From contig QPGO01000040.1 of the NCBI GenBank assembly GCA_008632985.1, positions 377,719 to 441,718 of the forward strand: DNA of 64,000 nucleotides, given 5' to 3'. This DNA comes from Psammoneis japonica. Its lineage: Eukaryota. The position numbers and the translations under genes are program-made. Below the pieces are notes generated by a model. The model was not told the origin of the DNA and ran no database searches. It was given only the letters and a program-made list of their open reading frames with translations. Of the stretch, positions 1 to 64,000 are shown in pieces (positions within the stretch are counted from its first letter, which is position 1; each line of letters opens with the position of its first letter).

Positions 1-312
1 CTTGAGCTGCCGAGTCTTTACTATCTCAACTTGGAGGGTTGTTCGTCGCTTTCAATCACTCCCAAGGACATTGGAGAAGTTTCGTATTCTATTCAACATG
101 TGGACATGCCGACATATGATGAGGAGACGTTTGGCGAAATGCGGTGCTACATCCGAATGAACGAAGCAGGAAGACACTTGCTGCATCGCCACGATGTGCC
201 TCCAGCTCTTTGGCCGCATGTCTTGGCAGGTCCGCGCAGCGATGAGAACTTTATTTTGTGGTTCTTGATGAACAATCCGGACTTTGTCAAGAAAGGAGAA
301 AGCAAGGAATAA
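1..312 (+). CDS. 3' end of an LRR/RNI-like protein (truncated by window start)
   Basis: C-terminus YIRMNEAGRHLL...VPPALWPHVLA...ILWFLMNNPD resembles the 'LNxAGRxLL...P..LWP.VL' tail of expanded diatom RNI-like families; leucine-rich LELPSLYYLNLEGC lies at the window edge. Confidence 0.55.
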   Translation, partial: LELPSLYYLNLEGCSSLSITPKDIGEVSYSIQHVDMPTYDEETFGEMRCYIRMNEAGRHLLHRHDVPPALWPHVLAGPRSDENFILWFLMNNPDFVKKGESKE

Positions 313-465
313 GTGTTATGAGTAGCCAGTGACAGTTCTTAGGTAAATGTAGCTAGATGTACAAGTGTTAGGTTACTATCTGATTATTATCTATTTTGGT
401 ACTTACTGCTAGTTCGGATGTCATTCAGATTATAGCAATTCTGGTGCATCCGTGAAGGCTCAGAA

Positions 466-684
466 TACTTGATGGAATACGGTACCCGGTATGGACAGAA
501 CGGGACAACAGGAAGTCGAGACTCGATACCCGGTATGGACAGAACGGGACAACAGGAAGTCGAGACTCGATATCTGGTATGGACAGAACGGGACAACAGG
601 ACGTCGAGACTCGACATCCTACTTGTTGGAATACGGTACACAGTATGGGCAGAACGGGACAATAGGACGTCGAGACTCGATACC
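466..684. repeat. 44-bp minisatellite (3 tandem units plus a 4th after a duplicated ~22-bp leader)
   Basis: ggtatggacagaacgggacaacaggaagtcgagactcga starts at 488, 532 and 576, with a diverged copy at ~643; the leader tacttg(a/t)tggaatacggtac occurs at 467 and 620. Confidence 0.95.
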
Positions 685-1131
685 ATATTACAGTTTATTG
701 CTCATTCTTAATGTGTTTCTCTCGGTATACGCATGATGGCACCGATACCACTCTAGCCAGCCTGATATTATGATGAAAATTTCTTGATTGTATCTGCTTA
801 TAGCTCGATCTCAATCTTCATAGGATACTACGACAGCTACCGTCTTCGCTTGATGACGATGACAAAAAGCTCACAATACCTCTGGTCATGGGCGTCGTTC
901 GGCCAGTGCCTTTGCTTCGCATCTGGCGTGCCAAAAGGAGCATTTCTTCCTTGTACATCCATTCGTCTTAAACTATCTACAAAATGGAAGTCCAACGTCG
1001 AAAAATAATCAATAATCTGAAGAACTACGATCGAATATATCTGCTCTTTATCCTACGTTCAATGCCTAAGTCTATCATCTTAACAATCTTAACTCGAAGA
1101 ATTTTCACCTATTTAGTCCTGAACTATCGTC

Positions 1132-2235
1132 TTAGACATCAATATCCCTCGGATCATAACAATAGTCGTTTTTGAACGACCCTGGCGAGTCTGCAGAGCA
1201 TCCTGGAACTGACTCAAAGCCATCACGTTTCATACACAGAAGCCCAGGCTTGCAATCGTTTCTGCCGTCACAGTCACCTTCGCATTTGCCAAGTTTTTCT
1301 AAGGGATTCTCTCCGACATCGTTGTACATGGGCTTACCATCGGTGCCATACTGTGTGGGCTTTCTTTCGTAGACAATTTTTTCGGGATCGAAGCAATAAT
1401 CTGTTGTTGCTGTTCCTCTTCCGGCACAACCCGGCACAGCTTCCATGCCGTCACGAATCATGCACCGCATTTTGCCTTCACAATCTTTGTTGCTGTCACA
1501 GTCGCCTTGGCATTCACCCAAAATAACATTTTTGTCATCAGAAACATCCGCGAGCATTGGTAGTGGAGTTGGAGCGGGAGTCGGAGAAGGAGTCGGACAG
1601 GTGATGATGTGGCAAAACCACTGCTTTCTACATTTGCTCTTGGGTGAGCCTCCGAAGCATCCCTTCCTCTCACATTTGTTGCAAGCGGCCCTCTCACACT
1701 CTTCAAAGTTAGGGTCATCTCCGCAAGGGTGTGGAGGAGGGGCAATCGCAGCGCAACCATAGTATTCACACCTCTTGCAGTCCAAGGTGTCGCTGTTGGC
1801 ATCGCAACCAGCGCACTTCTTTTCTTTACAAGCCCGCTTTTTGCACAATGGTTCAACTGTGGCGCAACCGAAACGCTTGCATCTGGTTTCATCGCCGGTG
1901 AGCCCAAAACAGTCCTCCCGCTCACACTTTCCGCACTGGAGTGGCTTACAAAACACATCGGAACACCCTAGTTCCTCGTTACAGATATCGGGGATGGGAA
2001 GGCCTTCGTCGGGAAAGCATCCTTTTACGATACATTTCTTACAGATGTCAGTCCTGCTCTGAAGCGTCCGTGGTTCTAAAAAGGAGAAAGGAGACGACTC
2101 AGTATTAGCGCCATAGAAGTAATGTCGCTTCGTATTCATACTTCCAATCTCCAATCTTTTCTCACCTTGTTGCGCAAACGCCGAAGAAGCAGCAGCGAGA
2201 GCCACAAAAGCTAGTTGAAAGGTACGAAGAAGCAT
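1132..2235 (-). CDS. Secreted frustulin-like cell-wall protein with two acidic cysteine-rich (ACR) domains
   Basis: Signal peptide; Pro/Thr linker PTPSPTPAPTP; two LGxC(Q/E)GDCDxxxDC...VPGC...DYC(F/Y)DP repeats typical of frustulins. Confidence 0.85.
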   Translation of the reverse strand: MLLRTFQLAFVALAAASSAFAQQGEKRLEIGSMNTKRHYFYGANTESSPFSFLEPRTLQSRTDICKKCIVKGCFPDEGLPIPDICNEELGCSDVFCKPLQCGKCEREDCFGLTGDETRCKRFGCATVEPLCKKRACKEKKCAGCDANSDTLDCKRCEYYGCAAIAPPPHPCGDDPNFEECERAACNKCERKGCFGGSPKSKCRKQWFCHIITCPTPSPTPAPTPLPMLADVSDDKNVILGECQGDCDSNKDCEGKMRCMIRDGMEAVPGCAGRGTATTDYCFDPEKIVYERKPTQYGTDGKPMYNDVGENPLEKLGKCEGDCDGRNDCKPGLLCMKRDGFESVPGCSADSPGSFKNDYCYDPRDIDV

Positions 2236-2726
2236 GTTTTCGAGTTTGTTCCGATTACAAATTTGTGAGACTCAATTGATGAGACGAATGGATGATGCGT
2301 TTTCGGGGAGAGCCTATTTTTTTTTGAAATCGTTCGCGTCGTCAAAGTGTTGGAGGCAGGCGTTCGCGACTTCGAAAAATGTCTAATGGTCGCTTCGCTT
2401 CTTCGGAATCCATAGCCGTGAAGTATGCCCTTACGTACATGATACGTGGATGTCGTATGGGGGTGTGTCGGAGACAATGACGTCATGAGGCTATTGTTTT
2501 TGGTCCCGCGCCGCGTTCAACAAAAACATCAAATACTGGATATCGAATGAAAATGGGAAAAACTCAGAAAACCGGGAAAACGTCAAAAATCAAGATGAAA
2601 GACGTGGTCATCGTTTTCCAAGTCAAAGTATCATATGGTATAGGTCTTCCGGAGAACACGAAGACATAGTACCCTAAGGTACGCTTTACAAGAAGTCAGG
2701 GCAAGGGAATATAGTTACTGGAAGTG

Positions 2727-4153
2727 CTATAGAGGTAGCATTATTGCGCCAATGCATTTTGGCAGTCGAAGTGGATCGCTCCATTGCAAAATCTCAAGGG
2801 AGATTCCTGTTGTTTCTCGGTTACCGACAACAAGCTTGGCACGCTTGCTAACATTACTCCTCATTATGGTGCTATTCAGAAGACGCTGCAAGTTGAAAGA
2901 GTCCTCAATTCGATTCATGAGCAAAACAATGCCGTCGTGACTGACATTGTTACCAGTCGATGCTGTCCCCTTCATCACGCCCGTGCTGCTTTCACTGTGT
3001 ACAATGACGGAGCATCCTTGGTATCCATCAAAAAGTTGCGATACTTCAATGGAACTAGCACATGGGACTTGGTAGATGCCATGGTTTGAGAGTTCCACGG
3101 ATGCTTCGACAGGACAAGCCTCGTTCATTCTGCCACTGGAAAAGCAAAGGGCCTGTCTGTGGGCTTCGCCACGTTCAATCCGACGCCGCATATCCAAAGT
3201 AGAATCTCGAGCTACGTTCCAAAGCCATTTAAGCGCGTCGATGTCATCGGAAGTAATTTCACAGGCTTTTACGATACGCCCGATCGTCACTGCTGCTTGG
3301 ACCTGCAACATATTGTGTTGCTGCTCAGGAAGCATTCGTCTCAAGTCTACAAGGACGGACACGGCAAGACAACAAGATTCGTTTCCGGGATGATTTTGGA
3401 AATAGCATTCAGCTAGACTCCAAAATAGACTGCTTATCCACAGACCTGTAAGTGTCGTGTTTTGCGCTCGTGCCTTGGTCAAGCACCGCTTCACTGTATC
3501 TGACGAGAGGCACACAATCACGTCCCTACTATTGTCGGATCTAGTGTCGCTGGATGCTCCCAGAATGTCAACAATGCTAAGAGGTTTCTTAGGTACCGGA
3601 AGATACGGCACTTGATTTTCTGCAAAGGACGATAGAGAATTTGTATGGGGTTGAAGCAGACTCCCCCAGTCTTGCATGCTAGCAAACGATTGCTCGCGCA
3701 AGGCGAACGGTTCCTCGTCGTCCTCCAACCGATCAGAAAAGAAGGAGAGTACACTTTTGATAGTGATGGCATCAAAGAGAGCATGATTGATGTTGATCAC
3801 AATCACCTTTACGTCCGACTTGTCGTTGCCATACGTTGTCAATCGAGCAGGTCCCTCGTTTCCTGCGTTCGGAGCATGTTGTCGCGCACAATCTCTTGCA
3901 GACTCCTTCCCATCAACGGCTCTACTACCAATGTCGAATCAGCATCAGAAGTGGTATTTCTAACGAGATGAGCAACATTTCCTTCAAGCATCACTCGCAC
4001 ATGAGCTCCACATTGATAGAGACTGTCATGGAGCGCGTGTTGGACTCGCGTCACGTTGGCATGTTTCGAAAGCTCGACGCCGACTACAAATCTCACATTC
4101 TCTGTGACGAAGAGGGTCTCTAAAAAGTTACATACTCTCTCTTTCTCTTCCAT
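2727..4153 (-). CDS. Condensation-domain / alcohol acyltransferase-like protein (split by an apparent frameshift near 3845-3930)
   Basis: HxxxD motif (ININHALFDA) and VDLRR motif; two abutting same-strand ORFs 3839-4153 and 2727-3842. Confidence 0.6.
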
Positions 4154-4598
4154 ATTTATGAATCAACGGTGCATTGCGTGAATGCAACAGAGATGCAAGC
4201 AATGGCGGCGGTGCGGAATGATGATGACATCGCGATGCGTCGCGTCCGTCGTCAATGTGATTGATGACGTCACGTCGGCAGCAAGTTTTACTCTATTTTC
4301 AAAAATCCAGAATGCATTTTCTCTATATTTTAGCTGCTACACTACGGTATGATAATATGTGGAACGTTTAGTTAGAATAAGGAGATCAGTGTTTGCTAGA
4401 TTTACAAATGGTTTGTGATAATCGATTCGAGCGCGCAAGCAGTCCTGCAGCGACCCAGCAAACGAAGATTCGGTCTCAACGAGACGAAATGTAGAGAACC
4501 ACATTAGCCCGGTTTCAATGCCGACAGCACCAGCGGCATCCATAAGACGCAGAAAGCCCTTAGTAAGTTGCGATGTCAGCGCCAAATCATACGCATCA

Positions 4599-5948
4599 TC
4601 ACAGGATATCGGACAAATGATCAGCTACATCCAGTCCAGACAATGCAGCTCCCTCAAATCCTGGAGAGTAATTAGACACCATGTCACCAGCTTGAAAAAG
4701 CATCAGGTCACTATCAGCAACAAAGTTTGGCCCGTCACGAACTATTGAGGTTGGAGCCAAATCGATTGGACGATCATACAGCACGCCCGAAAGGGTACGA
4801 GCTGTTTCAAGCTGCCGCCGAGAAGGCATTGCCGAGCCCCATCGTTGTGCAGATAGAAATGTCGTTGATGGTAGCTTCCCACAGTCACCCAGCTTTCCGG
4901 ACTCGAGTATTCTTCGAAATGCCCTCTCGAGATCCGGTCCGGGTACGGACTCCATGTAGTCCTTTGATTGAGGGATGAATTCTCCGGTCTTAGGATCTTG
5001 CATTGGCGTCTCTTCTATTGATTTGATGGCATATTCAGGAGATGAAACGAGGGTCCAACATTCCGACGACACGTGATCCAGTCCCGGCTTGCTGCTGGTC
5101 TTTGCCACAAACCAGAGCACATCGTCATCAAACGATGCCGCATCAAACGGTATCGTACCGTCAAATGCAACCATGGCTGCAAACAATGGAGTACGGGAGC
5201 CAGCTCGTTCACGGACTTTGGCAGCAAAAGACTCCGGTATCCCTGCGGAAGCTCGATGCCAGCTTCCAAAAGAAGAGCTGACATCTGTCAATACAACGGC
5301 ATCATAACCATTTACATTCCCGAGAATCGCCTCTGTGGCAGCTCTCGCTACTTTTTCAGAAGAATCATGATATGCAGCATCTCCTGTAGTTCCAAAGAGC
5401 ATCCATTTTCCGTTTTCTCGTTGCATATTTGATACACGCTGACCGCTGTACACAGTCGATCCATGCAGTAACGAGTCGATTATGGTCTTCATGCCACCTA
5501 CCCCGTAATAAAACGGAGGCTGGCTTGGAAATCCAAAGAAATCTCCGTTATCCGTCTTGAACTCTCCACTCCACACCTGGCAAATGTTTTGTGCTAACCA
5601 GTCGTCTGTTACTGCCTTGAAGCGATCTGTATCGGCACGGAAAAACTGACAGCCATGATCCCACCGATGATGAGGTTCCATGTTTCTATGACTCGCCCGC
5701 CCTCCAGGTCCTCGTTGCCCCTGATCAAACACATCCACCAATATGGAGCATTGCTGCAGGGAAGACGCCACGCAAGCCCCAGTAATACCACCGCCAATCA
5801 CAGCAACGTGAGCCGCCGCAGGAGTACGGTAGGTGGACTCATGGTTCATGGTGAGATTTGAGATTGATGCGTATGATGATGCATGATGCGCGGCCGTCGG
5901 CTGGCACGATGCGATGGTCGAATGAATCATCATTCGCACGTTATTCAT
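4599..5948 (-). CDS. FAD-dependent oxidoreductase, renalase-like
   Basis: VAVIGGGITG dinucleotide-binding motif, GGRAS, WDHGCQFF, QRWGSA, AGD...FEGAALSG. Confidence 0.85.
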   Translation of the reverse strand: MNNVRMMIHSTIASCQPTAAHHASSYASISNLTMNHESTYRTPAAAHVAVIGGGITGACVASSLQQCSILVDVFDQGQRGPGGRASHRNMEPHHRWDHGCQFFRADTDRFKAVTDDWLAQNICQVWSGEFKTDNGDFFGFPSQPPFYYGVGGMKTIIDSLLHGSTVYSGQRVSNMQRENGKWMLFGTTGDAAYHDSSEKVARAATEAILGNVNGYDAVVLTDVSSSFGSWHRASAGIPESFAAKVRERAGSRTPLFAAMVAFDGTIPFDAASFDDDVLWFVAKTSSKPGLDHVSSECWTLVSSPEYAIKSIEETPMQDPKTGEFIPQSKDYMESVPGPDLERAFRRILESGKLGDCGKLPSTTFLSAQRWGSAMPSRRQLETARTLSGVLYDRPIDLAPTSIVRDGPNFVADSDLMLFQAGDMVSNYSPGFEGAALSGLDVADHLSDIL

Positions 5949-5990
5949 TTTTTTTATTTCGGAGTGAGTTTGAAGTTTCTATCTCTTGAT

Positions 5991-7205
5991 CTACCTTACG
6001 ATGAACCACCGTGCCTTAGTGTGTTCCAAGAGAATATCTATGCTCTCAAAACCTCCTTGAGAGAGCATCTCTTTTGCAACAGGCACTGAAAATCCCAGAG
6101 TACCAAGTCCTTCGCCGTCCTTGACGCATGTGGCACAAGCCATGCAAAGACAGAGCGAAAAGGACCAATACGAAGCAGCCGCAAAGGCGTCTTTGTGAAT
6201 ATTCTCACGAACCGTCGGAGCAGAAGGAATATCGGCCAACAACCAAACTCCGTTTGGAGCAAGTGCCTTGCGAACTTGAGCAATCAAATCACGGGGGTGG
6301 GGAACGTCGTGCAACACATCGAACGTAGTCACCAAGTCGTACGTTTCTTTCTGATCCCCCAAGGGCTCCGTATTTGCATCATGAACAAACACATTGGGCA
6401 GTTTACATTCTCTAATGTGACGCCTCGCAATCTCCAAGGCTTCCTGTGATACGTCATAGCCATGAAAGCTTGCTTTTGGAAATTGGCGAGCCATGGCAAC
6501 AATCAAGTTACCTCCGCCGCAGCCCAAATCGGCTACCTTGCAATTTCCCTCTTGCAACATTTTCAATACCCTCCCATTGTCTGCCTTTGGCACTACTTGA
6601 GCCAGGAATACATCTCGGATATGAATATTGTGGTGTCGATCAATAGCTTCCGACACATCTGTTTCGTTGTATGGGATTCCCATGCCAGTGCGGAAAGCTT
6701 GCGGCATCATTGTCTTGGCGCGATAAACTAAACTCGGTACAGCTTGAATCATGGGTATGGAATAGTCGCTTGAGGATGGATCTGCCATGACCTTGGCTGT
6801 AGCACTAGGAATACGATATCTTAAGCCATCGTCTGTATTTTCGTCGCCGGGAAGCAACGTAAGAATCCCCATGGCAGCTTGCTGAGCTAGCCATTCTCGT
6901 AACCACCGTTGATGGAACCCCGTAATATCGGCAAGCTCAACAGCAGTTACAGAAGCAGACTTTGATCCGCTACAAACATCAGCCAGCGACTTGTAAAGAT
7001 TTAACTTGTCTCCAATGTACAACCCCGACGATTGCAACGCAGACATCATGGACTTCTCCAGAATAGATTTTGATACAGAAGGATCCGTCTCGGGATCTTT
7101 TAGCCTCTTGGACCATTTCTCATACAGCCACACGACAGATCCTCCCAGCAGTGCACCAGTGCTTGCAACCGCCAGCAGCGTCGTCGAGTCAGAAGCTTTC
7201 GTCAT
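5991..7205 (-). CDS. Class I SAM-dependent methyltransferase with N-terminal winged-HTH (Rv2258c-like)
   Basis: VADLGCGGG motif I, FDVLHD, ELA..TG..RWLREWL HTH region, N-terminal hydrophobic anchor. Confidence 0.85.
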   Translation of the reverse strand: MTKASDSTTLLAVASTGALLGGSVVWLYEKWSKRLKDPETDPSVSKSILEKSMMSALQSSGLYIGDKLNLYKSLADVCSGSKSASVTAVELADITGFHQRWLREWLAQQAAMGILTLLPGDENTDDGLRYRIPSATAKVMADPSSSDYSIPMIQAVPSLVYRAKTMMPQAFRTGMGIPYNETDVSEAIDRHHNIHIRDVFLAQVVPKADNGRVLKMLQEGNCKVADLGCGGGNLIVAMARQFPKASFHGYDVSQEALEIARRHIRECKLPNVFVHDANTEPLGDQKETYDLVTTFDVLHDVPHPRDLIAQVRKALAPNGVWLLADIPSAPTVRENIHKDAFAAASYWSFSLCLCMACATCVKDGEGLGTLGFSVPVAKEMLSQGGFESIDILLEHTKARWFIVR

Positions 7206-7231
7206 GGCTCTATTATCTGTCTGTTCTTGTT

Positions 7232-7280
7232 ATGTCGGAGGGAGTGGAGTTCGCACGAAGCGAACTGCAAATTTTCAAAA
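7232..7280 (+). repeat. ~49-bp direct repeat, copy 1 (copy 2 at 15235-15285)
   Basis: atgtcggagggagtggagttcgcacgaagcgaactgcaaattttcaaaa vs atgtcggagggtgttcggagttcgcacaaagcgaacggcaaattttcaaaa. Confidence 0.9.
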
Positions 7281-7399
7281 TAATAATCATGAAGCGCCCA
7301 AGAGGTGCCTGCAACAGACAATGGTCAGTGTGCAGCCTGCATTGGATGGACGGGTTACTTTCACAAGCATGTGGCAGGAGTCAGTCCTCTATCGACCAC

Positions 7400-10150
7400 A
7401 TCGAAGGTTGCACCGCAGCCATTGGACTGCTGAAACCGGCAGGTCGTGAAACCAAACGCGACGTGTGTGTGTGAGTTTCCCGCCGTGTGCTTCCAAATGT
7501 GGAGCAGAACAATGACGTTCGTCTCGTTTTTGAGCTTCAAACAATCCCCAAAGCCGCAGCACCCAATGGGTTTGTGCATCTTCGACCCTGGCTTATGTCA
7601 GTTTTAGCAGCTAAGAAACAAGGGCTTCGTCGAAACAGGGGATTTGCCCTCTGCCTGCTGAAAGGCAGCAAGGGCGCCAATTGTCGTTTTCCAACAAATG
7701 GTCTTGTTTGCATCGACGACATCAAGCCGCCACCTCCATCCATCACTGGTGCCATTTTCTTTCAAATTGAGATGCTCTAGAACACCGGAACAGTGCGCCA
7801 AGAGGCTGAGCAGCGCCTCACCGGCACCACCACAAGCTCCCATTTGTCCGAGATTGACCCGTCTCAGATGAGTCGGCCTTGTCGAGTCACAAACCACACG
7901 CACAAGGTTGATGTGCTTTAGAGTCTTGTGACAGTGCCTCAAGAGGTCAACCACAGCCTCGCATGACTCGGCTTCAGAAATGCCGTTCTGGCCCACATCA
8001 AGCCGCTCCAACTTTGGCACTGTTGTTTCCAAGATTGCACATGCAAGAACCTTGCATCCTTTGTTGCCAATGTTGCAACCCGCGAGATCAAGTCTCATCA
8101 ATCCACCAACAATGGAGCTGAGCTCCTGGCAGCCCACGCTGTTGATGCGTTTGTTGTGCGAGAGGTCAAGAACTCGTGTTTTCGTGTGTGAAGCCTCACA
8201 AGCATTGAGCCTGAAGCATCACGTTCATCGGCATTTGTGGTGCTGAATCCTTGAGCAACAGCTTTGCACCCGGCGGGCCCAATGTTGTTGTGGGACAATT
8301 TCAGCATTTCCAATTTTGGCAAGCATCCTCGCATTGTGACATCCGCAACCTGACATGCTGTCATTCCAGTTGACCATTGTCGCCTTGAGCTCCGTCACAG
8401 AACCAAAATGGCGCTCAAAGTGTTCTTGATGCAGTCACACCACCAATGGACGATCGTCTTTTTGACATGTGAACTTGCAGTTCCCGATGGCATGCTCAAA
8501 CAACTCAGGTGACAAGGGGGATGTCATTGTTGAAGAGAGCGGCAGGCTTGGGTCAACCTCTCTGTGACGAAGATCAAAAATCTCTTCAAGTCCGGTGTGC
8601 TTCATCGCAGCCCAACAGGTTTCGGCAAAGCACCGCCCTCGATTGTCGTGCTGCACCGGGGTGCCGTCGGTGGGGAGACTGCAAGCATCGGGACAAGACG
8701 GCAGAAACTCTTGGACCGGATGGACTTTTGCACGTGGGTGTGAAAAGAAGGCACCCAAAAAGTTTGATCCCTTGCAGCATGCATGCAGACAAAAGGTCAT
8801 TTTTGTCACGCCCTTTGTGACATTTAAAGGCTGCAACACGTCGCCGTGATGCATTGACTCTCATCAGTGGCTGTGTGTTGCACTCCTCGGTTTTGGCGGA
8901 ACAGTGTGGGCACATGCGAAGGAACATGCAGAACTGCACAGAGTTTTGCGCGTTCGACAGTGATCAACGTTGCTGCAGACAACTCCCACTCAGGGTTTCG
9001 AACCCCTGGCCTCCTGCCCAATGGTTGCGAGATGAACCACTCCGCTGTGAATTCACAATGCAGTGTGCATGCAGACAAAAGGTTGTTTTTGTCATGCCCT
9101 TTGTGACATTTAAAGGGTGTGACACGTCGCCGTGATGCATTGACTCTCATTGGTGGCTGCATGTTGCACCCTGCTGGAAGAGTCCTTCTTCTTCGGGTGA
9201 ACGAAAGCATCCAATCTCTGGGTCTGGGTGCTGGAAGAGTGATGCATGGCCCCAGAAAACACCAAAAAGTGGACTTTCGGTTTGGCTCCTCATTTTGTGC
9301 TTGATGGCTCGAGCTGGCAGTTGCAGCATGGTCCCTTTTGGATCGGGGTGGTTTGGTTGCAGCCACACGCAGCTCAAGACAATGATGTTAAAATGCAAAG
9401 GAGTGCACGCGGCATCCACCACATCCTCCAAGCTGAGAAAAGCTTCCGGCAGAAGCTCTTGGCAAGGCCTCATCACTGGCATCTTCTCTGTGTCATTGAC
9501 AGCGCACTTGATGAGCCAAAGAGAATCAAGCAGTGCAGTGGCACCCGAACAGAGAGGTTCTTCCAATGAATCTCCAGAACCAGCAGTCCACAGCTCCTTT
9601 GATCGAGTTTCGTCTTCAAGAGCGCGACTGGCCAATCGGAGCTCAAACGCCTTTTGGCACATCAACCAAGCCTTTCGATCACACCCATCCACCTCTCCCC
9701 CTTTTCCTTTCTCGCAGCAAGTTGCTGCCCACAAAACACAGAGCCAATCGTTTTGGTCGGCTCCCAGTTTCCAATGCTGAATGGCGCGTTCCTTGTCCCG
9801 CTGGTTTTCGTAGAACGTGGCGAGCCAGCGGATTGCGTTTAGATTCCCTCTTTGTGCTGCTTGGCAGTGCAAGGATTCCGCCCGTCAATGGCCCCCTTTT
9901 CCTGCGTGCATTTTTGCCAGTTCCACGAGGCTCTGTGCTTCCTTGTCGTCAGTCTCCATCCTCCGAGTTGTGAAGCTCTGTTGTCATGTCGAACGCACCA
10001 TTGCAAACTCCATTGTCCATCAGCATGACAGCCGACAAATGCGCGACATTGCGACTCGTCGTGCGAGTGAAAATTGCTTTGTGTTGCGCGAGTGAACAGG
10101 GCACATTGATCATGACAAGAGAACATGCGAACCGATGAAGACACCAAGAT
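7400..10150 (-). pseudogene. Decayed Sel1-repeat / HET-like / RNI-type LRR gene
   Basis: Sel1-like AAQRGNLNAIRWLATFYE..AIQHWKLGA; IVLSCVWLQPNHPDP...GVFWGHASLFQ (family pattern LSYxW..HPDP..FWDYxSLxQ); LRRs LKLSHNNIGPAGCKAVA, LDLAGCNIGNKGCKVLA, LDVGQNGIS; multiple frameshifts. Confidence 0.65.
8778..9170. repeat. ~105-bp diverged direct duplication (8780-8883 / 9067-9168)
   Basis: gcatgcagacaaaaggt..ccctttgtgacatttaaagg..cacgtcgccgtgatgcattgactctcat..gttgcac present twice. Confidence 0.9.
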
Positions 10151-10246
10151 GCCATTGCTGGATGACACGCTAAAGGGGAGAGATGACATGGATGCCCATG
10201 GACACTTCACCCTGCACTTCTTGCCAATGGTGGTGGGAAAGACAAT

Positions 10247-10700
10247 GTGGAAGCATGGCTCAAATCGAGACATTGCTTGAACAACAGGTTGGCATCTGTG
10301 AGCAATGAGGCGCTCGGCCTGCTGCCAGCATTGGAGAACAATTGGGGCAAGTGGACGTGCACGCACGGCAGAACAAAGGAGGAGTTGGAGGTGCAAAAGA
10401 AGGCAGGCCGCATTCCAGAGGTGAAGTGCAGTGAAGGCAGCAAGAAGCAGGGCGATCAAATGAATCAAGTGCAAAAGGGTCAACAGGGTTTGAACAAGAA
10501 GGGACAGGAGAGATGCAAAAAATTGGGAAGTGCGATTGACCAAAAGAGTTGGGCAAAGACGCAGATGAGTGGGATGAGGTTTGGTTGAAACAGCTCTGGG
10601 AATGCATGGATGGGATGGAAGACAGCTGAGAGAACACAAGAGAGCAGTTGGAAGCAGCAGATGAAGAAGAGGAGAACATTGAGCACATGGATTTGTGGGC
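10247..10700 (+). mobile_element. Relic of a transposon-associated accessory ORF
   Basis: SVSNEALGLLPALENNWGKW resembles an SDEAF.LL..EN...W pattern I associate with diatom TE-linked ORFs; heavily mutated. Confidence 0.3.
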
Positions 10701-10949
10701 AGCAGACCCACCACAACAGGCAGCAGTTTGAACATTTGGCATCGAGTGGCAAATTGAAAACAAGTTGAATCAAGGAAATGGGTGCACCAACAATGAAGAG
10801 CAGGGAACACTGATGCATTGGTGCAGGGTGATCCAAAAATGAGGCTGCAGAGCAGAATTGTCCATGATGGGCACACATTGTTGATGAAGTCAACAAATTA
10901 AAAATTGGGCACGTGGGTGTCGCTTCGCTCGTTGCAATTTGGCAGAGAC

Positions 10950-11880
10950 CCAAATCAAACAAAATCAAAGGCAGCCCAAATTGTTTGATTGCCCCCCGGG
11001 CAAATTGTTCCCCACTCTGATGTGCAGTCGGTGCTGTCATGTGCTGCGCCACTGACATCATGGTGCTGTGACTGGCAGCAACATCATGACACAGCTTGAA
11101 TGGCGCGAACTTCAAAAGCCACAGCTGCAAGTTGTTGTGGCACTGAAAACTGCTGTGCACAGCTTGAGTGCTGACACAAAGCTCAACAGAAGCTGCTGTT
11201 CACGACATTGAAGAAAAATGCTGCACAAATGACCAGGCTAAAAGGGGCAAAGCATTGTCATCACTCTTTTGTGTCTGCAGCTCTGGGTGCACAAATCAAG
11301 CATTTTGTGATGAGCGCAATCTAGCAACTCAGCACAATGAATGCCCTGCCCACCATCAAACACATTGGCAGTTGTTTTGCTGGCATCTGGCTTGCTCCTT
11401 TCTTGGTGCTTTGTTGTTGGTGTGCCGCGAGGCAGAGAGCTTCTCTTGGAAGTGAAAAATGCCTCAAGCTTTGAGCAGTTGCTGTCCAATTTGCTTGTGC
11501 CCTCAGCTCCCACACCAAAACTTGACAATTGCCACATTCCATTGGGTGACACTGCTGGGGTTTTTTGTTGTGTTCACATGAGAAGCGAGAGGACCAATGC
11601 TGGATGTCGCTGCCAGCCAGGTGCATCTTGCCAGCGGCTCTGGAGCATGCAAAAAATCTGCAAGGTTTCTTTGTGCCAGAGGCTTGGCAATCTTGGCAAG
11701 TCCAAAAGACTTGGCAGCTGTTTTTGATTTCTTCTTTGCAGGCTGCGTCGTGCACCGCCAGCTCTTGAAGATCTTGTTCTCGGCTGTGAAATCCTCAGTT
11801 GGATGTGCGAGTTTGCTGCAAGAGAAACCATTGTCTCTTTTTTCGCATCCTTGCCTTGGCCACGTGCTGCACTTCCCCGA
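10950..11880 (-). mobile_element. Possible hAT-like transposase relic (BED-type zinc finger)
   Basis: FWTCQDC...KMHL spacing fits a BED finger; downstream HQSGEQFARGAIKQFGL resembles the hAT H(T/S)GENxA motif; no TIRs found. Confidence 0.3.
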
Positions 11881-12241
11881 TTGGGGCAAATGGCGTGTCA
11901 TTGAAATAAATTGTTCAAGCGGATAGAGATCGTTGGTGTGATGGTTGCGACACCCACCCCTGCACTCGGCGTAGAAATGCGCTCAAGAGAGAATTTGGGG
12001 GACGTGTACCCGCCGCGCCAGCTGCGCTGTTGCGGCTGAAAAAACGCACTGATTGACAGACTCTCTCAGCACCGGTACAAATTCTACACGATGAGATACG
12101 TCCCCGCCCGCCCAAAGAAATCCTTTTTTGGCTTCGGTCTCCGGTAAATAACGCGATCACTTATCACACTGCACACTGCATTCTACTCGGAATCTTTTTG
12201 ACACTCGACACCAACCTTCGACGCGATTCATCGTTGCTTCA

Positions 12242-14567
12242 ATGATGAGCAAAGCGGCATGGATTTTGCTTGCTGCACTTGTCGCCTTTGACGCAGCTTC
12301 AGCACAAAAACAAGAAAAACCCAACATTGTATTGATTGTAGCGGATGATCTCGATGCCGACGAGCTTGGAGTAACAGCTCAACAAACAAACATTTGGCCA
12401 ACTAACACAGGAGCTGGACGGCTCGGCTTGTGGACTCCAAAATATGATCCAAATGTCCTCACTCCACACATTGATTCCCTGGCAAAAGACGGCGTACTCC
12501 TGACCAAGTATTATGTCAGCAACACGAATTGCGCCGGAAACCGCTACGCTATGCTAACGGGACGGCAACCGACGCGTGGAGAGTACTTGCTACGCCACTT
12601 TCCTGCTGGGACTCTACTCAACTTGGGTTGGGAAGCGGGAATTCTGAGAAGCGAAACCAATGTTGCCAAATCCCTTCAAGCATTGGGATATAGGACTGGC
12701 GTTATTGGAAAGTGGCACAACATTCCCAAGAACGACTATGCCAAAGGCATTCTCCCTAGAAGAGACAAATCATATCATGAGGCGAATGTCAGCTACAATC
12801 GTATTCGGTCGGTTAATAGCGAACTCAAGGCTCATTATGACGCGCATGTGGCATACCTCAAGGATGGATATGGTTGGGATGTGGTGGATAGGATGGAATG
12901 GGGTGATTCCATTGTAAATTTACAGTGGCAAGCCCAAGGGGCTGTCAAGTTTATCAAAGAGAGCGCGAAGAAGAGCCCATTCTTCCTTTATGTTGCTCTC
13001 CCTGTACCACACGGTCAATATTTCTTTACATTTAACGATCTGGAGAGCTATGACGATCGAGTCACCTCCAGGGGGATCATCACTAAGGTGCCCAAGGTGT
13101 TGCCTCCTGTATTCAGCGTCTTTGCCCGTACGAGAGCGGCTGGTGTAAAGAAAGCAAATGCAATGGGCACCCGAATGGATGACTATGTTGGAGTGATTCT
13201 GCGAGAGCTAAAAGATTTGGGGTTGAGTGACAACACCCTCGTAATGTTCACGAGTGACCACGCAAGTCGCGGAAAGAACGGATGCTATTCTGGCGGTGCT
13301 CACGTGCCTCTTATCGCTCGATGGCCTCGAAAGATTCGCAAAAACACAAGAGTTGACTCCCTCGTGGCCAGCGTTGACCTAGCCCCCACGATTATCGATG
13401 CTGCGGGAGGAACCGCTCCCGCTGATATGATTGACGGGCATAGCTTCAAGCCCATGCTGTTGGGACAACCCGAACCGAAGGACTACCGGTCGAGCATTAT
13501 ACTTGAAGCACAGACTACTCGCGCCGTTGTCACGAAAAAATGGAGTTATATTGCGAACAGAGTGACCCCCAAGATTGCCAAGGCCATGGCAGAGAACCCT
13601 GGCGAAGTCTTTTGGTCTGGAGTCGACAGCCACAATTATAATAACGAGAGAAAATATCCTGCGTACTGGGATGCGGACCAGCTGTATAATCTTGAAACCG
13701 ATCTTTATCAGCAGGTCAATCTCGTCGCGGACAAAAGCTACAGTGCCCAGCTAACGTCTCTCAGGGCTGTGCTAGACCGGTACATTGCAACGACACGTCA
13801 CTCCTTTGGTGAGTTTGGAACCGGCATTTACCAGCTTGACGCGGGCGGTTCCCAACTTGAGCATGGACCACAGAGCACAATGTCGATTTTTTGGGATCTG
13901 AAGGTTACGCGAAAGGAAGCCTCAACGCCTCTGATGGTTGGGTGGGACATTGGAAAACTATATGGTGCACCCTGCGGGCCGAGGTTATCTGCAGCTGCCA
14001 AAAGGGAGACATGCACGCAACGTTGCCCTTATGAAAACTGGGCTTCCTCTTTCAAACAGATACGAAGTTGTGTTGGACTTTAAATTTGTACAAAAACGAG
14101 GTAGACTTGATATGGAGCGAGGTGTGCTCAAGGCTGAGATAAGAGAGCGGTTCAAGAACGGAAACGAGGGTAGCAAGCTGGGGATTTCTTTGATGCGATC
14201 AAAAAGCGGGCGTACATACTTGTTGCGGCTCGAAAATAGCATGGGTGCTGAAGCGTGGAAGGCCAGAGGCACGGTCTTCAATGAAGACCTTTTGGGTCTC
14301 GGTGGTACAAAGGACACCGCCCAGAGTGATCAACTGAGGCTCACTTTCAAAGTTGAGCGTGGTTCAGACAAAGGTGACTGGAGCGTTATCAGCACGATGG
14401 AAAATCTCGACAATGAGAAGGTCGTCTCTATTCTGACTCATACAGTGGACTCTTCTCAGGACTTCTATACTGATGAGATTCTATTCGCCGCTATTAATTC
14501 GGTTGACTCAGAGGATTCGTCGCTCTTGTTGGGTCGCACGGTTCAAAAGATCGCCGCAAGGTCTTGA
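12242..14567 (+). CDS. Secreted arylsulfatase-like sulfatase with C-terminal extension (apparent frameshifts ~13860-13945)
   Basis: Signal peptide; KPNIVLIVADDL, CAGNRYAMLTGR, GYRTGVIGKWH, NTLVMFTSDH, VPLIARWP, DLAPTI, QLYNLETD; intronless. Confidence 0.88.
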
Positions 14568-15234
14568 GGGACCACGCGGTCGCACTTCTCAGTTCCTCAT
14601 CAATACGTTGCATTTAGCCTAAATGTTGTACGCTGTTGGCAAATCCAACAAGTTTAATGGCACAAAAAAACTAGTAACTGTTCAGGTTTACGACTGACAA
14701 GAAAGTTGTTCACCTCACCTCAAGCCACATGGCCATCGAACGGGCACTTTCTCTGTCATTTCTTATTTTGAATATTCGAGAAACAGCCCAACGAATTCCT
14801 TTGAATGAAAAGTAGCAAGAGCCACCCAGTTTGGTGTTGCGGCGCTCTGAAGGAGGAAGGTCCAGGTCCAATAACCCATCGGGGTGTGATTGTGCGACTG
14901 AGACTCTCCATCACTGCCTGAAACGGATCCTAAAGACACCGGACACCGTCCACACAGTTAGTTCAAAACACAGGCTATCATCTGCCAAGAGCTTTGCGGC
15001 GTCGGACAATCAGAAGAAAAAGGAACCATCGTCTTTGTGTGACTCCGCGACACAGTAGAGAGTTTCAACTTTCAACGGATCACTGATCAAGATCGAGTTT
15101 CCATTACTTTTGCGGCAGTACAACAGTTGATAGAGCGAGGGGTGGTGTCGAACTACCGTAGGTCTAATGAGACAAAAACAATGCCATAGGGCCGTCCCAG
15201 TTCCAGTTCCCGATGGATTCAAAAATAATCGATG

Positions 15235-15285
15235 ATGTCGGAGGGTGTTCGGAGTTCGCACAAAGCGAACGGCAAATTTTCAAAA
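15235..15285 (+). repeat. ~50-bp direct repeat, copy 2 (copy 1 at 7232-7280), upstream of the kinase gene
   Basis: Near-identical to 7232-7280, with a short indel and few substitutions. Confidence 0.9.
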
Positions 15286-15440
15286 ATGCGCGCCCAGCCG
15301 CACAGCAAATCGCGAATCTCGGTCTACCGGTATTTCGTCTCTCCGCGTCTTGGTCTCTCGTGTCTCGTGTGAGTGCCGTAGTGAGGGACAAGGAATAATC
15401 AAATCTCGAACAATCGACAGATCGTTTTCTTGCGTTCACC

Positions 15441-17502
15441 ATGGGGATTTGTCAGTCAAACAGCAGCCCAGTAGAGCCAAAGACTGTGTCAGTCTCAAAG
15501 AAAGAAGAGTCCGTTCACGATGAGAAAACAAACGAGGGACAATTCAAGTACCAGACTGGAACTTGCGCTTTGGAATATTGGGAACCCGTGCGAGAACTCG
15601 GCGAAGGCAGCATTTCCAGCATCCATTTAGTTCGACGACGGCCCAGCCGTGTGGTGATTCCTTATAAAGAACGTGTTGATATCATGAGCATGGCTTCCAA
15701 GAAAAAGATTTCGAATGAGAAAGAAGATTTGTATGCGTTAAAGAGCATCATCAAGTCACATGTTCGCAACGACAAGTACTTGCAAGAAATGCGAAACGAA
15801 ATTTACACCATGAGTCGGCTTGATCATCCCAATATCGCAAAGGTGTATGAAGCCTATGAACGAAAGCGACATATCTATCTTCTAATGGAGTACTGTTCAG
15901 GTGGCAATCTCTACGACGTTACTCTTACAGAAGCTCAGGCGAGAAACGTTGTACAGAAAATCCTGAAAGCCGTTGCCTACATGCACCAACACAAGGTCGT
16001 TCATAGGGACTTGAAACTAGAAAACATCTTACTCTCGGTAAGTTGACAGGAAGAGAGAAGCTGCAATTCTTGGCTCCATGCTTCTTGCTATCCCTTCTCA
16101 CCACTACTGGCTCTCCACGGGTTGCTCAACGCCTTGACAAGAAACGAGGGAAGGACGCCGAATTAAAAATCATTGACTTTGGATTGGCAACTCGGTACTT
16201 GAGCGACGAGTACAAGTACATGACGGATCGTGTTGGCACCTTGTACTCTATGGCACCGCAGGTTCTGCAAGGCGTTTACGATTTAAAATGTGACATTTGG
16301 AGCGGTGAGTACTATGGTGATACTTTCTTGCATGGTTGCTTCATTTTGTTTACTTTGTTTTCTCAAGCTTGTATCCCTTGATTGTCCTACAGTTGGCGTT
16401 ATAAGTAAGTACAGCTGGAGAGTCTTTCCTTTAATTGGGCGCACTCTCCGTTGCAGCATCTCATTGCATTGATATCCCGCTGCTTTCATAATACTGTTAC
16501 AGCGTACATGCTGCTATTGCCAATGGGCAACTCCCCGTTTTGGGGACCGCCACGTGAAATGAGTTGGGAAAGCGAAAAGCCGTCATGATTGATCGAATTA
16601 TGCGATGCCAATACTCCAAGATGAAGGGCCCAGCCTGGGCAAAGGTTTCTCGCGAGGCCAAGGACTTTGTGGCACAGCTCTTACAAATGGATCCAAAAAA
16701 GAGGCCTTCTGCACTAGAGGCGTTGGAATTGCCATGGATAAAGCAAATTGGTACCGATTCGACAGACTCCTCTACCATTGTCAGCAGCCAAGACGACACT
16801 CTGTCTGAGGAGATGGATGAGGTGAAGCGTGGCACTCGCTCTGTTCTGGCAAAGAAACTCACAAACGACGAAATTATTGCTCTCAAGGCAAAGTTGGAAA
16901 GCATGGACGAAAAGCACACCGGTCACGTTCGCCTCCAGGAGTTGTTGGGTGCTGTCGAAGAAACTCATTCGAACGATGATGAGATGAAATGCATATGCAC
17001 CAAGTTTACGCATGACATCAGCTGCAACGAAAATTCCAGCGTGGACTCTCCTCGCTCGGTGGACTATTTCGACCTTATTGCTGACATACTCATGGCTCGA
17101 TCGCGTCGTGACTTTGAGGTTTTGACAGAGTCTATCATGGCGTTGGATTCAGACGACACAGGAAAGGCAAGGAAAGAGGCAGTTGAAGAAGTCTTGAAGA
17201 AAAACAGCACCTTGTCTCAGGAGAGGGTGGACTCTGTTTTGAAGCAGGCAGCGGCAGATGCCAATGACCTTGTTTCGATCCAGCGCGTGCTGGACATTCT
17301 GGATCATGAAATGTCCAACCAAGTCGAGGCCGTTTGGAGCTGTCGCACTGTCGAAGAGGTTGAAGATGAGGATGAAACGGAGGAAGATCTCATCGATGCT
17401 AAGGATGCCATCATTCCTGGTGGAAGAAATGATCCGAGTGAAAGACCTTGCTACGTATATGACGAGTCAACAAACTCTTTGCGAAAATGTGTCTGTGACT
17501 AG
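15441..17502 (+). CDS. Calcium-dependent protein kinase (CDPK-like), multi-exon
   Basis: MGxxxS acylation motif; LGEGS, YALK, HRDLKLEN, DFG, DIWS; degenerate EF hands (DEKHTGHV, DSDDTGKA); introns ~16038-16141, 16305-16392, 16405-16502; frameshift near 16570. Confidence 0.9.
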
Positions 17503-17629
17503 AGAGGGAGATTCTTTTGTCAAAAGAGCAGCACCTACCGGTATTCTACTCTCTCCCATACTTTGCCAGTAGTCAGTCCCATACAAGAGACGAAGCACAA
17601 ATAGCCTTTAGGAATACTCGTGCGGTAGG

Positions 17630-17930
17630 TAGAGCTATAGAGAGTAGAAGTATCTAGCCGGAAATTACGTTACCTCTCTAGTAGAGAGAGTCGTCTACTA
17701 GAGCTCTAAGGGCCCTCTCGATAGTAGTACCTACTACTAGCTAGTCTTCTCTCTAGTAGCTACTCTCTCTAGAGAGAGAGTACTACTAAGAGTAGGAGCC
17801 CTCTACTTTACCTATCTACCCTAGCTACTCTACTCTCTAGCTCTAGCAATTGATTGGTTTCTCTTACCTCTAAGTACAGTACGGTACTGTAGAGAGAGAA
17901 TATGATAGAGAGTACCGTAGGCCCTAGAGA
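17630..17930. other. TAG/CTA/AGAG-rich low-complexity intergenic tract
   Basis: e.g. ctactactagctagtcttctctctagtagctactctctctagagagagagtactactaag; similar tracts at ~20780-20885, 26785-26880, 28908-28962, 44701-44780, 47135-47165, 63618-63660. Confidence 0.85.
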
Positions 17931-18165
17931 ATACAATGACGGATAGACTGGCAGACTAAAGCAAAGTTTCAGCGTACGTACGTCTGTCATCGCTCGCCCA
18001 CTTGATCCCCGCGCAGAGCTGGGAGGTTGATGTTGGAAAATAATTATTCATATTTGTATAAAGATGAATTGAAAATTTGAATTTTTGGCCCAAAATAACG
18101 GCGAAGAAAAAACTCCACACACAACACAAACAGCTTCGTCATCTCAGAGTGTCAACAAGAAGACC

Positions 18166-20664
18166 ATGTCGTCTCACCAAAGCATGGCAAAGTTTAGGTC
18201 GCCAAGTCCGACAACTAAGAAGAAAGTCATGACTTGGACAGAGATTCAGTCCAGCATTCGTGATGCCGAAACCCCAAGAGGTACTCGGAGACTTTCTTCC
18301 ATGACGACGACTCCCTCGGCCGGAAGCGCAAAGCAATCTTCACCCTCGCCTCATTCATCCGACCCAGCATACTTGGCCGCACGACGCAAGAGACTCGAGA
18401 AAAAGACACACTTGCTTGGAAACAGAGGAAAATACAAGAGTCCAAATGCTCGTCCAGACTCAGCAACGCTATCCAAATCTGAAGCTAGTGGCAAAAAGTT
18501 TACGCCCTCCAGTTCGGGTAGGAAGCCGCTACGAGAAAATGCAATTCGAAAGAACTCTGTCAGTTCCCTCCTCATGACACCATCGCCGTCTTTTCCCAAA
18601 TCAAGAGGACGTCTTAGCTTCAGTGTGGAAAAACCGAGCTCTCACACTAAAAACAGTTTAGGGTCGGACTCAGCAAGCGATCATCGGCTTTTGTCAGCAA
18701 TGAAGACTCCACCGCTTGCCAAATCGAGTGGATCAAAGACCCCTCCTCGCCGATCCTTTCTAAGCAGAAGAACCAGTTCTACCGAGACCCCAGCATCAGA
18801 GTCTAAGAGCGATCATCGGTCGTTGAAAACTCGAACTCCTCCTCGATCTAGACCACGTATTTCTTCCGCGACTACTCCGCCTCCGTCGCAGCGCCGCAGC
18901 ACGGTCATGACGCCACCTCGGCCAACTGGAACTCCTAGGAGACGCGTTTCTTCGGTCACTGGCACTCCCAAAAAACATACTCCTGGGAAGCCGTCTCCTC
19001 TCTCAGTTCAGAGAGAAGAAAGCAGGCGACTATCGTCATACGAGGGTGACTTGAGCCCCACTCGTGCGTCTGAAAATCGGCGCAATCTTGATAAACGAAC
19101 TGCTCGTCTTCGTTATTCAGAGCACTTTGCCTCCGAGATTTCGTTCTATCGGGAACAGCGATCGTACCTGAACAATGGATCGAATCACGAGAATGATAAC
19201 AATGTGTTCATGCGAGGGAATCAAAAGCACAGTGGTGTCTCCTTCTTTGTTCGAAAGCGACCCATCTTTGACTACGAGCTCGATCGAGGGGAGTTCGATG
19301 TTGTGTCAGTTGATGGATGCACCAGATATGACTCTGATCGAGTCATTGTACACAATGGACACATGCATGCCGATATGAGGCGAAAGCTACTCAAGCATGT
19401 ATCCTATGCTTGCACAGCCGCCTTTGACCAGCATTGTACCAACGACAACCTGTACCTACACGTTGGTCAACCCCTTGTCCAAGAAGTGGCTTCTGGTTCC
19501 GGATCGCTACTCTAGTCATGTATGGACAAACTGGATCAGGAAAGACGCACACCATGACGGGAATAGAGGAACGCGCTGCTGACGATTTATTTACTGCTCT
19601 TGAAGAAACCAAAAATGCTGTGGTGAAACTTCAGTTTGTTGAGTTGGCAGGAAAGTTTTGTTATGACTTGTTGGATCGTAAGAAGGGAGACGTTCGTATT
19701 GTCGACCAGCCTGATGGGTCGGTGCGTCTTGTGAATGCCCGCAGTATCCGTGTTTCTTCTGCCGAGGAGTTGTCGCATCTCATGGGAAAGGCCAAAGGTC
19801 GTCGAGCTACAGAGGCAACGGATGTGAATGGCGTTTCCAGTAGATCTCATGCCGTGTGTCAAATAACAGTATCGCTTGGAAGCAACACGGTATGATCGAT
19901 ACATGCTCAAGGTTTGTTGATTTCAGTAACGAGTCTCTCTAATCTGTTACCTTCTCATTTTTCTCTGGCAGATGCAAAGGGGTATTTTGACGCTGGTGGA
20001 CTGCGCAGGGAGTGAACGGCGTAACGACGGCATGTACCACAGCTCAGAACGTCAGAAAGAAAGCACAGCTATCAATGCGAGTCTGTACGCGCTCAAGGAG
20101 TGCATCAGAGCTCGTTCCCAGCGGATGGCATTTGTCCCGTACCGGGATAGTAGTCTTACTCGAATTCTACGTGAAACGTTAGAAAAGAAAGGGTCGAAGC
20201 TCGCCATTGTTGCAACAGTCGCACCAAACGCCACGGATACAGAACATACTCTTGAAACTCTCAAAGTGATTGCAAACCTCGTCTGGTCACACGGAGTGGA
20301 ACTGGATGAAGGCGATACACAGTCACCGACAGCTGCACAATTGAGTGCGAACAACAACAAGATGGAAGAAGTAGTCGAGGAAGAGCGGAAAGCTCCCAAG
20401 CAGTGGACACACGACGAACTTGTAACCTGGATGGGTCGAAACCACTTGTTGCCGACAAACAAGTCTGTTCCTCCTCACGTAGATGGCCAATCCATGATGC
20501 GTATGTCACAATTGCAACTGCGAACACTGATTTATGATCCAGACTGGGATGTAGGCAAGGACAAAGCCTTGTTTCAGGCCTTGCGGGCAGAAAGCGAAAG
20601 CATTTCCAAAGCGCAACGGAACGAACGCAAGAGGACAGCACAGTATTGCAAAGATTGCCAGTAA
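18166..20664 (+). CDS. Kinesin-13-like motor protein with long Ser/Pro/Arg-rich N-terminus
   Basis: VRKRP, MYGQTGSGKTHT (P-loop), SSRSHA, LVDCAGSER, INASLYALKECIRA, VPYRDSSLTRILR; intron 19890-19971; frameshift near 19500. Confidence 0.9.
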
Positions 20665-21129
20665 ACAGAAGGCAGTGGCTGGGATACAGGTATATTCAAG
20701 GTTTGTGTGTTATAGTCTAAGTGGCTGTAACGTCATACTCGTACCGTAATGAACATCTCCATCCGTGCCACAGGATCTCTTTACTATTCTAGTAGCGAGA
20801 GTAAAACTTACTATCTCAAGCTACTGAAGGTTAGTAGCAAGGTACGGTAGTCTAGATAGCCCTCTCGCTCTAGTAGAGTAGTGCTCGTTTTCGATCGATT
20901 TTGGTCCGTCGCCCACGTCACTGACTGACTCATCCGACTAAAATATATTTTTCAGGAATCCGGAATCTGAATATTACACTCTATTCTTCCGCGAACACCA
21001 ACGGAAGTTCCCGCACTTTCATTGGCTCTTTTCGGCACGCACCGCCTCACTTTTTTCTCGTCTCAGGTGGCCAACAAAAGATCTCGCACTTTCACCCCAG
21101 TAAAAAAGACCACAACAGCAAGAACGAGA

Positions 21130-22423
21130 ATGTTGTCTCTTTTACGAACCACAGCGCCACGGTTTACATCACGGGTAGCATCACGCAATGTTGCGATACA
21201 AGGTGCAAAGAGCATGTCCACAACGGCATCCTTTGATTTGACGGGATCTTTTGAGGTGCGACGATGATTCTCACAGGATTTTTTCTTACATGATTTGATT
21301 CAATTGACTAACTTTTGTATTATTATTTCTCCCTGCATAGACTTACAATCTAGAGCACGAACCCAACAACACGGTGGAGAGCAGTCGCGAAGAACTGATG
21401 GAAATGTTTGAAACCATGTACACGATGCGTCGTATGGAGATTACGTGCGATAACGAATACAAGGCCCGCAACATTCGTGGTTTTTGTCACTTGTACGACG
21501 GTCAAGAAGCGGTCGCAACCGGAATCAACTCGTCTTTGACCAAGGACGATTCGTGGATTACGTCGTATCGTTGTCACTGTGTCGCTCTGATTCGTGGCGG
21601 GACGGTTGCCAAGGTTGTAGGTGAATTGTTTGGTGTGATTGACGGATATTCCAAGGCCAAGGGTGGGTCTATGCATTTCTACAACAAGGAGCACAACTTT
21701 TATGGAGGTCAGGGTATTGTCGGTGCTCAGGTACCGGTTGGAACCGGTCTGGCTTTTGCCAACAAGTACAATGCCGCTCCTGGTGAACCCATGAATGTGG
21801 CGATTGCGTGCTATGGAGATGGAGCTGCCAATCAGGGACAAATCTGGGAATCCGCAAACATGGCGTCTCTCTGGAAGTTGCCCATGATTTTCTGTATCGA
21901 GAACAATCATTACGGTATGGGTACTTCGATTGATCGTCACTCGTCTCACTCGGACTATTACAAAATGGGTAATCATATTCCCGGTATCCGCATTGACGGT
22001 ATGAATGTCTTGGCTGTCAAGGAGGGTATGCGCTTTGTGCGAGACTTTTGCTCCAACGGAAACGGACCCATGTACGTGGAGATGATGACTTACCGGTACC
22101 ATGGACACAGTATGAGTGACCCCGGAACCACCTACCGTAATCGGGAAGAGATTGCCATGACTCGTTCGACGCGTGATCCTTTGGAGTTTGTGAAAAAGAC
22201 CATGATGGATGCCGGCTTTGCCGATGCCGAAGAACTCAAGTCGATCGAAAAGAAAATCCGAAAGCAAGTGCAGGCAGAAGTTGCCGAAGCCAAGAAGAGT
22301 CCTCGACCCGAGGTGGATGAAATCTTCAAGCATGTCTTTGCCAAGGATCTTGTCCCTGGCAGTGGATACGAAGTTCCTTCTCACATTCGTATGCCTGACT
22401 ACGGCAAGTCTTTCTGGGCCTAA
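21130..22423 (+). CDS. PDHA1: Mitochondrial pyruvate dehydrogenase E1 alpha subunit
   Basis: Mitochondrial presequence; intron 21256-21340 restores frame; IRGFCHLYDGQEA, GDGAANQGQ, TYRYHGHSMSDPG. Confidence 0.97.
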
Positions 22424-22733
22424 AAGCTGACATGGTATGGACCTGCTGTGGCATACGAAATGGACAGACTCATGTTCCTCTCTTGAGTTGTACCGGTAGT
22501 TGTTGTAGCTAGAGAAAGAGTTTTGGTTTTAGTTCCCCGCATCTATTCTAGATTAGAAATGGCTTGTGCTGAGGGGGGTTGAATGATCTAGCTGTTGAAC
22601 AGTACCCCAATCGTGCAACCAACGAGCCCTAGACTACCAGGTATGGTAATGCACTGACTAACATCATACTTTAACTTTGCTGATGCTGTACTGTAGCTTG
22701 AAGGGTATTTATGTACCGTATAGAATGTGGTGA

Positions 22734-25700
22734 TCAGTCATCGCTGTCCGTTTCGACTGGCTCACAGATCCAGTCAATAAGGCCCATTCCTGTCATGGAA
22801 CTCAGATCCTTGTCATGCCAAGAAGAGGCTTGTCGCTTACTCCCGCCAAAGGAGGCTGCATCGACAATCTTGGTGTAGGCCAGAGACAATTCGTTTCGAA
22901 GTCGATGAAAGCTACCACCCTTGACGACATGAGCCACGTCGTAAAACGTTTCAAAGGGGTCTTCAATCGCAAGACCTTGAAAGTAGACTTTCCAACAATC
23001 AAACTCAGCCTTGACTTCACGTTCTACCAGGCCACAGGAAGCGGTGGAGTGCAAGCTCACAACGTGCTTCTTGTAGTCAAATTCGTAGGCATAATAACGG
23101 AAAAAGCTCGCCAACAAAATTGCGACCGAGGCATCCTGGTTTGAAAATCGCTGCTTTAGACTGGTGCGAGTCGCTTCATCCACTAGACGGAAAAAGTAGC
23201 TATTCACCACAAAATCCTTTTCAGACGGGTGTCGCATGAGATTGTTGGGGCGAACGGCCAATTCCTTGTAGGGTGTACCGGGCGGGGATTGCGGCCAACG
23301 CATATCCATCCACTGTAGATTTGGCAGTAGTGGTGGTTTCTCGAGTTCACCCTTTCCTTGCATGCGCGCAAGAGAGGTGACTTGTCCATTGCCAAAGGAC
23401 TGGTGATAAGTTAGAAAATGCAAAAGCATGAGAATGTAACCGTAGCTGCTGAGAGTGTGACGGGACGGATCGTTGATATCTCGGTTCTTGGCCCATCTCT
23501 TGATGATGGATGCTAGCACGTTGGTCATTGGATTGATACTGGCGTAATTCAGGAGGAGCGCCGTGTTGAGACATGCCAAAGGATTTTGCATGGACAAATC
23601 ACATTCAAGTGTCGTTCCATGCTGCCCGTCGGCACCGACCTGGCGAGGGAAGTAAAACTTGATTACTGGGATTCTTGCAGTGAGGCGAGCTGTGTCCACT
23701 TCGAGCAAACCTGCCTTCCGAAAGATCTCCGCCAACTCTGCCATCGCACGAGCCCCTGGGTTCTCCTCGTCCTCGTTTTGCTTCAAAATTTCAGTGTTGG
23801 GTGGTAGTTGCAAGCACATGTCCAAATCGGAGGACGGTGATCCAAATCCATTAGCGGCCGAGCCGAAGACTACTACCTTTGTACCTGGAGGGAATGCGGG
23901 ACACTGAGCAACAACGCCCTCGATTTGTGATCGGACCATCTCTCGTTCCTGATAGACACGGTCCGAGGTCAAGTAAACGTCTTCGTAGAGTTTACACATT
24001 GATGCTGTCAAAAGATTGAATGTCCCCACGGCAGATGGATCCATGAGTGATTGTGGGTTCGGTCGCCCACCATTTGGTGACCTAAGCCTGTTGGGGTTCC
24101 TCAAGCCGGGCATGAGAACATCTTCGAGACGTTTTGCATTGGGCTGAAATCCCAAAGTAGCAATCTGCATCTTGACGCGACTCTCGACAAACATTCGAAA
24201 GTGCTCCCCGGTAACGGGGCGAGGTAACAAATTCCGATTGACGCAGAGAGCGTCCACTCGGTTAGACGATGCTTCGTCCCCAGACGAGCAAAAGGGATCC
24301 GGTGCGAATGCCTCGCAAAGAGGACACCACAACTCATACTCCAAACGTAGTTCATTAAGCAAATCACGCTTCATCAAGAGAGACACTGCGGAATTGTTGA
24401 CCACCGCCTTGAGAATAGATGCAAAAGCCAATTGAGCATCTTTCCACCGACGTTCGTTCGAGGCTCGTCCACTCATGAGGGCCTTTTTCTTTTCGCGAAA
24501 CTTTTCTTCTGTTTCGGTTAGCTCGCGCGGTTCCTGCTCTGCTTCATCCTCTTCACCAGTTTCAACCGCTTCTGCATCGACTTGTGCTTGAAGCTCTTCC
24601 ACTTCAACTTCTAGTTTGGCGTGTTTTTCTTTTGCCTTGAGGTAGTCCGCAGCGCAAGCCTCGAGAACCTTTTTCGATTCGCAGATTCCTCCCCAGGCGG
24701 CACGTCCCGCACCCTCCCATTTTCGGTAGGTGCTGTTTGGGCTTTGCCGAGGTTCTCGCGGGGGGTTGAACTGTTCTAATACGGAGGCAAGAGAATGAAG
24801 CGAAGACAAACTCGTACTGTTGGATTTACTCTTGGCCTTGAAGTTGGAAAGAATGAAACGCAAGGTCGGCTCGACGTCTTTGTTTTCCGAGATGCAGACG
24901 AGCAGTCGTGGTCCCGTTGCAAGGGTGTAGAGCGGTTCGTCCTGCCAATACAGCCTCATGACAACATGACCAGGGGTGCGGGGAGAATAAAAGGGCACTT
25001 TACCCCAGACCGTGTCGGTGCGTGTATCAACTTCAAAGGGATAGTCACTTCGAGACTCCTCTGGTGGACTGATGATTTCCTTGCTGATAATGGAAACATT
25101 GGCCCCGTTTTCTGTACATCCTTGTCGATAAAGACCAACCGCTAGGCCCTCCAAGGCTTGTTTGAGAGTGACTTCTTCCGTGCCGTCGCTGGCTTTGTTC
25201 GTGGTGCGCTCGCGCAAGTACGAAAGAGGCAAAATCCACTTGGCCGTCATTTCCTGTCGTGGTCGAAGTCGAAATGTCTTCTGGTTGTTGGGTGGCATGT
25301 CGTTGGTCAGGAGCCGCCCTGGCTGTTGTTCTATGCGCGTCCAAAGACGTTTGGGTTGGTATTCTTTCCTTGGTGGCTGCTCCTTTGGAGCGGGTTCTGT
25401 TGGAGGTTCGGCTTGCTCCACTGATGGAAGTTCAGGTTCTGCTTCGGGCTCGGGCACACCATGGGGAACAGTGGCGACTGGAGCAGGCTGAGGAGGAGGA
25501 GGATCGCTGGTGGCTCTCATCAGTCCGGGCGGAGATGGAGACCAGTTGCTGGGAGGACCGGGAAACGGCGGCGAGTCCGACATGACGAACTGACGGGAGG
25601 AAACGGCGGCGAGTTCAAGGTCGATGCTGTGTCTTTTGGCCTTAAATGAGGAGGGGGCACCAATCCTGGTGATAGCGAGGGCATGGATGAAATTACTGGA

Positions 25701-26460
25701 GCTGGCGCAGCCACTGGAGGTGGTGTTCCAAAGGGGGTGAGGTCAGTGGTGATGAGGCACCCAAAGGGGACGAAATGGCTCCCCCGATTGTGCCTGGCGA
25801 TCTGCTACTCCCAATAGGCGCCATGGGCGCCGATGGAGACATAGGCGCAAAAGGAGGAGGCGGTGCTGGTGGTATCGTGGTACCTCCACCTATAGCTCCA
25901 CCGAGTCCTGGTATTGAATGTTGCATAAAGAGAGGGTCGCCAGAAGCACCGAGACTGTTCATTCGATCTGTTAGATCTCCCATGGTGACAGCATGCTTTG
26001 TTGGAGTCCCAGCACTGGGTGTAGGAAACGGGGTTCTTCCTGGTTCTGGGGATAGTACAGGTGTGGCGCTGGAGCTCGCTTCTCGTGATAATGATGGTGG
26101 CGAGGACGTGGGAGAGCTTGGGGTCGCAATAATGGGTTCAGAAGCGGGTTCTTCTGGTGCTGGTGCTGGTGGGGCTGGTGGTGCTGGTGTTGGTGTTGTA
26201 GATGTTCGAGTAGGTGACGATTCTTTGTTCTTTTGGTCTTGTAGAAACTGTCTTATTTGTTGGAGAAAGATACGCTCATCGTTCCCGTAGGTTGCGTGCA
26301 CACGAGCCGCCTCCGCGTCACCACTCCTCATGAATGGCATGAATGCAATAAGAACATCCTCATCAGACAAGTCATCTGAACGATTGGAACGCCCTCGTCG
26401 CGGTGGTGGTCTCCCTCTGCCAGCTCCAGAAGTACGCGGGGGTTTCCCAGAAGAAGACAT
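22734..26460 (-). CDS. Terminal uridylyltransferase / non-canonical poly(A) polymerase (Cid1/URT1-like) with Pro-rich N-terminus
   Basis: VFGSAANGFGSPSSDLD, ARIPVIK, ECDLS, IKRWAK, TLSSYGY, IEDPFE; main ORF 22734-25583 probably joins Pro-rich ORFs up to 26460 via two frameshifts (inferred). Confidence 0.85.
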
Positions 26461-26989
26461 TCTGTATGAAAGCAAAAACCTTTGATCTCAATCCAACACC
26501 CCCCTGGTTGAATGAGATCAATAAAAATAACAAGAAAGAAGCCCCTTATGAAGTAAACAGAGTGTATATCAAAGGATCAGAGGTCTTGCTTGCAACAAGA
26601 AGAACGGCTCAAATCTCATCGTCGCAAGATCTTTTCACAACAGCAAAACCGCCGCGAGCGGTCATCGCGTGGCGGCTTTCGGAGTGTGCCTGCTACGTCA
26701 CAAAGTAGAAATTGTACTGAACGCTACGTACAAACGGAAGTCCTTGTTTGGTTTAGATTGGTGTGCTTTTTACCGATGTTGATCGATCTATCTATCTATC
26801 TACGGTCTACGGTAGACTATCTATCTAATCTATCTATAATCTACTTCTATCTGTCTACCGGTATCGAGCGAGCGATCTAACATCGAAACTGATCAGAGGC
26901 ATTTCCTTTTGTGCTATTATTTACAGTCCTTCATTAGGCTTTATGATCACAAGTAGTGAGTGGTGTCCCTGACTCTCTCTCTAGAGAGG

Positions 26990-28590
26990 CTATACATTCC
27001 ATTTCGCACGACAAAGCCTGGCGAAAATTGGGGCATGCAACACTCGCCCAGCCGGCGACAATGCGCTGACATTGAAGCCAAGCTCTTTGCTAATTTCTTC
27101 TTCGGATTGCCCCGACACGAGTCGTGTAATGATTTCTCCAGAGCCACAGGAGAGCTTCCAACCATTGGAGCCGGGTCCACAGGACACATAGAGATTCTCG
27201 TGAGTATCCACGGCGCCCAGGAGCAAAATTCCATCACTGACAAACGGACGATGTCCACAGTACGTTGTCGCCTTGTCTATGAATTCAGACAATTGCGGAA
27301 ATTGACGAACCGCCTCCTTTCGAAAACCTACATCCACAATTGGTGTCGGCATTGTGTTCCACCCGCTGAATTCTCCAATGCTTGTGATTCGTATTTCGTC
27401 TCCCAGTCGAGTCGTAAACATGTACTTGTCTGCAACAATTCTTGAAGGCAGGTCCTTGTCGTTTAGGCCCTTGGTCTGCATCACCTCCTTGGCGCTGACA
27501 GACATGCTGTAGCCTTTGAGTGGATATACCGGTGCGTACAGGTTCATGAGCGCGAGAACGTGGGATGTCCAAGTACCGGCAGCAACCACCACTTTAACAT
27601 CATCTGGTACTTGAATGATGCCACAGTTGGTCTTGAGTTCCGATATCCTGGGTTTACTGCGATTGGAGGCGTCCTTTACAGAAATCGCTTTCACCGCAGT
27701 GTCATAGAGAAACGAGACATCCAGTTTGGGATCGTTCAAACATCGATCAGCAAGCTCTTTTGCAAATCTTCCGGAGCTTGCCGACTTGGATTCGTACTCG
27801 TACTTGGCGGATGTGGGCAGCTTCTCCTGAAAGCGTATACTGGGCTCTTCTTGCAACACCTCGTCTCCCACCAGTATCCGATTCGGTTCAAACGACATTT
27901 TGCTGCTGGATGGGTTATTCTTTATCCCAGCCGTGACTGGATCATACGATAGATTCAAGCTACCTCGTGAGTTGTATCCCGACACCTTGGACATGTTGTC
28001 CCATTTGCTTTCCATCATGTTCACCATGTCATCTACCGCAAACTTTGTAAAATTAAGCATGTCGACTTGCTTGGTTTCTTGGTCTTTACACGGAAACAAA
28101 CTCGTCCTAGTAAACGTAAGCACCCATCGAAGGAAAAACGGATCCAACAGTGTTTCCTTCCATGAAATGTGGAAAAAGTCAAAGCTTCCAACAGAGCCAA
28201 ACACGAGTTTTGAAATTGGTTTGGGAAGAATACACTTGGTCACGGCAATCCATGAATCACGATCCACGACGGGGTTGGACCGCGTCATTCCACCCGCTGC
28301 GCAGTTGCTACACTCTGCCGCTGGAGTCGATCTTGGTTCCAAAACTACAACGGAATGGCCTTTTTCAGCCAACTTGTAGGCGGTTGTGACTCCAACAACA
28401 CCGCCTCCAATGACAATTACACGTTGCTTGTTCTCGGAAGGACCACTGTGAAAAGTAACAATCTCCTGATTTGGCAATTCTTGTTCACGTGAAGAATGTT
28501 TTGGTAACGATAGGTTGCCAATGCACCGACAGTCGCACCTCCTCCGATTAGAACATATCGACTTGCGCTCGCAACCGTACGAAACATGAC
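26990..28590 (-). CDS. D-amino acid dehydrogenase/oxidase family FAD oxidoreductase (DadA-like); 5' end uncertain
   Basis: VIVIGGGVVGVTTAYKL, VVAAG, YPLKGYS, GHRP, GPGSNGWKLSCGSG. Confidence 0.88.
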
Positions 28591-29162
28591 GAGAAACTGA
28601 GAATCGCAGGAACACTCTACAAACAATCAATCTCACGTGGTGATTAAACAATCTATCTTGGCTTCGGGGGAGAGAAAATGAGTACGTTTGCAGAGAAGAA
28701 GGAGCATCGGTTGTCTTTTTCCTTTTGTAAGGTCGGAGTGCAGAAGATTATTCAAAGCTGAAACATCATACCGGTATCATTCATCGCAACTTCGTCAAAA
28801 AGTGAGACGCATGCTTTGCGGTTCGCTTACGTCATCAGAGTATTGCGCGCGTCAGCATCGATTTGGCGGGCTTTTTCGACTAATCCGATCAGCATTTCAA
28901 CCTGTCGTTCTAGAGAGCGTACCGGTACCGGTATACCGGTGCTATCTAGAGAGCTAGGTATAGTGCAGAGGTGCATCGAACAGCGAGAAAAGGGCTTCGA
29001 CCCTGTCAATCTCAAGTGCTTGAACCAAAAGACCTGTGATAAGAGTTTTGACAGCTATTGCCTTCCACCTACAGAGTCAGATGAAAGATTGAAAATCGAC
29101 CCTTCTTTTTAAAATCTAGTCGCTTGCGGTCTTGTGGCGATGCATTTAAAGTAGTTTCAGAG

Positions 29163-31021
29163 TCATCCTTGCAGAGAGTGACTTGTTTCATTAGCGCCTT
29201 GGGCTGTCACGTGTGCTGGGGGCTGCAACGGATCTTCTCCCTTGCATCGTTCAGTCATGTTGACATCTTGCATCAGCAACGCTTTCCCAAAGACTCGTTT
29301 CCAACTGGGCAACGTCTTGGAAGTATTTCCTCGAAAGACAACAGCTTCTCCATCAAATCCATCATGTTTTAAATCCGCGAAGAAGGCCACGGTGTGATTG
29401 GATTGTGGACGATAATGTCCACTACATGAATTCAGTCCCTGGAGTGTTCCGTTATTGCAGACAGTCATCTCACCAGCAAAAAGTACGGGCTGTCCAGTAA
29501 AAAACGAATCGTGATTAAACCTGTGTCGGACATCTTCTGAAACATACAGTCTCTTGTCTCGACCTCGGACAAAAATATATTTTCCGGTTTCCAATGTCTT
29601 GCCGCTTTCCGCAAAACTAACTTTGACAGTCTTCCCACCGTCTGATAAAGCATAATCGATCCGTGCCTGTGATCGCTGTGCATCAGTGAGGTATTGCATT
29701 GCTCCATCGTTGAGATGTCGGCGAGGACACTTAGGATGCTCATAATGCCGCCCAGATCCATAGTCAAGCCACTGGTAGAATGGTTCTTGAGAAAATGGAT
29801 TGCCTGTGGACCACGAGATAAAGTATCGCCGAAGGCAATCCCTATTTCGTCCTCCACCTGGATCCTCCAGCTTTAACACTGCTTCTATTCCCAATCCTTT
29901 ACCTACTGAAAGAGAATCTGATGGCTCCTGCGAATATTTTTCCATCCATTCCTGCACACGTTCTGCAAAGACTTCTGCCGGCTGTTTTCTTACCCACCAT
30001 CGTTCACCTTTTTCAACATCAACCATTTCTGCTACTGTGTCACTCCAATCGACTCGGTCTTGCAGCATCAAACTGATTGTGTGTTGGAATGAATTTCCAG
30101 CCGTTTCCTTCTGAATGATGTTAACTGGGACAATCATTGAACTCTCCGCTCCTCTTGGATGATTAAAGATTGCCAATACGGGTCGGTGTGTAGTGCTATC
30201 ACACGTGATGTGAAACGTGAAATTATCTTGATGAGTTGTAAACTCAAAGTCACTGTGACCTTGAGAAGTAGTTCCCATCTCTTCGCGTTGTTGACTCGCA
30301 CCCAAAAACATGCGGAGCCGTGGCCACCCACTGTTTTCATGGTACTCTGGCCCGGCGTTTCGGTCAAACTTTGGTAGCACCAACTTTAAAAGGAGCAGGC
30401 CATCAGCATGGCCCAAGGAGATTGGACTTTGGATTCTAGATGCGATTTCTCTTGTTCCGTAACCAGTGACATTTACAGAAGATATGCCGTTCGAGCATGC
30501 CTGCGTGGTAAGAATGATGTCATCCCGGACCAAAAACCCTCTACATTGATTCGTTTCGTTCGTGTTTCTTGGTGAAAGCGATCCCTGAAGAGAAAGCACC
30601 AGATCCATTACGTATTGTTCCAAGGGCTTCTTATCTACTTGTTTCTGCAACGACGACTTAGGTCTTGTAGTTCCGATCAGTTTTTCTGATGCAGCTGTAT
30701 CGTTTACATTAGCTTTGGCAAGGATCATATTTGCCACATCTTTAGAAAATTTCTAAAACTCGAGTGAACCTTATTTTGTGATGAATCGATGGAAATTGGC
30801 GATAGTTTACCTCTTAGCGCTGAAGGAACCGTGTCGTGAAGTATTTCGCCTCGCCCATCATCTTCTTGCGCTTCGCTTGTCAATAACGATACAGATAAAA
30901 GCTGGCAAAAACACAACACAAAGAGTAGCTTGAGGCCCACCAACGAGTTCCGAACAGTTGTCGTGGGCGGGACGGGAGTCGTCATGGAACGGTTCAAATT
31001 TTGTCTTTGATCATCGCCCAT
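29163..31021 (-). CDS. Membrane-anchored protein with IQM-like C-terminal domain (frameshift near 30740)
   Basis: FYQWLDYGSG, CPRRHL..QYL, FNHDSFFTG..AG, SGHYRP match the plant IQM family C-terminus; hydrophobic N-terminal segment in ORF 30725-31021. Confidence 0.65.
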
Positions 31022-31244
31022 TGTTGCATTCCTTGAACCGTCTACTCTAGAGAGTACAGTACCAGAGAGACTCTGTTGGTTTGCCAGAAGTAAGAAGATT
31101 AGCTTGGATCAGCAAAGTGCGGGAGAGTGGATATTTTTTAGATGGGTCAACATAGGTACAACCGGTATACCGTACAGCCGAATGAAAGGTCATTTTCGTA
31201 CAGTCATTGTCCAAAAGGTCATGATGATTTTTTGACCTCGCACA

Positions 31245-31312
31245 CTCTCTTCCGCACCACTTACAGACCTCCCAGTTTGCTCTCTTCCGCACCACTTACA
31301 GACCTCCCAGTT
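31245..31312. repeat. 33-bp direct repeat, period 35
   Basis: ctctcttccgcaccacttacagacctcccagtt at 31245 and 31280. Confidence 0.95.
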
Positions 31313-31314
31313 GG

Positions 31315-34300
31315 GAGTGGACCTCGCAGTCTCGTTTTTGCATGAGAGTCCTCAATGTGGTGGATGCAAAGTGGTGTGGTGCAAGGGGATGAAACTGTGG
31401 AAGATTGTGGCAACAGTTTGGACCATCAACTCGAATTTCAAAAAAGCAACACAGTTCTTTCTTGTGAGCAACAAATCTGCTTTTCAGGTGATGAGAGCGC
31501 AGACACATCGCACAAGCAGCGGACCCTGTCAATCTTGCTCAGCACCATCAACTCTGCTTGGGTGTTGTCATTGCATTTGTCACAATTGTCAACAACAAAC
31601 ACAGACTCTTTGAAGATTGACTCTTCACTCATGGATTGTGAGAGCACAGCGGTGCTGTGGAAGTTCCATGAAAGCCGCTTCCACAAAACCCGCATTTGGT
31701 GTGGCTGAGATTCATTTCAAGGGACTCAAGCTGAAGTGCAACAATTGCCAAAGCACATGGCACCACAATGACATTAAATGCAAGGAGACATGATGCAGCA
31801 AAAGTGTGCAAGTGAGAAAAGCATTGCAGCGACAAGTGCGCAGATCTGTGTCTCCATGGAGCGAGGGAGGCCTGTCGCAATTTCTTGTCAAAAGAGCCCA
31901 GGTGTTTTGTTGTGATGTTCTTGTTCTTCTGCAGCATTGACTCACCTTGCCAAGGACCCAACACAGATTTCAAAATGTCAATCACTGCATGCCAAAGAAG
32001 ATGAGTGCATCTCAGCTGCACCTGCAGAGCGACACCAACCGATTCTTGCTTTTTCCATGCCGGACTTCACCACAGCAAAATGCCAAAAGAATTGTTGCTG
32101 CAGCTGCATGAAGAGGGGACAAAAATGCCCCACAGGCCAAATGGTGGCAGCAAGACATGTGTCGCACTTCCTGTGCCTTGTCGCCAATGTCGCTTCTCCC
32201 AGTGTCACAACCACATTCCAAGTCAACAGCGATCTGCCACTTTTTTAGAGATGTGTCACACCCAGTCTGCCAGCCTCTCAAGAACACAATGGACTTTCTG
32301 CATGTCAAGTGCAACAGCTTTGGTTTGGCAATCTTTGCAGTGCACACCAACATTCCACCAAGCAACGCTGTCATGGCACAACCCTTTCTTCATGAAGTCC
32401 TCCCTCACGGCCAGTCTTCTCTGCCGCATCCAAAGTTGACTTGTTTCTTTCAGGAGAGTGAAGCCATGGCATTGGCAAAGCCATTTGTCCCATGATCCTC
32501 ACAGTTTGGGCAGTCTCAGCAACCAGCAAAAGATGCAAGTGTGCCTCTTTCCACATGCATTTTTCATGCAGTGCTTTTTGTTCTGGACCCTGGAAGGAAA
32601 ACTTGAAAAACACTGACAGCTCCCTTTGCACCCCCTGAAACCATGAATGCTCACCCCTGTCAGCACCATGTCTGAGATCTTCACACAGGAAAAATTTCTT
32701 CATGACCCTGGAGATGCACAGATCAAAGTCCAAGCTGGTTTGCAGGGGTGCTTTTTTCCAAACAGATGACCTCTCATTGGCCAACTGCAACATGGCAGGG
32801 TGGTCCATTTGCCACGCAAGCACCATCTTCTTGGTCAAAGATGCTGACAACAATGGGGGTCTCCTGGCATCCCATTCCAAGACATTCATGCCACAAAACA
32901 TGCAAGCCTTGTCATTGTCGCCCAACGTGCTTTCCATGTCACTTGATGCAACATCAACTTTTTGCAGGCACTTGGCACCTGCTGTTGGACTGGGAGTGGG
33001 AGATGGCACAGGAGAGTCTTTCTTTTCTTCTGGCTGCATGCCATGCAGTGCATTTTCTGATTTTTTTTATTTGCTTTGCACTGGGGCAACAAAAGGAACA
33101 TCAGGTTCAGGAACTCCATCCATTGCAGTGCATTTGCTGCTGTCCTGGTCATTCAACCAACAGATTCACCACTGTTGTAACATGTCAGGATGCCAAGAGG
33201 AGTGTTCACTCTGCAAACACCTTGCAAGTGCAGCAATTGGTCACAAACCTTTGCAAGTGTGTTGGGATGCTCCACTGCATCCTTTCCAGGTTGTTTGCCT
33301 TTGATCATTCCAGTTGGACAATGACTCACAAGAATCAACATGAAGTCTGGATGGTTTCTTGTTGCCTTCACTTCTTCACATGAATTGTCACCTCCTTTCA
33401 AATGCCCAGAGATTCCAAGATGTCAATGACAGCTTCTTTTCACATGACTGTTGACATCATCTGCTTCACTTGAATGTCCCCAAAGAGTGCCAGTCTTGCT
33501 GACAACCTGGTTTCATGCATTGGTTTTGGGGTGGGACAGCTCTCCCAAATCAGATGGGACAACAAAGCTGGAAACCTGGAGATGGGCGACTGCATGCTGC
33601 TCCTCCTTTGGTGCCAATGTGTTAGATGTGAACTTTGCAGTCTCTGAGAGCGGCCCCAGTTCCAGCAATCCATGTGAGAAAATGCAATCCAGCTGCTTCT
33701 GATCCAACAGCTCAGGCTGGTCTTTCAACCCACATTGAACAACCCACAAAGCAAGTTCACCCCAGATGGTGCGCTTGCCCAAACTGCAAGCATCAAAGAA
33801 TTCTTCTCTTTTCAAAACTTTCACTCTCCCCAAGCGATGCTTCCACAATCCATCTGGAAGTCAAAAGGGCTTTCACAAGTTGCAACTGTGCTCCCATCTG
33901 GGCCAGTCAGTGTGCTCAGCTCTGATTCATTGTCTGCCATTGTTGTTGTTGCAATGGGTTGTGGTGATGAAGAACTTGCCAAGTGGCTTGGGCGCACAGC
34001 CCATTTGGGGAACGGTTCTGCCACATGACCATGCATGGTTTGAGCCCAGTCAAGCACAGGCTTGGGAAAGTCCAAATGGTTGGGTTCCTTGGCACACACA
34101 CACAGGGCACCATGTCGCATCTTGGACTGGCATCAGCAGACACATTTGGTGCAGCAATCCAGCAGGTGGCCTTTGCAGGGTGCTGTGCAGAAGCTGGAGA
34201 GAGATGTGATGGCTGCAGCAAAATGTTGATGCAGCTGAGTGATGCAGCCCATTGCATGCTCACTGGACACTCTGTTGCAGGCATCATCCATTTCCTCAAC

Positions 34301-36990
34301 AAGTCTCCGGCCAATTGTTTCTCCAAGAAACAAGCCACAGTCAAGACTGCAATGCATGGATCTGAGTTTGTTGCACAGCTGCTTCCACATCATTGCTGCA
34401 TGTTCTGAGTTGCAGTTTCACAGATGACAGATGGGCTGATTGGGTGGGGCCGGTGGGTGCACGGGTTGGTTCTCAGCCCTTTCATCTGCCTGCAGAACTT
34501 GCGTGGCCTTGTGGTGCAACCCAAATCTCTGTAAATTCAGCACATTTTGCCCTGCAGAACAATTTGGGGGAGTGTTTTGGCTTGTGGCTCTCTCAAAATG
34601 ACACGCATGATGACACAGACAACAGCATTTCACCAATTTCAAAAACATGGTCATCTCTGAGGCACTTTGTTGTGCACTCTCAATGGAATGTCACATGTCA
34701 CAGCATGGGATGACAGGTTCATGTGGGCAGCTGATGTGGTGAAAAATCTTGTTGAAGATCTGTGCTGACAATGTCACCACCACTGTCTGTTGATGAGCCT
34801 TGCGTGCCACCACCATTCATGCTGTGTGATTCATTGTGGCTTGTCATGGCTGCTTTGATCCCACTTGCATGTTGTCTTTCTGTTTTGCTCTTTTGTTCTG
34901 CACAAGAGTCTCCATTTTGTTGTGGGGTGTCCCTGAGATGGACTCAATGGGCAAGAGTGTTGCCTCTGCATTGCAATGGCTGTGGCAATCCAACAAAAAG
35001 GCTGAGCCACAGACACAGCATCAGGAAGAGTCAACAACAAATGTGCTGACTTGGAGCTGTGGCATCTGAAGCTGAACAAGCTCTCTCAAGAGCTCCAGTC
35101 AGTCACCACACATTTTTGGCTGGAGCTTGCCCTGCCTCCACAATGCTCTGATGCTGAGTTTCATTTGGCAGACAAATGCATCATGGTGGTTCTGAAGTTG
35201 TGGATTGTCTTTTTTGGCTGCAAGGCAATTTACAACCCAGCAGAAATCTGTGAATTGTTTTGCATCATTTGTTGGCCACTGCTGCAATGTCAGGAATTGT
35301 GGAGTGCTTGATTGACAATCCACTGCACTCCCAGCTTTTGGACTGCAAAAAAGCAACCACACTGACCTTGTTCTGCCATGAAGGAAACTGATGAGTTGTT
35401 CTTGGCTCACCTGTGTTCAAGAACCCAACTGAACGACCTGTTGGACAGCCACACCTGAGTGCAAGCTGCATTTCTTGATTTTCAGTGGATCTTGCATTTT
35501 GCATGCCTTCTGTCATTCAATGCCAGCTGGATTGTCATGCTTTCTGCTTTCCATGGTGTGTGGCAGAAATGCACATGGGAGGCTCTGGATGGTTTCTGCC
35601 CAAAAAGTGCACAGCATCATGTGATCACCAAACCACCAGCAAATTTGAGACCCTGCTGTGATCACTTGATCAATCTTGATCTCCTGCTCCACCACTTCCA
35701 CTCCTGTGGGAGGTGCCTGCTGAGTTTGATGGAGGCAGTGGAAAGATCACATTTGAACAACTGTGGGGCCAATGAATTTCTCTTTGTCTTGGTTGACAAA
35801 CTCAGCTGCCCATTTGGCTTGTGATGCCATCCTCTTTTGGTTTTTGAGTTGGTCAAAGAAAGAAAAATGATGAATCATGTTCTCTCTCACCCAGTGCTGG
35901 CACTCTGCAGATTTTTCTTTTTTGGTGCGCAAATCTGGGAAAGCCAGCATTGCCAAAGAACAAAGTCTGGGTGTGTGACCGGTGCTCCACCTGCTGCCCC
36001 TTGGAGCCAACTTGTGACTTAAAAAACCCGGGTGTGGCTGGTGCAGAGCAGGAGAAAAGGCACACTCAAGCCAGCAGTCTGCAGCCTCTTCGTTTTAACC
36101 CTGTGCAGGCCCCCACAGCTTTGACTGTGATTTTGCTGGAAGAAGCAAGTTCGCAGCACAAACAGCCACAGCTTTGATGACCCCATGATGGCAATCATTG
36201 GCAGAGTTCTTCTCTGGGTGGGGTGTTTTCGTCACAGGCTCAGGGAGTGTCCAATGACAAGCTTTTGTGAGCCTGCATGCCATGGTGGGCAGTGTGCTGG
36301 AAAGACACATGGCAGCAGCTGCGGCCATGTCACAGCAAAAACTGACTGCAGCAACGGCAAGGCACGCTGCTGGCCAGCGCTGGTGGCTTCTATTTTCTCA
36401 AATGCCCCCAGGAAAAAAGAGGCAAACATCTGCTCATGCTGGGCCAGGTGCATCATGCAAAACAAATTTTGGCTGGCTGCGCCAGCAGCCCATTTTCCAA
36501 ATGGTTGTTTTGCCTGCATTGTCTGCACAGCATGGCCAAGAAGACACTGCCCACTTGCAGCAAGTCACCAGCAAGCCTCAATTGCCAGCATTGCTTGTGA
36601 AAAATCTGCACCTGGCAAGTTCTGCAGCTTGGACTTAACCTGGTGCAGCTGTCTTGGAAATGCACCATTGCCCTTTGTTGGCTGGCAGCACACCGGGCTC
36701 CCTCGCATGCGGCAAAGTGTGCGCACCAACTGGTGGTGCAGTGTTGGTGTTGTCATTGCACCATTGGCCAAGATGTGTTCATTGGACTTGCTCAAATGAA
36801 AAAAGAAAATGAGTTGCTCCCTTTTGTCCATTGGCTTTGTGATTGACCGGGCGACCTTTGACCCCATCAAGTCTGCTGGCTTGTTGTGACACACGTTGAG
36901 AGGGCAGGTGATGCTGGCACTGGTGGAGCATGGCCATTGGGGCCAGCTCCTCAAGGATCTTGTGCTGGATCCTCTCCGGGGGCTCCTGTT
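31315..36990. other. TpA- and CpG-depleted hypermutated island 2 (nested TE relics)
   Basis: TA nearly absent, CG scarce, TG/CA dominant; dense spurious Cys/His/Gln-rich ORFs in all frames. Confidence 0.92.
34025..34380 (+). mobile_element. Ty1/copia (CoDi-like) LTR retrotransposon RT-end/RNase H fragment
   Basis: DAAHCMLTGHSVAGIIHFLNKSPANCFSKKQATVKTAMHGSEFVA matches copia RNase H D.AH...TGRSVTG....N.TPI.W.SKKQ.TVETATYGSEFVA. Confidence 0.85.
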
Positions 36991-37340
36991 GTACACTGCT
37001 TTGCAGGAGTCGTCGCAACGTCTGTTGTCACAGATCGGGGCGGGCAGCGGGCAATGGGAAGCGAGGAACTTGGTGCAGTAGTCGCAAAAACGGCAGTTTG
37101 TCTGAAGACCCACTGAACACAGTTGTACATAAGCCTTAGAAATTAACGGGAATGAATTGAAAATGTCACAGATCCAAATTGTTCTTATTGATTGATAGTA
37201 ATGGGCCGTTGGGTCCTGTGCAATTCGCCACCAGAATTTTTTCTCTGCAGGGGTGAACTCACACAATCAGGCAAGTGCCGGTTCAACGGTTGGGCAACGA
37301 CCGAGTGTGAACTGTGATAAGTCACCACCTTCGCCGGCTG

Positions 37341-40300
37341 ATGCTGTTGATGGAGAAGCAGGATACCATGAGATGCAAACTTAGAGAATGTATGTGTGGA
37401 AGAGGCGAGAAATGTAGAGGTGTTACCAGCGCTTTCTTCTTATTGAAGGACCCTCGGTCAGGCTACACGATGCTCTCAAAAGAAGACTCCAAAAAGAATG
37501 AGCCTCGGTCGCACCTCATAAATGAGTCCAATCGATGGCGTGAATACTGCATGTTACAACACGGCGGAAAAGCAGTACCCGGTGGCTCTTCGAAAAGAAG
37601 GTATATTGCCAATCACCATTTCCACCCAGCGATTGTCAAGGAATTCGTCAACACGGAAATACCTTTGATTTTGTCTTTCGATCGGCTAGAACAATTGGGC
37701 CTCGATATTAACTATGCATATCAAGTCTTGATTGACAGCAAAGCTGTATGTACGGATGCTTGCTTTGTCGTGCCCGACTATTCATTTGACAACGTTGTGG
37801 AAGATCTGAAAACGGAGCTGACGGCTTCAATGACAGCGCGAGACATGACAGATTCAAGCCTTGCATCCATTGCTAGCGAATCTATTGACCATTCCTTGCC
37901 TGCATCTCAGACGAATGCATTCGAGAAAGATAGTCACAGAAGTGTCTTTGGTAGCACCTCACTGACAGAGAAAGAGAAGCTTGCGGAGATACCCCCCACG
38001 TCACCCTCGACGACAACGACATTCCCCTCTTCTCCTGATTATTCGCCATCTAGCTCTCAGAACAATCCCGGCCACTTCCACGAAGAGAAAGAGGAGGAGG
38101 AAGTGGCGAGGAGCACTACTCGAACATGGGCTTCAGGCATCGATGATATCAATGAAGATTTGAGCCAATCCAACGAACGTCAAAACACTGAATCACCCAA
38201 TTCCGACAAACCCGATCGCTATTTTGTGGCCGATGAAATGGTGGTTGACCGACGACTTTATGAGGAGGATAGTAGTGTTGAAAGTGAGCAAGAGGACGAT
38301 TCAGATTTCTTGCCAATAATACTTGGGCCATCTTCTACAGACACAGGTCGTCTCTCGCCGGTGTTGGAGGAAAGCTTGGGCGAATCCAGTTCACTTGACG
38401 AGTCTGATGTTGCTGGAGAGACAGCGAGAAACAAGAAGCAACTCGTCAGAGAATTTTTTCATAACGAGCGTTTCCACTCATCCACAACCGACAGGTGGGA
38501 AGAGTCGAAATTCAAAATCGATTCTAGACTGGATGATTCAGCACAAGAGACGACAGAAGCGAATATTCAAGTCCATTTTGGAATAAGAGTGCCTGCAATG
38601 ATGCTGATATACCAACAAAAACGCCAGAGATGTCTTCACTGTCTTTTTCGACCTTGAAAGATGGAACCGAAGATATAGGGCAGGCAATGAAACGGCAAGA
38701 TGGCGAATTCGAAGATCCATTAGGAATCTTCGCGTCCATTTTTCCCGAGCCCACGCTCATCCCCTCGGCATCAAAAAATATGACACTGGAAGAAGCATCT
38801 AGCTTGGATCCTGTCGGTGTGGGGAGCTCACATCCCGAGAAAGCTGACGACAATCCCAATTCAAACTCAGAACTTACGATTGAATCGTTGTCGGCATTTT
38901 TGAATCCTCCTTCCACGGATCCAATGTCAGCGGCTCGAACCCATAGAGATACATCACTGTCAGATGCTTGCTCTGGCGAAGGAAGCAATGAAAATGCTCT
39001 CGAAAGCACGTTCCCGAACTTAGAAAGCAACTACATTCCAAAGGGCAACGCGAGCTGCAACAAAAGCATCGATTCTCCTGACACCATCCTCTCGAAATCA
39101 TATTTTTCCACAACTGCAGATGAAGACTCCACACCTAGCGAAGATCAAACTGAGGAAAAGGAGAACAGCTATGAGTCAAACGTTGAGAGATCAACAGAGC
39201 TGATGAAAAACGTCTCTGCTATTACGAATGGAGATTCGAACACGAAAGAAGATGCGTCCTTACAATCTGATGGGATGGGCTCACTGTCATCGGCGCAGAA
39301 ATCTTGTCTCGTTCGTTTTGAGGACGTGCACGAACATGAATCCTATGACATGCTATTATCGTTTGAGTCAAAGCGAAGGAATTCTTTCTACTTTAAAAAG
39401 AAGGCGTGCTCGTTAAGCTTGCGTTCTTCTATAGATCTTCTGCGGTCAGGGATTACGGAAATTGAATGGATTCATCGCTTTATTGGTGGGTGCGCCAACA
39501 GGAACCAAGCGTACGCTGATACTCTGCAAGCGGTTCTCAGAGATGTCAATGCAATCGATAATGGGTCTACTGATAACGATGGTGATGAACTTTCGGTGGG
39601 TGTCCTCAAATCTGTGGTTGAGTCGCAGCCGATGATTGTGGAGGCCTTTTCAAAGAATTCTGAGGAAGTGAACTCAGAAATATTAGAAAGTCTAGCAGAA
39701 CTGCGTGGTGGACTGCTATTGCTAGTCAACGGTATCGAGAGGTTCGTCGAAAGGCTTCTTTCAGAGCTGGAAACTTCGAAGGCACTTGTTTCTGACGCAT
39801 GGGGTGAGTGGCTTCTTGCATAGTACGTTGTAATCGAGGATGCCAGCTCAATCTTTTCGTTTTTTAGATGCATACGATATGAAAGCGGTGAATACCAGCT
39901 GTGAAAGCACAGCCAATAACACAGAGTCATCGGAAAATTCATCTCTTCCGTCCAGTGCAAGTATGTTGGAGGACCCGCAGGTGCAACGGGGGCATCCTGC
40001 TTTGTCACCTCCACTGGTGGTCTTCGCAAACTCAAACTCAAAATCAGGTTCCGAGCAAACGGAGCAAGTGACAGCCATGGATGATGCTTGGTTGCTAGAG
40101 ACATCCTATCGAGTCATGGTGTCAAGTCAATCTTTGGCCTGGCAAAATGTTTCTACGGCTGTGTCAGGTGTTCTGGATGCTGTTGTGAATGCCGAGTATG
40201 GTCGACGCTCTAGAGTTCAAGAGTTGATTTTGATGTTTACCAAAGGTCAGGAGGCGCTTTTTTCTAGGCTCGAGACAACACAAGCTGAACTTCTGGATGA

Positions 40301-42691
40301 ACTTGTCCATTGTCAAATAGCAAGTCACAGTGTTCTAAGGGATGTCGACCATTTCTCACGTCGACGTTCGGAATCGTCATCATCGTCGGTATCTTCAGAT
40401 GAGATCGAGAGCAGCAAAGCAGACCAAAGCGAGCTCTTGGATTCTCCTCTTGTTAGCGAACTCTTTGGGTCCTGTAACATAGTCCTGTGGCGTAGACCAC
40501 GGACGTCATGGTTGAAGGCTATTGCCATTGTGACTGCTGTAAGTGGTTGATCGCTACATTCGTTGTTCGGGTTATGTTACACGATCTGACCACTTTGTTT
40601 TTGTGTTTCAAGGATGGGTTTATGCATGTATTCAACATCACCGGTAACTCCAAAAACGTGTCTACGCCAGAGGATGCACTTGCGGAATTGATGCCTGAAC
40701 TTCAGCGGTCGTCGATTGAGCACAGACAAATGAATATTACAGACAAGATTTTGAAAGATTTGGTTCCAGCAGTTTCGCTCTATTTGCCAAGCTGTGCCGT
40801 TTCACCCATCAACGGTTCGGCAGATGAGGTCGAAATGGTAGAATGCCGTCCTGGATCTTGCGGGGGCGTAGAAACTCAAAGCTTAATCCTACGGAGCAAA
40901 CCTTTGGAGACCGCTGATACATCAACGCCAACAACCAAGATTGGCAGCTCGAACGCCGCCTTAATACCAGGACACAAAGACGACAAGGTCAAGTTTAAGC
41001 CATTATTGGTGCCACTGGACGGGACAGGCTCTATGACCTCACCAGCGACAGCTCAGAAAGAAGAATTCTTGAAGCTGTGCTCCTTCGAATCTGATCGTCA
41101 GACCACAAACGAATCCCTTTTCATGACTTTGTCCTTGAGATGGCAGTCTTGCCTTGAAATCCTTGATGTCGGTTCCAAGGAAATGTCTAGAGCTGAGCTG
41201 GTTATGCTTGGAACGGCGATTGCAAATCAGAAATATTCTGACACATTGAATGACCCGTGCGAAGGATTTCCACTAGCAAACCTAGTGATAGTGAGGGTAC
41301 CACTGAAAACGAGACAAGCAGCCCTTCCATCATGGAATCATTAGCCACATCTCAAACCTTTCAAGCTGAGTATTGTGCCGAAAATGTAAAGACGGTGTCA
41401 AAAGAGATTGTGATCGAAACCGCCAATTTCCGGAAAACGATTCAGAGGATAGCTGCAGACGTGAGAGCTTCTGGCGAAGCAATTATGGAAGAGCTCAATT
41501 CAACGAGAAGATTCGTGGGCGAAACATGGGGTAAGAACAAACATGCCTTTGGTCAGACTTAAAACTTATTTGTGTCTCATACTGTTCTTTCACGTTAATA
41601 CAAAATCAGACGCGTATCATGAACTGGTTCTTTCTGACACCGCTGGTGAGGAAAAGCCCGTGATGCCAAGCAGCAATGGCAATCCCGAAAGTGAAACAGA
41701 ATCATTGACCTACTCAGAATCTTCAGGATCGGGCAGTGACTCCGTCAAGGTACCACATTCTGTCAGGGCTGTTCTCGAACAAAGGGGTGTCAACGATCGT
41801 TGGTTGCTAGAAACACACTACCGTGTTGCCGTGGCCTACCAGTCAATCCTATGGAAAAACCTACCAAACGAGATGCCTCAGATATTTCAAGCGGCGATCA
41901 ATACCGAGCAAACCCGCCGTACCAAATTACACGAACTTCTGCTCGATTTTGTGCCGCAACAAAAGAAAATGTTTTCGAAGCTTGCCTTGGCTCAAGCAAA
42001 TGTTCAGAAACAACTGGCGAACCGAAAGGTGGGACATGAAATCATGAAAGATCTCGAGAACATCATGCAGGCCGCTTTGACAGAAACTTGTTCATCAGAA
42101 GGCTTAGAAGCCGAGGCTGTCGCGAAGGAATTGAATATTGGAAGAGAGAATTCACAAGAAACGGCATTAGCGTCGCCCGTTCATAGCGCATTGGCTCGCT
42201 CGGCCACAATTGTCCAGGTCAAGTCCGTCTTGGAAACCACGCATGCTGATACTACTCAAGATGACAACTGGCACATCGCCATGGCGGTGCTTACGAATGA
42301 CTTCGTTCATTTGTTTGACTTGCCGTCTTCATCATCAATGGCTCGTCCCAGTGCTGTATTTCTAGGATTAGTCCCAAAGATTGACGTGCCAACGCTGGAT
42401 GGCATCATGAAAGAAGGCGAAGATACGCCTTCCGCACAAAAAGACATGCCCAATATCCCTGGGCCATCAGAGTCTTTCTATCTTCCAAACTGCTACTGTT
42501 GTACCACAAACCTGGATAGGGACTCCGAAGGTCGCGATGTTGTTATCGAGCTGGTTGAGGAGGGGGCGAACTGGCATAGTCCAATGAGAAAGCTGTGGCT
42601 GCGAACGAAAGCTCCACAAGATATGGATTCGTGGGTCGCTAGCTTTCGAGATCATATATCCCCAACCACTGCAAAGTTAGAGTTAGTTTAA
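37341..42691 (+). CDS. Large protein with acidic low-complexity region and two tandem coiled-coil (BAR-like) + PH-like modules
   Basis: Consecutive + ORFs joined by introns 39804-39867, 40539-40612, 41531-41609 and apparent frameshifts (~38600, ~41260); repeated DxWLLETxYRV and A(I/V)xTxDxFxHxF motifs. Confidence 0.65.
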
Positions 42692-42787
42692 CGAAAAAGG
42701 GAACGCATAATTCATACATAAAATAATACATAAACTATGCTACGGTAGCCAGTTCGATAGTAATCGGGTCAGATTCGTGTGACCCAT

Positions 42788-44377
42788 TTACAACCCTTGA
42801 AGTTCTTCGCTCGTTTCAAAGACTGGTCGAAAAGACGTCTTGACTTGGCCAAACATTTCCGTGCCACTTTCTCGCTGCTCCCCATTGCTGTCAATCGTCA
42901 CAAGCGACACAGAACACTTGAGATCCCTCAAGGCCGCAAAGGCCTCGTCGACACTCCCTTGATGTCGTCCAGCGCCTCTCAAAACGTCTTCTGCTCCCGC
43001 CTCCAATAGCGCTTGTGGTACAGCATCATTCTCCAGTTGCCGACTTGCCAAGTTCCGAATAGCCAAGGACCCTTGTCGCTGAATCGGTACATGATTGGGA
43101 AACTGCTTCATGGCTGTCACGATTCGCAAATGCCCATCATGATTCAACACAATAACTTGTGCATTCTTTGGTTTTCGTAACGCCATGGCGGCAAACAAGG
43201 CGCATCCATGCTCTTGCACGGACGTGCTTGGAAGGTGTTGCTTCATGTGACTGCAAACCATTTCAACAGTCTTGTCGTTGCTGCAGAGAGTCGTCTTGAT
43301 TTCGTCGTTTGCAGACAAGTTCCGAAGCAATCCCAGAGTAGCCCCGACGACTCCGACTTGGTCTTGTTGTTGCAAGACGTCTTGCGCCATTTCAAGCAGT
43401 CCCAGAGCCACCATAGTTTGCACGATCTGATCTTGAATTGCCAGCACCCGCAAGGCTCCCAAACAAGCCTCGACAAGAGTAGCATTGTCTCGATCCCCGT
43501 GTTTCAGCAAGTCCACCAAAAGCGGTATGGCTCCACCACCGGCCAAAACGAGAACATTATCATGCGCTGAACTTGTAGTTGGAGCGCTCGTGGAACTCTC
43601 ACGAAAGTCGTCGTACTTGCACACCACCGTCAAGAGCCGGCACGATTCCGTCCAGTACACAACGTCGTCTCTGTCGTCGTCGTGAATTTCCAACCCCTTG
43701 AGCAGATGCTGTACAGCCGGCTTTCGTCTTATAAACTGAATCTTGTTGGATTCACAGTTCTTACAGACTATACAAGCCAACTGCAATAAATGGAGTCGAA
43801 CGTTGCTATTCTCATCAAACTCGGTAGTAAAGAGTTTCGTCCATCGATCCCAAGCTCCCCGAAACAAATCACGCAATTCCACAGACTGCTGGCAGACGGT
43901 CATAAGCGTCAACAGCGTTGCGTCCAGTACATTTACCAATGGATTTTCTTGAGCGTCGACGACTCCCATCAACGACATGAATGTGTACATGGCTTCGTGC
44001 TGATGAATTAGAGTCATGAATCGATGCTGTTTCTGTGGAGCGCTCAGGGTTTCTCGTATTTTTTCCAGAGTCTTTGTAAGCTCGATAGCCTTCTGTTCAT
44101 CCAACACTCGGACGGTCCCATCCGTATCAATACAGTCATCTAAGCACTTTAGACATCCGAGAAAGTCAGCTTGTTGCCTTCGTTCGTCCTTGCCCTCGAC
44201 CGTGTCGGGATGCAACAGGCAGAGGTGCGTCAAACTCTGTTGTTGTTTCCTGAATTGATCAATCGTTTCCTTCAGCGCCTCGTCTGGTTCTAATTCAAAA
44301 ACCTCCTCATTTTCAAGAAGTGTCTCATCGAATAGCTCTTGTGAAATCAGGAGGGGTTTAGCAGTCGGTGTCGTCAT
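42788..44377 (-). CDS. ARMC6: Armadillo repeat-containing protein 6-like
   Basis: ISQELFDETLLENEEVFELEPDEALKETIDQF N-terminus, ARM repeats, AIRNLASR, AFAALRDL. Confidence 0.85.
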   Translation of the reverse strand: MTTPTAKPLLISQELFDETLLENEEVFELEPDEALKETIDQFRKQQQSLTHLCLLHPDTVEGKDERRQQADFLGCLKCLDDCIDTDGTVRVLDEQKAIELTKTLEKIRETLSAPQKQHRFMTLIHQHEAMYTFMSLMGVVDAQENPLVNVLDATLLTLMTVCQQSVELRDLFRGAWDRWTKLFTTEFDENSNVRLHLLQLACIVCKNCESNKIQFIRRKPAVQHLLKGLEIHDDDRDDVVYWTESCRLLTVVCKYDDFRESSTSAPTTSSAHDNVLVLAGGGAIPLLVDLLKHGDRDNATLVEACLGALRVLAIQDQIVQTMVALGLLEMAQDVLQQQDQVGVVGATLGLLRNLSANDEIKTTLCSNDKTVEMVCSHMKQHLPSTSVQEHGCALFAAMALRKPKNAQVIVLNHDGHLRIVTAMKQFPNHVPIQRQGSLAIRNLASRQLENDAVPQALLEAGAEDVLRGAGRHQGSVDEAFAALRDLKCSVSLVTIDSNGEQRESGTEMFGQVKTSFRPVFETSEELQGL

Positions 44378-44894
44378 GGTGAGATTTGGCGAAGTATAGC
44401 GGAAAGCAACGCCGAATGCCGCAGATTTTTGATTTCCCTCACGGAGCTCGAGCGCGCGACAAGATCGCGGAGGCTGTTCTGTCTGGAGGCGTCTGTCCTC
44501 TCCCGCCCGAGCGGCGTTGTTGGCAAAAAACGCAAATGTCATACTGGAAATTCAGTGTGTAGGACATTTTCGTCGCCTGCACGTGGTCTCGCGCGGTGCC
44601 GAAACGCGACTGGCCGCACGTCACAACCTGTCTCTTTCTTCCAGCGAGTTCTCGTTGTGGTCCTGTCTGCTAAAGGTAAGGTTACCCCGCACGATGCAGA
44701 CCTAGCTAGCTAGAGAGTCTCTCTCTACTACGAGAGTAGGGCCCTACCTCTTAGAGAGTAGCTACTAGAGTAATCGTAGTTCCCAAGAAACGGCTCTCAA
44801 CTGTCTTCTTTGGTTCATTTCACGCAAAGAGTTTTTTAAACTAGCGTAGTGTAGATATCGCATAACTTAGCTTTTAGTTTATGTTTACCCCCCT

Positions 44895-45980
44895 CTACTT
44901 TGGCTTTTGCTTTGTATCTTCCACACCATCAAACGCCGCGAGATAGGCAATGGACGAGTGCCATTGATCTCTACGAAGCCGAGGTCGTCTTGCACGTGTT
45001 GTCAGGTGCTCTTGATCATCGCCCTTCTTTTTCTGGGCGGCTCCTCCCTTTGGTGGTACAGTCGCGCTCTTTGTTGTTGGTTCGGTTACGGTTGTGTCGT
45101 CATTTTCTGACTCGTCATCATCATCGAAATCTTTATACTTTACTTCTTTGTGACGACGACGTTCGTGACGATGGCGCCTCTCCTTATGAACGGATCCTCC
45201 CACCGATTCCATACTCTTATTATCTTCCGGTATTGGGGGAGAGTCCGTTGTGATGAGATTGATATTGACTCGATTCAATACAGAACTCATCTTGGCCAAT
45301 TTCTGTTCCAGTGCGGCTCGTGACATTGTCTTATCCATGCATTCATACATTTCCAGAGAGACCATAACCTCGTCCATGTTGCTGATTTCTATTACTGGAG
45401 CGTATTCGTCGTGCCTGGGTGTCAACAGATCCCAACCATCATCGTGATAATCTACATGTTCGCTGTAGGACGAAGCTTTGCTGCGCTTGCGGACCTCAAC
45501 TGTTTTTGGCTTGTCGTGTGGCTCCTCTTCTGCGTGCTCTTTTTTCTTTCTAGCAGGTTTTTCTTTCTCTTGATTTGGAAGTTCCCAGTGAAAAATGTTT
45601 TCAAGAAAATCCTCCAAAACAGTGCTTGCCCCTTGTGAACTACAAGCGCTCACTTCATCATCCCGACAACTAGGCGGGATCACAACAACTTTTGGTACCG
45701 CGTCTCCTCTCGTATCTTTGTTCAAGAAGCGACTACTGTGGTTTCCAGTCAGTGGCTCTCGAACTTTGACTTTGTAAAGCACTGCTCCACTAGCTCTTTT
45801 GCTGGCCGCGAGAATCATTTTACACGACTTTGCCCAGATAAACAGAGCCAGAGTACACGATTGAACATCGCGTACCATGGGTGCCATGAGGGAGTGCTTA
45901 CACCATCTTTTCATTTCTCGTGCCATAACGGGACCAATTCGTTCGCACGAAGCGAGTAACTCTGGTATTGTGGCCACCAT
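44895..45980 (-). CDS. Hypothetical charged protein (may have upstream exons)
   Basis: 361-aa ORF, Lys/Glu/Asp-rich, no recognisable domain. Confidence 0.55.
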   Translation of the reverse strand: MVATIPELLASCERIGPVMAREMKRWCKHSLMAPMVRDVQSCTLALFIWAKSCKMILAASKRASGAVLYKVKVREPLTGNHSSRFLNKDTRGDAVPKVVVIPPSCRDDEVSACSSQGASTVLEDFLENIFHWELPNQEKEKPARKKKEHAEEEPHDKPKTVEVRKRSKASSYSEHVDYHDDGWDLLTPRHDEYAPVIEISNMDEVMVSLEMYECMDKTMSRAALEQKLAKMSSVLNRVNINLITTDSPPIPEDNKSMESVGGSVHKERRHRHERRRHKEVKYKDFDDDDESENDDTTVTEPTTKSATVPPKGGAAQKKKGDDQEHLTTRARRPRLRRDQWHSSIAYLAAFDGVEDTKQKPK

Positions 45981-47491
45981 AAATTCATTCTCAAGAAACT
46001 CCGCTTGCCATGGTCTTAATATTCGTCTAGTGGGTACTGCTGATCGCTTGGTCCTATTGCGATATTCTCATCGTCTTCCTCTTGTTGTCGACCACAGGTA
46101 CATACGACATATCGAGGTAAAAAGAGATTCACATCCTGTGGTTTGAGTGCACGGAGTGACTTTTGACAAAAGCATGTTGTCTCCTGCTGTTGCTCCTGTT
46201 CGTGGTTTGCTCTCTCACGACCTGCTTGTCGAGATTTAGACTTGTGCTTTCGTTGTTTCTCTCGTCTTGCTCTGTCATCGTCTTTATGATGCTCCCTATC
46301 GTCTTTCGATGTTCAGTTTTGTGTTTTCGTTCCTTGTCACGTTTTGGTTTTGATGCCGCTGCTTTGTCCTTTGAATCACGTTTGTTGTTTTTGTCCTTTC
46401 TCTGCTCTCCTTTTTTGTTTTTGAACCCTCATGATGCGACGGCTTTTTTCGCCTCTCTTTCTCAGCTATTGGCTTGTCGCTTTCTCGTTCGCCTCCCATT
46501 CGTTCTGGATTGTCATTCATTAGCGCATACATGGTTGCATTGCATACAAAGGATCATGCAGTGCTCCTGCCTCCTGCTGTCAGTCGTTTGTTAGCAACGA
46601 ACTTTTTTTCTGGCACAACGGAAGTCTGGCACACAAAATGTCTCGTGGAAGTAACCAGGGCACTTATGATGGGCAGTAGTCATTTTCATCTTACTGAAAA
46701 AATTAGGCTTTTTTGGACATTCGGAAAAACTATGGGCAATGTTATATGACCTCTTGTAAGATCATTGGTTATTGCCGGGCATAATGTCATTGACAACCAG
46801 CGTAGCGGTACTGTCGACGGTACTGCGTGCAACGTACAGTTGGTAGTGACATCTTTTTCTTGTGGTAATGACTGCGTTGAGTCATTGGTCATCGAGCTCT
46901 TGAAGCATGAAATTAGAGATAGAATGGTGATTGAAAAAGGCCTTCTTGATGAGATAGTAGCGGCATTTCCAATGCGATGCCCGTGTTAAACAAAAGGTGT
47001 GAGCAATGCCGGGATATTCGAATGAAGTCCATCTTTGTCTATTCTAAAGAATTTCTTGCGGACTTGCCAAGTATCTTCGTCGCATTAGTTTCTGTGATGC
47101 TCTGTTGGGAAGAGATCGCCAGCTCAGTACCGCGTCTCTACTAGAGAGAGCTACTAGTAGAGAGGGGCGGGCAAGACGTGACATTGGATGCTGGATGCAT
47201 GGTGCAGACGGGCTGGTTTTCGAAACCAAATATCTCAATCAATCAATCAACACAACGATTACTAGTTAGTGCTAGTGCACCTTAAAGGTTGCAGATTCAA
47301 ATCTAGTTCCATAGCCGTCAACACACATTATCAGAATCTAGCTCCAGGACACAGCTACTAGCTATAGTGAATACAAGCAAAAAGGAATTGGGGACTGCAG
47401 CAATGGGTTATCCATCCTGTCCTCTCTCCTCTAATGGTGTGTAAGTGCATTATACAAGGTTGGATCTTTCGTCGATGGAGGGCAACGCGAT

Positions 47492-48001
47492 CTATACCAG
47501 GCCGATTCCTTTTACCTCTTGCTCCGCCTCAGTTTTGCTCTCTGTCTCGTCATGAGGTAAGTTTCTCAAATAGCTAATGATAGTAAGAAACAACCAAAGA
47601 GTGCTTGCGCCTAAAGCAAACCCCGTCAATAACCCAAAGTATACGAACTCTGGGCTGCCCGAATGGCCGTTGTACCAGCAGTTTCCGTCAAGTGGGTAAA
47701 AGTGCCACGTGTATCTTCCACTGGGTGAATTTTGAACAGACCTGGAGCACAGCGTGGCCAATAGGAGGTACATGCCAAAGAAGCTCACGGCAAATAAACA
47801 CACCACGACTTGATAGAGTGGACGACCCCAGAGCGTCCGTCGGTAGTATGGCTCCTGGCTGTCTTGTGAAGGGACAAACGAATCTGCGTTAGTTGCCGAA
47901 ACGCATCCCGCGCAGCAGCCCATCGGGCAAGATATGCAAGTACAACAACACAATCCCATGGTTCGTTTGAGTGGCTGCGGTTGTTGTTCTCGTTTTGACA
48001 A
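47492..48001 (-). CDS. Small two-TM membrane protein with Cys-rich N-terminus, tandem copy A
   Basis: Paralog of 48400-48963; two hydrophobic segments; C-terminus GIGLV. Confidence 0.65.
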   Translation of the reverse strand: MSKREQQPQPLKRTMGLCCCTCISCPMGCCAGCVSATNADSFVPSQDSQEPYYRRTLWGRPLYQVVVCLFAVSFFGMYLLLATLCSRSVQNSPSGRYTWHFYPLDGNCWYNGHSGSPEFVYFGLLTGFALGASTLWLFLTIISYLRNLPHDETESKTEAEQEVKGIGLV

Positions 48002-48399
48002 CTCTTGTGTATCTTGACACCCGCTTGAGTCGTGAATTGCGCACTATCCTGTTTTGCTTCGCGCACTCTCGACTCCTCTCGAGAAATGCAAGAGTCCAAC
48101 CTTGAAGCACAATGACATTAACAAGGAACGATTTCTTCATAGTAACAGCAGCATCATGTCCCATGCGTGTCGTGTGATTCCGAAATCTCAAATCAAGACT
48201 ACGGATTCAACCTCGAAAAATAGCTGTATACATATTATTAGAATCTAGCCCCAGGACGCAGCTCCTAGCTATAGCGAATACGAGCAAAAAGGGATCTGGG
48301 ATGGACAACCTCCTGCCCTCTAAAGTATCTCTTAATTGATGTGTAAATAATAATGCATTATACAAGGTTGGATCTGTCGTCACTAGAAGGTAACGCGAT

Positions 48400-48963
48400 C
48401 TATACCAGGCCGATTCCTTCTTCCTCTTGGCCCACCTCAGCTTTGCTCTCTGTCTCATCATGAGGTAAGTTTCTCAAATAGCTAACGATGACAAGAAACA
48501 ACCAAAGAGTGCTTGCGCTTAAAGCAGCCACCGTCAATGACCCAAACTCTTCGTGGGAGTTGCCGTCGAGTGGGTAAAAGAACCACGTGTATTTTCCACT
48601 GGGTGAATTTTGAACAGACCTGGAGCACAGCGCGGCCAATGGGAGGTACATACCAAAGAAGCTCACGGCAAATAAGCACAACACGACTTGATAAAGTGGA
48701 CGACCCCACAGCGTCCGTCGTCGGTAGCATGGCTCCTGGAAGTCTTGTGAAGTGACAATTGCATCTGCGTTAGCTGCAAAAGCGCATGCCATGCAGCAGC
48801 CGCAAGATATGCAAGTACAATCATAACAACACAATAGCAATGCCAGCATGGTTCGTTTGTGTGCCTGCGGTTGTTGTTCTCGTTTTGACAACTTCACCTT
48901 ATCTTTGATCTTGACACCCGCTTGAGTCGTGAATTGGGCGCTATCCTGTTTGGCTTCGCGCAC
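48400..48963 (-). CDS. Small two-TM membrane protein with Cys-rich N-terminus, tandem copy B
   Basis: Shares RRTLWGRPLYQVV, LCSRSVQNSPSG, SYLRNLPHDETESK with copy A; flanks also duplicated; true start uncertain. Confidence 0.65.
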   Translation of the reverse strand: MREAKQDSAQFTTQAGVKIKDKVKLSKREQQPQAHKRTMLALLLCCYDCTCISCGCCMACAFAANADAIVTSQDFQEPCYRRRTLWGRPLYQVVLCLFAVSFFGMYLPLAALCSRSVQNSPSGKYTWFFYPLDGNSHEEFGSLTVAALSASTLWLFLVIVSYLRNLPHDETESKAEVGQEEEGIGLV

Positions 48964-49365
48964 TCTCGACTCCCTCTCGACAGGTAGTCGAGGTCATCAT
49001 CCATCAGGTCCATCAGCCGCCCTCAACGTCGATTAAAACCAACCTTCAACGGTCGAGAGTCTAACCTCGAAGCACAGTGGTATTCACAGGAACGATATCC
49101 TCATAGCAACAGCATCATCATGTCCCATGCGTGTTGGGTGTTGGGTGTTGGGCGCGATGATTCGATTCCTTCAGCTGTGTGCGGATTTGAAAGACAGTTT
49201 CATAGTTTTCGCGCTTTATTTTCTGGCGCGCGATGACGTACGTGATGAGTAGTCTAATTGACCAAAATAAAAGATCTGGATGACATGAACTGGAACGCTT
49301 CCTCATCATCTTGCCGGTAAATCACCCCATCGCTCCCGACCGGAGTCTAAGCATAGGCACTGACC

Positions 49366-50391
49366 ATGATCTACAGTCGATTGATAGCTTCAGTGGTGTT
49401 GCTGATTTCATTTTCTGCGGTAGAATCTTTCCAGGCGCGGAAACCTGCTCCAGCGAGAAGTCACTCGATCTCATCACCGTCATCACGTCGTGTGCCTTTA
49501 TGCTGGACGCAACAAAACGACGACGACGAGAAACCACCGAGTGATACAAAGCGCTCAATTGGACGTCGTTCGTTTGTTGGCGGGCTTTCGTTCATACTTT
49601 CTCTGAATCCTCAAACGGCTCTAGCTGGAATTGACGTAAGTGGTTTGCAGGTCGAAGGAAGAGGGTCTGGCAACAGTGTGATTGCCAATCAGCTCAAGGC
49701 CTATGATGGATCTGCAGCCAGTCGCGTGCAAGAAATTAAACGTCAGGCTCCTTCTGCTGGAAATGCTGCAAAAAGTGTTGCTACTACTACCGTCAGCAAG
49801 CCAGCTGATCCAAATGCCGCTACGAACGCAATGAGATACACAGAGCCACGGATATCCAGAGCAGGTATCCTTACAAGTCGTTATGAAGGACAAATTGTAG
49901 GTCCATCATCGAGACCTCTCTTTGTGTCGTTTGAATTTCCTTCAGACTGGCTGCAGCTTGATAAGTTCGTTGGTGGAGTACAGTACGTTGATCAACGAAA
50001 TGGAGACAAGTTGTACTTGCTCAGAGCGTCTCTGCCACAAAATGTCACTTTGGAGACGGTCCCAAAGCAGTGGTTCGGTGATGTCATTTTCAACCAAAAT
50101 GGAAGCTTTGTCAAGCAGGTTGGAAATGAAGTGGATGAGTACAAGGTGTCAAAGAGTCAAGTCACCACTGTTGCTGGCGGCGCGCCACATCGCCGTGTCT
50201 TGCTCAAGTTTTTCACAGTAACGGGTAACGGACTCCGAGTAGAACGAAGAGGACTTGTGGACGCCTATCAAGTGGACAATGATGTTTACATGCTCGTCAC
50301 GAGCTCAAACGCTAACAAATTTGAAGCCAAGGGCAAGGAGAGAGAAACAGTGGACTCTATTGTGAACTCGTTTCGTGTTGAGCGCCAATAG
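49366..50391 (+). CDS. PsbP-like thylakoid lumen protein
   Basis: Signal peptide ending VES-F (ASAFAP-type), transit peptide, twin-Arg RRSF + hydrophobic + ALA lumen signal, FEFPSDW, C-terminal IVNSFRV. Confidence 0.8.
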   Translation: MIYSRLIASVVLLISFSAVESFQARKPAPARSHSISSPSSRRVPLCWTQQNDDDEKPPSDTKRSIGRRSFVGGLSFILSLNPQTALAGIDVSGLQVEGRGSGNSVIANQLKAYDGSAASRVQEIKRQAPSAGNAAKSVATTTVSKPADPNAATNAMRYTEPRISRAGILTSRYEGQIVGPSSRPLFVSFEFPSDWLQLDKFVGGVQYVDQRNGDKLYLLRASLPQNVTLETVPKQWFGDVIFNQNGSFVKQVGNEVDEYKVSKSQVTTVAGGAPHRRVLLKFFTVTGNGLRVERRGLVDAYQVDNDVYMLVTSSNANKFEAKGKERETVDSIVNSFRVERQ

Positions 50392-50513
50392 AAGAATGTT
50401 GGAATTCACATCACGCCCCAAAAGGGGGTGCCATCTATATCAGCTACATGCACGCTATATGGTAAGCTACAGTCAAATAGACGCACTAAGAATCCTAAAT
50501 ATGGTTTGGAAAG

Positions 50514-51275
50514 CTAACATTCCCCAGGCTCACAGTAATCACAGGAATCAGTGAAGCCCAGAGCGAGACGTTGTTCACAGATCGACTGGGCTCCGCAGTA
50601 AGCGCACCCGGAACTGCCAGACCATCCTCCGCCACTGCCGCCGCCACCACCGCCACCACCACTTCCGCCAAGACCGGTGTAGCCAGAGCACATCAACTGC
50701 GTCGAAACTGCATACCTCGCGGAAGTCACACAAGTGCTACTGCCCTGCACACTGTACAGTTCGTAGTCTTTGACTGTCGCGTCGCAACTTGAACTGACTC
50801 CGCGTCTGGCCCATACGTTTTCGCCAAAGGTTTCGTGCCGGTCAACAATCTCGGGAACAACTCGTGTCCTGAGGTAATTTGAAAACTGGCTGTACGTAGC
50901 ACACCCAGTCCTCATTTGCAAAGTGCCATAAGAAATGTAAGGTTCGTCCATGCATGTGGTTGTGCCATACGTGGTATAGCACCCAACAGAATCGGCATAA
51001 AACAGCTCGCGATCCTCGTGGTCTTCCAACGAATGAAGGCAATCAGACGCCCACGTCTTCACGTGTTCCTCGCCGTTGTCTTCAGGGTCTGACTCGATCT
51101 CAGCGATCTCAACGTTCGTGTTGTTTTCTTTATGGATCGACTTGTTGGTGAGGGCCACAACGAACGAGGCGATCGCAAAAGCGAGCGCGAGTGTACTTGT
51201 ACACTTGCTGTACCAGTCACCTCTTTTCGATGCCAGGGCCTCAGGCTGCCCGCTCGAAGTGTGCCGTAGTGCCAT
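50514..51275 (-). CDS. Hypothetical single-TM Cys-containing protein with Gly-rich linker
   Basis: 253-aa ORF, hydrophobic segment LALAFAIASFVVAL, poly-Gly, Cys-rich tail. Confidence 0.65.
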   Translation of the reverse strand: MALRHTSSGQPEALASKRGDWYSKCTSTLALAFAIASFVVALTNKSIHKENNTNVEIAEIESDPEDNGEEHVKTWASDCLHSLEDHEDRELFYADSVGCYTTYGTTTCMDEPYISYGTLQMRTGCATYSQFSNYLRTRVVPEIVDRHETFGENVWARRGVSSSCDATVKDYELYSVQGSSTCVTSARYAVSTQLMCSGYTGLGGSGGGGGGGGSGGGWSGSSGCAYCGAQSICEQRLALGFTDSCDYCEPGEC

Positions 51276-51461
51276 CTATCCGTCTGTCTGTCTACATACG
51301 AACTCAAGAACCGAACATTCTTCAATGTCCTGTTAAGTGTCTCAATGACTTATCGCTCCTATGAGAACGTTCTGGTTTCTAAGAAGAATTCTTGTTGTGT
51401 GTCTTAATAGAGTGTTCTTACCGACCCGTACGGGACCCTTTTTTCCGGGTCTCTTTTTGTA

Positions 51462-51501
51462 TGACGTCATCGTGCGAATATAATAGCGCCACCTGACGTC
51501 A
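51462..51501. promoter_or_regulatory. Two TGACGTCA (CRE-like bZIP) palindromes in the transposon left end
   Basis: tgacgtca at 51462-51469 and 51494-51501; the same 8-mer lies upstream of genes at 2478-2485 and 4265-4272. Confidence 0.4.
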
Positions 51502-51785
51502 CCGCACCTGTAAGTCGCCATGAGAACCCGTAGAAAACGCCATGTCTTACAGCTACAGGGGGGAAACATAACCTGCTGTATCTGTAAGCGGAATGATTTC
51601 CGCTCGTACAAATTCTACGTGATTTCCCCGTGCACCGTCGCTTGCGGGTCGAATCAGAACTCCGAAGAAATGATGTGTGAGAAGCAAATCCCGTGACACC
51701 TCTCTCGCGACAAAAAACACACATCAACGCATTCTCACGATGCTCTAGTCATAACAAGTCATAGCATCCATGCAACACATCTGTC

Positions 51786-52844
51786 ATGCCTGGTGGACAG
51801 CCACAGAGTCACAAGTTGTCATGGGCATTGAAAGAGTTGAAAAAGAAGGAGAGATCTGGCGGCTCCGGTGGCGCTGACGGGGAAAAAAATGCGAGCGGTG
51901 CTGGTGGCATTTCTGCGCTCGATGTTGACAGGCCAGCCCCGCATTTGACCATGGATGGAAAAGAATCAACTCTTGTGGAAATGACAAATCTCCCAATCGA
52001 TCTTACGGAGGATGAAAAAGTTGACATCATCAACAAGGAGAAGGGAGTCACGAAAAAGCCGAAGCTTCCAAACTTGCTGGCTCCTGAGAACGAGGCCTTG
52101 TTGCGTGATCTGCTGCAAATCACACAAGCAGCAAAGGCAAATCAGCATGTCAAGCACACATCCAAAAATGCAACCACATCTTCAATCTGGCAGCCAATCA
52201 TGGACGAGTTCTGTGACCCACCTGACGGCCCTGCACGTGGCTGCGCCAAGCCAGATGGTGAGCATGCGGCGCGCACCTTCAAAGAAAAGTGCTGGAGTGT
52301 CATGAAATCATTGGCGAATTTTGCCAAACAGAAGAAGGAAGAGGATTGCTCCCCGTGTGAGGTGTCTGCATTGTTCATGTGGAACGAGCAGCAGGAACCA
52401 GTCAACAAAGACAAAGAGACCAAGTCGGAAGCAATGGCCTTGCAGAAGGAGAGGGCAGCTGCAAATGCTTCATGTGAAGCAAAGCCAAAGCTTGAGCCCC
52501 CACCTCCATTCACAAAGAAGCGCCCAGTCCCAAGTGCAGCTGTCAATCCATCTGAGAGGCCTGATGGAAAAGTGCCGGGGGAGCCGAGGTCAAAGGACCG
52601 TGTGCTGGATTTGGAAAAAACTCAAGACAAGGCAGACGAAGTCTTGAGCGGCATCAAAGCTTTTTTGCCATCCAAGGAAGAGATTGGAGAACTCAACAAG
52701 CGCAAGAAGAGGAAGCTTCAGCTTGATGCAATGGCGTCTGTGGCAACAATGATCACGCAGGGCAGGGATGCGGGTCTCGACGTTTCAAGGTTTGAAAAGC
52801 ATTTCAAGCACCTGCAAGACGAGTTCTTCGAAGACCAAGCTTGA
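51786..52844 (+). CDS. Transposon accessory ORF (putative Myb/SANT-like DNA-binding partner), hypermutated
   Basis: 352-aa open frame inside the TIRs, convergent with the transposase; W-containing helical region and coiled coil; contains no Tyr. Confidence 0.65.
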   Translation: MPGGQPQSHKLSWALKELKKKERSGGSGGADGEKNASGAGGISALDVDRPAPHLTMDGKESTLVEMTNLPIDLTEDEKVDIINKEKGVTKKPKLPNLLAPENEALLRDLLQITQAAKANQHVKHTSKNATTSSIWQPIMDEFCDPPDGPARGCAKPDGEHAARTFKEKCWSVMKSLANFAKQKKEEDCSPCEVSALFMWNEQQEPVNKDKETKSEAMALQKERAAANASCEAKPKLEPPPPFTKKRPVPSAAVNPSERPDGKVPGEPRSKDRVLDLEKTQDKADEVLSGIKAFLPSKEEIGELNKRKKRKLQLDAMASVATMITQGRDAGLDVSRFEKHFKHLQDEFFEDQA

Positions 52845-52954
52845 AAGAGATGAGGCTTTGCTTGGCACAAATTAGGACACATGTTGCATGTCGCCACAAC
52901 AACTTCAGAGCCATTTAGAAAAAAATCTGTGGCCTCTCACAGTGCATGCTAAGC

Positions 52955-54048
52955 ATGACGACCCCGCAAAGTTGCGCGCCAAATTCCCAGTGCGTTAAAA
53001 TGAGCCAGGCGTTGCTCCAGAAGCAATGGGAATTTTGCAACAACAAACAGTGTTAACGTCATCTAAAGAACGAGAGCTTTCTAAATGGTGTCTTTTTCAT
53101 TTCCATGCCCCCATCAGATCCGAATCGGCGTCGAGACATCCAGACGACCCCGCAGTTGCACGCCAAAATCCTGGTGCGTTTTGCTCAAACAGGCGTGGCT
53201 TTAAAAGCACTTGGAATTGTGGGACAATCAATGGCAGCAACATTGTCTACAGAACAAGAGCTTTCTAATGGTGTCTTTTTTATTTCTGTGCCCCTGTCAG
53301 ATCCGAATCAGCGTTGAGATGTCCAGACGACCCCGCAGTTGCGCGCCAAAATCCTGGTGCGTTTTGCTTAAATGGGCGTGGCTTTAGAAGTGCTTAGAAT
53401 TGTGGGACAATCAACGGCAGTAACATTATTTACAGAACGAGAGCTTTCTAATGGTGTCTTTTTTATTTCTATGCCCCCATCAGATCCGAATCGGCATTGA
53501 GATATCCAGACGACCCCGCAGTTGCGCGCCAAAATCCTGGTGCGTTTTGCTGAAATAGGCGTGGCTTTAAAAGTACTTAGAATTATGGGACAATCAATGG
53601 CAGCAACATTATCTACAGAACAAGAGCTTTCTAATGGTGTCTTTTTTATTTCCACACCCCTGTCAGATCCGAATCAGCGTTGAGATGTCCAGACGACCCC
53701 GCAGTTGCGCGCCAAAATCCTGGCACGTTTTGCTTAAATGGGCGTGGCTTTAAAAGCACTTAGAATTGTGGGACAATCAATGGCAGTAACATTATCTACA
53801 GAACGAGAGCTTTCTAATGGTGTCTTTTTTATTTCCACACCCCTGTCAGATCCGAATCAGCGTTGAGATGTCCAGACGACCCCGCAGTTGCTCGCCAAAA
53901 TCCTGGTGCGTTTTGCTGAAATAGGCGTGGCTTTAGAAGTACTTAGAATTATGGGACAATCAATGTCAGCAACATTTTCTACAGAACAAGAGCTTTCTAA
54001 TGGTGTCTTTTTTATTTCCACACCCCAATCAGATCCGAATCGGCGTCG
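52955..54048. repeat. 183-bp tandem array, ~6 units, inside the transposon
   Basis: cagacgaccccgcagttgc at 53141, 53324, 53507, 53690, 53873 (exact 183-bp period) plus a degenerate unit at ~52957. Confidence 0.97.
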
Positions 54049-54141
54049 TTCAGGAAATAGAAGCGCTAAGAGTTTCGCAACAATGCATGACATAAAGATA
54101 AAAGAAGCTACATTCTATGCTGAGTTTGTAATAACACAGAT

Positions 54142-55775
54142 CTAATGTAAATTTAAGTAGTTTTGAATTGATGGTGGATCGACACCAAATGTGCCGATCG
54201 CACCAATCTGGTTGTGGTTGAAGCACGTGTAACAATTTGTGAGCAAGAAAGACACGCGAAGCTGCTCACAAGCATGCGGTGTTTCACAGCACAGCTTGAA
54301 AGGACAAAACGTCCTACAAATTCGAAAGACATTGGATGCAATGCCACAGCTCCACTCTACCGTGATGCGCACTGCCTTGAGCCGATAATTTTCGAGCACC
54401 TGAATGGGCGTGAGTGGAGCTAGCCCGTTGTGGCCGGGGTGATGCGCGTGAATGACGCATTGTTGTTGAGCAAATCCCCGGTCCGTGTGCACAGCATGCA
54501 CCATGCCATTTGGAAAGTAGCCTTGCTGAACATCCAGCAAGTGTTGGTTCACGGCTGACAAGTGCTGCAAATCGGTGTCAGCTCTGGCAAACTCGAATGA
54601 CACAAAGAGCAATGAGAGTGTGATGAGCAGCCACGTTTTACAGGAAATGCAAAGCACATCGGCAGTGCACAACTGTGTGCTTGCCTGCGAGCTGAAGTGG
54701 GACCCCACATGATGCTCAAGCCGTTTGGAAAAGTTGTTGCAAGCATCTTTGTGCCGTGAATGTGCTTGCACCCCGTGTGCACCGATCGCTGAATGTTGTC
54801 TGCGTCAGGGCGACGCGGTGCATCTGCCCAGTCCTCAACTGGCCCTGTCCCTGGAGCATTTGTTTCAAATGTTGAACAATCCACAAAGCCAAAAATGTTG
54901 AATTCCCCTGGTGGACAAACAAGACCGGGGACGTTGCACACTTGAGCAGCATCCGGGTCAGTCCAAGCAGCCTGTTGCTTCAGTTTTTGCTCCATTGCTC
55001 TTGCAAACAAGGGAAAGTCATCAATCCACCTTTCAAGACCTTGTTGCCCAAGCACAGGAGCATGTCTGTCATCAAGATACATCAAAAACCACCGGCATCC
55101 ATACGACCACCGAGTCAAATCCCTGCCTCCAAAGCACTTGTCCACCAACACGGTGTTGTCGAGTCCAAGTGCCACCTCAGTCAAGGAAAACAAAAACAAT
55201 TCCTCACCAGTGAATTGGCAATGATGCCCATGAGCACATGGCACAAGAACCAAATCGGGCAGGTCAAACAAAACATGCAATTGTCGCAACTGATCCACAT
55301 TAAATCGTGTCGTCCGCTCGGCGCAGTTGTCAGAGCATTCATCAATTCGTCGGTTGTGAGGCAAGACAAAATCAGCAGCACGATGCTCTTCCTCGCATGT
55401 CATGTCACCAATTGCTGCATTGCAATCTGCCCAAATGTGAGCCACATGATGACATGCAAAAATGCCACCCAATGTGTGCGCAAGAGCAACGCCAAACGGA
55501 TCGCCCGCATTGCCAACTTGTTCTGGATCCAACAAATGACCATTGTCCTGGTTGAAAACATCAATTCTGGACACAATTGAAAGCAGAGTGAGAATTGCAG
55601 ACCATTGAATGAGTGATTGAACAGAACGCGTCCAGAACACCTCTGTTCTCCTCAGCACTGACACTCCTCGAGCGTTGAGAGACCCATCCCTCATGTTTCT
55701 GTTGGTGAGCCGCCGTGGCAATTTGCGGCGGTGTCCATGGTGAAATGGACGTGGTTGTCTTGGCATGATGTACAT
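54142..55775 (-). pseudogene. Harbinger-type DDE transposase (DDE_Tnp_4-like), hypermutated, frameshifted near 54680
   Basis: IFGFVDCS (D), QRSVHTGCKHIHG..FPNG..WGPTSARR, HTDRGF (D), VRITVEW (E), LLTNCYTCFN. Confidence 0.88.
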
Positions 55776-57949
55776 CAAGAGTGCAACAATGACACGACTG
55801 CAAAAGTGTTTCTTTACCTTGGTGGACGAGAACCCGCAACCCCATCGTCAAAGCATCAAAGCCGCACCCGCACAGGTTGAGCTGATCGGCTGCAGCACCG
55901 GGCAGGCGAATCGTGATTGAGTCGAGTGGTGAAACACGAACGGATCAGAACCCGAGACCCATGACCCGCACGGGTCGGCAAGAACACTCCAATTGCAAGA
56001 CTTCCAGTGCATGCCACACGTGTGTCCTACGAGGACCCTTGATGAGAGCCTTGAGAAGTGGTTCTAAAGCTCTCCTCCAATCTGGCTCATGATTCGTCTG
56101 TGAACCCAATTTGCTGCGAGCACATCTCGTCTGTCAAACTGTCAACTGCTGTGTCAACTGTCACTTGGCGCCACATTGGGCAAAGTGAGCTCGTCGTGAT
56201 CTCCTTTGTTGATCATGGCCAAGGATCCCTCTCGAAGGCACGAATTGCAGTGCCAGTCCTCTGGGGATCGCGGACAAGCCCAATGCTTGCACCGTGCACC
56301 GGCTGATGTTTTCTGAGCAATGAGTTGGAGGCACGGTTGGAAGGTCTGTGCAGGAAATCGATGGGTGGCAAAAGCTTGGCACAGAAATCATGTTGCCATC
56401 CTGATTCGCGAATGCCCTGGTGCAAAAATCGTGTGGGATCCACACGATGCACGAATCGAGCTGAGGCATGATGCACGAATCATCGAGCTTTCGTTTGCTG
56501 ACGCATGAACATTGCTGGTGTGCTGGCACATGGCAGGAAGATGCCGTCATGCAAGAAACGCTGATTCGCAAATGACCTCTCAAATGACCTCTCCACTGAC
56601 AACCACATGACCCAAGAGAATGGAAGTCCTCTTGCCTCTTGTTGCACAGCCGAGCCTCAGGGTGTGGCCTCCAACCACCATGGCTGTTTTGGGGGTCAGA
56701 GAGCTGTGCACAGCCCCGGCGTGCAGCGCAGCTGGCACAGCACCGGCTGTTTTCTTTGGCCAGGGGTTGGGGCTGAGATTGCAAAAAGATGAAAACATCT
56801 TCTCCACAAAAAGGGAGTCTCCAGACCTTGGGCAGACTGGGCCTCAAAAGAGTCTTTTGGACAAGTGCAGCCGCTGGTGGGTGGTGCCCAGAAGCAAAAC
56901 CAGGGGTGCTTTGCGGGAAGAGATTGCCCCCCCTCCCCAGCCCCAGGACTTGCCATGTGGCACCCAGCACAAGCACCAGCTCAGATGTGAGAGTGTGGGC
57001 AGTGTGCCAGCAGCAGCCAGGAGGTTGGAGTTTAAAGGAAACAATTGACAGGGCATGTGCAAGACCATCTCAAGAAGCTGGCGCCAGCTTGTCAATGAGA
57101 GGATGTGCTTGGGGGTGACTCAGCCCAAAGGCACAGCAGCTGAAAAGCACAGGTGCTTTTGTGAGCCATGTTTTTCTCCCAGCAGCAATGTTCCTGCACA
57201 AATGGACTGCTTTGACATTTTGCAGCAAAAGGCCCCACCGCCAAGAAAAAAGGAGATTGCGGTCACTGCGCACTCTCTCAAATCTGCCAAGAAAGATCTG
57301 AGGCCATCTGTGGCATGTGGACAAATGAGGCTTTGTCAGAAAAATTTCATGCACCCGCCTGCAGCAATTTTTCTGTGAATTGGCTTGAGACATGCTCTGC
57401 CTGGAAGAGCTGCCATTTCTGCAGTGCACAAATGTGGTGCTCTGCCTCTCCTCATTTGGAAGCCAAAAGCAGGCAAATTGGGGGGGAGTGGGCCTGCCAG
57501 AGACTGCATGGAAAAGACAGTTGCCAAGGCAAATTTGACTGCTGTGTGATCCTGGAGGCAGAGCTTGTCTGCCACATGATTTGCGGCTCTCATGGCAGGC
57601 AGAGGGCTGTGCTGTGGCTGCCATGGGTGGATTGCAGGTTCATCACATGTGGCTTCTGACCTGGCAGCAGTCCAGACCACTGCTCCAAGCATTCCCCAAC
57701 TTTGCCAAAGCATGTCTGTCATTGGGTGGTCACCCACCTTGTGAGTTCTCAGCTGGGCCTTGTGCTCAGCACCTCCTCAAGAACTTTGGGAGCAGGGAGA
57801 GCAAGTCAGCAGCAAGACAAGATTGGCACTCTGGGCTCATTGTGGCTCAACCATCAGCGACCCTCACTGTTCCCACCTTCACTCAACCTTGCAAAGGACA
57901 CAGCCACTTGTCACTGGAAAACCCACTTGTGCAGACCAGATCTTGATGA

Positions 57950-58360
57950 TCATGGTGATTTTGACCCAGAGGATGCACCAGCACTGTCCCACCACTCTGA
58001 CAGCAGGTGTGCTGGGGTGGTGGACCAAGCTCGCAGCTGAGCTCTTTCCGCAAGCAAGTTGTGTGGCTGGAGAAGAGTGCATCATGGAAAAAACAGTTGA
58101 TGCTCATGTTTGCTCCACATGCTGTTCAAAACTGCAACCTCCTTTGCAGAGCCTGCAGAGAGTGCAAGAGGCACCAAGTCACTTGCAGAGAAGCATGTGT
58201 GCCAAGCCAACACAGCGTGATCCTTCTTTTGTGCAGTTGAGGCTCCTCCAGATGAGGCATCTCCAGGACTCCATCCAAGTGTGACCTGGGTTAAAGGCCA
58301 CCAGCCAGGACAGGATGATGCCACACCTTTGGAAGCTCTGCCTCTCAAAGCTGTGGAAAA
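57950..58360 (+). mobile_element. Non-LTR retrotransposon RNase H relic
   Basis: VTWVKGHQ..QDDATPLEALPLKA resembles the WVKGHQD...L...A motif of LINE RNase H; upstream LSHHSDS resembles (Y)xDS. Confidence 0.5.
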
Positions 58361-59920
58361 GCTCTGCCTCTTAAAGCTTGAGAGTTGGCACCAGATCAGA
58401 TCATCTTGTTGCTCCATTTCATGGCCATTGCCTGTGCACCATGGCACTTGTCTTTCTGTTTCCCTGCCACAAAACCACATTTTGTTTTCCAATGGTGCAG
58501 CTGCAGCAGGCTGTGAGAGAGTGTTGCTTGGCATGCTGGAATGATTTTTCTCTGTGTTTGCGTGCTTGGCATTTTCTGGCACTTTCAGCAGCGTGTTGTG
58601 AGCACTGCAACAAAGTTGATCCATGATCTCCCACCAGGCCCAACAAACAAGACAATGAACCAATGCAATCTGGCTTGCCATCTCTCTTGTTCAAGTGTGC
58701 AAGCACCCCTCTGAAAATTGCAGCCACATTCTTGAATGCCTTTCCAGCAATGAACCTTGGCAGCAGAAGTTCGCACTGGAACCCCCCTGGGGTGCTGCAA
58801 TGAGCAGTTGGAGGTGGGGCTTCTGCTTCATGATTTTCCAATCACTCTCAGCTTTGGCTGATGCAACAAGAGCACAGTGCTGTGCCTGGGTTTGGCCATT
58901 GGGCTTTGATGACATCCCACACACAGTGCCCATGTTCTTGATTGGCCCTGCCACTGCCAGCAGCCAGAGAGCCAAAACACCAGAACCCTCACCCTCGCCA
59001 GCACCAATGGGCTCTTGGTCCTCCTTTTTCAAGATGTGCTTGTGTTGCTTCTTGTTGTCATGGTGAGAACAGAAATTGATGCCCTTGGAGAGCAGCGCCA
59101 ATTGAAGGAGATCCATTGTCGCCTTTTTGACTTTTGTCCTTGGGTGCAAGAACAGCAAACATCCCATGACATTTCTCTGGACAGCAAAAGTTTAGTTGGA
59201 ACACATTTCCCTCATCTGAAAAGAGCAAAAGAAGATCACAACGTGAATGGAGTGAGTGAGAGAGAAATGTCATTGCAAAAGATCATGCCACAAGACAGAC
59301 TTGCCAACGGCTCTCTCGACAAAGGCAACAAGCCATGGTTTTCGTCCAACAAAGATTTCGCCATTTGCTTGTGCTGGTTTGTGGGGAGTGCCTTTTCCTG
59401 TCTTTGCCACCTGAGGTAGAATGGACTTGGCACGAGGTGGTGCAGCAGAGTTGGTGCCAGTCGAACGTCAATGAGAGAATGTGTAGAGATAAAGATGCCG
59501 TACTTGCTAATAAGAGTATAATCTGTGTAATTGCTTTTGCTTGCTCGGAGCTTCTTGGGCTTTGCGCCCGGCTTTCGACAAATGTAAATATTCCTCACAG
59601 TGGTTCGCTTTTCTGAAAGACGCTTCGTCCACATTGTTCGAGTCTTGGTGACTGTGTTCTGGACACGACCGATAGATTGGTTAGCATCGGTTGCCTTCGA
59701 CTCAGGCGAAGCTTTTCTGAGCTTCTACTTCAAGCTGAGGCTTGCTGACAGACAGAGCAAGTTTTCGAGTACAACTATGTCCGTTATCTTATGCATCTTT
59801 TTTTACTTTCCCCTATGTATCACCGTAACTGTCATATGCACCATGTAGTTCTTGCCTTTAATTCCGTTCTCTTCAAAGACCAATAGAGTTTGTTTGCTAT
59901 CGATCGTTCGAGAGAGTGAA

Positions 59921-60653
59921 TCATGCGGCTTTCTTCCGCTTAGAGGCATCCACAGGACGACCCTCGTATCCAGTAAGGATTGAAATCAGCGCTGGATTAA
60001 AGGATATGTAGTTGGCCATATGCGATGCCCAGTAGAAGAAGGATGAACCCATGTGGAGGTACCTGTATGCTTGCATGAGCGTCATGGGAAAGGCCCACAC
60101 GGTCAACGCAATGTACATGGGATGCAAGATATTTCCTCGAACAAGAACGCTCATGGTGGCAATCAAACAGACTCCGTAAGCAACCGACGACCAGAAACAG
60201 TGCTCTAAATCTCCACCCACGGCTTCGGTCTGAGCTTTAAGATCCAACAAACCGCCAAGAGACGTCGGGAGATATCCTGAAGAAGAAGAAAAACGAAAGA
60301 GCTGTTGAAAGAAGAAGAGACGGAAGGATGCAATGGCCAGTCATTTCATCAGATTCACCTTCGGCAACAATCCGTAGAGCCTCGAAAATCACAAGGTCTG
60401 CGAGGGAGAATCGTCGAAAGTATCGAGCGAAAACGACAAAGATAAAAGTGTGACAGACAAAGCTATCCACAAAAGAGTTGATGCGCCAGTTCCCGATTCG
60501 ATTTTTGACAAAGAGGGAATTCAGCAAGTGAATCACTTCTGCAAGTACACCCAGCATTGCCTGGGTTTTGAGGGAAGGATCCCAGTTGCTGACTGCCTGC
60601 GAGAGAGAATTCTTCGTCATGGTGAAGTTGACGTTTGACGTTTGATGTGACAT
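59921..60653 (-). CDS. Hypothetical multi-pass membrane protein (2 exons)
   Basis: Intron 60277-60358 (GTGAAT...TTCTTCAG on minus strand) joins two hydrophobic ORF segments. Confidence 0.6.
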
Positions 60654-60898
60654 TTTCAATTTTTTTTGCACATCGAGCAAAGATCTTTCGCGCGCGGCGA
60701 GAGCGTGAGCCATGTTTCGGATGGACATGAAATCAGATACGGGCTCATGTGCTCTTAGATCAGGTGTCCGTCTGTCCGTCTCTCGCATGTCGGAGGGAAG
60801 ATTGTGCGTGGGACCACGAGAAAAAGAATTGGAGGCTTGTAGTAAGAGGCCCTGCCATGCCAAGAATACAGTGTGGTGCAGAGTGCAGAGTAGTGATT

Positions 60899-63391
60899 AT
60901 GCAACGCGATAGCAATACTAACGCTTGCTCTATTTGCTTGGAATCCCTGCATGAAGGTGGACCTGTCCGGAGTGACAGTCCCTTGTGGTCACGTGTTTCA
61001 CGTGCCATGCTTTGAAACATGGCAACAGAACGGGCATTCATCGAATCGATGTCCCAATTGCAATGCCCGGACCAACCATTTTCAAAGGCTGTTCATTCAA
61101 TTATCCACCATAAAGCGAACAAAAGCGAATGGAAATCGCTCAAGTAGGTCTATAGCATCTGATTGCAATGGAAGTGAGCACTGTGATGGTGAATACGAGG
61201 ACGCACTTGAGCAAAGTGCTGTATCAGCGCTCGGCGAAGAGTTTGGTTGCTTTGTTTTCGAAGTTTTGGAGCCAATATCAATTCGTCAGACAAACAATGT
61301 AGGGGATAAAGGTCGACTCAAAGAATCTGTTAAAGAAGGTGACCTAGTGTCGGTCGATTACATTCGTAAATCTCAATACAATAATGGGAACGGACCTTTT
61401 TTGCGATTGTCGGACTTGTCGGGGTGGCTGTTTGAACATAAGCACCATGAGCATCTCATGAAGCAGTTGCCTGTAGAACAAGGGTTGTGGACCTTTTATG
61501 CAGACAACCACCCGTCTGGCATTGGCCTCCGACGGCATCCCATGGACAAGACCGACAATTTCGTCCAACCCAAGGTGACGTTCCTTCCAATGCAACAGAT
61601 TGTTTGTGACCGAAAAGTCAATGGTCCAGACAGAACCAACTTTTTCCGTGTCCAAGGTACAGATGGTTGGGTGTTTGATAAGAGAGGAGAGACACACATG
61701 ATGATTCCTGATTGTAAAGATCGCAAGGGTTTGTTTGTTTTCAAAGCACTCCAGAAGCTGATGGTCAATGTAGAACCTGTGTTGGTGAAAGCTCGGCAGG
61801 ATATACAATTGAGAGCAATCGATTGATTGCAGTCGACGTTACTCGAGAGTCTCTCCATGAGAACTCTGATAATGGCCCTTTTCTGAGACTCCTCTGATGG
61901 ATCTGGCTGGTTGTATGAGACCAAGTCTGGCACTCGCGTTATGGATGAGGTTCGCGTTAGTAGGGGGAGTTGGACTTTCCGCACTGAAAATTCTCCTGCC
62001 GGGATCACCCTTCGATGACAGCCCATTGATTGCCAAGCTTTCAGAATGATGCCAGAGTCCACATTCAAACCCGGAGAGACTGTATCTTGTGACCGAATGG
62101 TACGCGGACCTGGATCAGTCAACTTTTATCGTGTACAGGGAACGGATGGTTGGGTGTTTGACAAACGAGGAGACAAGGTGATGATGACAGAAATCTCGCA
62201 TTCACCCGTGTCCCACAACTTGCAAGTAGGGGGGTGGTCTCCAGATGAGGTCCGCCAGATTGCGTCAACAATTCCGGGTCTAACTGAGATTGGTCACAAC
62301 GTTGAGAGCCGAGTCCTTTCCTTCCAAACCAATGGTAGCGCTCGTGTCAACATATGCTACACTACACGAACAATCGGTGCCGCACTGAACCACGACCTGC
62401 AAGGCAGGACGCAGCTCTTTCGACGCGACTGCAGCACTTCTGAGCTTCGACAGATATTCGCTAATCCGAGAGTGCACACAGGAAAGGGATGCAAACAACG
62501 TCGGTCCAAGAAGAGATCGCGGCATACACACGAATCTTCATCGAGCACACCAGCGAAGAGCAAGCCCTTCGAACTTCTCTGCAGGCGTTTGATGACGAGT
62601 TGGCTCTTGTGAAACAGAGGCGCGCACAGGTTTTGTTGCAGCTGAAGCAATTTGACAAGGGGCACGCCGAAGCTGCATCAAAGCACCGGGGTAAAGTCGT
62701 GGCATTTCAAGAGCGGCCTCAGAAGGTGAAGGAAGCCAAAGCAGCGTTGCTAGAGACACAGAAGCGAGGAGACAAAGTTTCGTCATACATGTATAATCCG
62801 GATGAAATTGAGCTTTCTGGATCTGATGTCCTGTTTGCAATGGGCGGTACGGCCACGATGAAGATAAAGGGTGGTGATGGAGGATGGGCCTATACTTCAG
62901 ACCTTCCAACATGCGTCCACAAATTGCTGCGTACTCGTGCATTGTCGCATCCCAAGCCTGACTATGTTGCTCTTGGAAAGGACGGTAGGTATTATATATC
63001 ATTTGAGAATGGAAAGGCAGAATGGTCTGAGTACGAGACCGAGTGGTTTGACGACATTGCAATGAAAGAGGAAGTCCAACATGCAGCGTTTGGGAGAGAA
63101 ATCAGTTCCTGTGTGATTTCGACCTCGTCCCATGCCTGTTGGAACAACGTTCCAGATCAAGTGGACAAGATTCTGAATGGCAACAAACCCATTCATAGTG
63201 TCAGCTTGGGACCGTCTGGCGAGTATTTTGTGGCTTGGGAGGATGGTACTTTCAAAGGCGGAGGCTGGAGTAACAAGCTGAACAGTGAGTTAGGAACGCT
63301 CAAACGAAGTGGCTGGCACGTCCGCGACGTCAAATTCGGAGATGATGACACCTACATCATTCGATATTCTTCATACTCCGGACCCTTTTAG
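60899..63391 (+). pseudogene. RING-finger multidomain gene, disrupted (frameshifts and in-frame TGA)
   Basis: CSIC...PCGHVFHVPC...CPNC RING-H2; duplicated CDRxVxGPxxxNFxRVQGTDGWVFDKRG module; TTRTIG..NH..QGRTQLFRR..NPRVHTGKG domain; frameshifts ~60960, ~61780, ~62490; TGA near 62017. Confidence 0.7.
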
Positions 63392-63825
63392 CTGGCTTCT
63401 GCCCCATACGCTTTTGCGAACGTTTTCGTTTGTCTATTTACTTTTGCGTAAACATAAAATCATTCATCTAGAGATTTCGTATTCTGACACTTCCGTCATG
63501 GAAAGCGCATGTTAAAAAATGATGTGGCAGCTGTGGTGCAAGGGAAGAACCTTTACATTGCATCACAACCTCGTCGACTGCACAATCTTTTTCCCAAAAG
63601 CTCAATTGCACCTCATCTCTCTACTAGAGAGTAGTAGTACCGTACCGGTAGCAGCTATTCTAACTGTGAGATTATTGGGCTCATCACCATCACCTGAGTT
63701 TGAACCACTCATAACCAAATACAACCTCATTTCTCATTGTCGCCAACTAAACAGCCAGCGGCAAGCCTATTGTGTTTGCGCTGTAGGTGCTAAGTCATTA
63801 GTACATTAGAAAACCCCAGCACAAC

Positions 63826-64000
63826 ATGGCGAAGAAAAACGCAAAGCAGAAGAAGAAGGGTAGAGGGAACAAAAAGACCTCGAAAGGTCCTTCATCTGAA
63901 ACGAAGCTCACATCGTGGGTTAGTGAAATCGGTTGGGTTTGCTGTTCTCAGAATGACAAAAACGGCGAAGAATCTTCTGAAACAATGCCTGACGCAAGAC
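63826..64000 (+). CDS. 5' end of a gene running off the window
   Basis: acaacATG then open frame MAKKNAKQKKKGRGNKK... to the window end. Confidence 0.5.
   Translation, partial: MAKKNAKQKKKGRGNKKTSKGPSSETKLTSWVSEIGWVCCSQNDKNGEESSETMPDAR

Follow-up and report, generated by a model that had tools for sequence, protein, structure and literature searches.

Loss of TpA from discrete blocks of a diatom genome, probably by a transition mutator like that of Bigelowiella natans

In the chlorarachniophyte (rhizarian) alga Bigelowiella natans, mutation-accumulation lines were used to measure a hypermutation that turns TpA into TpG or CpA (Mettrop et al., bioRxiv 10.64898/2026.01.13.699255, 2026). According to this preprint, 231 of 302 new mutations fell in two viral inserts, and 230 of these were either A->G or T->C, each at TpA. 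The preprint recognizes affected DNA by a window criterion (Rho TpA of at most 0.43, together with Rho CpA+TpG no lower than 1.52, in at least three consecutive windows), and it gives a TpA frequency of 0.0018 for a set of low-TpA genes.

We found this signature in a diatom (stramenopile), Psammoneis japonica, in a window of 64,000 nucleotides (GenBank assembly GCA_008632985.1, contig QPGO01000040.1, positions 377,719 to 441,718). Five blocks of the window (16.3 kb in total; Table 1) contain 39 TA dinucleotides, versus about 570 expected. The blocks were delimited by the positions of TA itself and the expectation for each was taken from the observed/expected ratio of the flanks; on this basis, Poisson P values for the deficit range from 4e-15 to 1e-74 per block. 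The frequency of TA is 0.0024 within the blocks and 0.039 in the flanks, and its observed/expected ratio is 0.02-0.05 in the blocks and 0.57 in the remaining window. An initial sequence-only reading had noticed that TA was almost absent from three islands, and its details are accurate: not one TA lies between positions 7919 and 8825, and the open reading frame at 51786-52844 has a single TA, at 52004. Its third island (51.8-59.4 kb) has indeed lost TA, but it is not continuous: 1.5 kb of its interior (52873-54421) have near-normal TA (observed/expected 0.54) and split it into two blocks.

Table 1. Features of the window, with positions counted from its first nucleotide
Feature	Positions	Strand	Evidence
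I1, TA-erased block	7391-11906		14 TA vs. ~155 expected; CpG obs/exp 0.58; left edge graded (7391-7919), right edge sharp
LRR_6-type leucine-rich-repeat frames in I1	7607-8394 (7607-8218 and 8101-8394)	-	Pfam LRR_6, E 4.3e-10 and 8.3e-4
111-bp direct repeat in I1, copy 1	8773-8883	+	Partner 9059-9169
111-bp direct repeat in I1, copy 2	9059-9169	+	Partner 8773-8883
I2, TA-erased and strongly CpG-decayed block	31298-36991		11 TA vs. ~212 expected; CpG obs/exp 0.17
145-aa frame in I2 containing SKKQATVKTAMHGSEFVA	33971-34405	+	Motif search
Control: ordinary direct repeat in flank	47311-48980 (47311-48082 and 48220-48980)	+	134 differences
I3a, TA-erased block	51763-52872		1 TA vs. 37 expected in 1110 bases
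Open 359-aa frame without Tyr in I3a	51765-52844	+	Convergent with transposase gene
Six-unit tandem array of 183-bp units, partly edited	52957-54046	+	Inside 1288-bp insert (52852-54139) between two convergent genes
Harbinger/PIF-type DDE transposase pseudogene, two frames	54145-55847 (54552-55847, then 54145-54804)	-	DDE_Tnp_4, E 4.5e-7
I3b-left, TA-erased part of Harbinger element	54422-56100		9 TA vs. ~57 expected
I3b-right, TA-erased, strongly CpG-decayed block	56101-59416		4 TA vs. ~110 expected; CpG obs/exp 0.07-0.25 in 1-kb windows

The dinucleotides that were gained account for those that were lost. TG and CA are symmetrically enriched in the blocks (observed/expected 1.4-1.9, versus about 1.17 elsewhere), and CpG is depleted (0.17-0.58, versus 0.95 elsewhere in the window). 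For the five blocks in turn, the combined deficits of TA and CpG are 248, 465, 62, 77, and 263, and these are matched by TG and CA excesses of 256, 482, 46, 106, and 231. About half of the gain is supplied by the TA deficit; CpG decay covers only the other half or so. Windows across 7501-11500, 31501-37000, and 54501-59500 have TA ratios of 0.01-0.09 and TG/CA ratios of 1.49-2.05, which lie within the thresholds of the B. natans preprint except that one or two windows of I1, at 1.49, are just under.

The change in the diatom is the same as in B. natans (TpA->TpG/CpA), and in both it is confined to discrete regions beside normally mutating genes. The sequence-only reading had called the process undescribed, which the measurements in B. 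natans contradict (bioRxiv 10.64898/2026.01.13.699255); we did not find any report of a TpA-erasing hypermutation in diatoms in the literature that we searched. There are differences besides the host. In the preprint's account, the targets in B. natans are giant-virus and virophage inserts, and the process is known from measured rates, whereas in the diatom a Harbinger transposon is the verified target and the process is known from sequence. Also, the two regions of B. natans in which hypermutation was seen experimentally keep TpA at 3.3% and 9.2% of dinucleotides, but the diatom islands keep just 0.24%, which is near saturation.

Two known processes resemble this one, and the sequence-only reading was right that neither could produce the loss of TpA. 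First, fungal RIP is a dinucleotide-specific transition hypermutation of repeated or mobile DNA that leaves compositional islands beside normal genes. However, RIP changes CpA to TpA and enriches TA, while the diatom islands lose it; RIP needs duplication and a sexual cycle and creates stop codons, while the diatom change cannot create them; and a tandem array that adjoins the edited blocks is only lightly affected here. Given a 10- to 30-fold depletion of TpA, an enrichment of CpA, and a diatom host, we rejected RIP. Second, deamination of 5-methylcytosine has the same sinks (TG and CA) and occurs in these islands too, but it cannot remove TA, and in the younger blocks it has progressed less far than TA erasure: in I1, I3a, and I3b-left, TA is already erased while CpG decay is only mild. 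We rejected CpG decay as the sole explanation because TA is lost as well, and we consider it a co-occurring process.

What was erased is clearest for the Harbinger-type element. Elements of the PIF/Harbinger type have a DDE_Tnp_4 transposase, a second gene, several copies, terminal inverted repeats, and a 3-bp target duplication. The transposase in the window has a frameshift near residue 389 of its first frame, and the alignments to the 594 relatives that we found with phmmer stop at residue 388-389. The frame in I3a is probably the second gene, and no Pfam family passed its cutoff in a scan of it. The element is present in several copies: its summed contig depth is 3-10 times that of single-copy sequence overall (350-610 in I3b-left, versus about 60, and 3-4 times single copy in I3a). 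Another genomic copy joins 52851 directly to 54140, according to contigs of a sequencing run. A search for terminal inverted repeats did not yield a convincing pair.

The other blocks are less clear. LRR_6, which is not a transposon domain, is the sole Pfam match in I1, and Pfam searches of I2 and I3b-right gave no match. I3b-right is single copy at 90% likeness or above. I2 is the oldest-looking block, and a search for repeats within it found none, even in purine/pyrimidine code. The sequence-only reading took I2 to be a copia element from the peptide TAMHGSEF, which is present (34346-34369, plus strand). The motif SKKQATVKTAMHGSEFVA in the 145-aa frame resembles the RNase H end of Ty1/copia polyproteins. 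When we compared this frame to an atlas of protein clusters with a language model, the best clusters scored 0.80-0.82, which is below the threshold for a lead (0.9); they include "RxLR effector 161-like," "reverse transcriptase-like," and a cluster with RVT_2 in 20% of its members. The copia reading has one motif and a weak language-model lead in its favor and lacks support from Pfam; I2 is probably a retroelement remnant, which we offer as a lead only. Overall, the description of the islands as transposable elements is verified for one block, the Harbinger-type element; given the LRR domain of I1, foreign DNA is a putative target.

Relatives of the transposase indicate what the erased sequence used to be. 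Tyrosine content is normal in 149 of the 150 relatives that were listed (median 4.7%), versus 3 tyrosines in 432 residues for the copy in the window. At the five alignment columns whose consensus is tyrosine, this copy has C, C, H, H, and Y (codons TGC, TGC, CAT, CAC, and TAT), so that four of the five bear out the earlier observation that conserved tyrosines read as Cys or His, as does the peptide RSVHTGCK cited for it (54765-54788, minus strand). Similarly, the eight tyrosines of the closest listed relative (62% identical) face four Cys, two His, one Tyr, and one Asp. All eight metagenome loci that encode relatives of the transposase have ordinary TA content (observed/expected 0.51-0.83).

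Duplicated segments within this genome were compared as well. Between the two 111-bp copies in I1 there are 12 single-position differences, 10 of which form five CA<->TG double changes; the other two are a CG/TG change and a transversion, so 11 of the 12 are transitions. Their identity is 89% in bases but 99% in purine/pyrimidine code. In units 1-5 of the tandem array, 25 columns vary, and 17 of these fall within sites occupied exclusively by TA, TG, CA, or CG (8 TA-family and 4 CpG-family sites), with some units keeping TA where others have TG or CA. Transitions make up 19 of 19, 16 of 17, and 7 of 8 differences for three pairs of units, and identity between units rises from 88.5% in bases to 97.4% in purine/pyrimidine code. 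When the window was compared to other genomic copies, 21 of the 40 differences listed (of 250) were in islands, and 15 of those 21 were exchanges among TA, TG, CA, and CG, including three CA<->TG doubles. In the ordinary repeat in the flank, which served as a control, 73 of 134 differences are transitions, with only one CA/TG double change. Because CA<->TG differences between duplicates require a TA ancestor in this genome, the TA was lost here. The loss of TA is mutational and local, occurred after duplication, and is supported by reads. The partly edited array only shows that the process acted after the array formed, and it may since have died out in this lineage. Since the array is much less edited than the blocks that it adjoins, repetitiveness alone does not explain the targeting.

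The surviving TAs point to a sequence context. Of the 39 survivors, 24 are in YTAR, a context that holds 331 of the 1860 TAs of the flanks (P = 3e-9), and 12 are in TTAA (versus 64 of 1860); survivors are also rich in TAAA. If the ancestral composition was that of the flanks, which both estimates assume, then the effect of the 3' neighbor is T>=C>G>>A from the survivors and C>>G>T>A from the counts of products, which disagree for T. There are no runs of changes on one strand (z between -1.7 and 0.7). Near-saturation, co-occurring CpG decay, the lack of strand coordination, survival of TA mainly in TTAA and TAAA, and the absence of new stop codons all go beyond the Results and Discussion of the B. 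natans preprint; a search of its text for "context," "trinucleotide," "flanking," or "diatom" found none of these terms (bioRxiv 10.64898/2026.01.13.699255).

We propose, with a probability of roughly 85%, that mobile or otherwise non-genic blocks of the diatom's nuclear genome were edited in place by a context-specific transition mutator at TpA, by the same kind of process as in B. natans. The separate mutator of the sequence-only reading thus stands, given the CA<->TG doubles between duplicates, the Tyr->Cys/His changes, the normal TA of relatives, the balance of dinucleotides, and the reads. The mutator would change A:T to G:C at TpA at the DNA level, with TG or CA as the outcome depending on the strand that was hit. 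It would work site by site without strand coordination, would have run nearly to saturation within the blocks, and would halt within about 100-500 bases of neighboring host genes. This erasure would accompany, and outpace, ordinary CpG->TpG/CpA decay. CpG decay suggests that the blocks are cytosine-methylated, silenced chromatin, and targeting may be via silent chromatin or small RNAs.

TA->TG/CA changes never create stop codons, and they remove TAA and TAG. For this reason, the mutator would inactivate genes by missense changes (Tyr->Cys/His and Ile->Met/Thr) and leave long open frames behind.

The putative enzyme would, in our view, most likely be an adenine deaminase of nucleic acids that prefers a 5' T, similar to TadA/ADAT2, which would convert A to inosine (read as G) and would act poorly when AA follows the target A. 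Hyper-editing of double-stranded RNA by ADARs and editing of tRNA by TadA/ADAT2 are similar in that A becomes I and a U or T lies directly 5' of the edited A. However, these enzymes act on RNA, or on DNA in special cases, and the avoidance of a 3' AA is unmatched among them. To our knowledge, ADARs are restricted to animals. Some ADAT2 enzymes are reported to act on DNA (as cited in bioRxiv 10.64898/2026.01.13.699255). None of the window's open reading frames that we scanned contains a deaminase domain.

We also considered whether the chemistry might be on the thymine side, with the T of TpA enzymatically modified in silenced DNA (a TET/JBP dioxygenase might, for example, make 5-hydroxymethyluracil or a J-like base) and T->C arising from the modified base or its repair. 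With strand-symmetric data, A->G on one strand is indistinguishable from T->C on the other, so the outcome in sequence would be the same as for adenine deamination; and 5-hydroxymethyluracil in dinoflagellates is enriched at TpA and TpC. However, 5-hydroxymethyluracil ordinarily keeps pairing with A, which would make a further error-prone step necessary, and nothing in the window speaks positively for it. The B. natans preprint favors a deaminase, which is itself a proposal (bioRxiv 10.64898/2026.01.13.699255). We view thymine-side chemistry as unlikely.

Error-prone repair is much less probable. In the second phase of antibody hypermutation, which is triggered by AID, A:T mutations with a hot spot at TA arise secondarily to cytosine deamination; similarly, T:G mismatches from deamination of 5-methylcytosine, which must be frequent given the CpG decay in the islands, might recruit non-canonical mismatch repair and a Pol-eta-type polymerase that mutates nearby A:T pairs. 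But the motif of Pol eta is WA (TA and AA), and it gives transversions too. In the islands, AA and TT remain at flank-like densities (79.1 and 74.1 per kb, versus 77.6 and 74.6 in the flanks), duplicates differ almost solely by transitions, and TA is gone even where CpG decay is mild. We consider Pol-eta/WA mutagenesis, which the sequence-only reading had listed as a candidate, disfavored because AA and TT match the flanks and all but one of the 12 differences in the I1 repeat are transitions.

A sequencing or assembly artifact, with a modified base at TpA being misread in a genome that really has TA, is similarly improbable. The assembly is not error-free, as scattered substitutions and 1-bp indels separate the window, flanks included, from contigs of one sequencing run (X1), and the library types of the runs are not on record. 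However, strand-specific misreading would give two forms at half depth, whereas a single contig of 4992 bases crosses from I3b-right into the flank (56152-61145) at a constant depth of 59.8, equal to that of the flank, and has the same bases as the assembly. (We used three runs, all from one sample, which is possibly the assembly's own source.) X1 also contains 86% of the sampled words of 29500-38500, around I2, and the islands show the frameshifts, CpG decay, and divergence between copies that would be expected of real old DNA. The bases are supported at single-copy depth.

It is just as improbable that editing preceded integration, with retroelement RNA or cDNA (by an ADAR-like enzyme) or incoming DNA being edited and then inserted. 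Editing of whole elements would be consistent with the sharp outer edges of I2 and I3b-right, but other edges are graded (observed/expected 0.13 across 7391-7919 and 0.32 across 54145-54640), a cut-and-paste DNA transposon is affected, TG equals CA with no strand bias, and segments that had been duplicated locally were then edited independently of each other. The weakest alternative is that the elements were TA-poor on arrival or that TA was selected against, for instance to avoid a TA-cutting nuclease: a common donor or selective agent could explain why several unrelated sequences share the feature, but relatives with normal TA and Tyr, the harm to the element from Cys or His in place of conserved tyrosines of the DDE domain, and in-place duplicates that differ by CA<->TG refute it for the Harbinger block and for both repeats.

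If in-place editing by a TpA mutator is correct, then it affects how these genomes are annotated: the islands carry long, stop-poor, dead frames that lack Tyr and are rich in Cys and His, which will lead gene finders astray and make transposons hard to detect by homology. The findings also offer handles for finding the enzyme, namely the refractory TTAA and TAAA sites, the CpG-decayed and presumably methylated chromatin, and the independent hits on both strands, and the partly edited repeats are a place where ongoing activity could be measured. The mutator was recognized only in 2026, in a single rhizarian alga, and a saturated footprint in the distant and ecologically dominant diatom lineage suggests that it is not a curiosity but widespread. 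It is possible, though we rate it at somewhat below even odds, that diatoms and chlorarachniophytes share an ancient genome defense by DNA editing, in which an adenine deaminase that prefers T-A(not-AA) is directed in place to methylated or silenced mobile DNA, erasing every TpA in the course of evolution and inactivating invaders by missense changes without stops. If true, this would be a natural source of adenine editors that work in a double-strand context, and if the system is conserved across SAR, RIP and APOBEC would be joined by a third major class of DNA-editing defense in eukaryotes.

In 1-kb windows, the ratio of observed to expected TA dinucleotides drops from about 0.5-0.8 to 0.01-0.09 at 7.5-11.9, 31.5-37, 51.8-52.9, and 54.5-59.4 kb, and TG/CA goes up to 1.5-2.05 in the same windows. 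Directly from the positions of the TA dinucleotides, we drew five TA-erased blocks, or islands (see the table). The per-block Poisson P values for the TA deficit range from 4e-15 to 1e-74, and the frequency of TA is 0.0024 in the blocks versus 0.039 in the flanks. TG and CA are equally enriched in the blocks, and the observed/expected ratio of CpG is 0.17-0.58, as compared to 0.95 outside. The blocks end within about 100-500 bases of host genes; some edges are sharp (31297, 36992, 11907, and 59417) and others are graded (7391-7919 and 54145-54640). The sequence-only reading had described three islands: the depletion of TA is real in all of them, but the third is two blocks, split by a 1.5-kb stretch with a near-normal TA ratio (0.54). 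Its finer details were accurate: there is no TA between 7919 and 8825 (it had seen none in 7921-8824), 51786-52844 has a single TA, and translating the window does give the peptides RSVHTGCK and TAMHGSEF. Even outside the islands, TA is under-represented (ratio 0.57) and TG/CA stands at about 1.17, which may reflect a slight leakage of this process across the genome. Also, a 51-bp stretch at the left edge of I1 (7232-7280) recurs 8 kb away (15235-15285) with 90% identity.

TA-erased blocks in the window, with observed and expected counts of TA dinucleotides
Block	Positions	TA observed	TA expected
I1	7391-11906	14	~155
I2	31298-36991	11	212
I3a	51763-52872	1	37
I3b-left	54422-56100	9	57
I3b-right	56101-59416	4	110

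The flanks contain ordinary eukaryotic genes, for a sulfatase, the E1 alpha subunit of pyruvate dehydrogenase, a Cid1-type poly(A) polymerase, FAD oxidoreductases, a methyltransferase, and a RING protein. Among the 120 best matches listed for the E1 alpha frame, all of the named ones are from diatoms (Fistulifera, Skeletonema, Nitzschia, Cylindrotheca, Chaetoceros, and Proboscia), at 75-83% identity; an atlas look-up with the same gene returned bacterial clusters only. Another host frame is lineage specific: its sole protein relative is 36% identical. The host is thus a diatom that has no near relative with annotation, rather than the chlorarachniophyte Bigelowiella natans.

I3a and I3b-left probably form one Harbinger/PIF-type element. 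Its transposase is a pseudogene of the DDE_Tnp_4 family (Pfam), split over two frames, with 594 relatives found by phmmer; a 359-amino-acid frame that lacks tyrosine (51765-52844) is convergent with it. The summed depth of contigs from this element is 3-10 times that of single-copy sequence. In another copy from the same sample, position 52851 is joined straight to 54140, so the 1,288 bases in between (52852-54139) are an insert here. This insert lies between the element's two convergent genes and carries six 183-bp tandem units (the array at 52957-54046). We found no convincing terminal inverted repeats for the element, and a word-index search found no longer proteins that match the tail of the transposase.

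Across the 149 frames in the islands that are 70 amino acids or longer, the only credible Pfam matches were DDE_Tnp_4 and LRR_6, which is the sole domain in I1; matches to DUF4628, SCAB-ABD, Dredd_N, and LRR_1 were at chance level and below the cutoffs. None of the 53 frames on the plus strand of I2 (43 short and 10 longer) had a credible Pfam match; a single motif, together with atlas scores of 0.80-0.82, gives leads only towards a copia element. I3b-right is single copy and has no Pfam match, and looser Pfam thresholds gave nothing further for I1 or I3b-right. Comparing the window to itself with BLAST, both as bases and in purine/pyrimidine code, did not identify LTRs or families common to the islands.

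Four independent lines of evidence show that the loss of TA is mutational. First, the missing dinucleotides are accounted for: the combined deficits of TA and CpG (248, 465, 62, 77, and 263 in I1, I2, I3a, I3b-left, and I3b-right, respectively) match the excess of TG plus CA (256, 482, 46, 106, and 231).

The second line is a comparison of copies that were duplicated in place. The copies of a 111-bp repeat inside I1 have 12 differing positions, of which 10 form five adjacent CA/TG doubles, the form that an ancestral TA must leave when it is resolved independently in each copy; the others are one CG/TG difference and one transversion. Similarly, in units 1-5 of the tandem array, 17 of the 25 variable columns are in sites that hold only TA, TG, CA, or CG: eight such sites belong to the TA family, and at several of them all three of TA, TG, and CA occur across the units; four sites belong to the CpG family. 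After recoding as purines and pyrimidines, the I1 repeat is 99% identical rather than 89%, and the array 97.4% rather than 88.5%. As a control, a repeat in the flanks (47.3-49.0 kb) has 134 differences, including 73 transitions but just one CA/TG double. These control copies are direct repeats of about 800 bp (47311-48082 and 48220-48980) in gene-flanking DNA, 79.5% identical, with an ordinary substitution spectrum. Because the 1,288-bp insert is only partly TA-edited, it provides an internal clock for the erasure.

Third, the encoded proteins are altered accordingly. The 13 island frames (3,420 amino acids) contain 0.23% tyrosine, 5.9% cysteine, and 5.0% histidine, versus 2.5%, 2.2%, and 2.6% in 15 flank frames (7,444 amino acids). 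Among the 150 transposase relatives listed (of 594), 149 have a normal tyrosine content, with a median of 4.7%. We aligned the transposase with the best 80 of its 594 relatives. At the five columns where the consensus is tyrosine, the window has C, C, H, H, and Y (codons TGC, TGC, CAT, CAC, and TAT), while most of the other consensus residues are retained (G 14/17, L 14/17, F 12/14, R 10/11, and C 4/4). The closest relative listed is 62% identical over 178 residues; opposite its eight tyrosines are four C, two H, one Y, and one D, and opposite its 10 isoleucines are four T, two L, two I, one M, and one A.

Fourth, the relatives themselves are not TA-free, which makes it unlikely that a TA-poor composition is intrinsic to these elements. 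In all eight metagenome loci that encode relatives (found with a five-sequence alignment), the TA ratio was 0.51-0.83. The sequence-only reading had named equally TA-free intact, active copies of these elements as evidence against its hypothesis; the intact relatives keep their TA, and the hypothesis survives this comparison. One cluster of transposase relatives contains a diatom transcript. Another relative, P0184, which shares about 32% identity with the copy in the window and lies on a 9,169-base ENA contig, has no tyrosine in 224 residues and has cysteine or histidine at six of seven consensus-tyrosine columns. Thus, at least one further element or organism among public sequence records carries the same footprint.

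A sequencing or assembly artefact is also unlikely. Sequencing run X1 contains 86% of the words sampled from 29500-38500, and one of its contigs (4,992 bases, compared over 42000-61999) spans I3b-right into the flank (56152-61145) with 12 letter differences and four gaps, at the depth of the single-copy flanks (59.8); the three runs, of unrecorded library type, share one sample, which may be the source of the assembly. Run X3 contributed no contigs to this comparison, and the runs listed as containing the sequence include none of RNA. A misread modified base predicts strand-specific forms at half depth, and none were seen. The window and other copies differ at 250 places, of which 40 are listed; 21 of these 40 are at island positions, and 15 of the 21 are exchanges among TA, TG, CA, and CG, including three CA/TG doubles. 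The flanks at 42000-51300 show scattered substitutions and 1-bp insertions (for instance, behind 46022 and 46303) relative to runs X1 and X2 at full depth, which suggests another haplotype or strain or else residual assembly errors.

Together, the mass balance, the copies, the proteins, and the relatives support the earlier proposal that a TpA-specific mutator acts on silenced or mobile DNA. Runs tests on the series of TG and CA gave z from -1.7 to 0.7, so the strand is chosen site by site, without single-strand tracts. In the blocks with mild CpG decay (I1, I3a, and I3b-left), TA has nonetheless been erased completely, so its erasure is the faster of the two processes. The TAs that survive in the islands are often in YTAR (24/39 versus 331/1,860 in the flanks; P = 3e-9, Fisher's exact test) or TTAA (12/39 versus 64/1,860; P = 1e-8), and most have AA next on the 3' side. 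The most over-represented island trinucleotide is TGC/GCA (1,137 versus 576 expected). Estimating the 3'-neighbor preference from product counts gave impossible fractions (above 1 and below 0), so from the contexts of the survivors and the excess of TGC/GCA we draw qualitative signs alone; our only claim on context is that an A with AA on its 3' side makes a poor target. TAAAG recurs around the surviving TAs (9 strand occurrences for 39 island TAs versus 78 for 1,860 flank TAs; P = 4e-5), as at 8825, 9111, 10171, 56065, 57033, 58292, and 58372; this is a context refractory to erasure or else a motif under protection.

Changing TA to TG or CA cannot create a stop codon and removes TAA and TAG. 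In the islands, the triplet TAA occurs 18 times, TAG 12 times, and TGA 379 times. The islands contain long frames that are open but dead because TAA and TAG were erased and no new stops could arise; thus, long ORFs in the islands are not evidence of live genes.

As for the mechanism, we favor deamination of adenine with a requirement for a 5' T, which would convert TpA to TpG or CpA; this goes beyond the signature itself. The main rival is modification of thymine instead. Error-prone repair by Pol eta, a WA process, is unlikely, as AA and TT are not depleted in the islands. Editing of the elements before they integrated is unlikely as well.

The sequence-only reading put such erasure forward as a candidate undescribed process, but the same signature was already reported in the chlorarachniophyte Bigelowiella natans (bioRxiv 10.64898/2026.01.13.699255). 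Mutation-accumulation lines of this alga acquired 302 new nuclear mutations, 231 of them in two viral inserts, and 230 of these 231 were A to G or T to C, all at TpA (bioRxiv 10.64898/2026.01.13.699255). The low-TpA set was enriched in DDE-endonuclease and reverse-transcriptase domains, and the authors proposed an ADAT2-like adenine deaminase (bioRxiv 10.64898/2026.01.13.699255). The islands here fall within the preprint's window criterion (Rho TpA of at most 0.43 together with a Rho CpA+TpG of at least 1.52 in at least three consecutive windows), apart from one or two I1 windows just short of the cutoff at 1.49, but the host is a diatom. A term search of the preprint's main text found no mention of diatoms, flanking context, or trinucleotides (bioRxiv 10.64898/2026.01.13.699255), and further searches of the literature outside subscription journals found no description of TpA erasure in diatoms. 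The diatom footprint is not a new kind of system, but extends to a new major lineage a kind that was described a few months earlier.

Follow-up and report, generated by a model that had tools for sequence, protein, structure and literature searches.

TA-poor islands and their contents

The window, i.e., the whole 64-kb stretch of Psammoneis japonica DNA that was analysed, contains four tracts from which the dinucleotide TA has almost disappeared (Table 1). The observed/expected ratio (O/E) of TA is 0.016-0.052 across these islands, and its density is 2.3 per kb compared with 39 per kb in the flanking genes. The range 7590-11330, to which an earlier note on this DNA had drawn attention, holds 14 TAs, compared with 223.5 expected from base composition (O/E 0.063), and it lies within island 1, whose bounds were drawn from the gaps between TAs.

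Table 1. Islands, gene remnants and repeats in the window
Feature	Position	Strand	Detail
Island 1, TA-poor, contains 7590-11330	7391..11906		14 TA vs 270.6 expected (O/E 0.052)
LRR_6 (leucine-rich-repeat) gene remnant in island 1	7607..8394	-	LRR_6 E=4.3e-10 and 8.3e-4
High-copy repeat in island 1	8610..9242		Summed contig depth, run X1
111-bp direct repeat, copy 1, with surviving TTTAAA 8823-8828	8773..8883	+	89% identical to copy 2
111-bp direct repeat, copy 2, with surviving TTTAAA 9109-9114	9059..9169	+	89% identical to copy 1
Island 2, TA-poor and strongly CG-poor	31298..36991		11 TA vs 369 expected
Island 3, TA-poor	51763..52872		1 TA vs 63.8 expected
183-bp tandem array adjoining island 3	52957..54054	+	TA per unit 4, 4, 10, 9, 8, 8
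PIF/Harbinger-type DDE transposase remnant, two overlapping frames, spans island 4 edge	54145..55847	-	DDE_Tnp_4
Island 4, TA-poor; left part is transposase remnant	54640..59416		11 TA vs 278.7 expected

The recognisable contents of the islands, i.e., a transposase remnant, a leucine-rich-repeat remnant and a high-copy repeat, agree with a process confined to mobile or foreign DNA that spares the genes nearby. The transposase matches DDE_Tnp_4 on 54145-54804 (E=4.5e-7), and its frame 54552-55847 has six homologues at 27-38% identity. The leucine-rich-repeat remnant has 317 representatives at E<=1e-3, of which the 150 listed share 28-43% identity, and no homologue among longer proteins. At these distances, neither set of homologues gives codon-by-codon ancestry beyond the conserved Tyr columns of the transposase. 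The high-copy repeat reaches a summed contig depth of 35,876-95,579 in run X1 compared with about 57 in its flanks; since no tRNA and no Rfam family were found anywhere in the window, we do not call it a SINE. When metagenome contigs were searched for 21 bases of this repeat, one contig came up, which was otherwise dissimilar to the window and of ordinary TA content. Island 3 is nearly coextensive with a single 359-codon open frame (51765-52841, + strand), for which a search of proteins 197-629 residues long found no homologue at E<=0.001. The open reading frames of at least 80 aa in island 2 had no Pfam match at E<=0.001, and two matches above this value, far under the curated cut-offs, are likely due to chance. 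The Pfam profile search of open reading frames thus left most island sequence without an identified origin. About half of the TAs are gone from the two units of the 183-bp array closest to island 3.

Relative to the background, the islands have a TA ratio of 0.06 and a CA/TG ratio of 1.47, and the loss and gain balance: TG increases by 34.6 per 1000 tetramers, and 33.3 is predicted if half of each loss went to TG (18.3 from TA and 15.0 from CG). The A-runs, which the earlier note had described as intact, are so by count, with AA at 76.8 per 1000 in the islands and 76.0 outside, and AA/(AA+AG) at 0.545 and 0.549, respectively. In the transposase, nine columns with Tyr in at least four of six homologues now encode His (three), Cys (two), Tyr (two), Leu and Lys, and the changes from Tyr to His and to Cys are the commonest replacements over 104 conserved columns. 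The TA loss, the TG gain, the unchanged AA and the Tyr replacements are together those of an A:T-to-G:C change restricted to TpA, as in Bigelowiella (see below).

CG is depleted in the same tracts, with O/E 0.58 in island 1, 0.17 in island 2 and 0.37 in island 4, and TG+CA is raised to O/E 1.62 in island 1 and 1.85 in island 2. A range of CG O/E of 0.17-0.58 corresponds to the decay of methyl-CpG to TG/CA in silenced repeats, with a methylation that is presumed. When the window was compared with contigs of run X1, 21 of the 35 differences listed in or beside island 1 were CG to or from TG/CA. Among the differences listed for island 1, there was no unambiguous TA event or polymorphism; two adjacent pairs show TG against CA, the ancestor of which may be TA or CG. 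CpG survival depends on the flanks as well, which in the palindromic classes is 0.43 for ACGT, 0.36 for TCGA, 0.72 for CCGG and 0.57 for GCGC.

Neighbours of the surviving TAs

The TAs left in the four islands, 37 in number and all from this one 64-kb window, have a neighbour bias that is confirmed here. The earlier note had described the survivors between 7590 and 11330 as mostly YTAR, and 12 of the 14 are. All twelve places it listed carry such a site (TTAG at three, CTAA at three, CTAG at two and TTAA at four), and its list lacked TTAT at 7594 and GTAG at 9811. It was also right that GTAC, ATAT, GTAT and ATAC do not occur in island 1. The share of YTAR is significant compared with the TAs of the window outside the islands (332/1866; p=6e-8) and with a within-island baseline of 0.235 taken from the flanks of TG/CA (p=1.6e-6). 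The other three islands replicate it independently with 6/11, 0/1 and 6/11, i.e., 12/23 (p=1.9e-4), and the four islands pooled give 24/37 (Fisher p=5.6e-10 against the same background). After 300 bp were trimmed off every island end, 21 of 32 survivors were still YTAR. The opposite class, RTAY, has only three survivors (55078, 55102 and 55771), all within the left 1.2 kb of island 4. The 40 listed differences of the window from run X1 all leave the survivors untouched, and listed contigs cover 11 of the 14 survivors of island 1.

The survivors are described more sharply by TAAA/TTTA than by YTAR, as this motif is present at 23 of 37 compared with 230 of 1866 TAs outside (p=3e-12). Counted over both orientations, A follows at +1 in 55% of survivors and 20% of outside TAs, and at +2 in 57% and 28%, while G at +1 is not enriched (23% vs 24%) and C and T are depleted; TAT on either strand occurs at 5/37 survivors and 856/1866 outside. 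Oriented TAAA exceeds TAAB by 26 to 15 in the islands and trails it by 240 to 514 outside (p=6e-5). Normalised within the islands, survival is 0.35 when the 3' dinucleotide is AA and at most 0.12 for each of the other 15. By tetramer, and over two ancestral baselines, survival is 0.49-0.60 for TTAA, 0.17-0.18 for CTAA/TTAG, 0.06-0.07 for GTAA/TTAC, 0.055-0.06 for CTAG and at most 0.03 for all remaining classes.

Rate model, side of action and rival explanations

A model in which the rate depends on whether the 3' neighbour is purine or pyrimidine is superior to one that ignores context (LR 38.9, p=4e-10). With an equal number of parameters, a distinction of A from not-A fits better still (negLL 19.8 vs 23.7). 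A per-strand model with four cumulative doses, estimated at 0.34 for A, 1.44 for G, 2.16 for C and 2.88 for T, is favoured over the purine/pyrimidine model (p=1.6e-4), and its additive form reproduces all ten tetramer classes. The TAY target preference put forward by the earlier note holds in that the bias is real and the doses of C and T are the highest; a refractory TAA(A) describes the data better, with +1 G lacking any enrichment.

We hypothesize, at about even chances, that TpA is erased from repeat- and transposon-derived islands in a neighbour-dependent way, with the 3' base being read and A being the slowest. Island 1 and the three other tracts would be repeat- and transposon-derived DNA, where a TpA-specific A:T-to-G:C process would have turned approximately 95-98% of TpA into TpG or CpA, with a slower CpG decay superimposed. 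The rates would depend on context, the A of TA being converted fastest before C or T, more slowly before G and several-fold more slowly before A, and slowest of all when TA is followed by AA. A single hit on either strand would remove the site, thus a TA would persist only where both strands react slowly, namely in TTAA, TTTA/TAAA and YTAAA, i.e., at the junctions of T-runs and A-runs. The reasoning of the earlier note that a TA must escape on both strands is sound. The agent would be an adenine deaminase rather than one attacking the paired T; the signature fits either chemistry.

An effect of the 3' neighbour (TA-Y) and one of the base at -2 (R-TA) predict identical survivors, thus survivors alone cannot separate them, and an agent with a preference for R-T-A, slow at Y-T-A and slowest at T-T-A, would account for the survivor counts equally well. 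The only test that separates the two asks whether TG or CA was produced. Given the assumed ancestral composition, the combined product statistic favours the 3' side in 2000/2000 and 398/400 bootstraps; it is positive in island 1 and in islands 2-4 analysed separately, and stable under three assumptions on CG strand choice. In the three classes on which the two effects diverge most, the products contradict the -2 effect: TTAC became TTGC with a share of 0.86-1.1, and ATAA and CTAA became ACAA and CCAA almost wholly (share 0 or below). TAC wins the product competition over TAT, TAG and TAA with a share of 0.77-1.04, or 0.53-0.88 when corrected for baseline. Since GC dinucleotides are enriched 1.2-1.4-fold in the islands even among untouched tetramers, a raw background overstates the TAC effect, and flank-sum and dinucleotide-adjusted baselines were used in its place; after correction for this enrichment, two of six product classes are still nominally significant (CTAC P=0.016, CTAA P=0.036). 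Products and survivors are in discord on one point, as products rank TAC over TAT and survivors rank the erasure of TAT at or above that of TAC. The direct events are mixed overall, with 10 of 14 siding with the 3' neighbour: two of two Tyr codons that could be scored in the Harbinger transposase, all three repeat-family variants (8916, 8928 and 8948), and five events against four in the half-eroded 183-bp array with shared states collapsed. Array unit 0 speaks for the -2 effect, since it carries six changes of TA to CA on one strand and none to TG, three of them in TAA context, while one TAC and one TAG site on the edited strand are intact. This unit indicates that strand-coordinated runs can override context and that TAA is slow, not immune. 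The four places at which the 111-bp copies have CA in one and TG in the other were rejected as evidence on strand choice: places chosen in this way show both products, and their ancestor may have been CG. We therefore infer from the products that the deciding neighbour lies on the 3' side of the A-strand, next to the changed base pair, and consider the -2 effect improbable.

The 3' neighbour need not act on the mutator itself. A context-blind mutator could leave the same bias if the intermediate (an I:T or modified-T mispair) were repaired unevenly, or if the DNA structure or the chromatin of short A/T tracts restored or shielded the TAs beside A-runs. The extension of protection to +2 resembles such a tract effect as much as the preference of a single pocket, and the CpG decay of the same islands is likewise flank-dependent. 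Against this, a TpA step that joins a T-tract to an A-tract is flexible and unstacks readily, so that editing should be more frequent at such places, not rarer; we regard this account as unlikely. It is more doubtful still that there was no differential erasure, with the ancestral repeats being rich in TTAA and TAAA, the TAs having arisen later, or selection having kept them. This account draws on the ancestral sequence being an assumed one and on the transposase, which has kept two Tyr codons (GTAT) at positions invariant in 6/6 homologues, thus selection may have shaped some of the survivors. Against it, simulated newly arisen TAs are 24-27% YTAR, 1-7% TTAA and 12-16% TAAA, compared with the observed 32% TTAA and 62% TAAA, therefore new TAs cannot give the survivor pattern. 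The ancestors would have to have had about one third of their TAs as TTAA, and normalisation to the islands' own flanks still leaves TAAA at 0.35 and the rest at 0.12 or below. Moreover, the bias is seen in four separate islands, and the 111-bp copies, which differ at four CA/TG places, both retain TTTAAA. These four places point to editing that postdates the duplication if their ancestor was TA; a CG ancestor is possible.

Erasure guided by the 3' neighbour would have practical consequences. As the stop codons TAA and TAG vanish from edited DNA, gene callers will report spurious long open frames in it, and such tracts could be recognised by an index that combines TA O/E with the proportion of TAAA among the TAs that remain. 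A TpA-erasing process has one published description so far, with the causative enzyme still a candidate. A neighbour rule is the least costly means of telling candidate enzymes apart and may help to narrow them.

Comparison with known mutators and editing enzymes

Repeat-induced point mutation (RIP) of ascomycete fungi changes CpA to TpA, which raises TA and creates stop codons. It shares with the islands a dinucleotide specificity and dense transitions that are limited to repeats and mobile elements. In contrast to RIP, here TA is removed and CA/TG raised (ratios 0.06 and 1.47), TAA and TAG are lost with long open frames left behind, and two repeats of the window retain normal TA, namely a 0.8-kb pair of 80% identity and the greater part of the 183-bp array. 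DNA polymerase eta, with its reported motif WA, mutates A after T or A; it is disfavoured because AA is not depleted, which supports the leaning of the earlier note toward a TA-specific agent.

The closest parallel is Bigelowiella natans, for which the preprint text describes, in the integrated DNA of giant viruses and virophages, a hypermutation restricted to TpA with a de novo rate about 1000-fold over background in culture lines, and proposes an adenine deaminase of the eukaryotic ADAT family, an ADAT2 homologue, as the candidate (Mettrop et al., bioRxiv 10.64898/2026.01.13.699255). As in that account, P. japonica shows A:T-to-G:C change only at TpA, yielding TpG or CpA in foreign or repeat DNA only, and a long-term footprint poor in TpA and rich in CpA+TpG. 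P. japonica differs in that transposon and repeat remnants are targeted, in its lineage, in the near-saturated erasure and in the CpG decay on top. The words context, flanking, trinucleotide and tetranucleotide have no occurrence in the main text of the preprint; its supplementary Table S2, with the 231 de novo TpA mutations of the culture lines in two viral regions, may hold the flanks.

The order of +1 neighbours obtained here, C~T > G >> A with a protective A at +2, clashes with the preferences reported for ADAR and for fungal editing linked to ADATs. ADAR, quoted in PMC4817773 with the order G > C ~ A > U (ADARB1 G > C > U ~ A), shares the change of A to G and a favoured U at -1. In the islands, however, G is intermediate, its dose being below those of C and T, T is among the most erased, as the few surviving TAT sites show, and AA, which ADAR would edit after -1 A, is not depleted. 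The A-to-I editing of Fusarium graminearum mRNA, attributed to ADATs, i.e., the family of the B. natans candidate, shares a strong -1 U (85.7%), and UAA and UAG are its favoured triplets, but its reported +1 order, A 39% ~ G 37% > U 17% > C 7% (PMC4817773), nearly reverses the order of the islands, in which +1 A is protected.

The agreement with bacterial TadA is partial. Its off-target mRNA editing motif is given as UACG (PMC10027721), which matches the islands in T/U at -1 and in C at +1, favoured in the product test. The likeness to TadA suggested by the earlier note holds for +1 C and fails for TAT, which by the survivors is lost no less completely than TAC (dose 2.88 for T, 2.16 for C). 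The decay of CG in the same tracts would mask any preference for G at +2. TadA is an RNA enzyme working on hairpin loops; the targets here are DNA. It is a speculative possibility, and in our view a rather unlikely one, that the survivors in the islands record the substrate choice of a DNA adenine deaminase dedicated to guarding the genome against mobile DNA, with a TadA-type (UAC) preference and not that of ADAT2/3 or ADAR. If so, mobile elements would escape only with their essential TAs in TTAA or TAAA, and the search would turn away from the ADAT2 homologue proposed for Bigelowiella and to a different deaminase, one perhaps gained by horizontal transfer.

Content and coding remnants of the TA-poor tracts

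The window has the layout of a compact eukaryotic genome, with long, tightly packed open frames whose Pfam domains include a Cid1-type poly(A) polymerase, a RING finger, a protein kinase, a sulfatase and pyruvate dehydrogenase E1. These gene runs are broken by four tracts, islands 1 to 4, in which TA is nearly gone (2.3 per kb vs. 39 in the remaining window), CG is lowered and CA/TG is raised, with a TG+CA observed/expected ratio (O/E) of 1.51-1.85. The island TG gain of 34.6 per 1000 tetramers is close to the 33.3 predicted if TG received half of the lost TA (18.3) and half of the lost CG (15.0), and the islands are thus the expected residue of TA→TG/CA together with CG→TG/CA.

Features of the window (run X1, public sequencing run whose contigs were compared with the window)
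Feature	Position	Strand	Details
Island 1	7391-11906		TA observed/expected 14/270.6; CG O/E 0.58
Island 2	31298-36991		TA observed/expected 11/369; CG O/E 0.17
Island 3	51763-52872		TA observed/expected 1/63.8; CG O/E 0.57
Island 4	54640-59416		TA observed/expected 11/278.7; CG O/E 0.37
Leucine-rich-repeat remnant	7607-8394	minus	island 1
High-copy repeat	8610-9242		island 1; summed contig depth 35,876-95,579 vs. ~57 in flanks (run X1)
111-bp repeat, two copies	8773-8883, 9059-9169		island 1
Segments of raised depth	10087-10719, 12197-12800		summed depth 183-367 and 209-227 vs. ~57 in flanks, 3-6x (run X1)
Direct duplication, 0.8 kb	47311-48176, 48220-49140		~80% identity; TA content normal
183-bp tandem array	52957-54054		5.4 copies; beside island 3
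PIF/Harbinger transposase remnant	54145-55847	minus	spans left edge of island 4
Long open frame	9842-10897	minus	352 codons
Long open frame	51765-52841	plus	359 codons
Long open frame	54552-55847	minus	432 codons
Long open frame	56164-57069	minus	302 codons

An origin can be named for part of the island sequence only. At E ≤ 0.001, Pfam gave no match in the other 112 of the 116 island frames of at least 80 aa that were scanned; three matches above this threshold fell under the curated cut-offs and are likely due to chance. The two segments of raised depth suggest that island 1 and the beginning of the sulfatase gene contain further moderately repeated sequence.

In the transposase, at least four of six homologues have Tyr at nine columns, where the window encodes His three times (CAY), Cys twice (TGY), Tyr twice, and Leu and Lys; Tyr→His and Tyr→Cys are also the commonest replacements over 104 well-conserved columns. 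The Tyr replacements are direct evidence of TA→CA/TG postdating the formation of the gene. The only two Tyr codons remaining in the remnant (55077-55079 and 55101-55103, minus strand) are both TAT after G, a context where editing is expected, and both sit on Tyr columns invariant in all six homologues, an arrangement that may be due to selection during the active life of the element or to a low dose of conversion in this younger part of island 4.

Since TA erasure deletes TAA and TAG stops and cannot make new ones, very long open frames result in edited tracts. Island 3 and one such frame nearly coincide; a search of proteins of 197-629 residues gave no homologue for it. Frames of this kind may be annotated by gene callers as proteins without Tyr.

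Flanking bases of the surviving TAs

The earlier note had listed twelve TAs surviving between 7590 and 11330 as YTAR, implying a preference for TAY. All twelve are indeed YTAR; the list missed TTAT at 7594 and GTAG at 9811, the range holding exactly 14 TAs. The YTAR share in the range, 12/14, exceeds both that of TAs outside islands (332/1866, 17.8%; p = 6e-8) and the 23.5% expected from TG/CA flanks within islands (p = 1.6e-6). The bias was replicated in islands 2, 3 and 4, which the note had not used (6/11, 0/1 and 6/11; total 12/23, p = 1.9e-4), and amounts to 24/37 over all four islands (Fisher p = 5.6e-10) or 21/32 after trimming 300 bp from every island end.

The remaining TAs could be true survivors or new arrivals. 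We simulated every single substitution creating TA in the present island sequence under four spectra; the new TAs were 24-27% YTAR, 1-7% TTAA and 12-16% TAAA/TTTA, vs. 65%, 32% and 62% among the observed sites. The copies of the 111-bp repeat retain an identical TTTAAA and carry CA in one vs. TG in the other at four places, which points to editing after duplication provided that these places were TA, a CG ancestor being also conceivable. Of the 40 places at which run X1 is listed as differing from the window, none affects a surviving TA; the listed contigs cover 11 of the 14 survivors, which does not in itself prove identity.

Base shares after TA, counted in both orientations, in survivors and in TAs outside islands
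Base	+1 survivors	+1 outside	+2 survivors	+2 outside
A	55%	20%	57%	28%
G	23%	24%	18%	20%
C	15%	30%	18%	25%
T	7%	26%	8%	27%

TAAA or TTTA accounts for 23/37 survivors vs. 230/1866 outside TAs (p = 3e-12), and among oriented TAA sites the TAAA:TAAB ratio is 26:15 in islands vs. 240:514 outside (p = 6e-5). Normalised per flank by the island TA+TG+CA+CG totals, survival is 0.35 with a 3' AA and at most 0.12 for the 15 other 3' dinucleotides. Under two ancestral baselines, survival by tetramer class falls from 0.49-0.60 for TTAA through 0.17-0.18 (CTAA/TTAG), 0.06-0.07 (GTAA/TTAC) and 0.055-0.06 (CTAG) to at most 0.03 for the remaining classes. An additive model, in which each strand contributes a dose set by the base following its A, reproduced all ten classes with doses of 0.34 for A, 1.44 for G, 2.16 for C and 2.88 for T, and was better than a flat (p = 3e-12), a purine/pyrimidine (p = 1.6e-4) or an A-versus-rest model (p = 0.008). 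TAY preference is therefore a fair summary, but the main effect is the resistance of TAA, most of all TAAA, with TAG intermediate; of the two-parameter fits, A-versus-rest (negLL 19.8) surpasses purine/pyrimidine (23.7). The survivor rule is rated as solid, its base being 37 sites and composition arguments in one window.

Side of the deciding neighbour and direct events

As both strands are summed, a rule that depends on the 3' neighbour of the A and one that depends on the 5' neighbour of the T (R-T-A preferred) predict equal survivors, and survivors cannot tell the side. Products can be read for it: TTAC/GTAA becomes TTGC if the A before C changed and TCAC if the A before A changed. As baseline, the island TA+CG+TG+CA sum per flank pair was held constant and core proportions were taken from the background.

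Product test: fraction resolved to the written strand, and the same corrected for GC-dinucleotide enrichment
Tetramer	Contrast	Share	Adjusted
ATAC	TAC vs. TAT	0.83	0.66
CTAC	TAC vs. TAG	0.96	0.88
TTAC	TAC vs. TAA	1.00	0.53
ATAG	TAG vs. TAT	0.51	0.46
ATAA	TAA vs. TAT	-0.05	0.22
CTAA	TAA vs. TAG	-0.34	0.04

The test depends on the assumed ancestral composition: GC dinucleotides are 1.2-1.4-fold enriched in islands, as judged from tetramers beyond reach of the process, and after correction nominal significance is left for CTAC and CTAA only. The combined statistic favoured the 3' neighbour of the A over the 5' neighbour of the T in 2000/2000 bootstraps with the flank-sum baseline and 398/400 with the adjusted one, was positive also in island 1 alone and in islands 2-4 alone, and kept its direction under three assumptions on CG strand choice. 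If the baseline is fair, the changed base pair is the one adjoining a non-A neighbour, and a chemical attack on the A or on its paired T would look the same in this test.

Direct events are few and gave a mixed picture. Both informative transposase Tyr codons were resolved on the TAC side, and in the high-copy repeat the window has TG at 8916, 8928 and 8948, all three TAC sites, where 18%, 74% and 37% of the depth has TA. The units of the 183-bp array hold 4, 4, 10, 9, 8 and 8 TAs, so the two closest to island 3 are half eroded. In unit 1 all five informative changes fit the hierarchy. Unit 0 shows TA→CA six times and TA→TG never, three of the six in TAA context, with one TAC and one TAG site of that strand intact; the changes form a coordinated single-strand run bordering the edited tract. 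With states shared between units collapsed, five array events agree and four disagree, and in total 10/14 direct events agree, which is not significant (one-sided binomial ~0.09). Editing seems to arrive in strand-coordinated runs able to override context, and TAA is slow rather than immune. The 3' reading is likely; the strand choice is not so far borne out by direct events.

Timing of the erasure and comparison with known systems

Comparison of the window with run X1 lists 35 differences beyond the high-copy repeat, 34 of them inside island 1. Twenty-one are CG to or from TG/CA and 12 are other changes; the remaining two each adjoin a listed CG-type place, giving TG-vs.-CA pairs (10537/10538 and 11219/11220) with TA or CG as ancestor. 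No clear-cut TA event is among the 35, from which it follows that the loss of TA from island 1 was complete before the two versions split, while CpG decay is ongoing. Over 6500-8801, the run X1 contig has 10 listed differences plus indels with 36 gap letters in total (listed: one deletion each of 25 and 6 bases, three shorter ones of 1-2 bases and a single inserted base), every one of them within island 1 (7573-8526). The adjoining methyltransferase gene has no listed difference over 1,073 bases (6500-7572); island 1 diverges much faster than this gene.

CpG loss in islands is also flank-dependent, survival of the palindromic classes being 0.43 for ACGT and 0.36 for TCGA vs. 0.72 for CCGG and 0.57 for GCGC. 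As CG O/E ranges from 0.17 to 0.58 among islands while TA is equally lost, TA erasure saturates well ahead of CpG decay. The 0.8-kb duplication has TA vs. TG/CA at only 21 of 143 mismatches, and duplication by itself seems to be no trigger of TA erasure in this window.

RIP runs in the opposite direction to the island process. Polymerase eta, which favours the WA motif, is excluded by the untouched AA in islands, in line with the earlier note, which had disfavoured it on seeing intact A-runs. The neighbour order bears on candidate enzymes. The island order of C~T > G >> A disagrees with both patterns given in PMC4817773, namely fungal A-to-I mRNA editing linked to ADATs (+1 A 39% ~ G 37% > U 17% > C 7%) and human ADAR (+1 G > C ~ A > U). 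The suggested likeness to TadA holds in part: bacterial TadA edits UACG (PMC10027721), in agreement with C at +1, but TAT is lost just as thoroughly in the islands, which does not fit. The island process matches what has been reported for Bigelowiella natans, a TpA-restricted hypermutation of integrated viral sequence (bioRxiv 10.64898/2026.01.13.699255). The main text of that preprint holds no analysis of neighbour context beyond the dinucleotide; its supplements may contain flanks. TpA erasure is already in print for another alga, and the neighbour-context part appears to be new.

What the first reader, a model, noticed from the sequence alone, without database searches (positions are those of the whole stretch)
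51409..55993. Transposon TIR pair records the direction of mutation: all 3 mismatches are at TpA
Seen: left TIR agagtgttcttaccgacccgtacggg vs reverse-complemented right TIR ggagtgttcttgccgacccgtgcggg. The three differences are all A/G. Two are internal TA sites; the third is the terminal T of the right TIR followed by the A of the AAT TSD. All CpGs in the TIR are intact in both copies. Inference: the TIRs were near-identical at insertion, so every available TA on the right was hit in situ, including one that existed only after insertion, with no other substitution.
Basis: partly seen in the sequence, partly recalled or inferred. Interest (0 to 1): 0.88.

Follow-up and report, generated by a model that had tools for sequence, protein, structure and literature searches.

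The report
Transposon end mutated by TpA-specific hypermutation
A Harbinger-type DNA transposon in a diatom-like genome has one half almost stripped of TA dinucleotides, and its two terminal repeats differ only at TA sites, which points to a TA-targeted defence mutator so far reported in only one other alga.

Summary
A 4,582-bp element (51409-55990) has 26-bp terminal inverted repeats (TIRs), an AAT target-site duplication, and three mismatches. Each mismatch is A on the left against G on the right, and each follows a T.

The element is a PIF/Harbinger transposon in a diatom-like genome.
- TA is missing only in discrete islands. Background regions carry 1 TA per 26 bp. ORF1 has 1 TA where 43 are expected. 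The stretch 54160-59417 has 19 where 204 are expected. It contains the right TIR and runs on into the flank.
- The left end is TA-normal.
- Where homologues keep conserved tyrosine (codon TAY), this transposase has His or Cys (CAY/TGY) in 9 of 15 columns. Homologues show this in 3 of 86.

A 2026 preprint describes the same TpA-only hypermutation of foreign DNA in the alga Bigelowiella. I found no report for diatoms.

Two points remain unproven: that the two TIRs were identical at insertion, and that the changes happened at this site. No other copy or empty site could be retrieved.

The parts
51406..51408 (.). Left copy of the 3-bp target-site duplication, AAT. Its T forms a TA with the first base of the element, and that TA is retained.
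51409..51434 (+). Left TIR, 26 bp. It holds TA at 51419 and 51429 and a perfect 10-bp palindrome CCCGTACGGG at 51425-51434.
51435..51785 (+). Left subterminal region upstream of ORF1. It is TA-normal: 18 TA in 51409-51764, observed/expected 0.78. It has two TGACGTCA palindromes at 51462-51469 and 51494-51501.
51786..52844 (+). ORF1: 352 aa plus a TGA stop, with no tyrosine. It is the likely Myb/SANT-like second Harbinger protein, but this is a lead only. It lies in the TA-free zone 51763-52872, which has 1 TA where 43 are expected.
   Evidence: No Pfam hit and no homologue.
52957..54057 (.). Array of six 183-bp tandem repeat units between the two converging genes. TA counts per unit are 4, 4, 10, 9, 8, 8. 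Units vary mainly by CA/TG/TA/CG exchanges at the same sites.
54142..54583 (-). Transposase exon 2, carrying the C-terminal half of the DDE_Tnp_4 domain. It is partly depleted of TA (10 TA, observed/expected 0.36).
54584..54684 (-). GC-AG intron of 101 nt. This model aligns without a gap to the homologues; a GT-AG alternative (54641-54565) inserts 8 extra residues. The intron has 1 TA.
54685..55775 (-). Transposase exon 1, with an ATG at 55775 or 55766. It has 4 TA in 1,088 bp (observed/expected 0.06). Conserved tyrosines are replaced by His or Cys.
55776..55964 (-). Right subterminal region upstream of the transposase gene. There is 1 TA in 55773-55990, against 18 in the left end (Fisher p=0.0011 against CA+TG counts).
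55965..55990 (-). Right TIR, 26 bp. On the + strand it has C at 55969, 55979 and 55990, where the left arm predicts T followed by A.
55991..55993 (.). Right copy of the AAT target-site duplication.
54160..59417 (.). Domain depleted of TA and enriched in CA/TG: 19 TA where 204 are expected. It crosses the right boundary of the element. CpG is also nearly absent from about 56750 to 59250.

Best explanation
The feature is one copy of a PIF/Harbinger DNA transposon. It has a DDE_Tnp_4 transposase with one GC-AG intron on the minus strand, a second ORF on the plus strand, six 183-bp tandem repeat units between them, 26-bp TIRs and a 3-bp AAT duplication. The host is a diatom-like ochrophyte.

After insertion, parts of the copy were hit by a regional mutational process that converts TpA to CpA or TpG. 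In effect this is T to C at TpA, read on either strand. The process wiped out nearly all TA in ORF1 and across a stretch that runs from the transposase gene through the right end into the right flank. The left end was spared, and the tandem repeat array was largely spared.

The right TIR lay inside the affected stretch. It lost all three of its TA, including the one formed by its last base and the first A of the duplication. The left TIR lay outside and kept the ancestral sequence.

Shown: the anatomy, the regional loss of TA with gain of CA/TG, and the direction of change in the transposase.

Inferred:
- that the three TIR differences belong to the same process;
- that it acted at this site after insertion;
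- that it is a host defence of the kind measured in Bigelowiella natans, possibly adenine deamination with a preference for a 5' T.
For: 1. Family. DDE_Tnp_4 matches at E=4.5e-7. The spliced model aligns end to end with 6 homologues, and the three DDE columns are kept. A full-library search finds 577 homologues at E<=0.001.

2. TA loss is regional, not genome-wide. Background sequence has 1 TA per 25.8 bp. Observed against expected counts are: ORF1 zone 1 vs 43; 54160-59417 19 vs 204; two further islands 11 vs 155 and 13 vs 221. 14 of 64 1-kb bins meet the preprint's criteria of Rho(TA)<=0.43 and Rho(CA+TG)>=1.52.

3. Direction.
- In 15 columns where at least 60% of 6 homologues have Tyr, the window has Y 4, H 6, C 3 and other 2. 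In a leave-one-out test the homologues have H/C in 3 of 86 (Fisher p=4e-7).
- With 56 homologues, exon 1 shows H/C in 4 of 5 such columns, against 18 of 373 (p=4e-5).
- Against the closest relative (62% identity), the 68 differences include Y to C 4 times, Y to H twice and I to T 4 times.
- Tyr makes up 1.2% of this protein and 3.8-5.6% of the homologues. ORF1 has 0 Tyr in 352 aa.
- None of the lost tyrosines became Phe. This argues for damage rather than adaptation.

4. Left/right asymmetry. The left end has 18 TA and the right end has 1 (p=0.0011). The tandem-repeat units nearest ORF1 have 4 TA each, against 8-10 in the others.

5. At one mismatch site, the left-arm base completes a perfect palindrome CCCGTACGGG, which the right-arm base breaks.

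6. Precedent. The passages and discussion I read of bioRxiv 10.64898/2026.01.13.699255 report mutations almost only at TpA (to TpG/CpA) in integrated viral DNA. They also report TpA-depleted coding sequences enriched for DDE endonuclease and reverse transcriptase.
Against: - No other copy of the family, no consensus and no empty site were obtained, so the ancestral state of the right TIR is assumed rather than observed.
- Only three sites are involved. The pattern was picked out after the fact.
- The TA-free zone of ORF1 ends within a few bases of the ORF on both sides. Selection on coding sequence, or a family-level history of TA loss, could also produce that. A purely chromatin-wide in-situ process would not obviously spare the adjacent 350-bp left end.
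- The right flank may be an older, independently purged island, since its CpG is gone too. If so, the zone crossing the boundary does not prove action after insertion.
- If the family always inserts at sites that put T next to its termini, the junction TA is not unique to this insertion.
- The tandem-repeat units cannot be polarised cleanly. A few singleton TA look derived under majority rule.
- Open reading frames are not evidence of youth here, because TA to CA/TG cannot create an in-frame stop.
Confidence: 0.62

Rival explanations
1. The mismatches predate this insertion. Either the family has natively imperfect TIRs, or the three changes arose in a source copy, possibly by the same TpA process, and were carried here by transposition.
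For: Imperfect TIRs are common in DNA transposons (recalled, not tested). No family consensus could be obtained. If the family has a fixed target preference, a T would sit next to both termini at every insertion.
Against: Three native mismatches would all be of the TA/TG type, with TA on the side that lies in TA-normal DNA, with probability about 0.0002-0.0035. A copy that has lost 11 of 15 conserved tyrosines is unlikely to have moved itself. The palindrome CCCGTACGGG favours TA as the original at one of the sites.
Confidence: 0.2
2. Avoidance of TA is an evolved or long-term property of this transposon lineage's coding regions, through selection or repeated rounds of mutation plus selection. 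The TIR differences are unrelated to it.
For: The TA-free zones coincide closely with ORF1 and with transposase exon 1, while neighbouring non-coding parts of the same element keep TA. Both ORFs are open.
Against: - Conserved Tyr became His or Cys and never Phe.
- The intron and the non-coding right end are TA-poor too.
- The zone continues 3.4 kb into the flank.
- Other TA-free islands give no Pfam hit except leucine-rich repeat hits in two ORFs at one island's edge.
- Open frames are expected in any case, because TA loss makes no in-frame stops.
Confidence: 0.07
3. Assembly artefact. A dense DNA modification at TpA in silenced regions makes the base-caller read TA as CA or TG, so the TA-free islands mark a modification rather than mutation.
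For: Systematic consensus errors at modified motifs are known for some long-read assemblies (recalled). The pattern is motif-specific and regional. Reads could not be examined.
Against: In Bigelowiella the same signature was called as de novo mutations in a mutation-accumulation experiment. I did not check which sequencing platform that study used. Partial states and gradients in the tandem repeat, and CpG loss in the older islands, look like accumulated sequence change.
Confidence: 0.05
4. The direction is reversed. The right TIR is original, and the left TIR gained TA by G to A at TpG (C to T at CpA on the other strand), as in fungal repeat-induced point mutation (RIP).
For: CpA to TpA is the classical RIP signature, and 3 of the 4 TG sites in the right-arm form would have been hit. 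Many Harbinger termini begin with GG (recalled).
Against: The window shows no region enriched in TA. The islands are depleted of TA and enriched in CA/TG. The transposase shows Tyr to His/Cys, not the reverse. The left end has ordinary TA content.
Confidence: 0.03

Closest known systems
TpA-specific hypermutation of integrated viral DNA in Bigelowiella natans (Mettrop et al., bioRxiv 10.64898/2026.01.13.699255; outline, passages and discussion read)
   Same: - TpA changes to TpG/CpA and almost nothing else.
- The process is confined to discrete regions.
- The long-term signature is TA depletion with CA+TG enrichment in clusters of 1-kb windows. The preprint's thresholds are met here by 14 of 64 windows.
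- DDE-endonuclease genes are among the targets.
   Different: - The host is a chlorarachniophyte there and a diatom-like stramenopile here.
- There the rate was measured in mutation-accumulation lines. Here only the end state is seen.
- The targets there are an integrated giant virus and a virophage. Here the target is a class II transposon, with sharp boundaries inside the element and a TIR pair as an internal control.
- The older islands here have also lost CpG.
[quoted passage not shown]
   Same: Regional, dinucleotide-specific transition hypermutation that disables transposons.
   Different: RIP changes C to T at CpA and so creates TpA. Here TpA is destroyed and CpA/TpG are created. Dependence on sequence duplication could not be tested.
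PIF/Harbinger superfamily of DNA transposons
   Same: DDE_Tnp_4 transposase, a second ORF, short TIRs and a 3-bp target-site duplication.
   Different: The duplication is AAT rather than the usual TAA/TTA (recalled). The second ORF has no Pfam Myb hit. A 183-bp tandem array lies inside the element. The copy is heavily mutated.
Methylated-CpG decay of silenced repeats
   Same: It produces excess TpG/CpA in transposons. CpG is nearly gone in the islands at 32-36 kb and 56.75-59.25 kb.
   Different: It cannot remove TpA. In the TIRs all CpGs are intact while all TA on one side are changed.
A-to-I editing by ADAR/ADAT-type deaminases, which prefer a 5' U
   Same: The same dinucleotide preference (a T or U before the edited A) and the same outcome, A read as G.
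   Different: Those enzymes act on RNA. Here the change is fixed in genomic DNA, including an intron and non-transcribed-looking flank. No enzyme was identified, because the genome is not held.

Membership tests
PIF/Harbinger DNA transposon | Transposase with the DDE_Tnp_4 (PF13359) domain | tested here: met
   E=4.5e-7, 30.1 bits against a cut-off of 24.8, on exon 2; end-to-end alignment with homologues, DDE columns kept; homologue P0005 carries PF13359.
PIF/Harbinger DNA transposon | Second ORF encoding a Myb/SANT-like DNA-binding protein | tested here: inconclusive
   A 352-aa ORF is present. It has no Pfam hit and no sequence homologue. The nearest Atlas clusters are Myb/SANT-like, Myb_DNA-bind_4 and NAM-associated at scores of 0.84-0.87, below the 0.9 lead threshold.
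PIF/Harbinger DNA transposon | Short TIRs flanked by a 3-bp target-site duplication | tested here: met
   26-bp TIRs with 23 of 26 positions identical, and AAT on both sides. The usual TWA consensus (recalled) is not matched.
TpA-directed hypermutation of foreign DNA (Bigelowiella type) | Changes almost exclusively TpA to TpG/CpA | tested here: met
   The evidence is indirect:
- TA is lost while CA/TG is gained.
- Tyr became His/Cys in 9 of 15 columns, against 3 of 86 in homologues.
- All 3 TIR mismatches are of this type.
- CpG loss also occurs in the older islands.
TpA-directed hypermutation of foreign DNA (Bigelowiella type) | Clusters of at least 3 consecutive 1-kb windows with Rho(TA)<=0.43 and Rho(CA+TG)>=1.52 | tested here: met
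   Windows 31001-36001 (6 in a row) and 54001-58001 (5 in a row) qualify. Around 8-12 kb, 3 of 4 windows qualify and the fourth misses at 1.49.
TpA-directed hypermutation of foreign DNA (Bigelowiella type) | The targets are of foreign origin (virus or transposon) | tested here: inconclusive
   Met for the Harbinger copy. The other islands gave 0 Pfam hits in 75 of 77 ORFs; the only hits were LRR at one edge. No TIRs or LTRs were found.
TpA-directed hypermutation of foreign DNA (Bigelowiella type) | A de novo mutation rate in the region raised by orders of magnitude | not testable with these tools
   This needs mutation-accumulation lines or population resequencing.
Fungal RIP | C to T at CpA, giving TpA enrichment and CpA/TpG depletion | tested here: not met
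   The composition is the opposite: TA observed/expected 0.01-0.09 and CA+TG 1.6-2.0 in the islands.
Methyl-CpG deamination as the cause of the TIR mismatches | The differences fall at CpG | tested here: not met
   All 3 CpGs are identical in both arms.

The most novel reading that the evidence does not exclude
This diatom-like lineage has an active genome defence that edits DNA at TpA (A read as G, on either strand). It is aimed at newly inserted mobile DNA in sharply bounded zones of about 1.1 kb that begin at the 5' ends of the element's genes and tail off downstream. That would make it an adenine-directed counterpart of AID-type, transcription-guided hypermutation. If so, the TIR pair dates the process to after insertion, and TpA-directed hypermutation is shared by distant SAR lineages rather than being peculiar to Bigelowiella.
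Probability: 0.25. Interest if true: 0.88.

Novelty: new member of a known kind. Interest (0 to 1): 0.72.

Why it matters
TpA-only hypermutation of invading DNA has so far been described once, in a 2026 preprint on a chlorarachniophyte, and its enzyme and its targeting are unknown.

Finding the same signature in a diatom-like stramenopile would mean the process is either old or recurrent among major phytoplankton groups.

This copy adds three things:
- a direction test that needs no second copy (conserved Tyr to His/Cys);
- an internal control, with one TIR inside the affected zone and one outside;
- zone boundaries resolved to a few bases inside a single element, which constrain how the target is chosen.

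There is also a practical consequence for annotation. Purged transposons keep long open reading frames and lose tyrosine. Gene finders may therefore call them as genes, while homology searches may miss them.

Tried and rejected
Searches for other copies or an empty site all failed:
- TIR pattern scans of metagenome, viral and prokaryote genome contigs each found 0.
- Protein-guided locus scans of metagenome and viral contigs found 0 relatives.
- No whole genome is held for this window.
- Earlier-findings look-ups were empty.

The word-indexed protein search found only 6 transposase relatives, at 38% identity or less, and none for ORF1.

Ideas considered and dropped:
- RIP-like CpA to TpA was my first idea. 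I rejected it once the composition was computed.
- Uniform genome-wide TpA depletion, and a dinoflagellate with 5-hydroxymethyluracil, were also considered. The depletion is regional, and the host genes are diatom-like.

Tests that gave little:
- Polarising the tandem-repeat variants by majority rule or parsimony is ambiguous at many sites. Only the per-unit TA gradient is used.
- Alignment of the two ends beyond the TIR shows no significant similarity (purine/pyrimidine-coded score 332, null mean 316, null maximum 356). No further paired sites exist.
- No TIRs or LTRs were found around the other islands.
- A GT-AG intron model was rejected in favour of GC-AG.

Full report
**Observation**

- 51409-51434 reads AGAGTGTTCTTACCGACCCGTACGGG. 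The reverse complement of 55965-55990 reads GGAGTGTTCTTGCCGACCCGTGCGGG.
- AAT lies directly outside both ends, at 51406-51408 and 55991-55993.
- 23 of 26 positions agree.
- The three mismatches, at positions 1, 12 and 22, are each A on the left and G on the right, and each follows a T. For position 1 that T is the last base of the duplication.
- All three CpGs are the same in both arms.
- The pair is the top inverted repeat in the region. Its 25-nt core occurs twice in the window and never in 100 shuffles.
- Three random substitutions would all be of this type with probability 0.0002-0.0012.
- Using the difference spectrum of a TA-normal paralogue pair in the same window (12 of 79 differences are TA<->CA/TG), the probability is 0.0035.

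**What the element is**

It is a 4,582-bp PIF/Harbinger transposon.
- A minus-strand ORF matches DDE_Tnp_4 at E=4.5e-7.
- With a 101-nt GC-AG intron (54684-54584), the two minus-strand ORFs join into a protein of about 507 aa. It aligns from start to stop codon with six distant homologues and keeps the three catalytic DDE columns. A GT-AG alternative inserts eight unmatched residues.
- A full-library HMMER search finds 577 relatives at E<=0.001. The closest is 62% identical over 176 residues.
- The plus strand carries ORF1 (352 aa). It has no Pfam hit and no homologue. Its nearest Atlas clusters are Myb/SANT-like at sub-threshold scores of 0.84-0.87, which is a lead only.
- Between the converging genes lies an array of six 183-bp tandem repeat units.

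The host is gene-dense and diatom-like. A pyruvate dehydrogenase E1-alpha gene in the window is 75-83% identical to diatom proteins. No whole genome is held for the window.

**The decisive context**

Over the whole window TA is under-represented (observed/expected 0.45), and CA and TG are both in excess at 1.31. But the depletion is regional. Outside four zones there is 1 TA per 25.8 bp. Inside them the counts are:

| Zone | TA seen | TA expected |
|---|---|---|
| 7919-11907 | 11 | 155 |
| 31297-36992 | 13 | 221 |
| 51763-52872 | 1 | 43 |
| 54160-59417 | 19 | 204 |

- The longest TA-free gaps are 1,259 and 968 bp. The chance of a 1,259-bp gap at background density is about 6e-22.
- In these zones CA+TG rises to 1.6-2.0 times expectation.
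- 14 of 64 1-kb windows meet the thresholds that the Bigelowiella preprint used to define hypermutated clusters.

Within the element the pattern is patchy:
- The left end, 51409-51764, is normal (18 TA, observed/expected 0.78).
- ORF1 is empty of TA.
- The tandem repeat array is close to normal (43 TA).
- Transposase exon 2 is partly depleted (10 TA).
- The intron (1 TA), exon 1 (4 TA in 1,088 bp) and the right end (1 TA in 218 bp) are purged.

The purged state continues 3.4 kb into the right flank. So the left TIR sits in spared DNA and the right TIR in purged DNA. The counts are 18 TA with 45 CA+TG on the left, against 1 TA with 37 CA+TG on the right (Fisher p=0.0011).

**Direction**

Tyrosine codons are TAT and TAC, so loss of TA can be polarised with protein outgroups.
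- In the 15 alignment columns where at least 60% of the six homologues have Tyr, the window has Tyr in 4, His in 6, Cys in 3 and another residue in 2.
- In a leave-one-out test the homologues keep Tyr in 8-12 of 13-15 columns. Together they have His or Cys in only 3 of 86 (Fisher p=4e-7).
- With 56 homologues, 4 of 5 conserved-Tyr columns in exon 1 are His or Cys in the window, against 18 of 373 column instances among the homologues (p=4e-5).
- Against the closest relative, the 68 differences include Y to C four times, Y to H twice and I to T four times. I to T is what ATA to ACA would give.
- Tyr makes up 1.2% of this protein, against 3.8-5.6% in the homologues. ORF1 has no Tyr at all.
- None of the lost tyrosines became Phe. 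That is what damage looks like, not adaptive replacement.

Within the tandem repeat, the two units next to ORF1 have 4 TA each and the other four have 8-10, with CA or TG at the homologous sites. So the direction TA to CA/TG is well supported for this copy. This is the opposite of fungal RIP.

**Reading of the TIR pair**

More than 90% of the expected TA are gone from the zone that holds the right TIR (19 seen against 204 expected), and none appear to be missing from the left end. An ancestral pair carrying TA at all three sites would therefore be expected to end up exactly as observed.

- On the + strand the three right-end changes are T to C at 55969, 55979 and 55990.
- The last of these pairs with the first A of the AAT duplication.
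- At position 22 the left-arm base completes a perfect 10-bp palindrome (CCCGTACGGG), which the right-arm base breaks. This favours TA as the original there.

**What is not shown**

I could not obtain another copy, a family consensus or an empty site.
- Scans of three contig collections by TIR pattern and of two by protein were empty.

Because of this, natively imperfect TIRs, or mismatches inherited from an already mutated source copy, remain possible (0.2).

Other cautions:
- The ORF1 zone ends within a few bases of the ORF on both sides. This leaves some room for a lineage-level, selection-shaped loss of TA (0.07). Against that, the intron, the non-coding right end and the flank are purged too.
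- The flank from about 56750 to 59250 has also lost CpG, so it may be an older island. The zone crossing the element boundary is therefore suggestive of action after insertion, not proof. The stretch 54640-56750 straddles the right TIR and is TA-free while still holding CpG.
- A base-calling artefact at a modified TpA cannot be excluded without reads (0.05).
- Open reading frames say nothing about age here, because TA to CA/TG cannot create an in-frame stop.

**Comparison with what is known**

Full-text searches gave these results:
- diatom + TpA + dinucleotide: nothing relevant;
- diatom + repeat-induced point mutation: nothing relevant;
- TpA + hypermutation + transposable elements and TpA/CpA/TpG + hypermutation: one directly relevant paper.

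That paper is Mettrop et al., bioRxiv 10.64898/2026.01.13.699255. I read its outline, 12 passages and the discussion.
- In mutation-accumulation lines of Bigelowiella natans, two integrated viral regions mutate about 1,000-fold faster than the rest of the genome.
- The mutations are almost only TpA to TpG/CpA.
- The genome holds 124 TpA-depleted, CpA+TpG-enriched clusters.
- TpA-depleted coding sequences are enriched for DDE endonuclease and reverse transcriptase.
- An ADAT-like adenine deaminase is proposed as the enzyme.
- The word 'diatom' does not occur in that text.

The Phaeodactylum mutation-accumulation paper (PMC6604790, passages only) reports CG, CC and TG as the mutagenic dinucleotide contexts. 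'TpA' does not occur in its text.

The present case is therefore a new member of a kind described only very recently. The host lineage is different, the target is a class II transposon, and the zone boundaries are resolved inside one element.

**Mechanism (inferred)**

A regional process converts A to G at TpA on either strand. Both Tyr to His and Tyr to Cys occur, 6 and 3 times. It is directed at silenced or foreign DNA.

The two fully purged stretches inside the element each begin close to a start codon, run about 1.1 kb, and tail off over several hundred bases downstream. This would fit guidance by transcription units. The spared left end and the purged right end show that the rule is not simply 'the whole element'.

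CpG loss appears only in the islands that look older. This suggests that the TpA process is much faster than methyl-CpG decay.

Noticed in passing
window 7919-11907 and 31297-36992: Two further islands almost free of TA (11 and 13 TA where 155 and 221 are expected), with CA+TG at 1.5-2.0 times expectation. The second has also lost nearly all CpG (observed/expected 0.05-0.24). Together with the flank island, 75 of 77 ORFs of at least 90 aa have no Pfam hit. LRR hits lie at the edge (7802-8394), and a stretch at 9150-9884 (minus strand) looks Sel1-like by eye. No TIRs or LTRs were found.
   Followed up: partly
window 56750-59250: A sub-domain of the right flank has lost both TA and CpG (0-3 CpG per 250 bp). 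By contrast, 54640-56750, which straddles the right TIR, is TA-free but keeps CpG. There is a sharp CpG step near 56750. Minus-strand frames here are long and are interrupted only by single stops.
   Followed up: partly
window 52957-54057: The 183-bp tandem array has a two-unit higher-order pattern: units 3 and 5 share variants, and so do units 4 and 6. Many sites show CA in some units and TG in others, which needs two changes through a TA or CG intermediate. 24 of 34 transition-only variable columns lie in pyrimidine-purine steps.
   Followed up: partly
window 54584-54684 (minus strand): The transposase intron uses a GC donor (GC-AG). The homologue alignment supports this model over a nearby GT-AG alternative.
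   Followed up: yes
window 51462-51469 and 51494-51501: Two copies of the palindrome TGACGTCA (CRE-like) lie in the spared left subterminal region upstream of ORF1.
   Followed up: no
proteins P0150 and P0178: Two transposase homologues from other sources also have 2-3 His/Cys at conserved-Tyr columns. They may be partly purged copies in other organisms.
   Followed up: no
window 47311-48082 and 48220-48980; 483-614; 31245-31312: There is a tandemly duplicated segment of about 770 bp (89% identical over aligned positions, with an ordinary substitution spectrum), a 44-bp repeat in three copies, and a perfect 35-bp duplication at the edge of the second island.
   Followed up: partly
window 10001-11000: Strong purine skew on the plus strand (GC skew 0.23, AT skew 0.28) inside the first TA-free island.
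   Followed up: no
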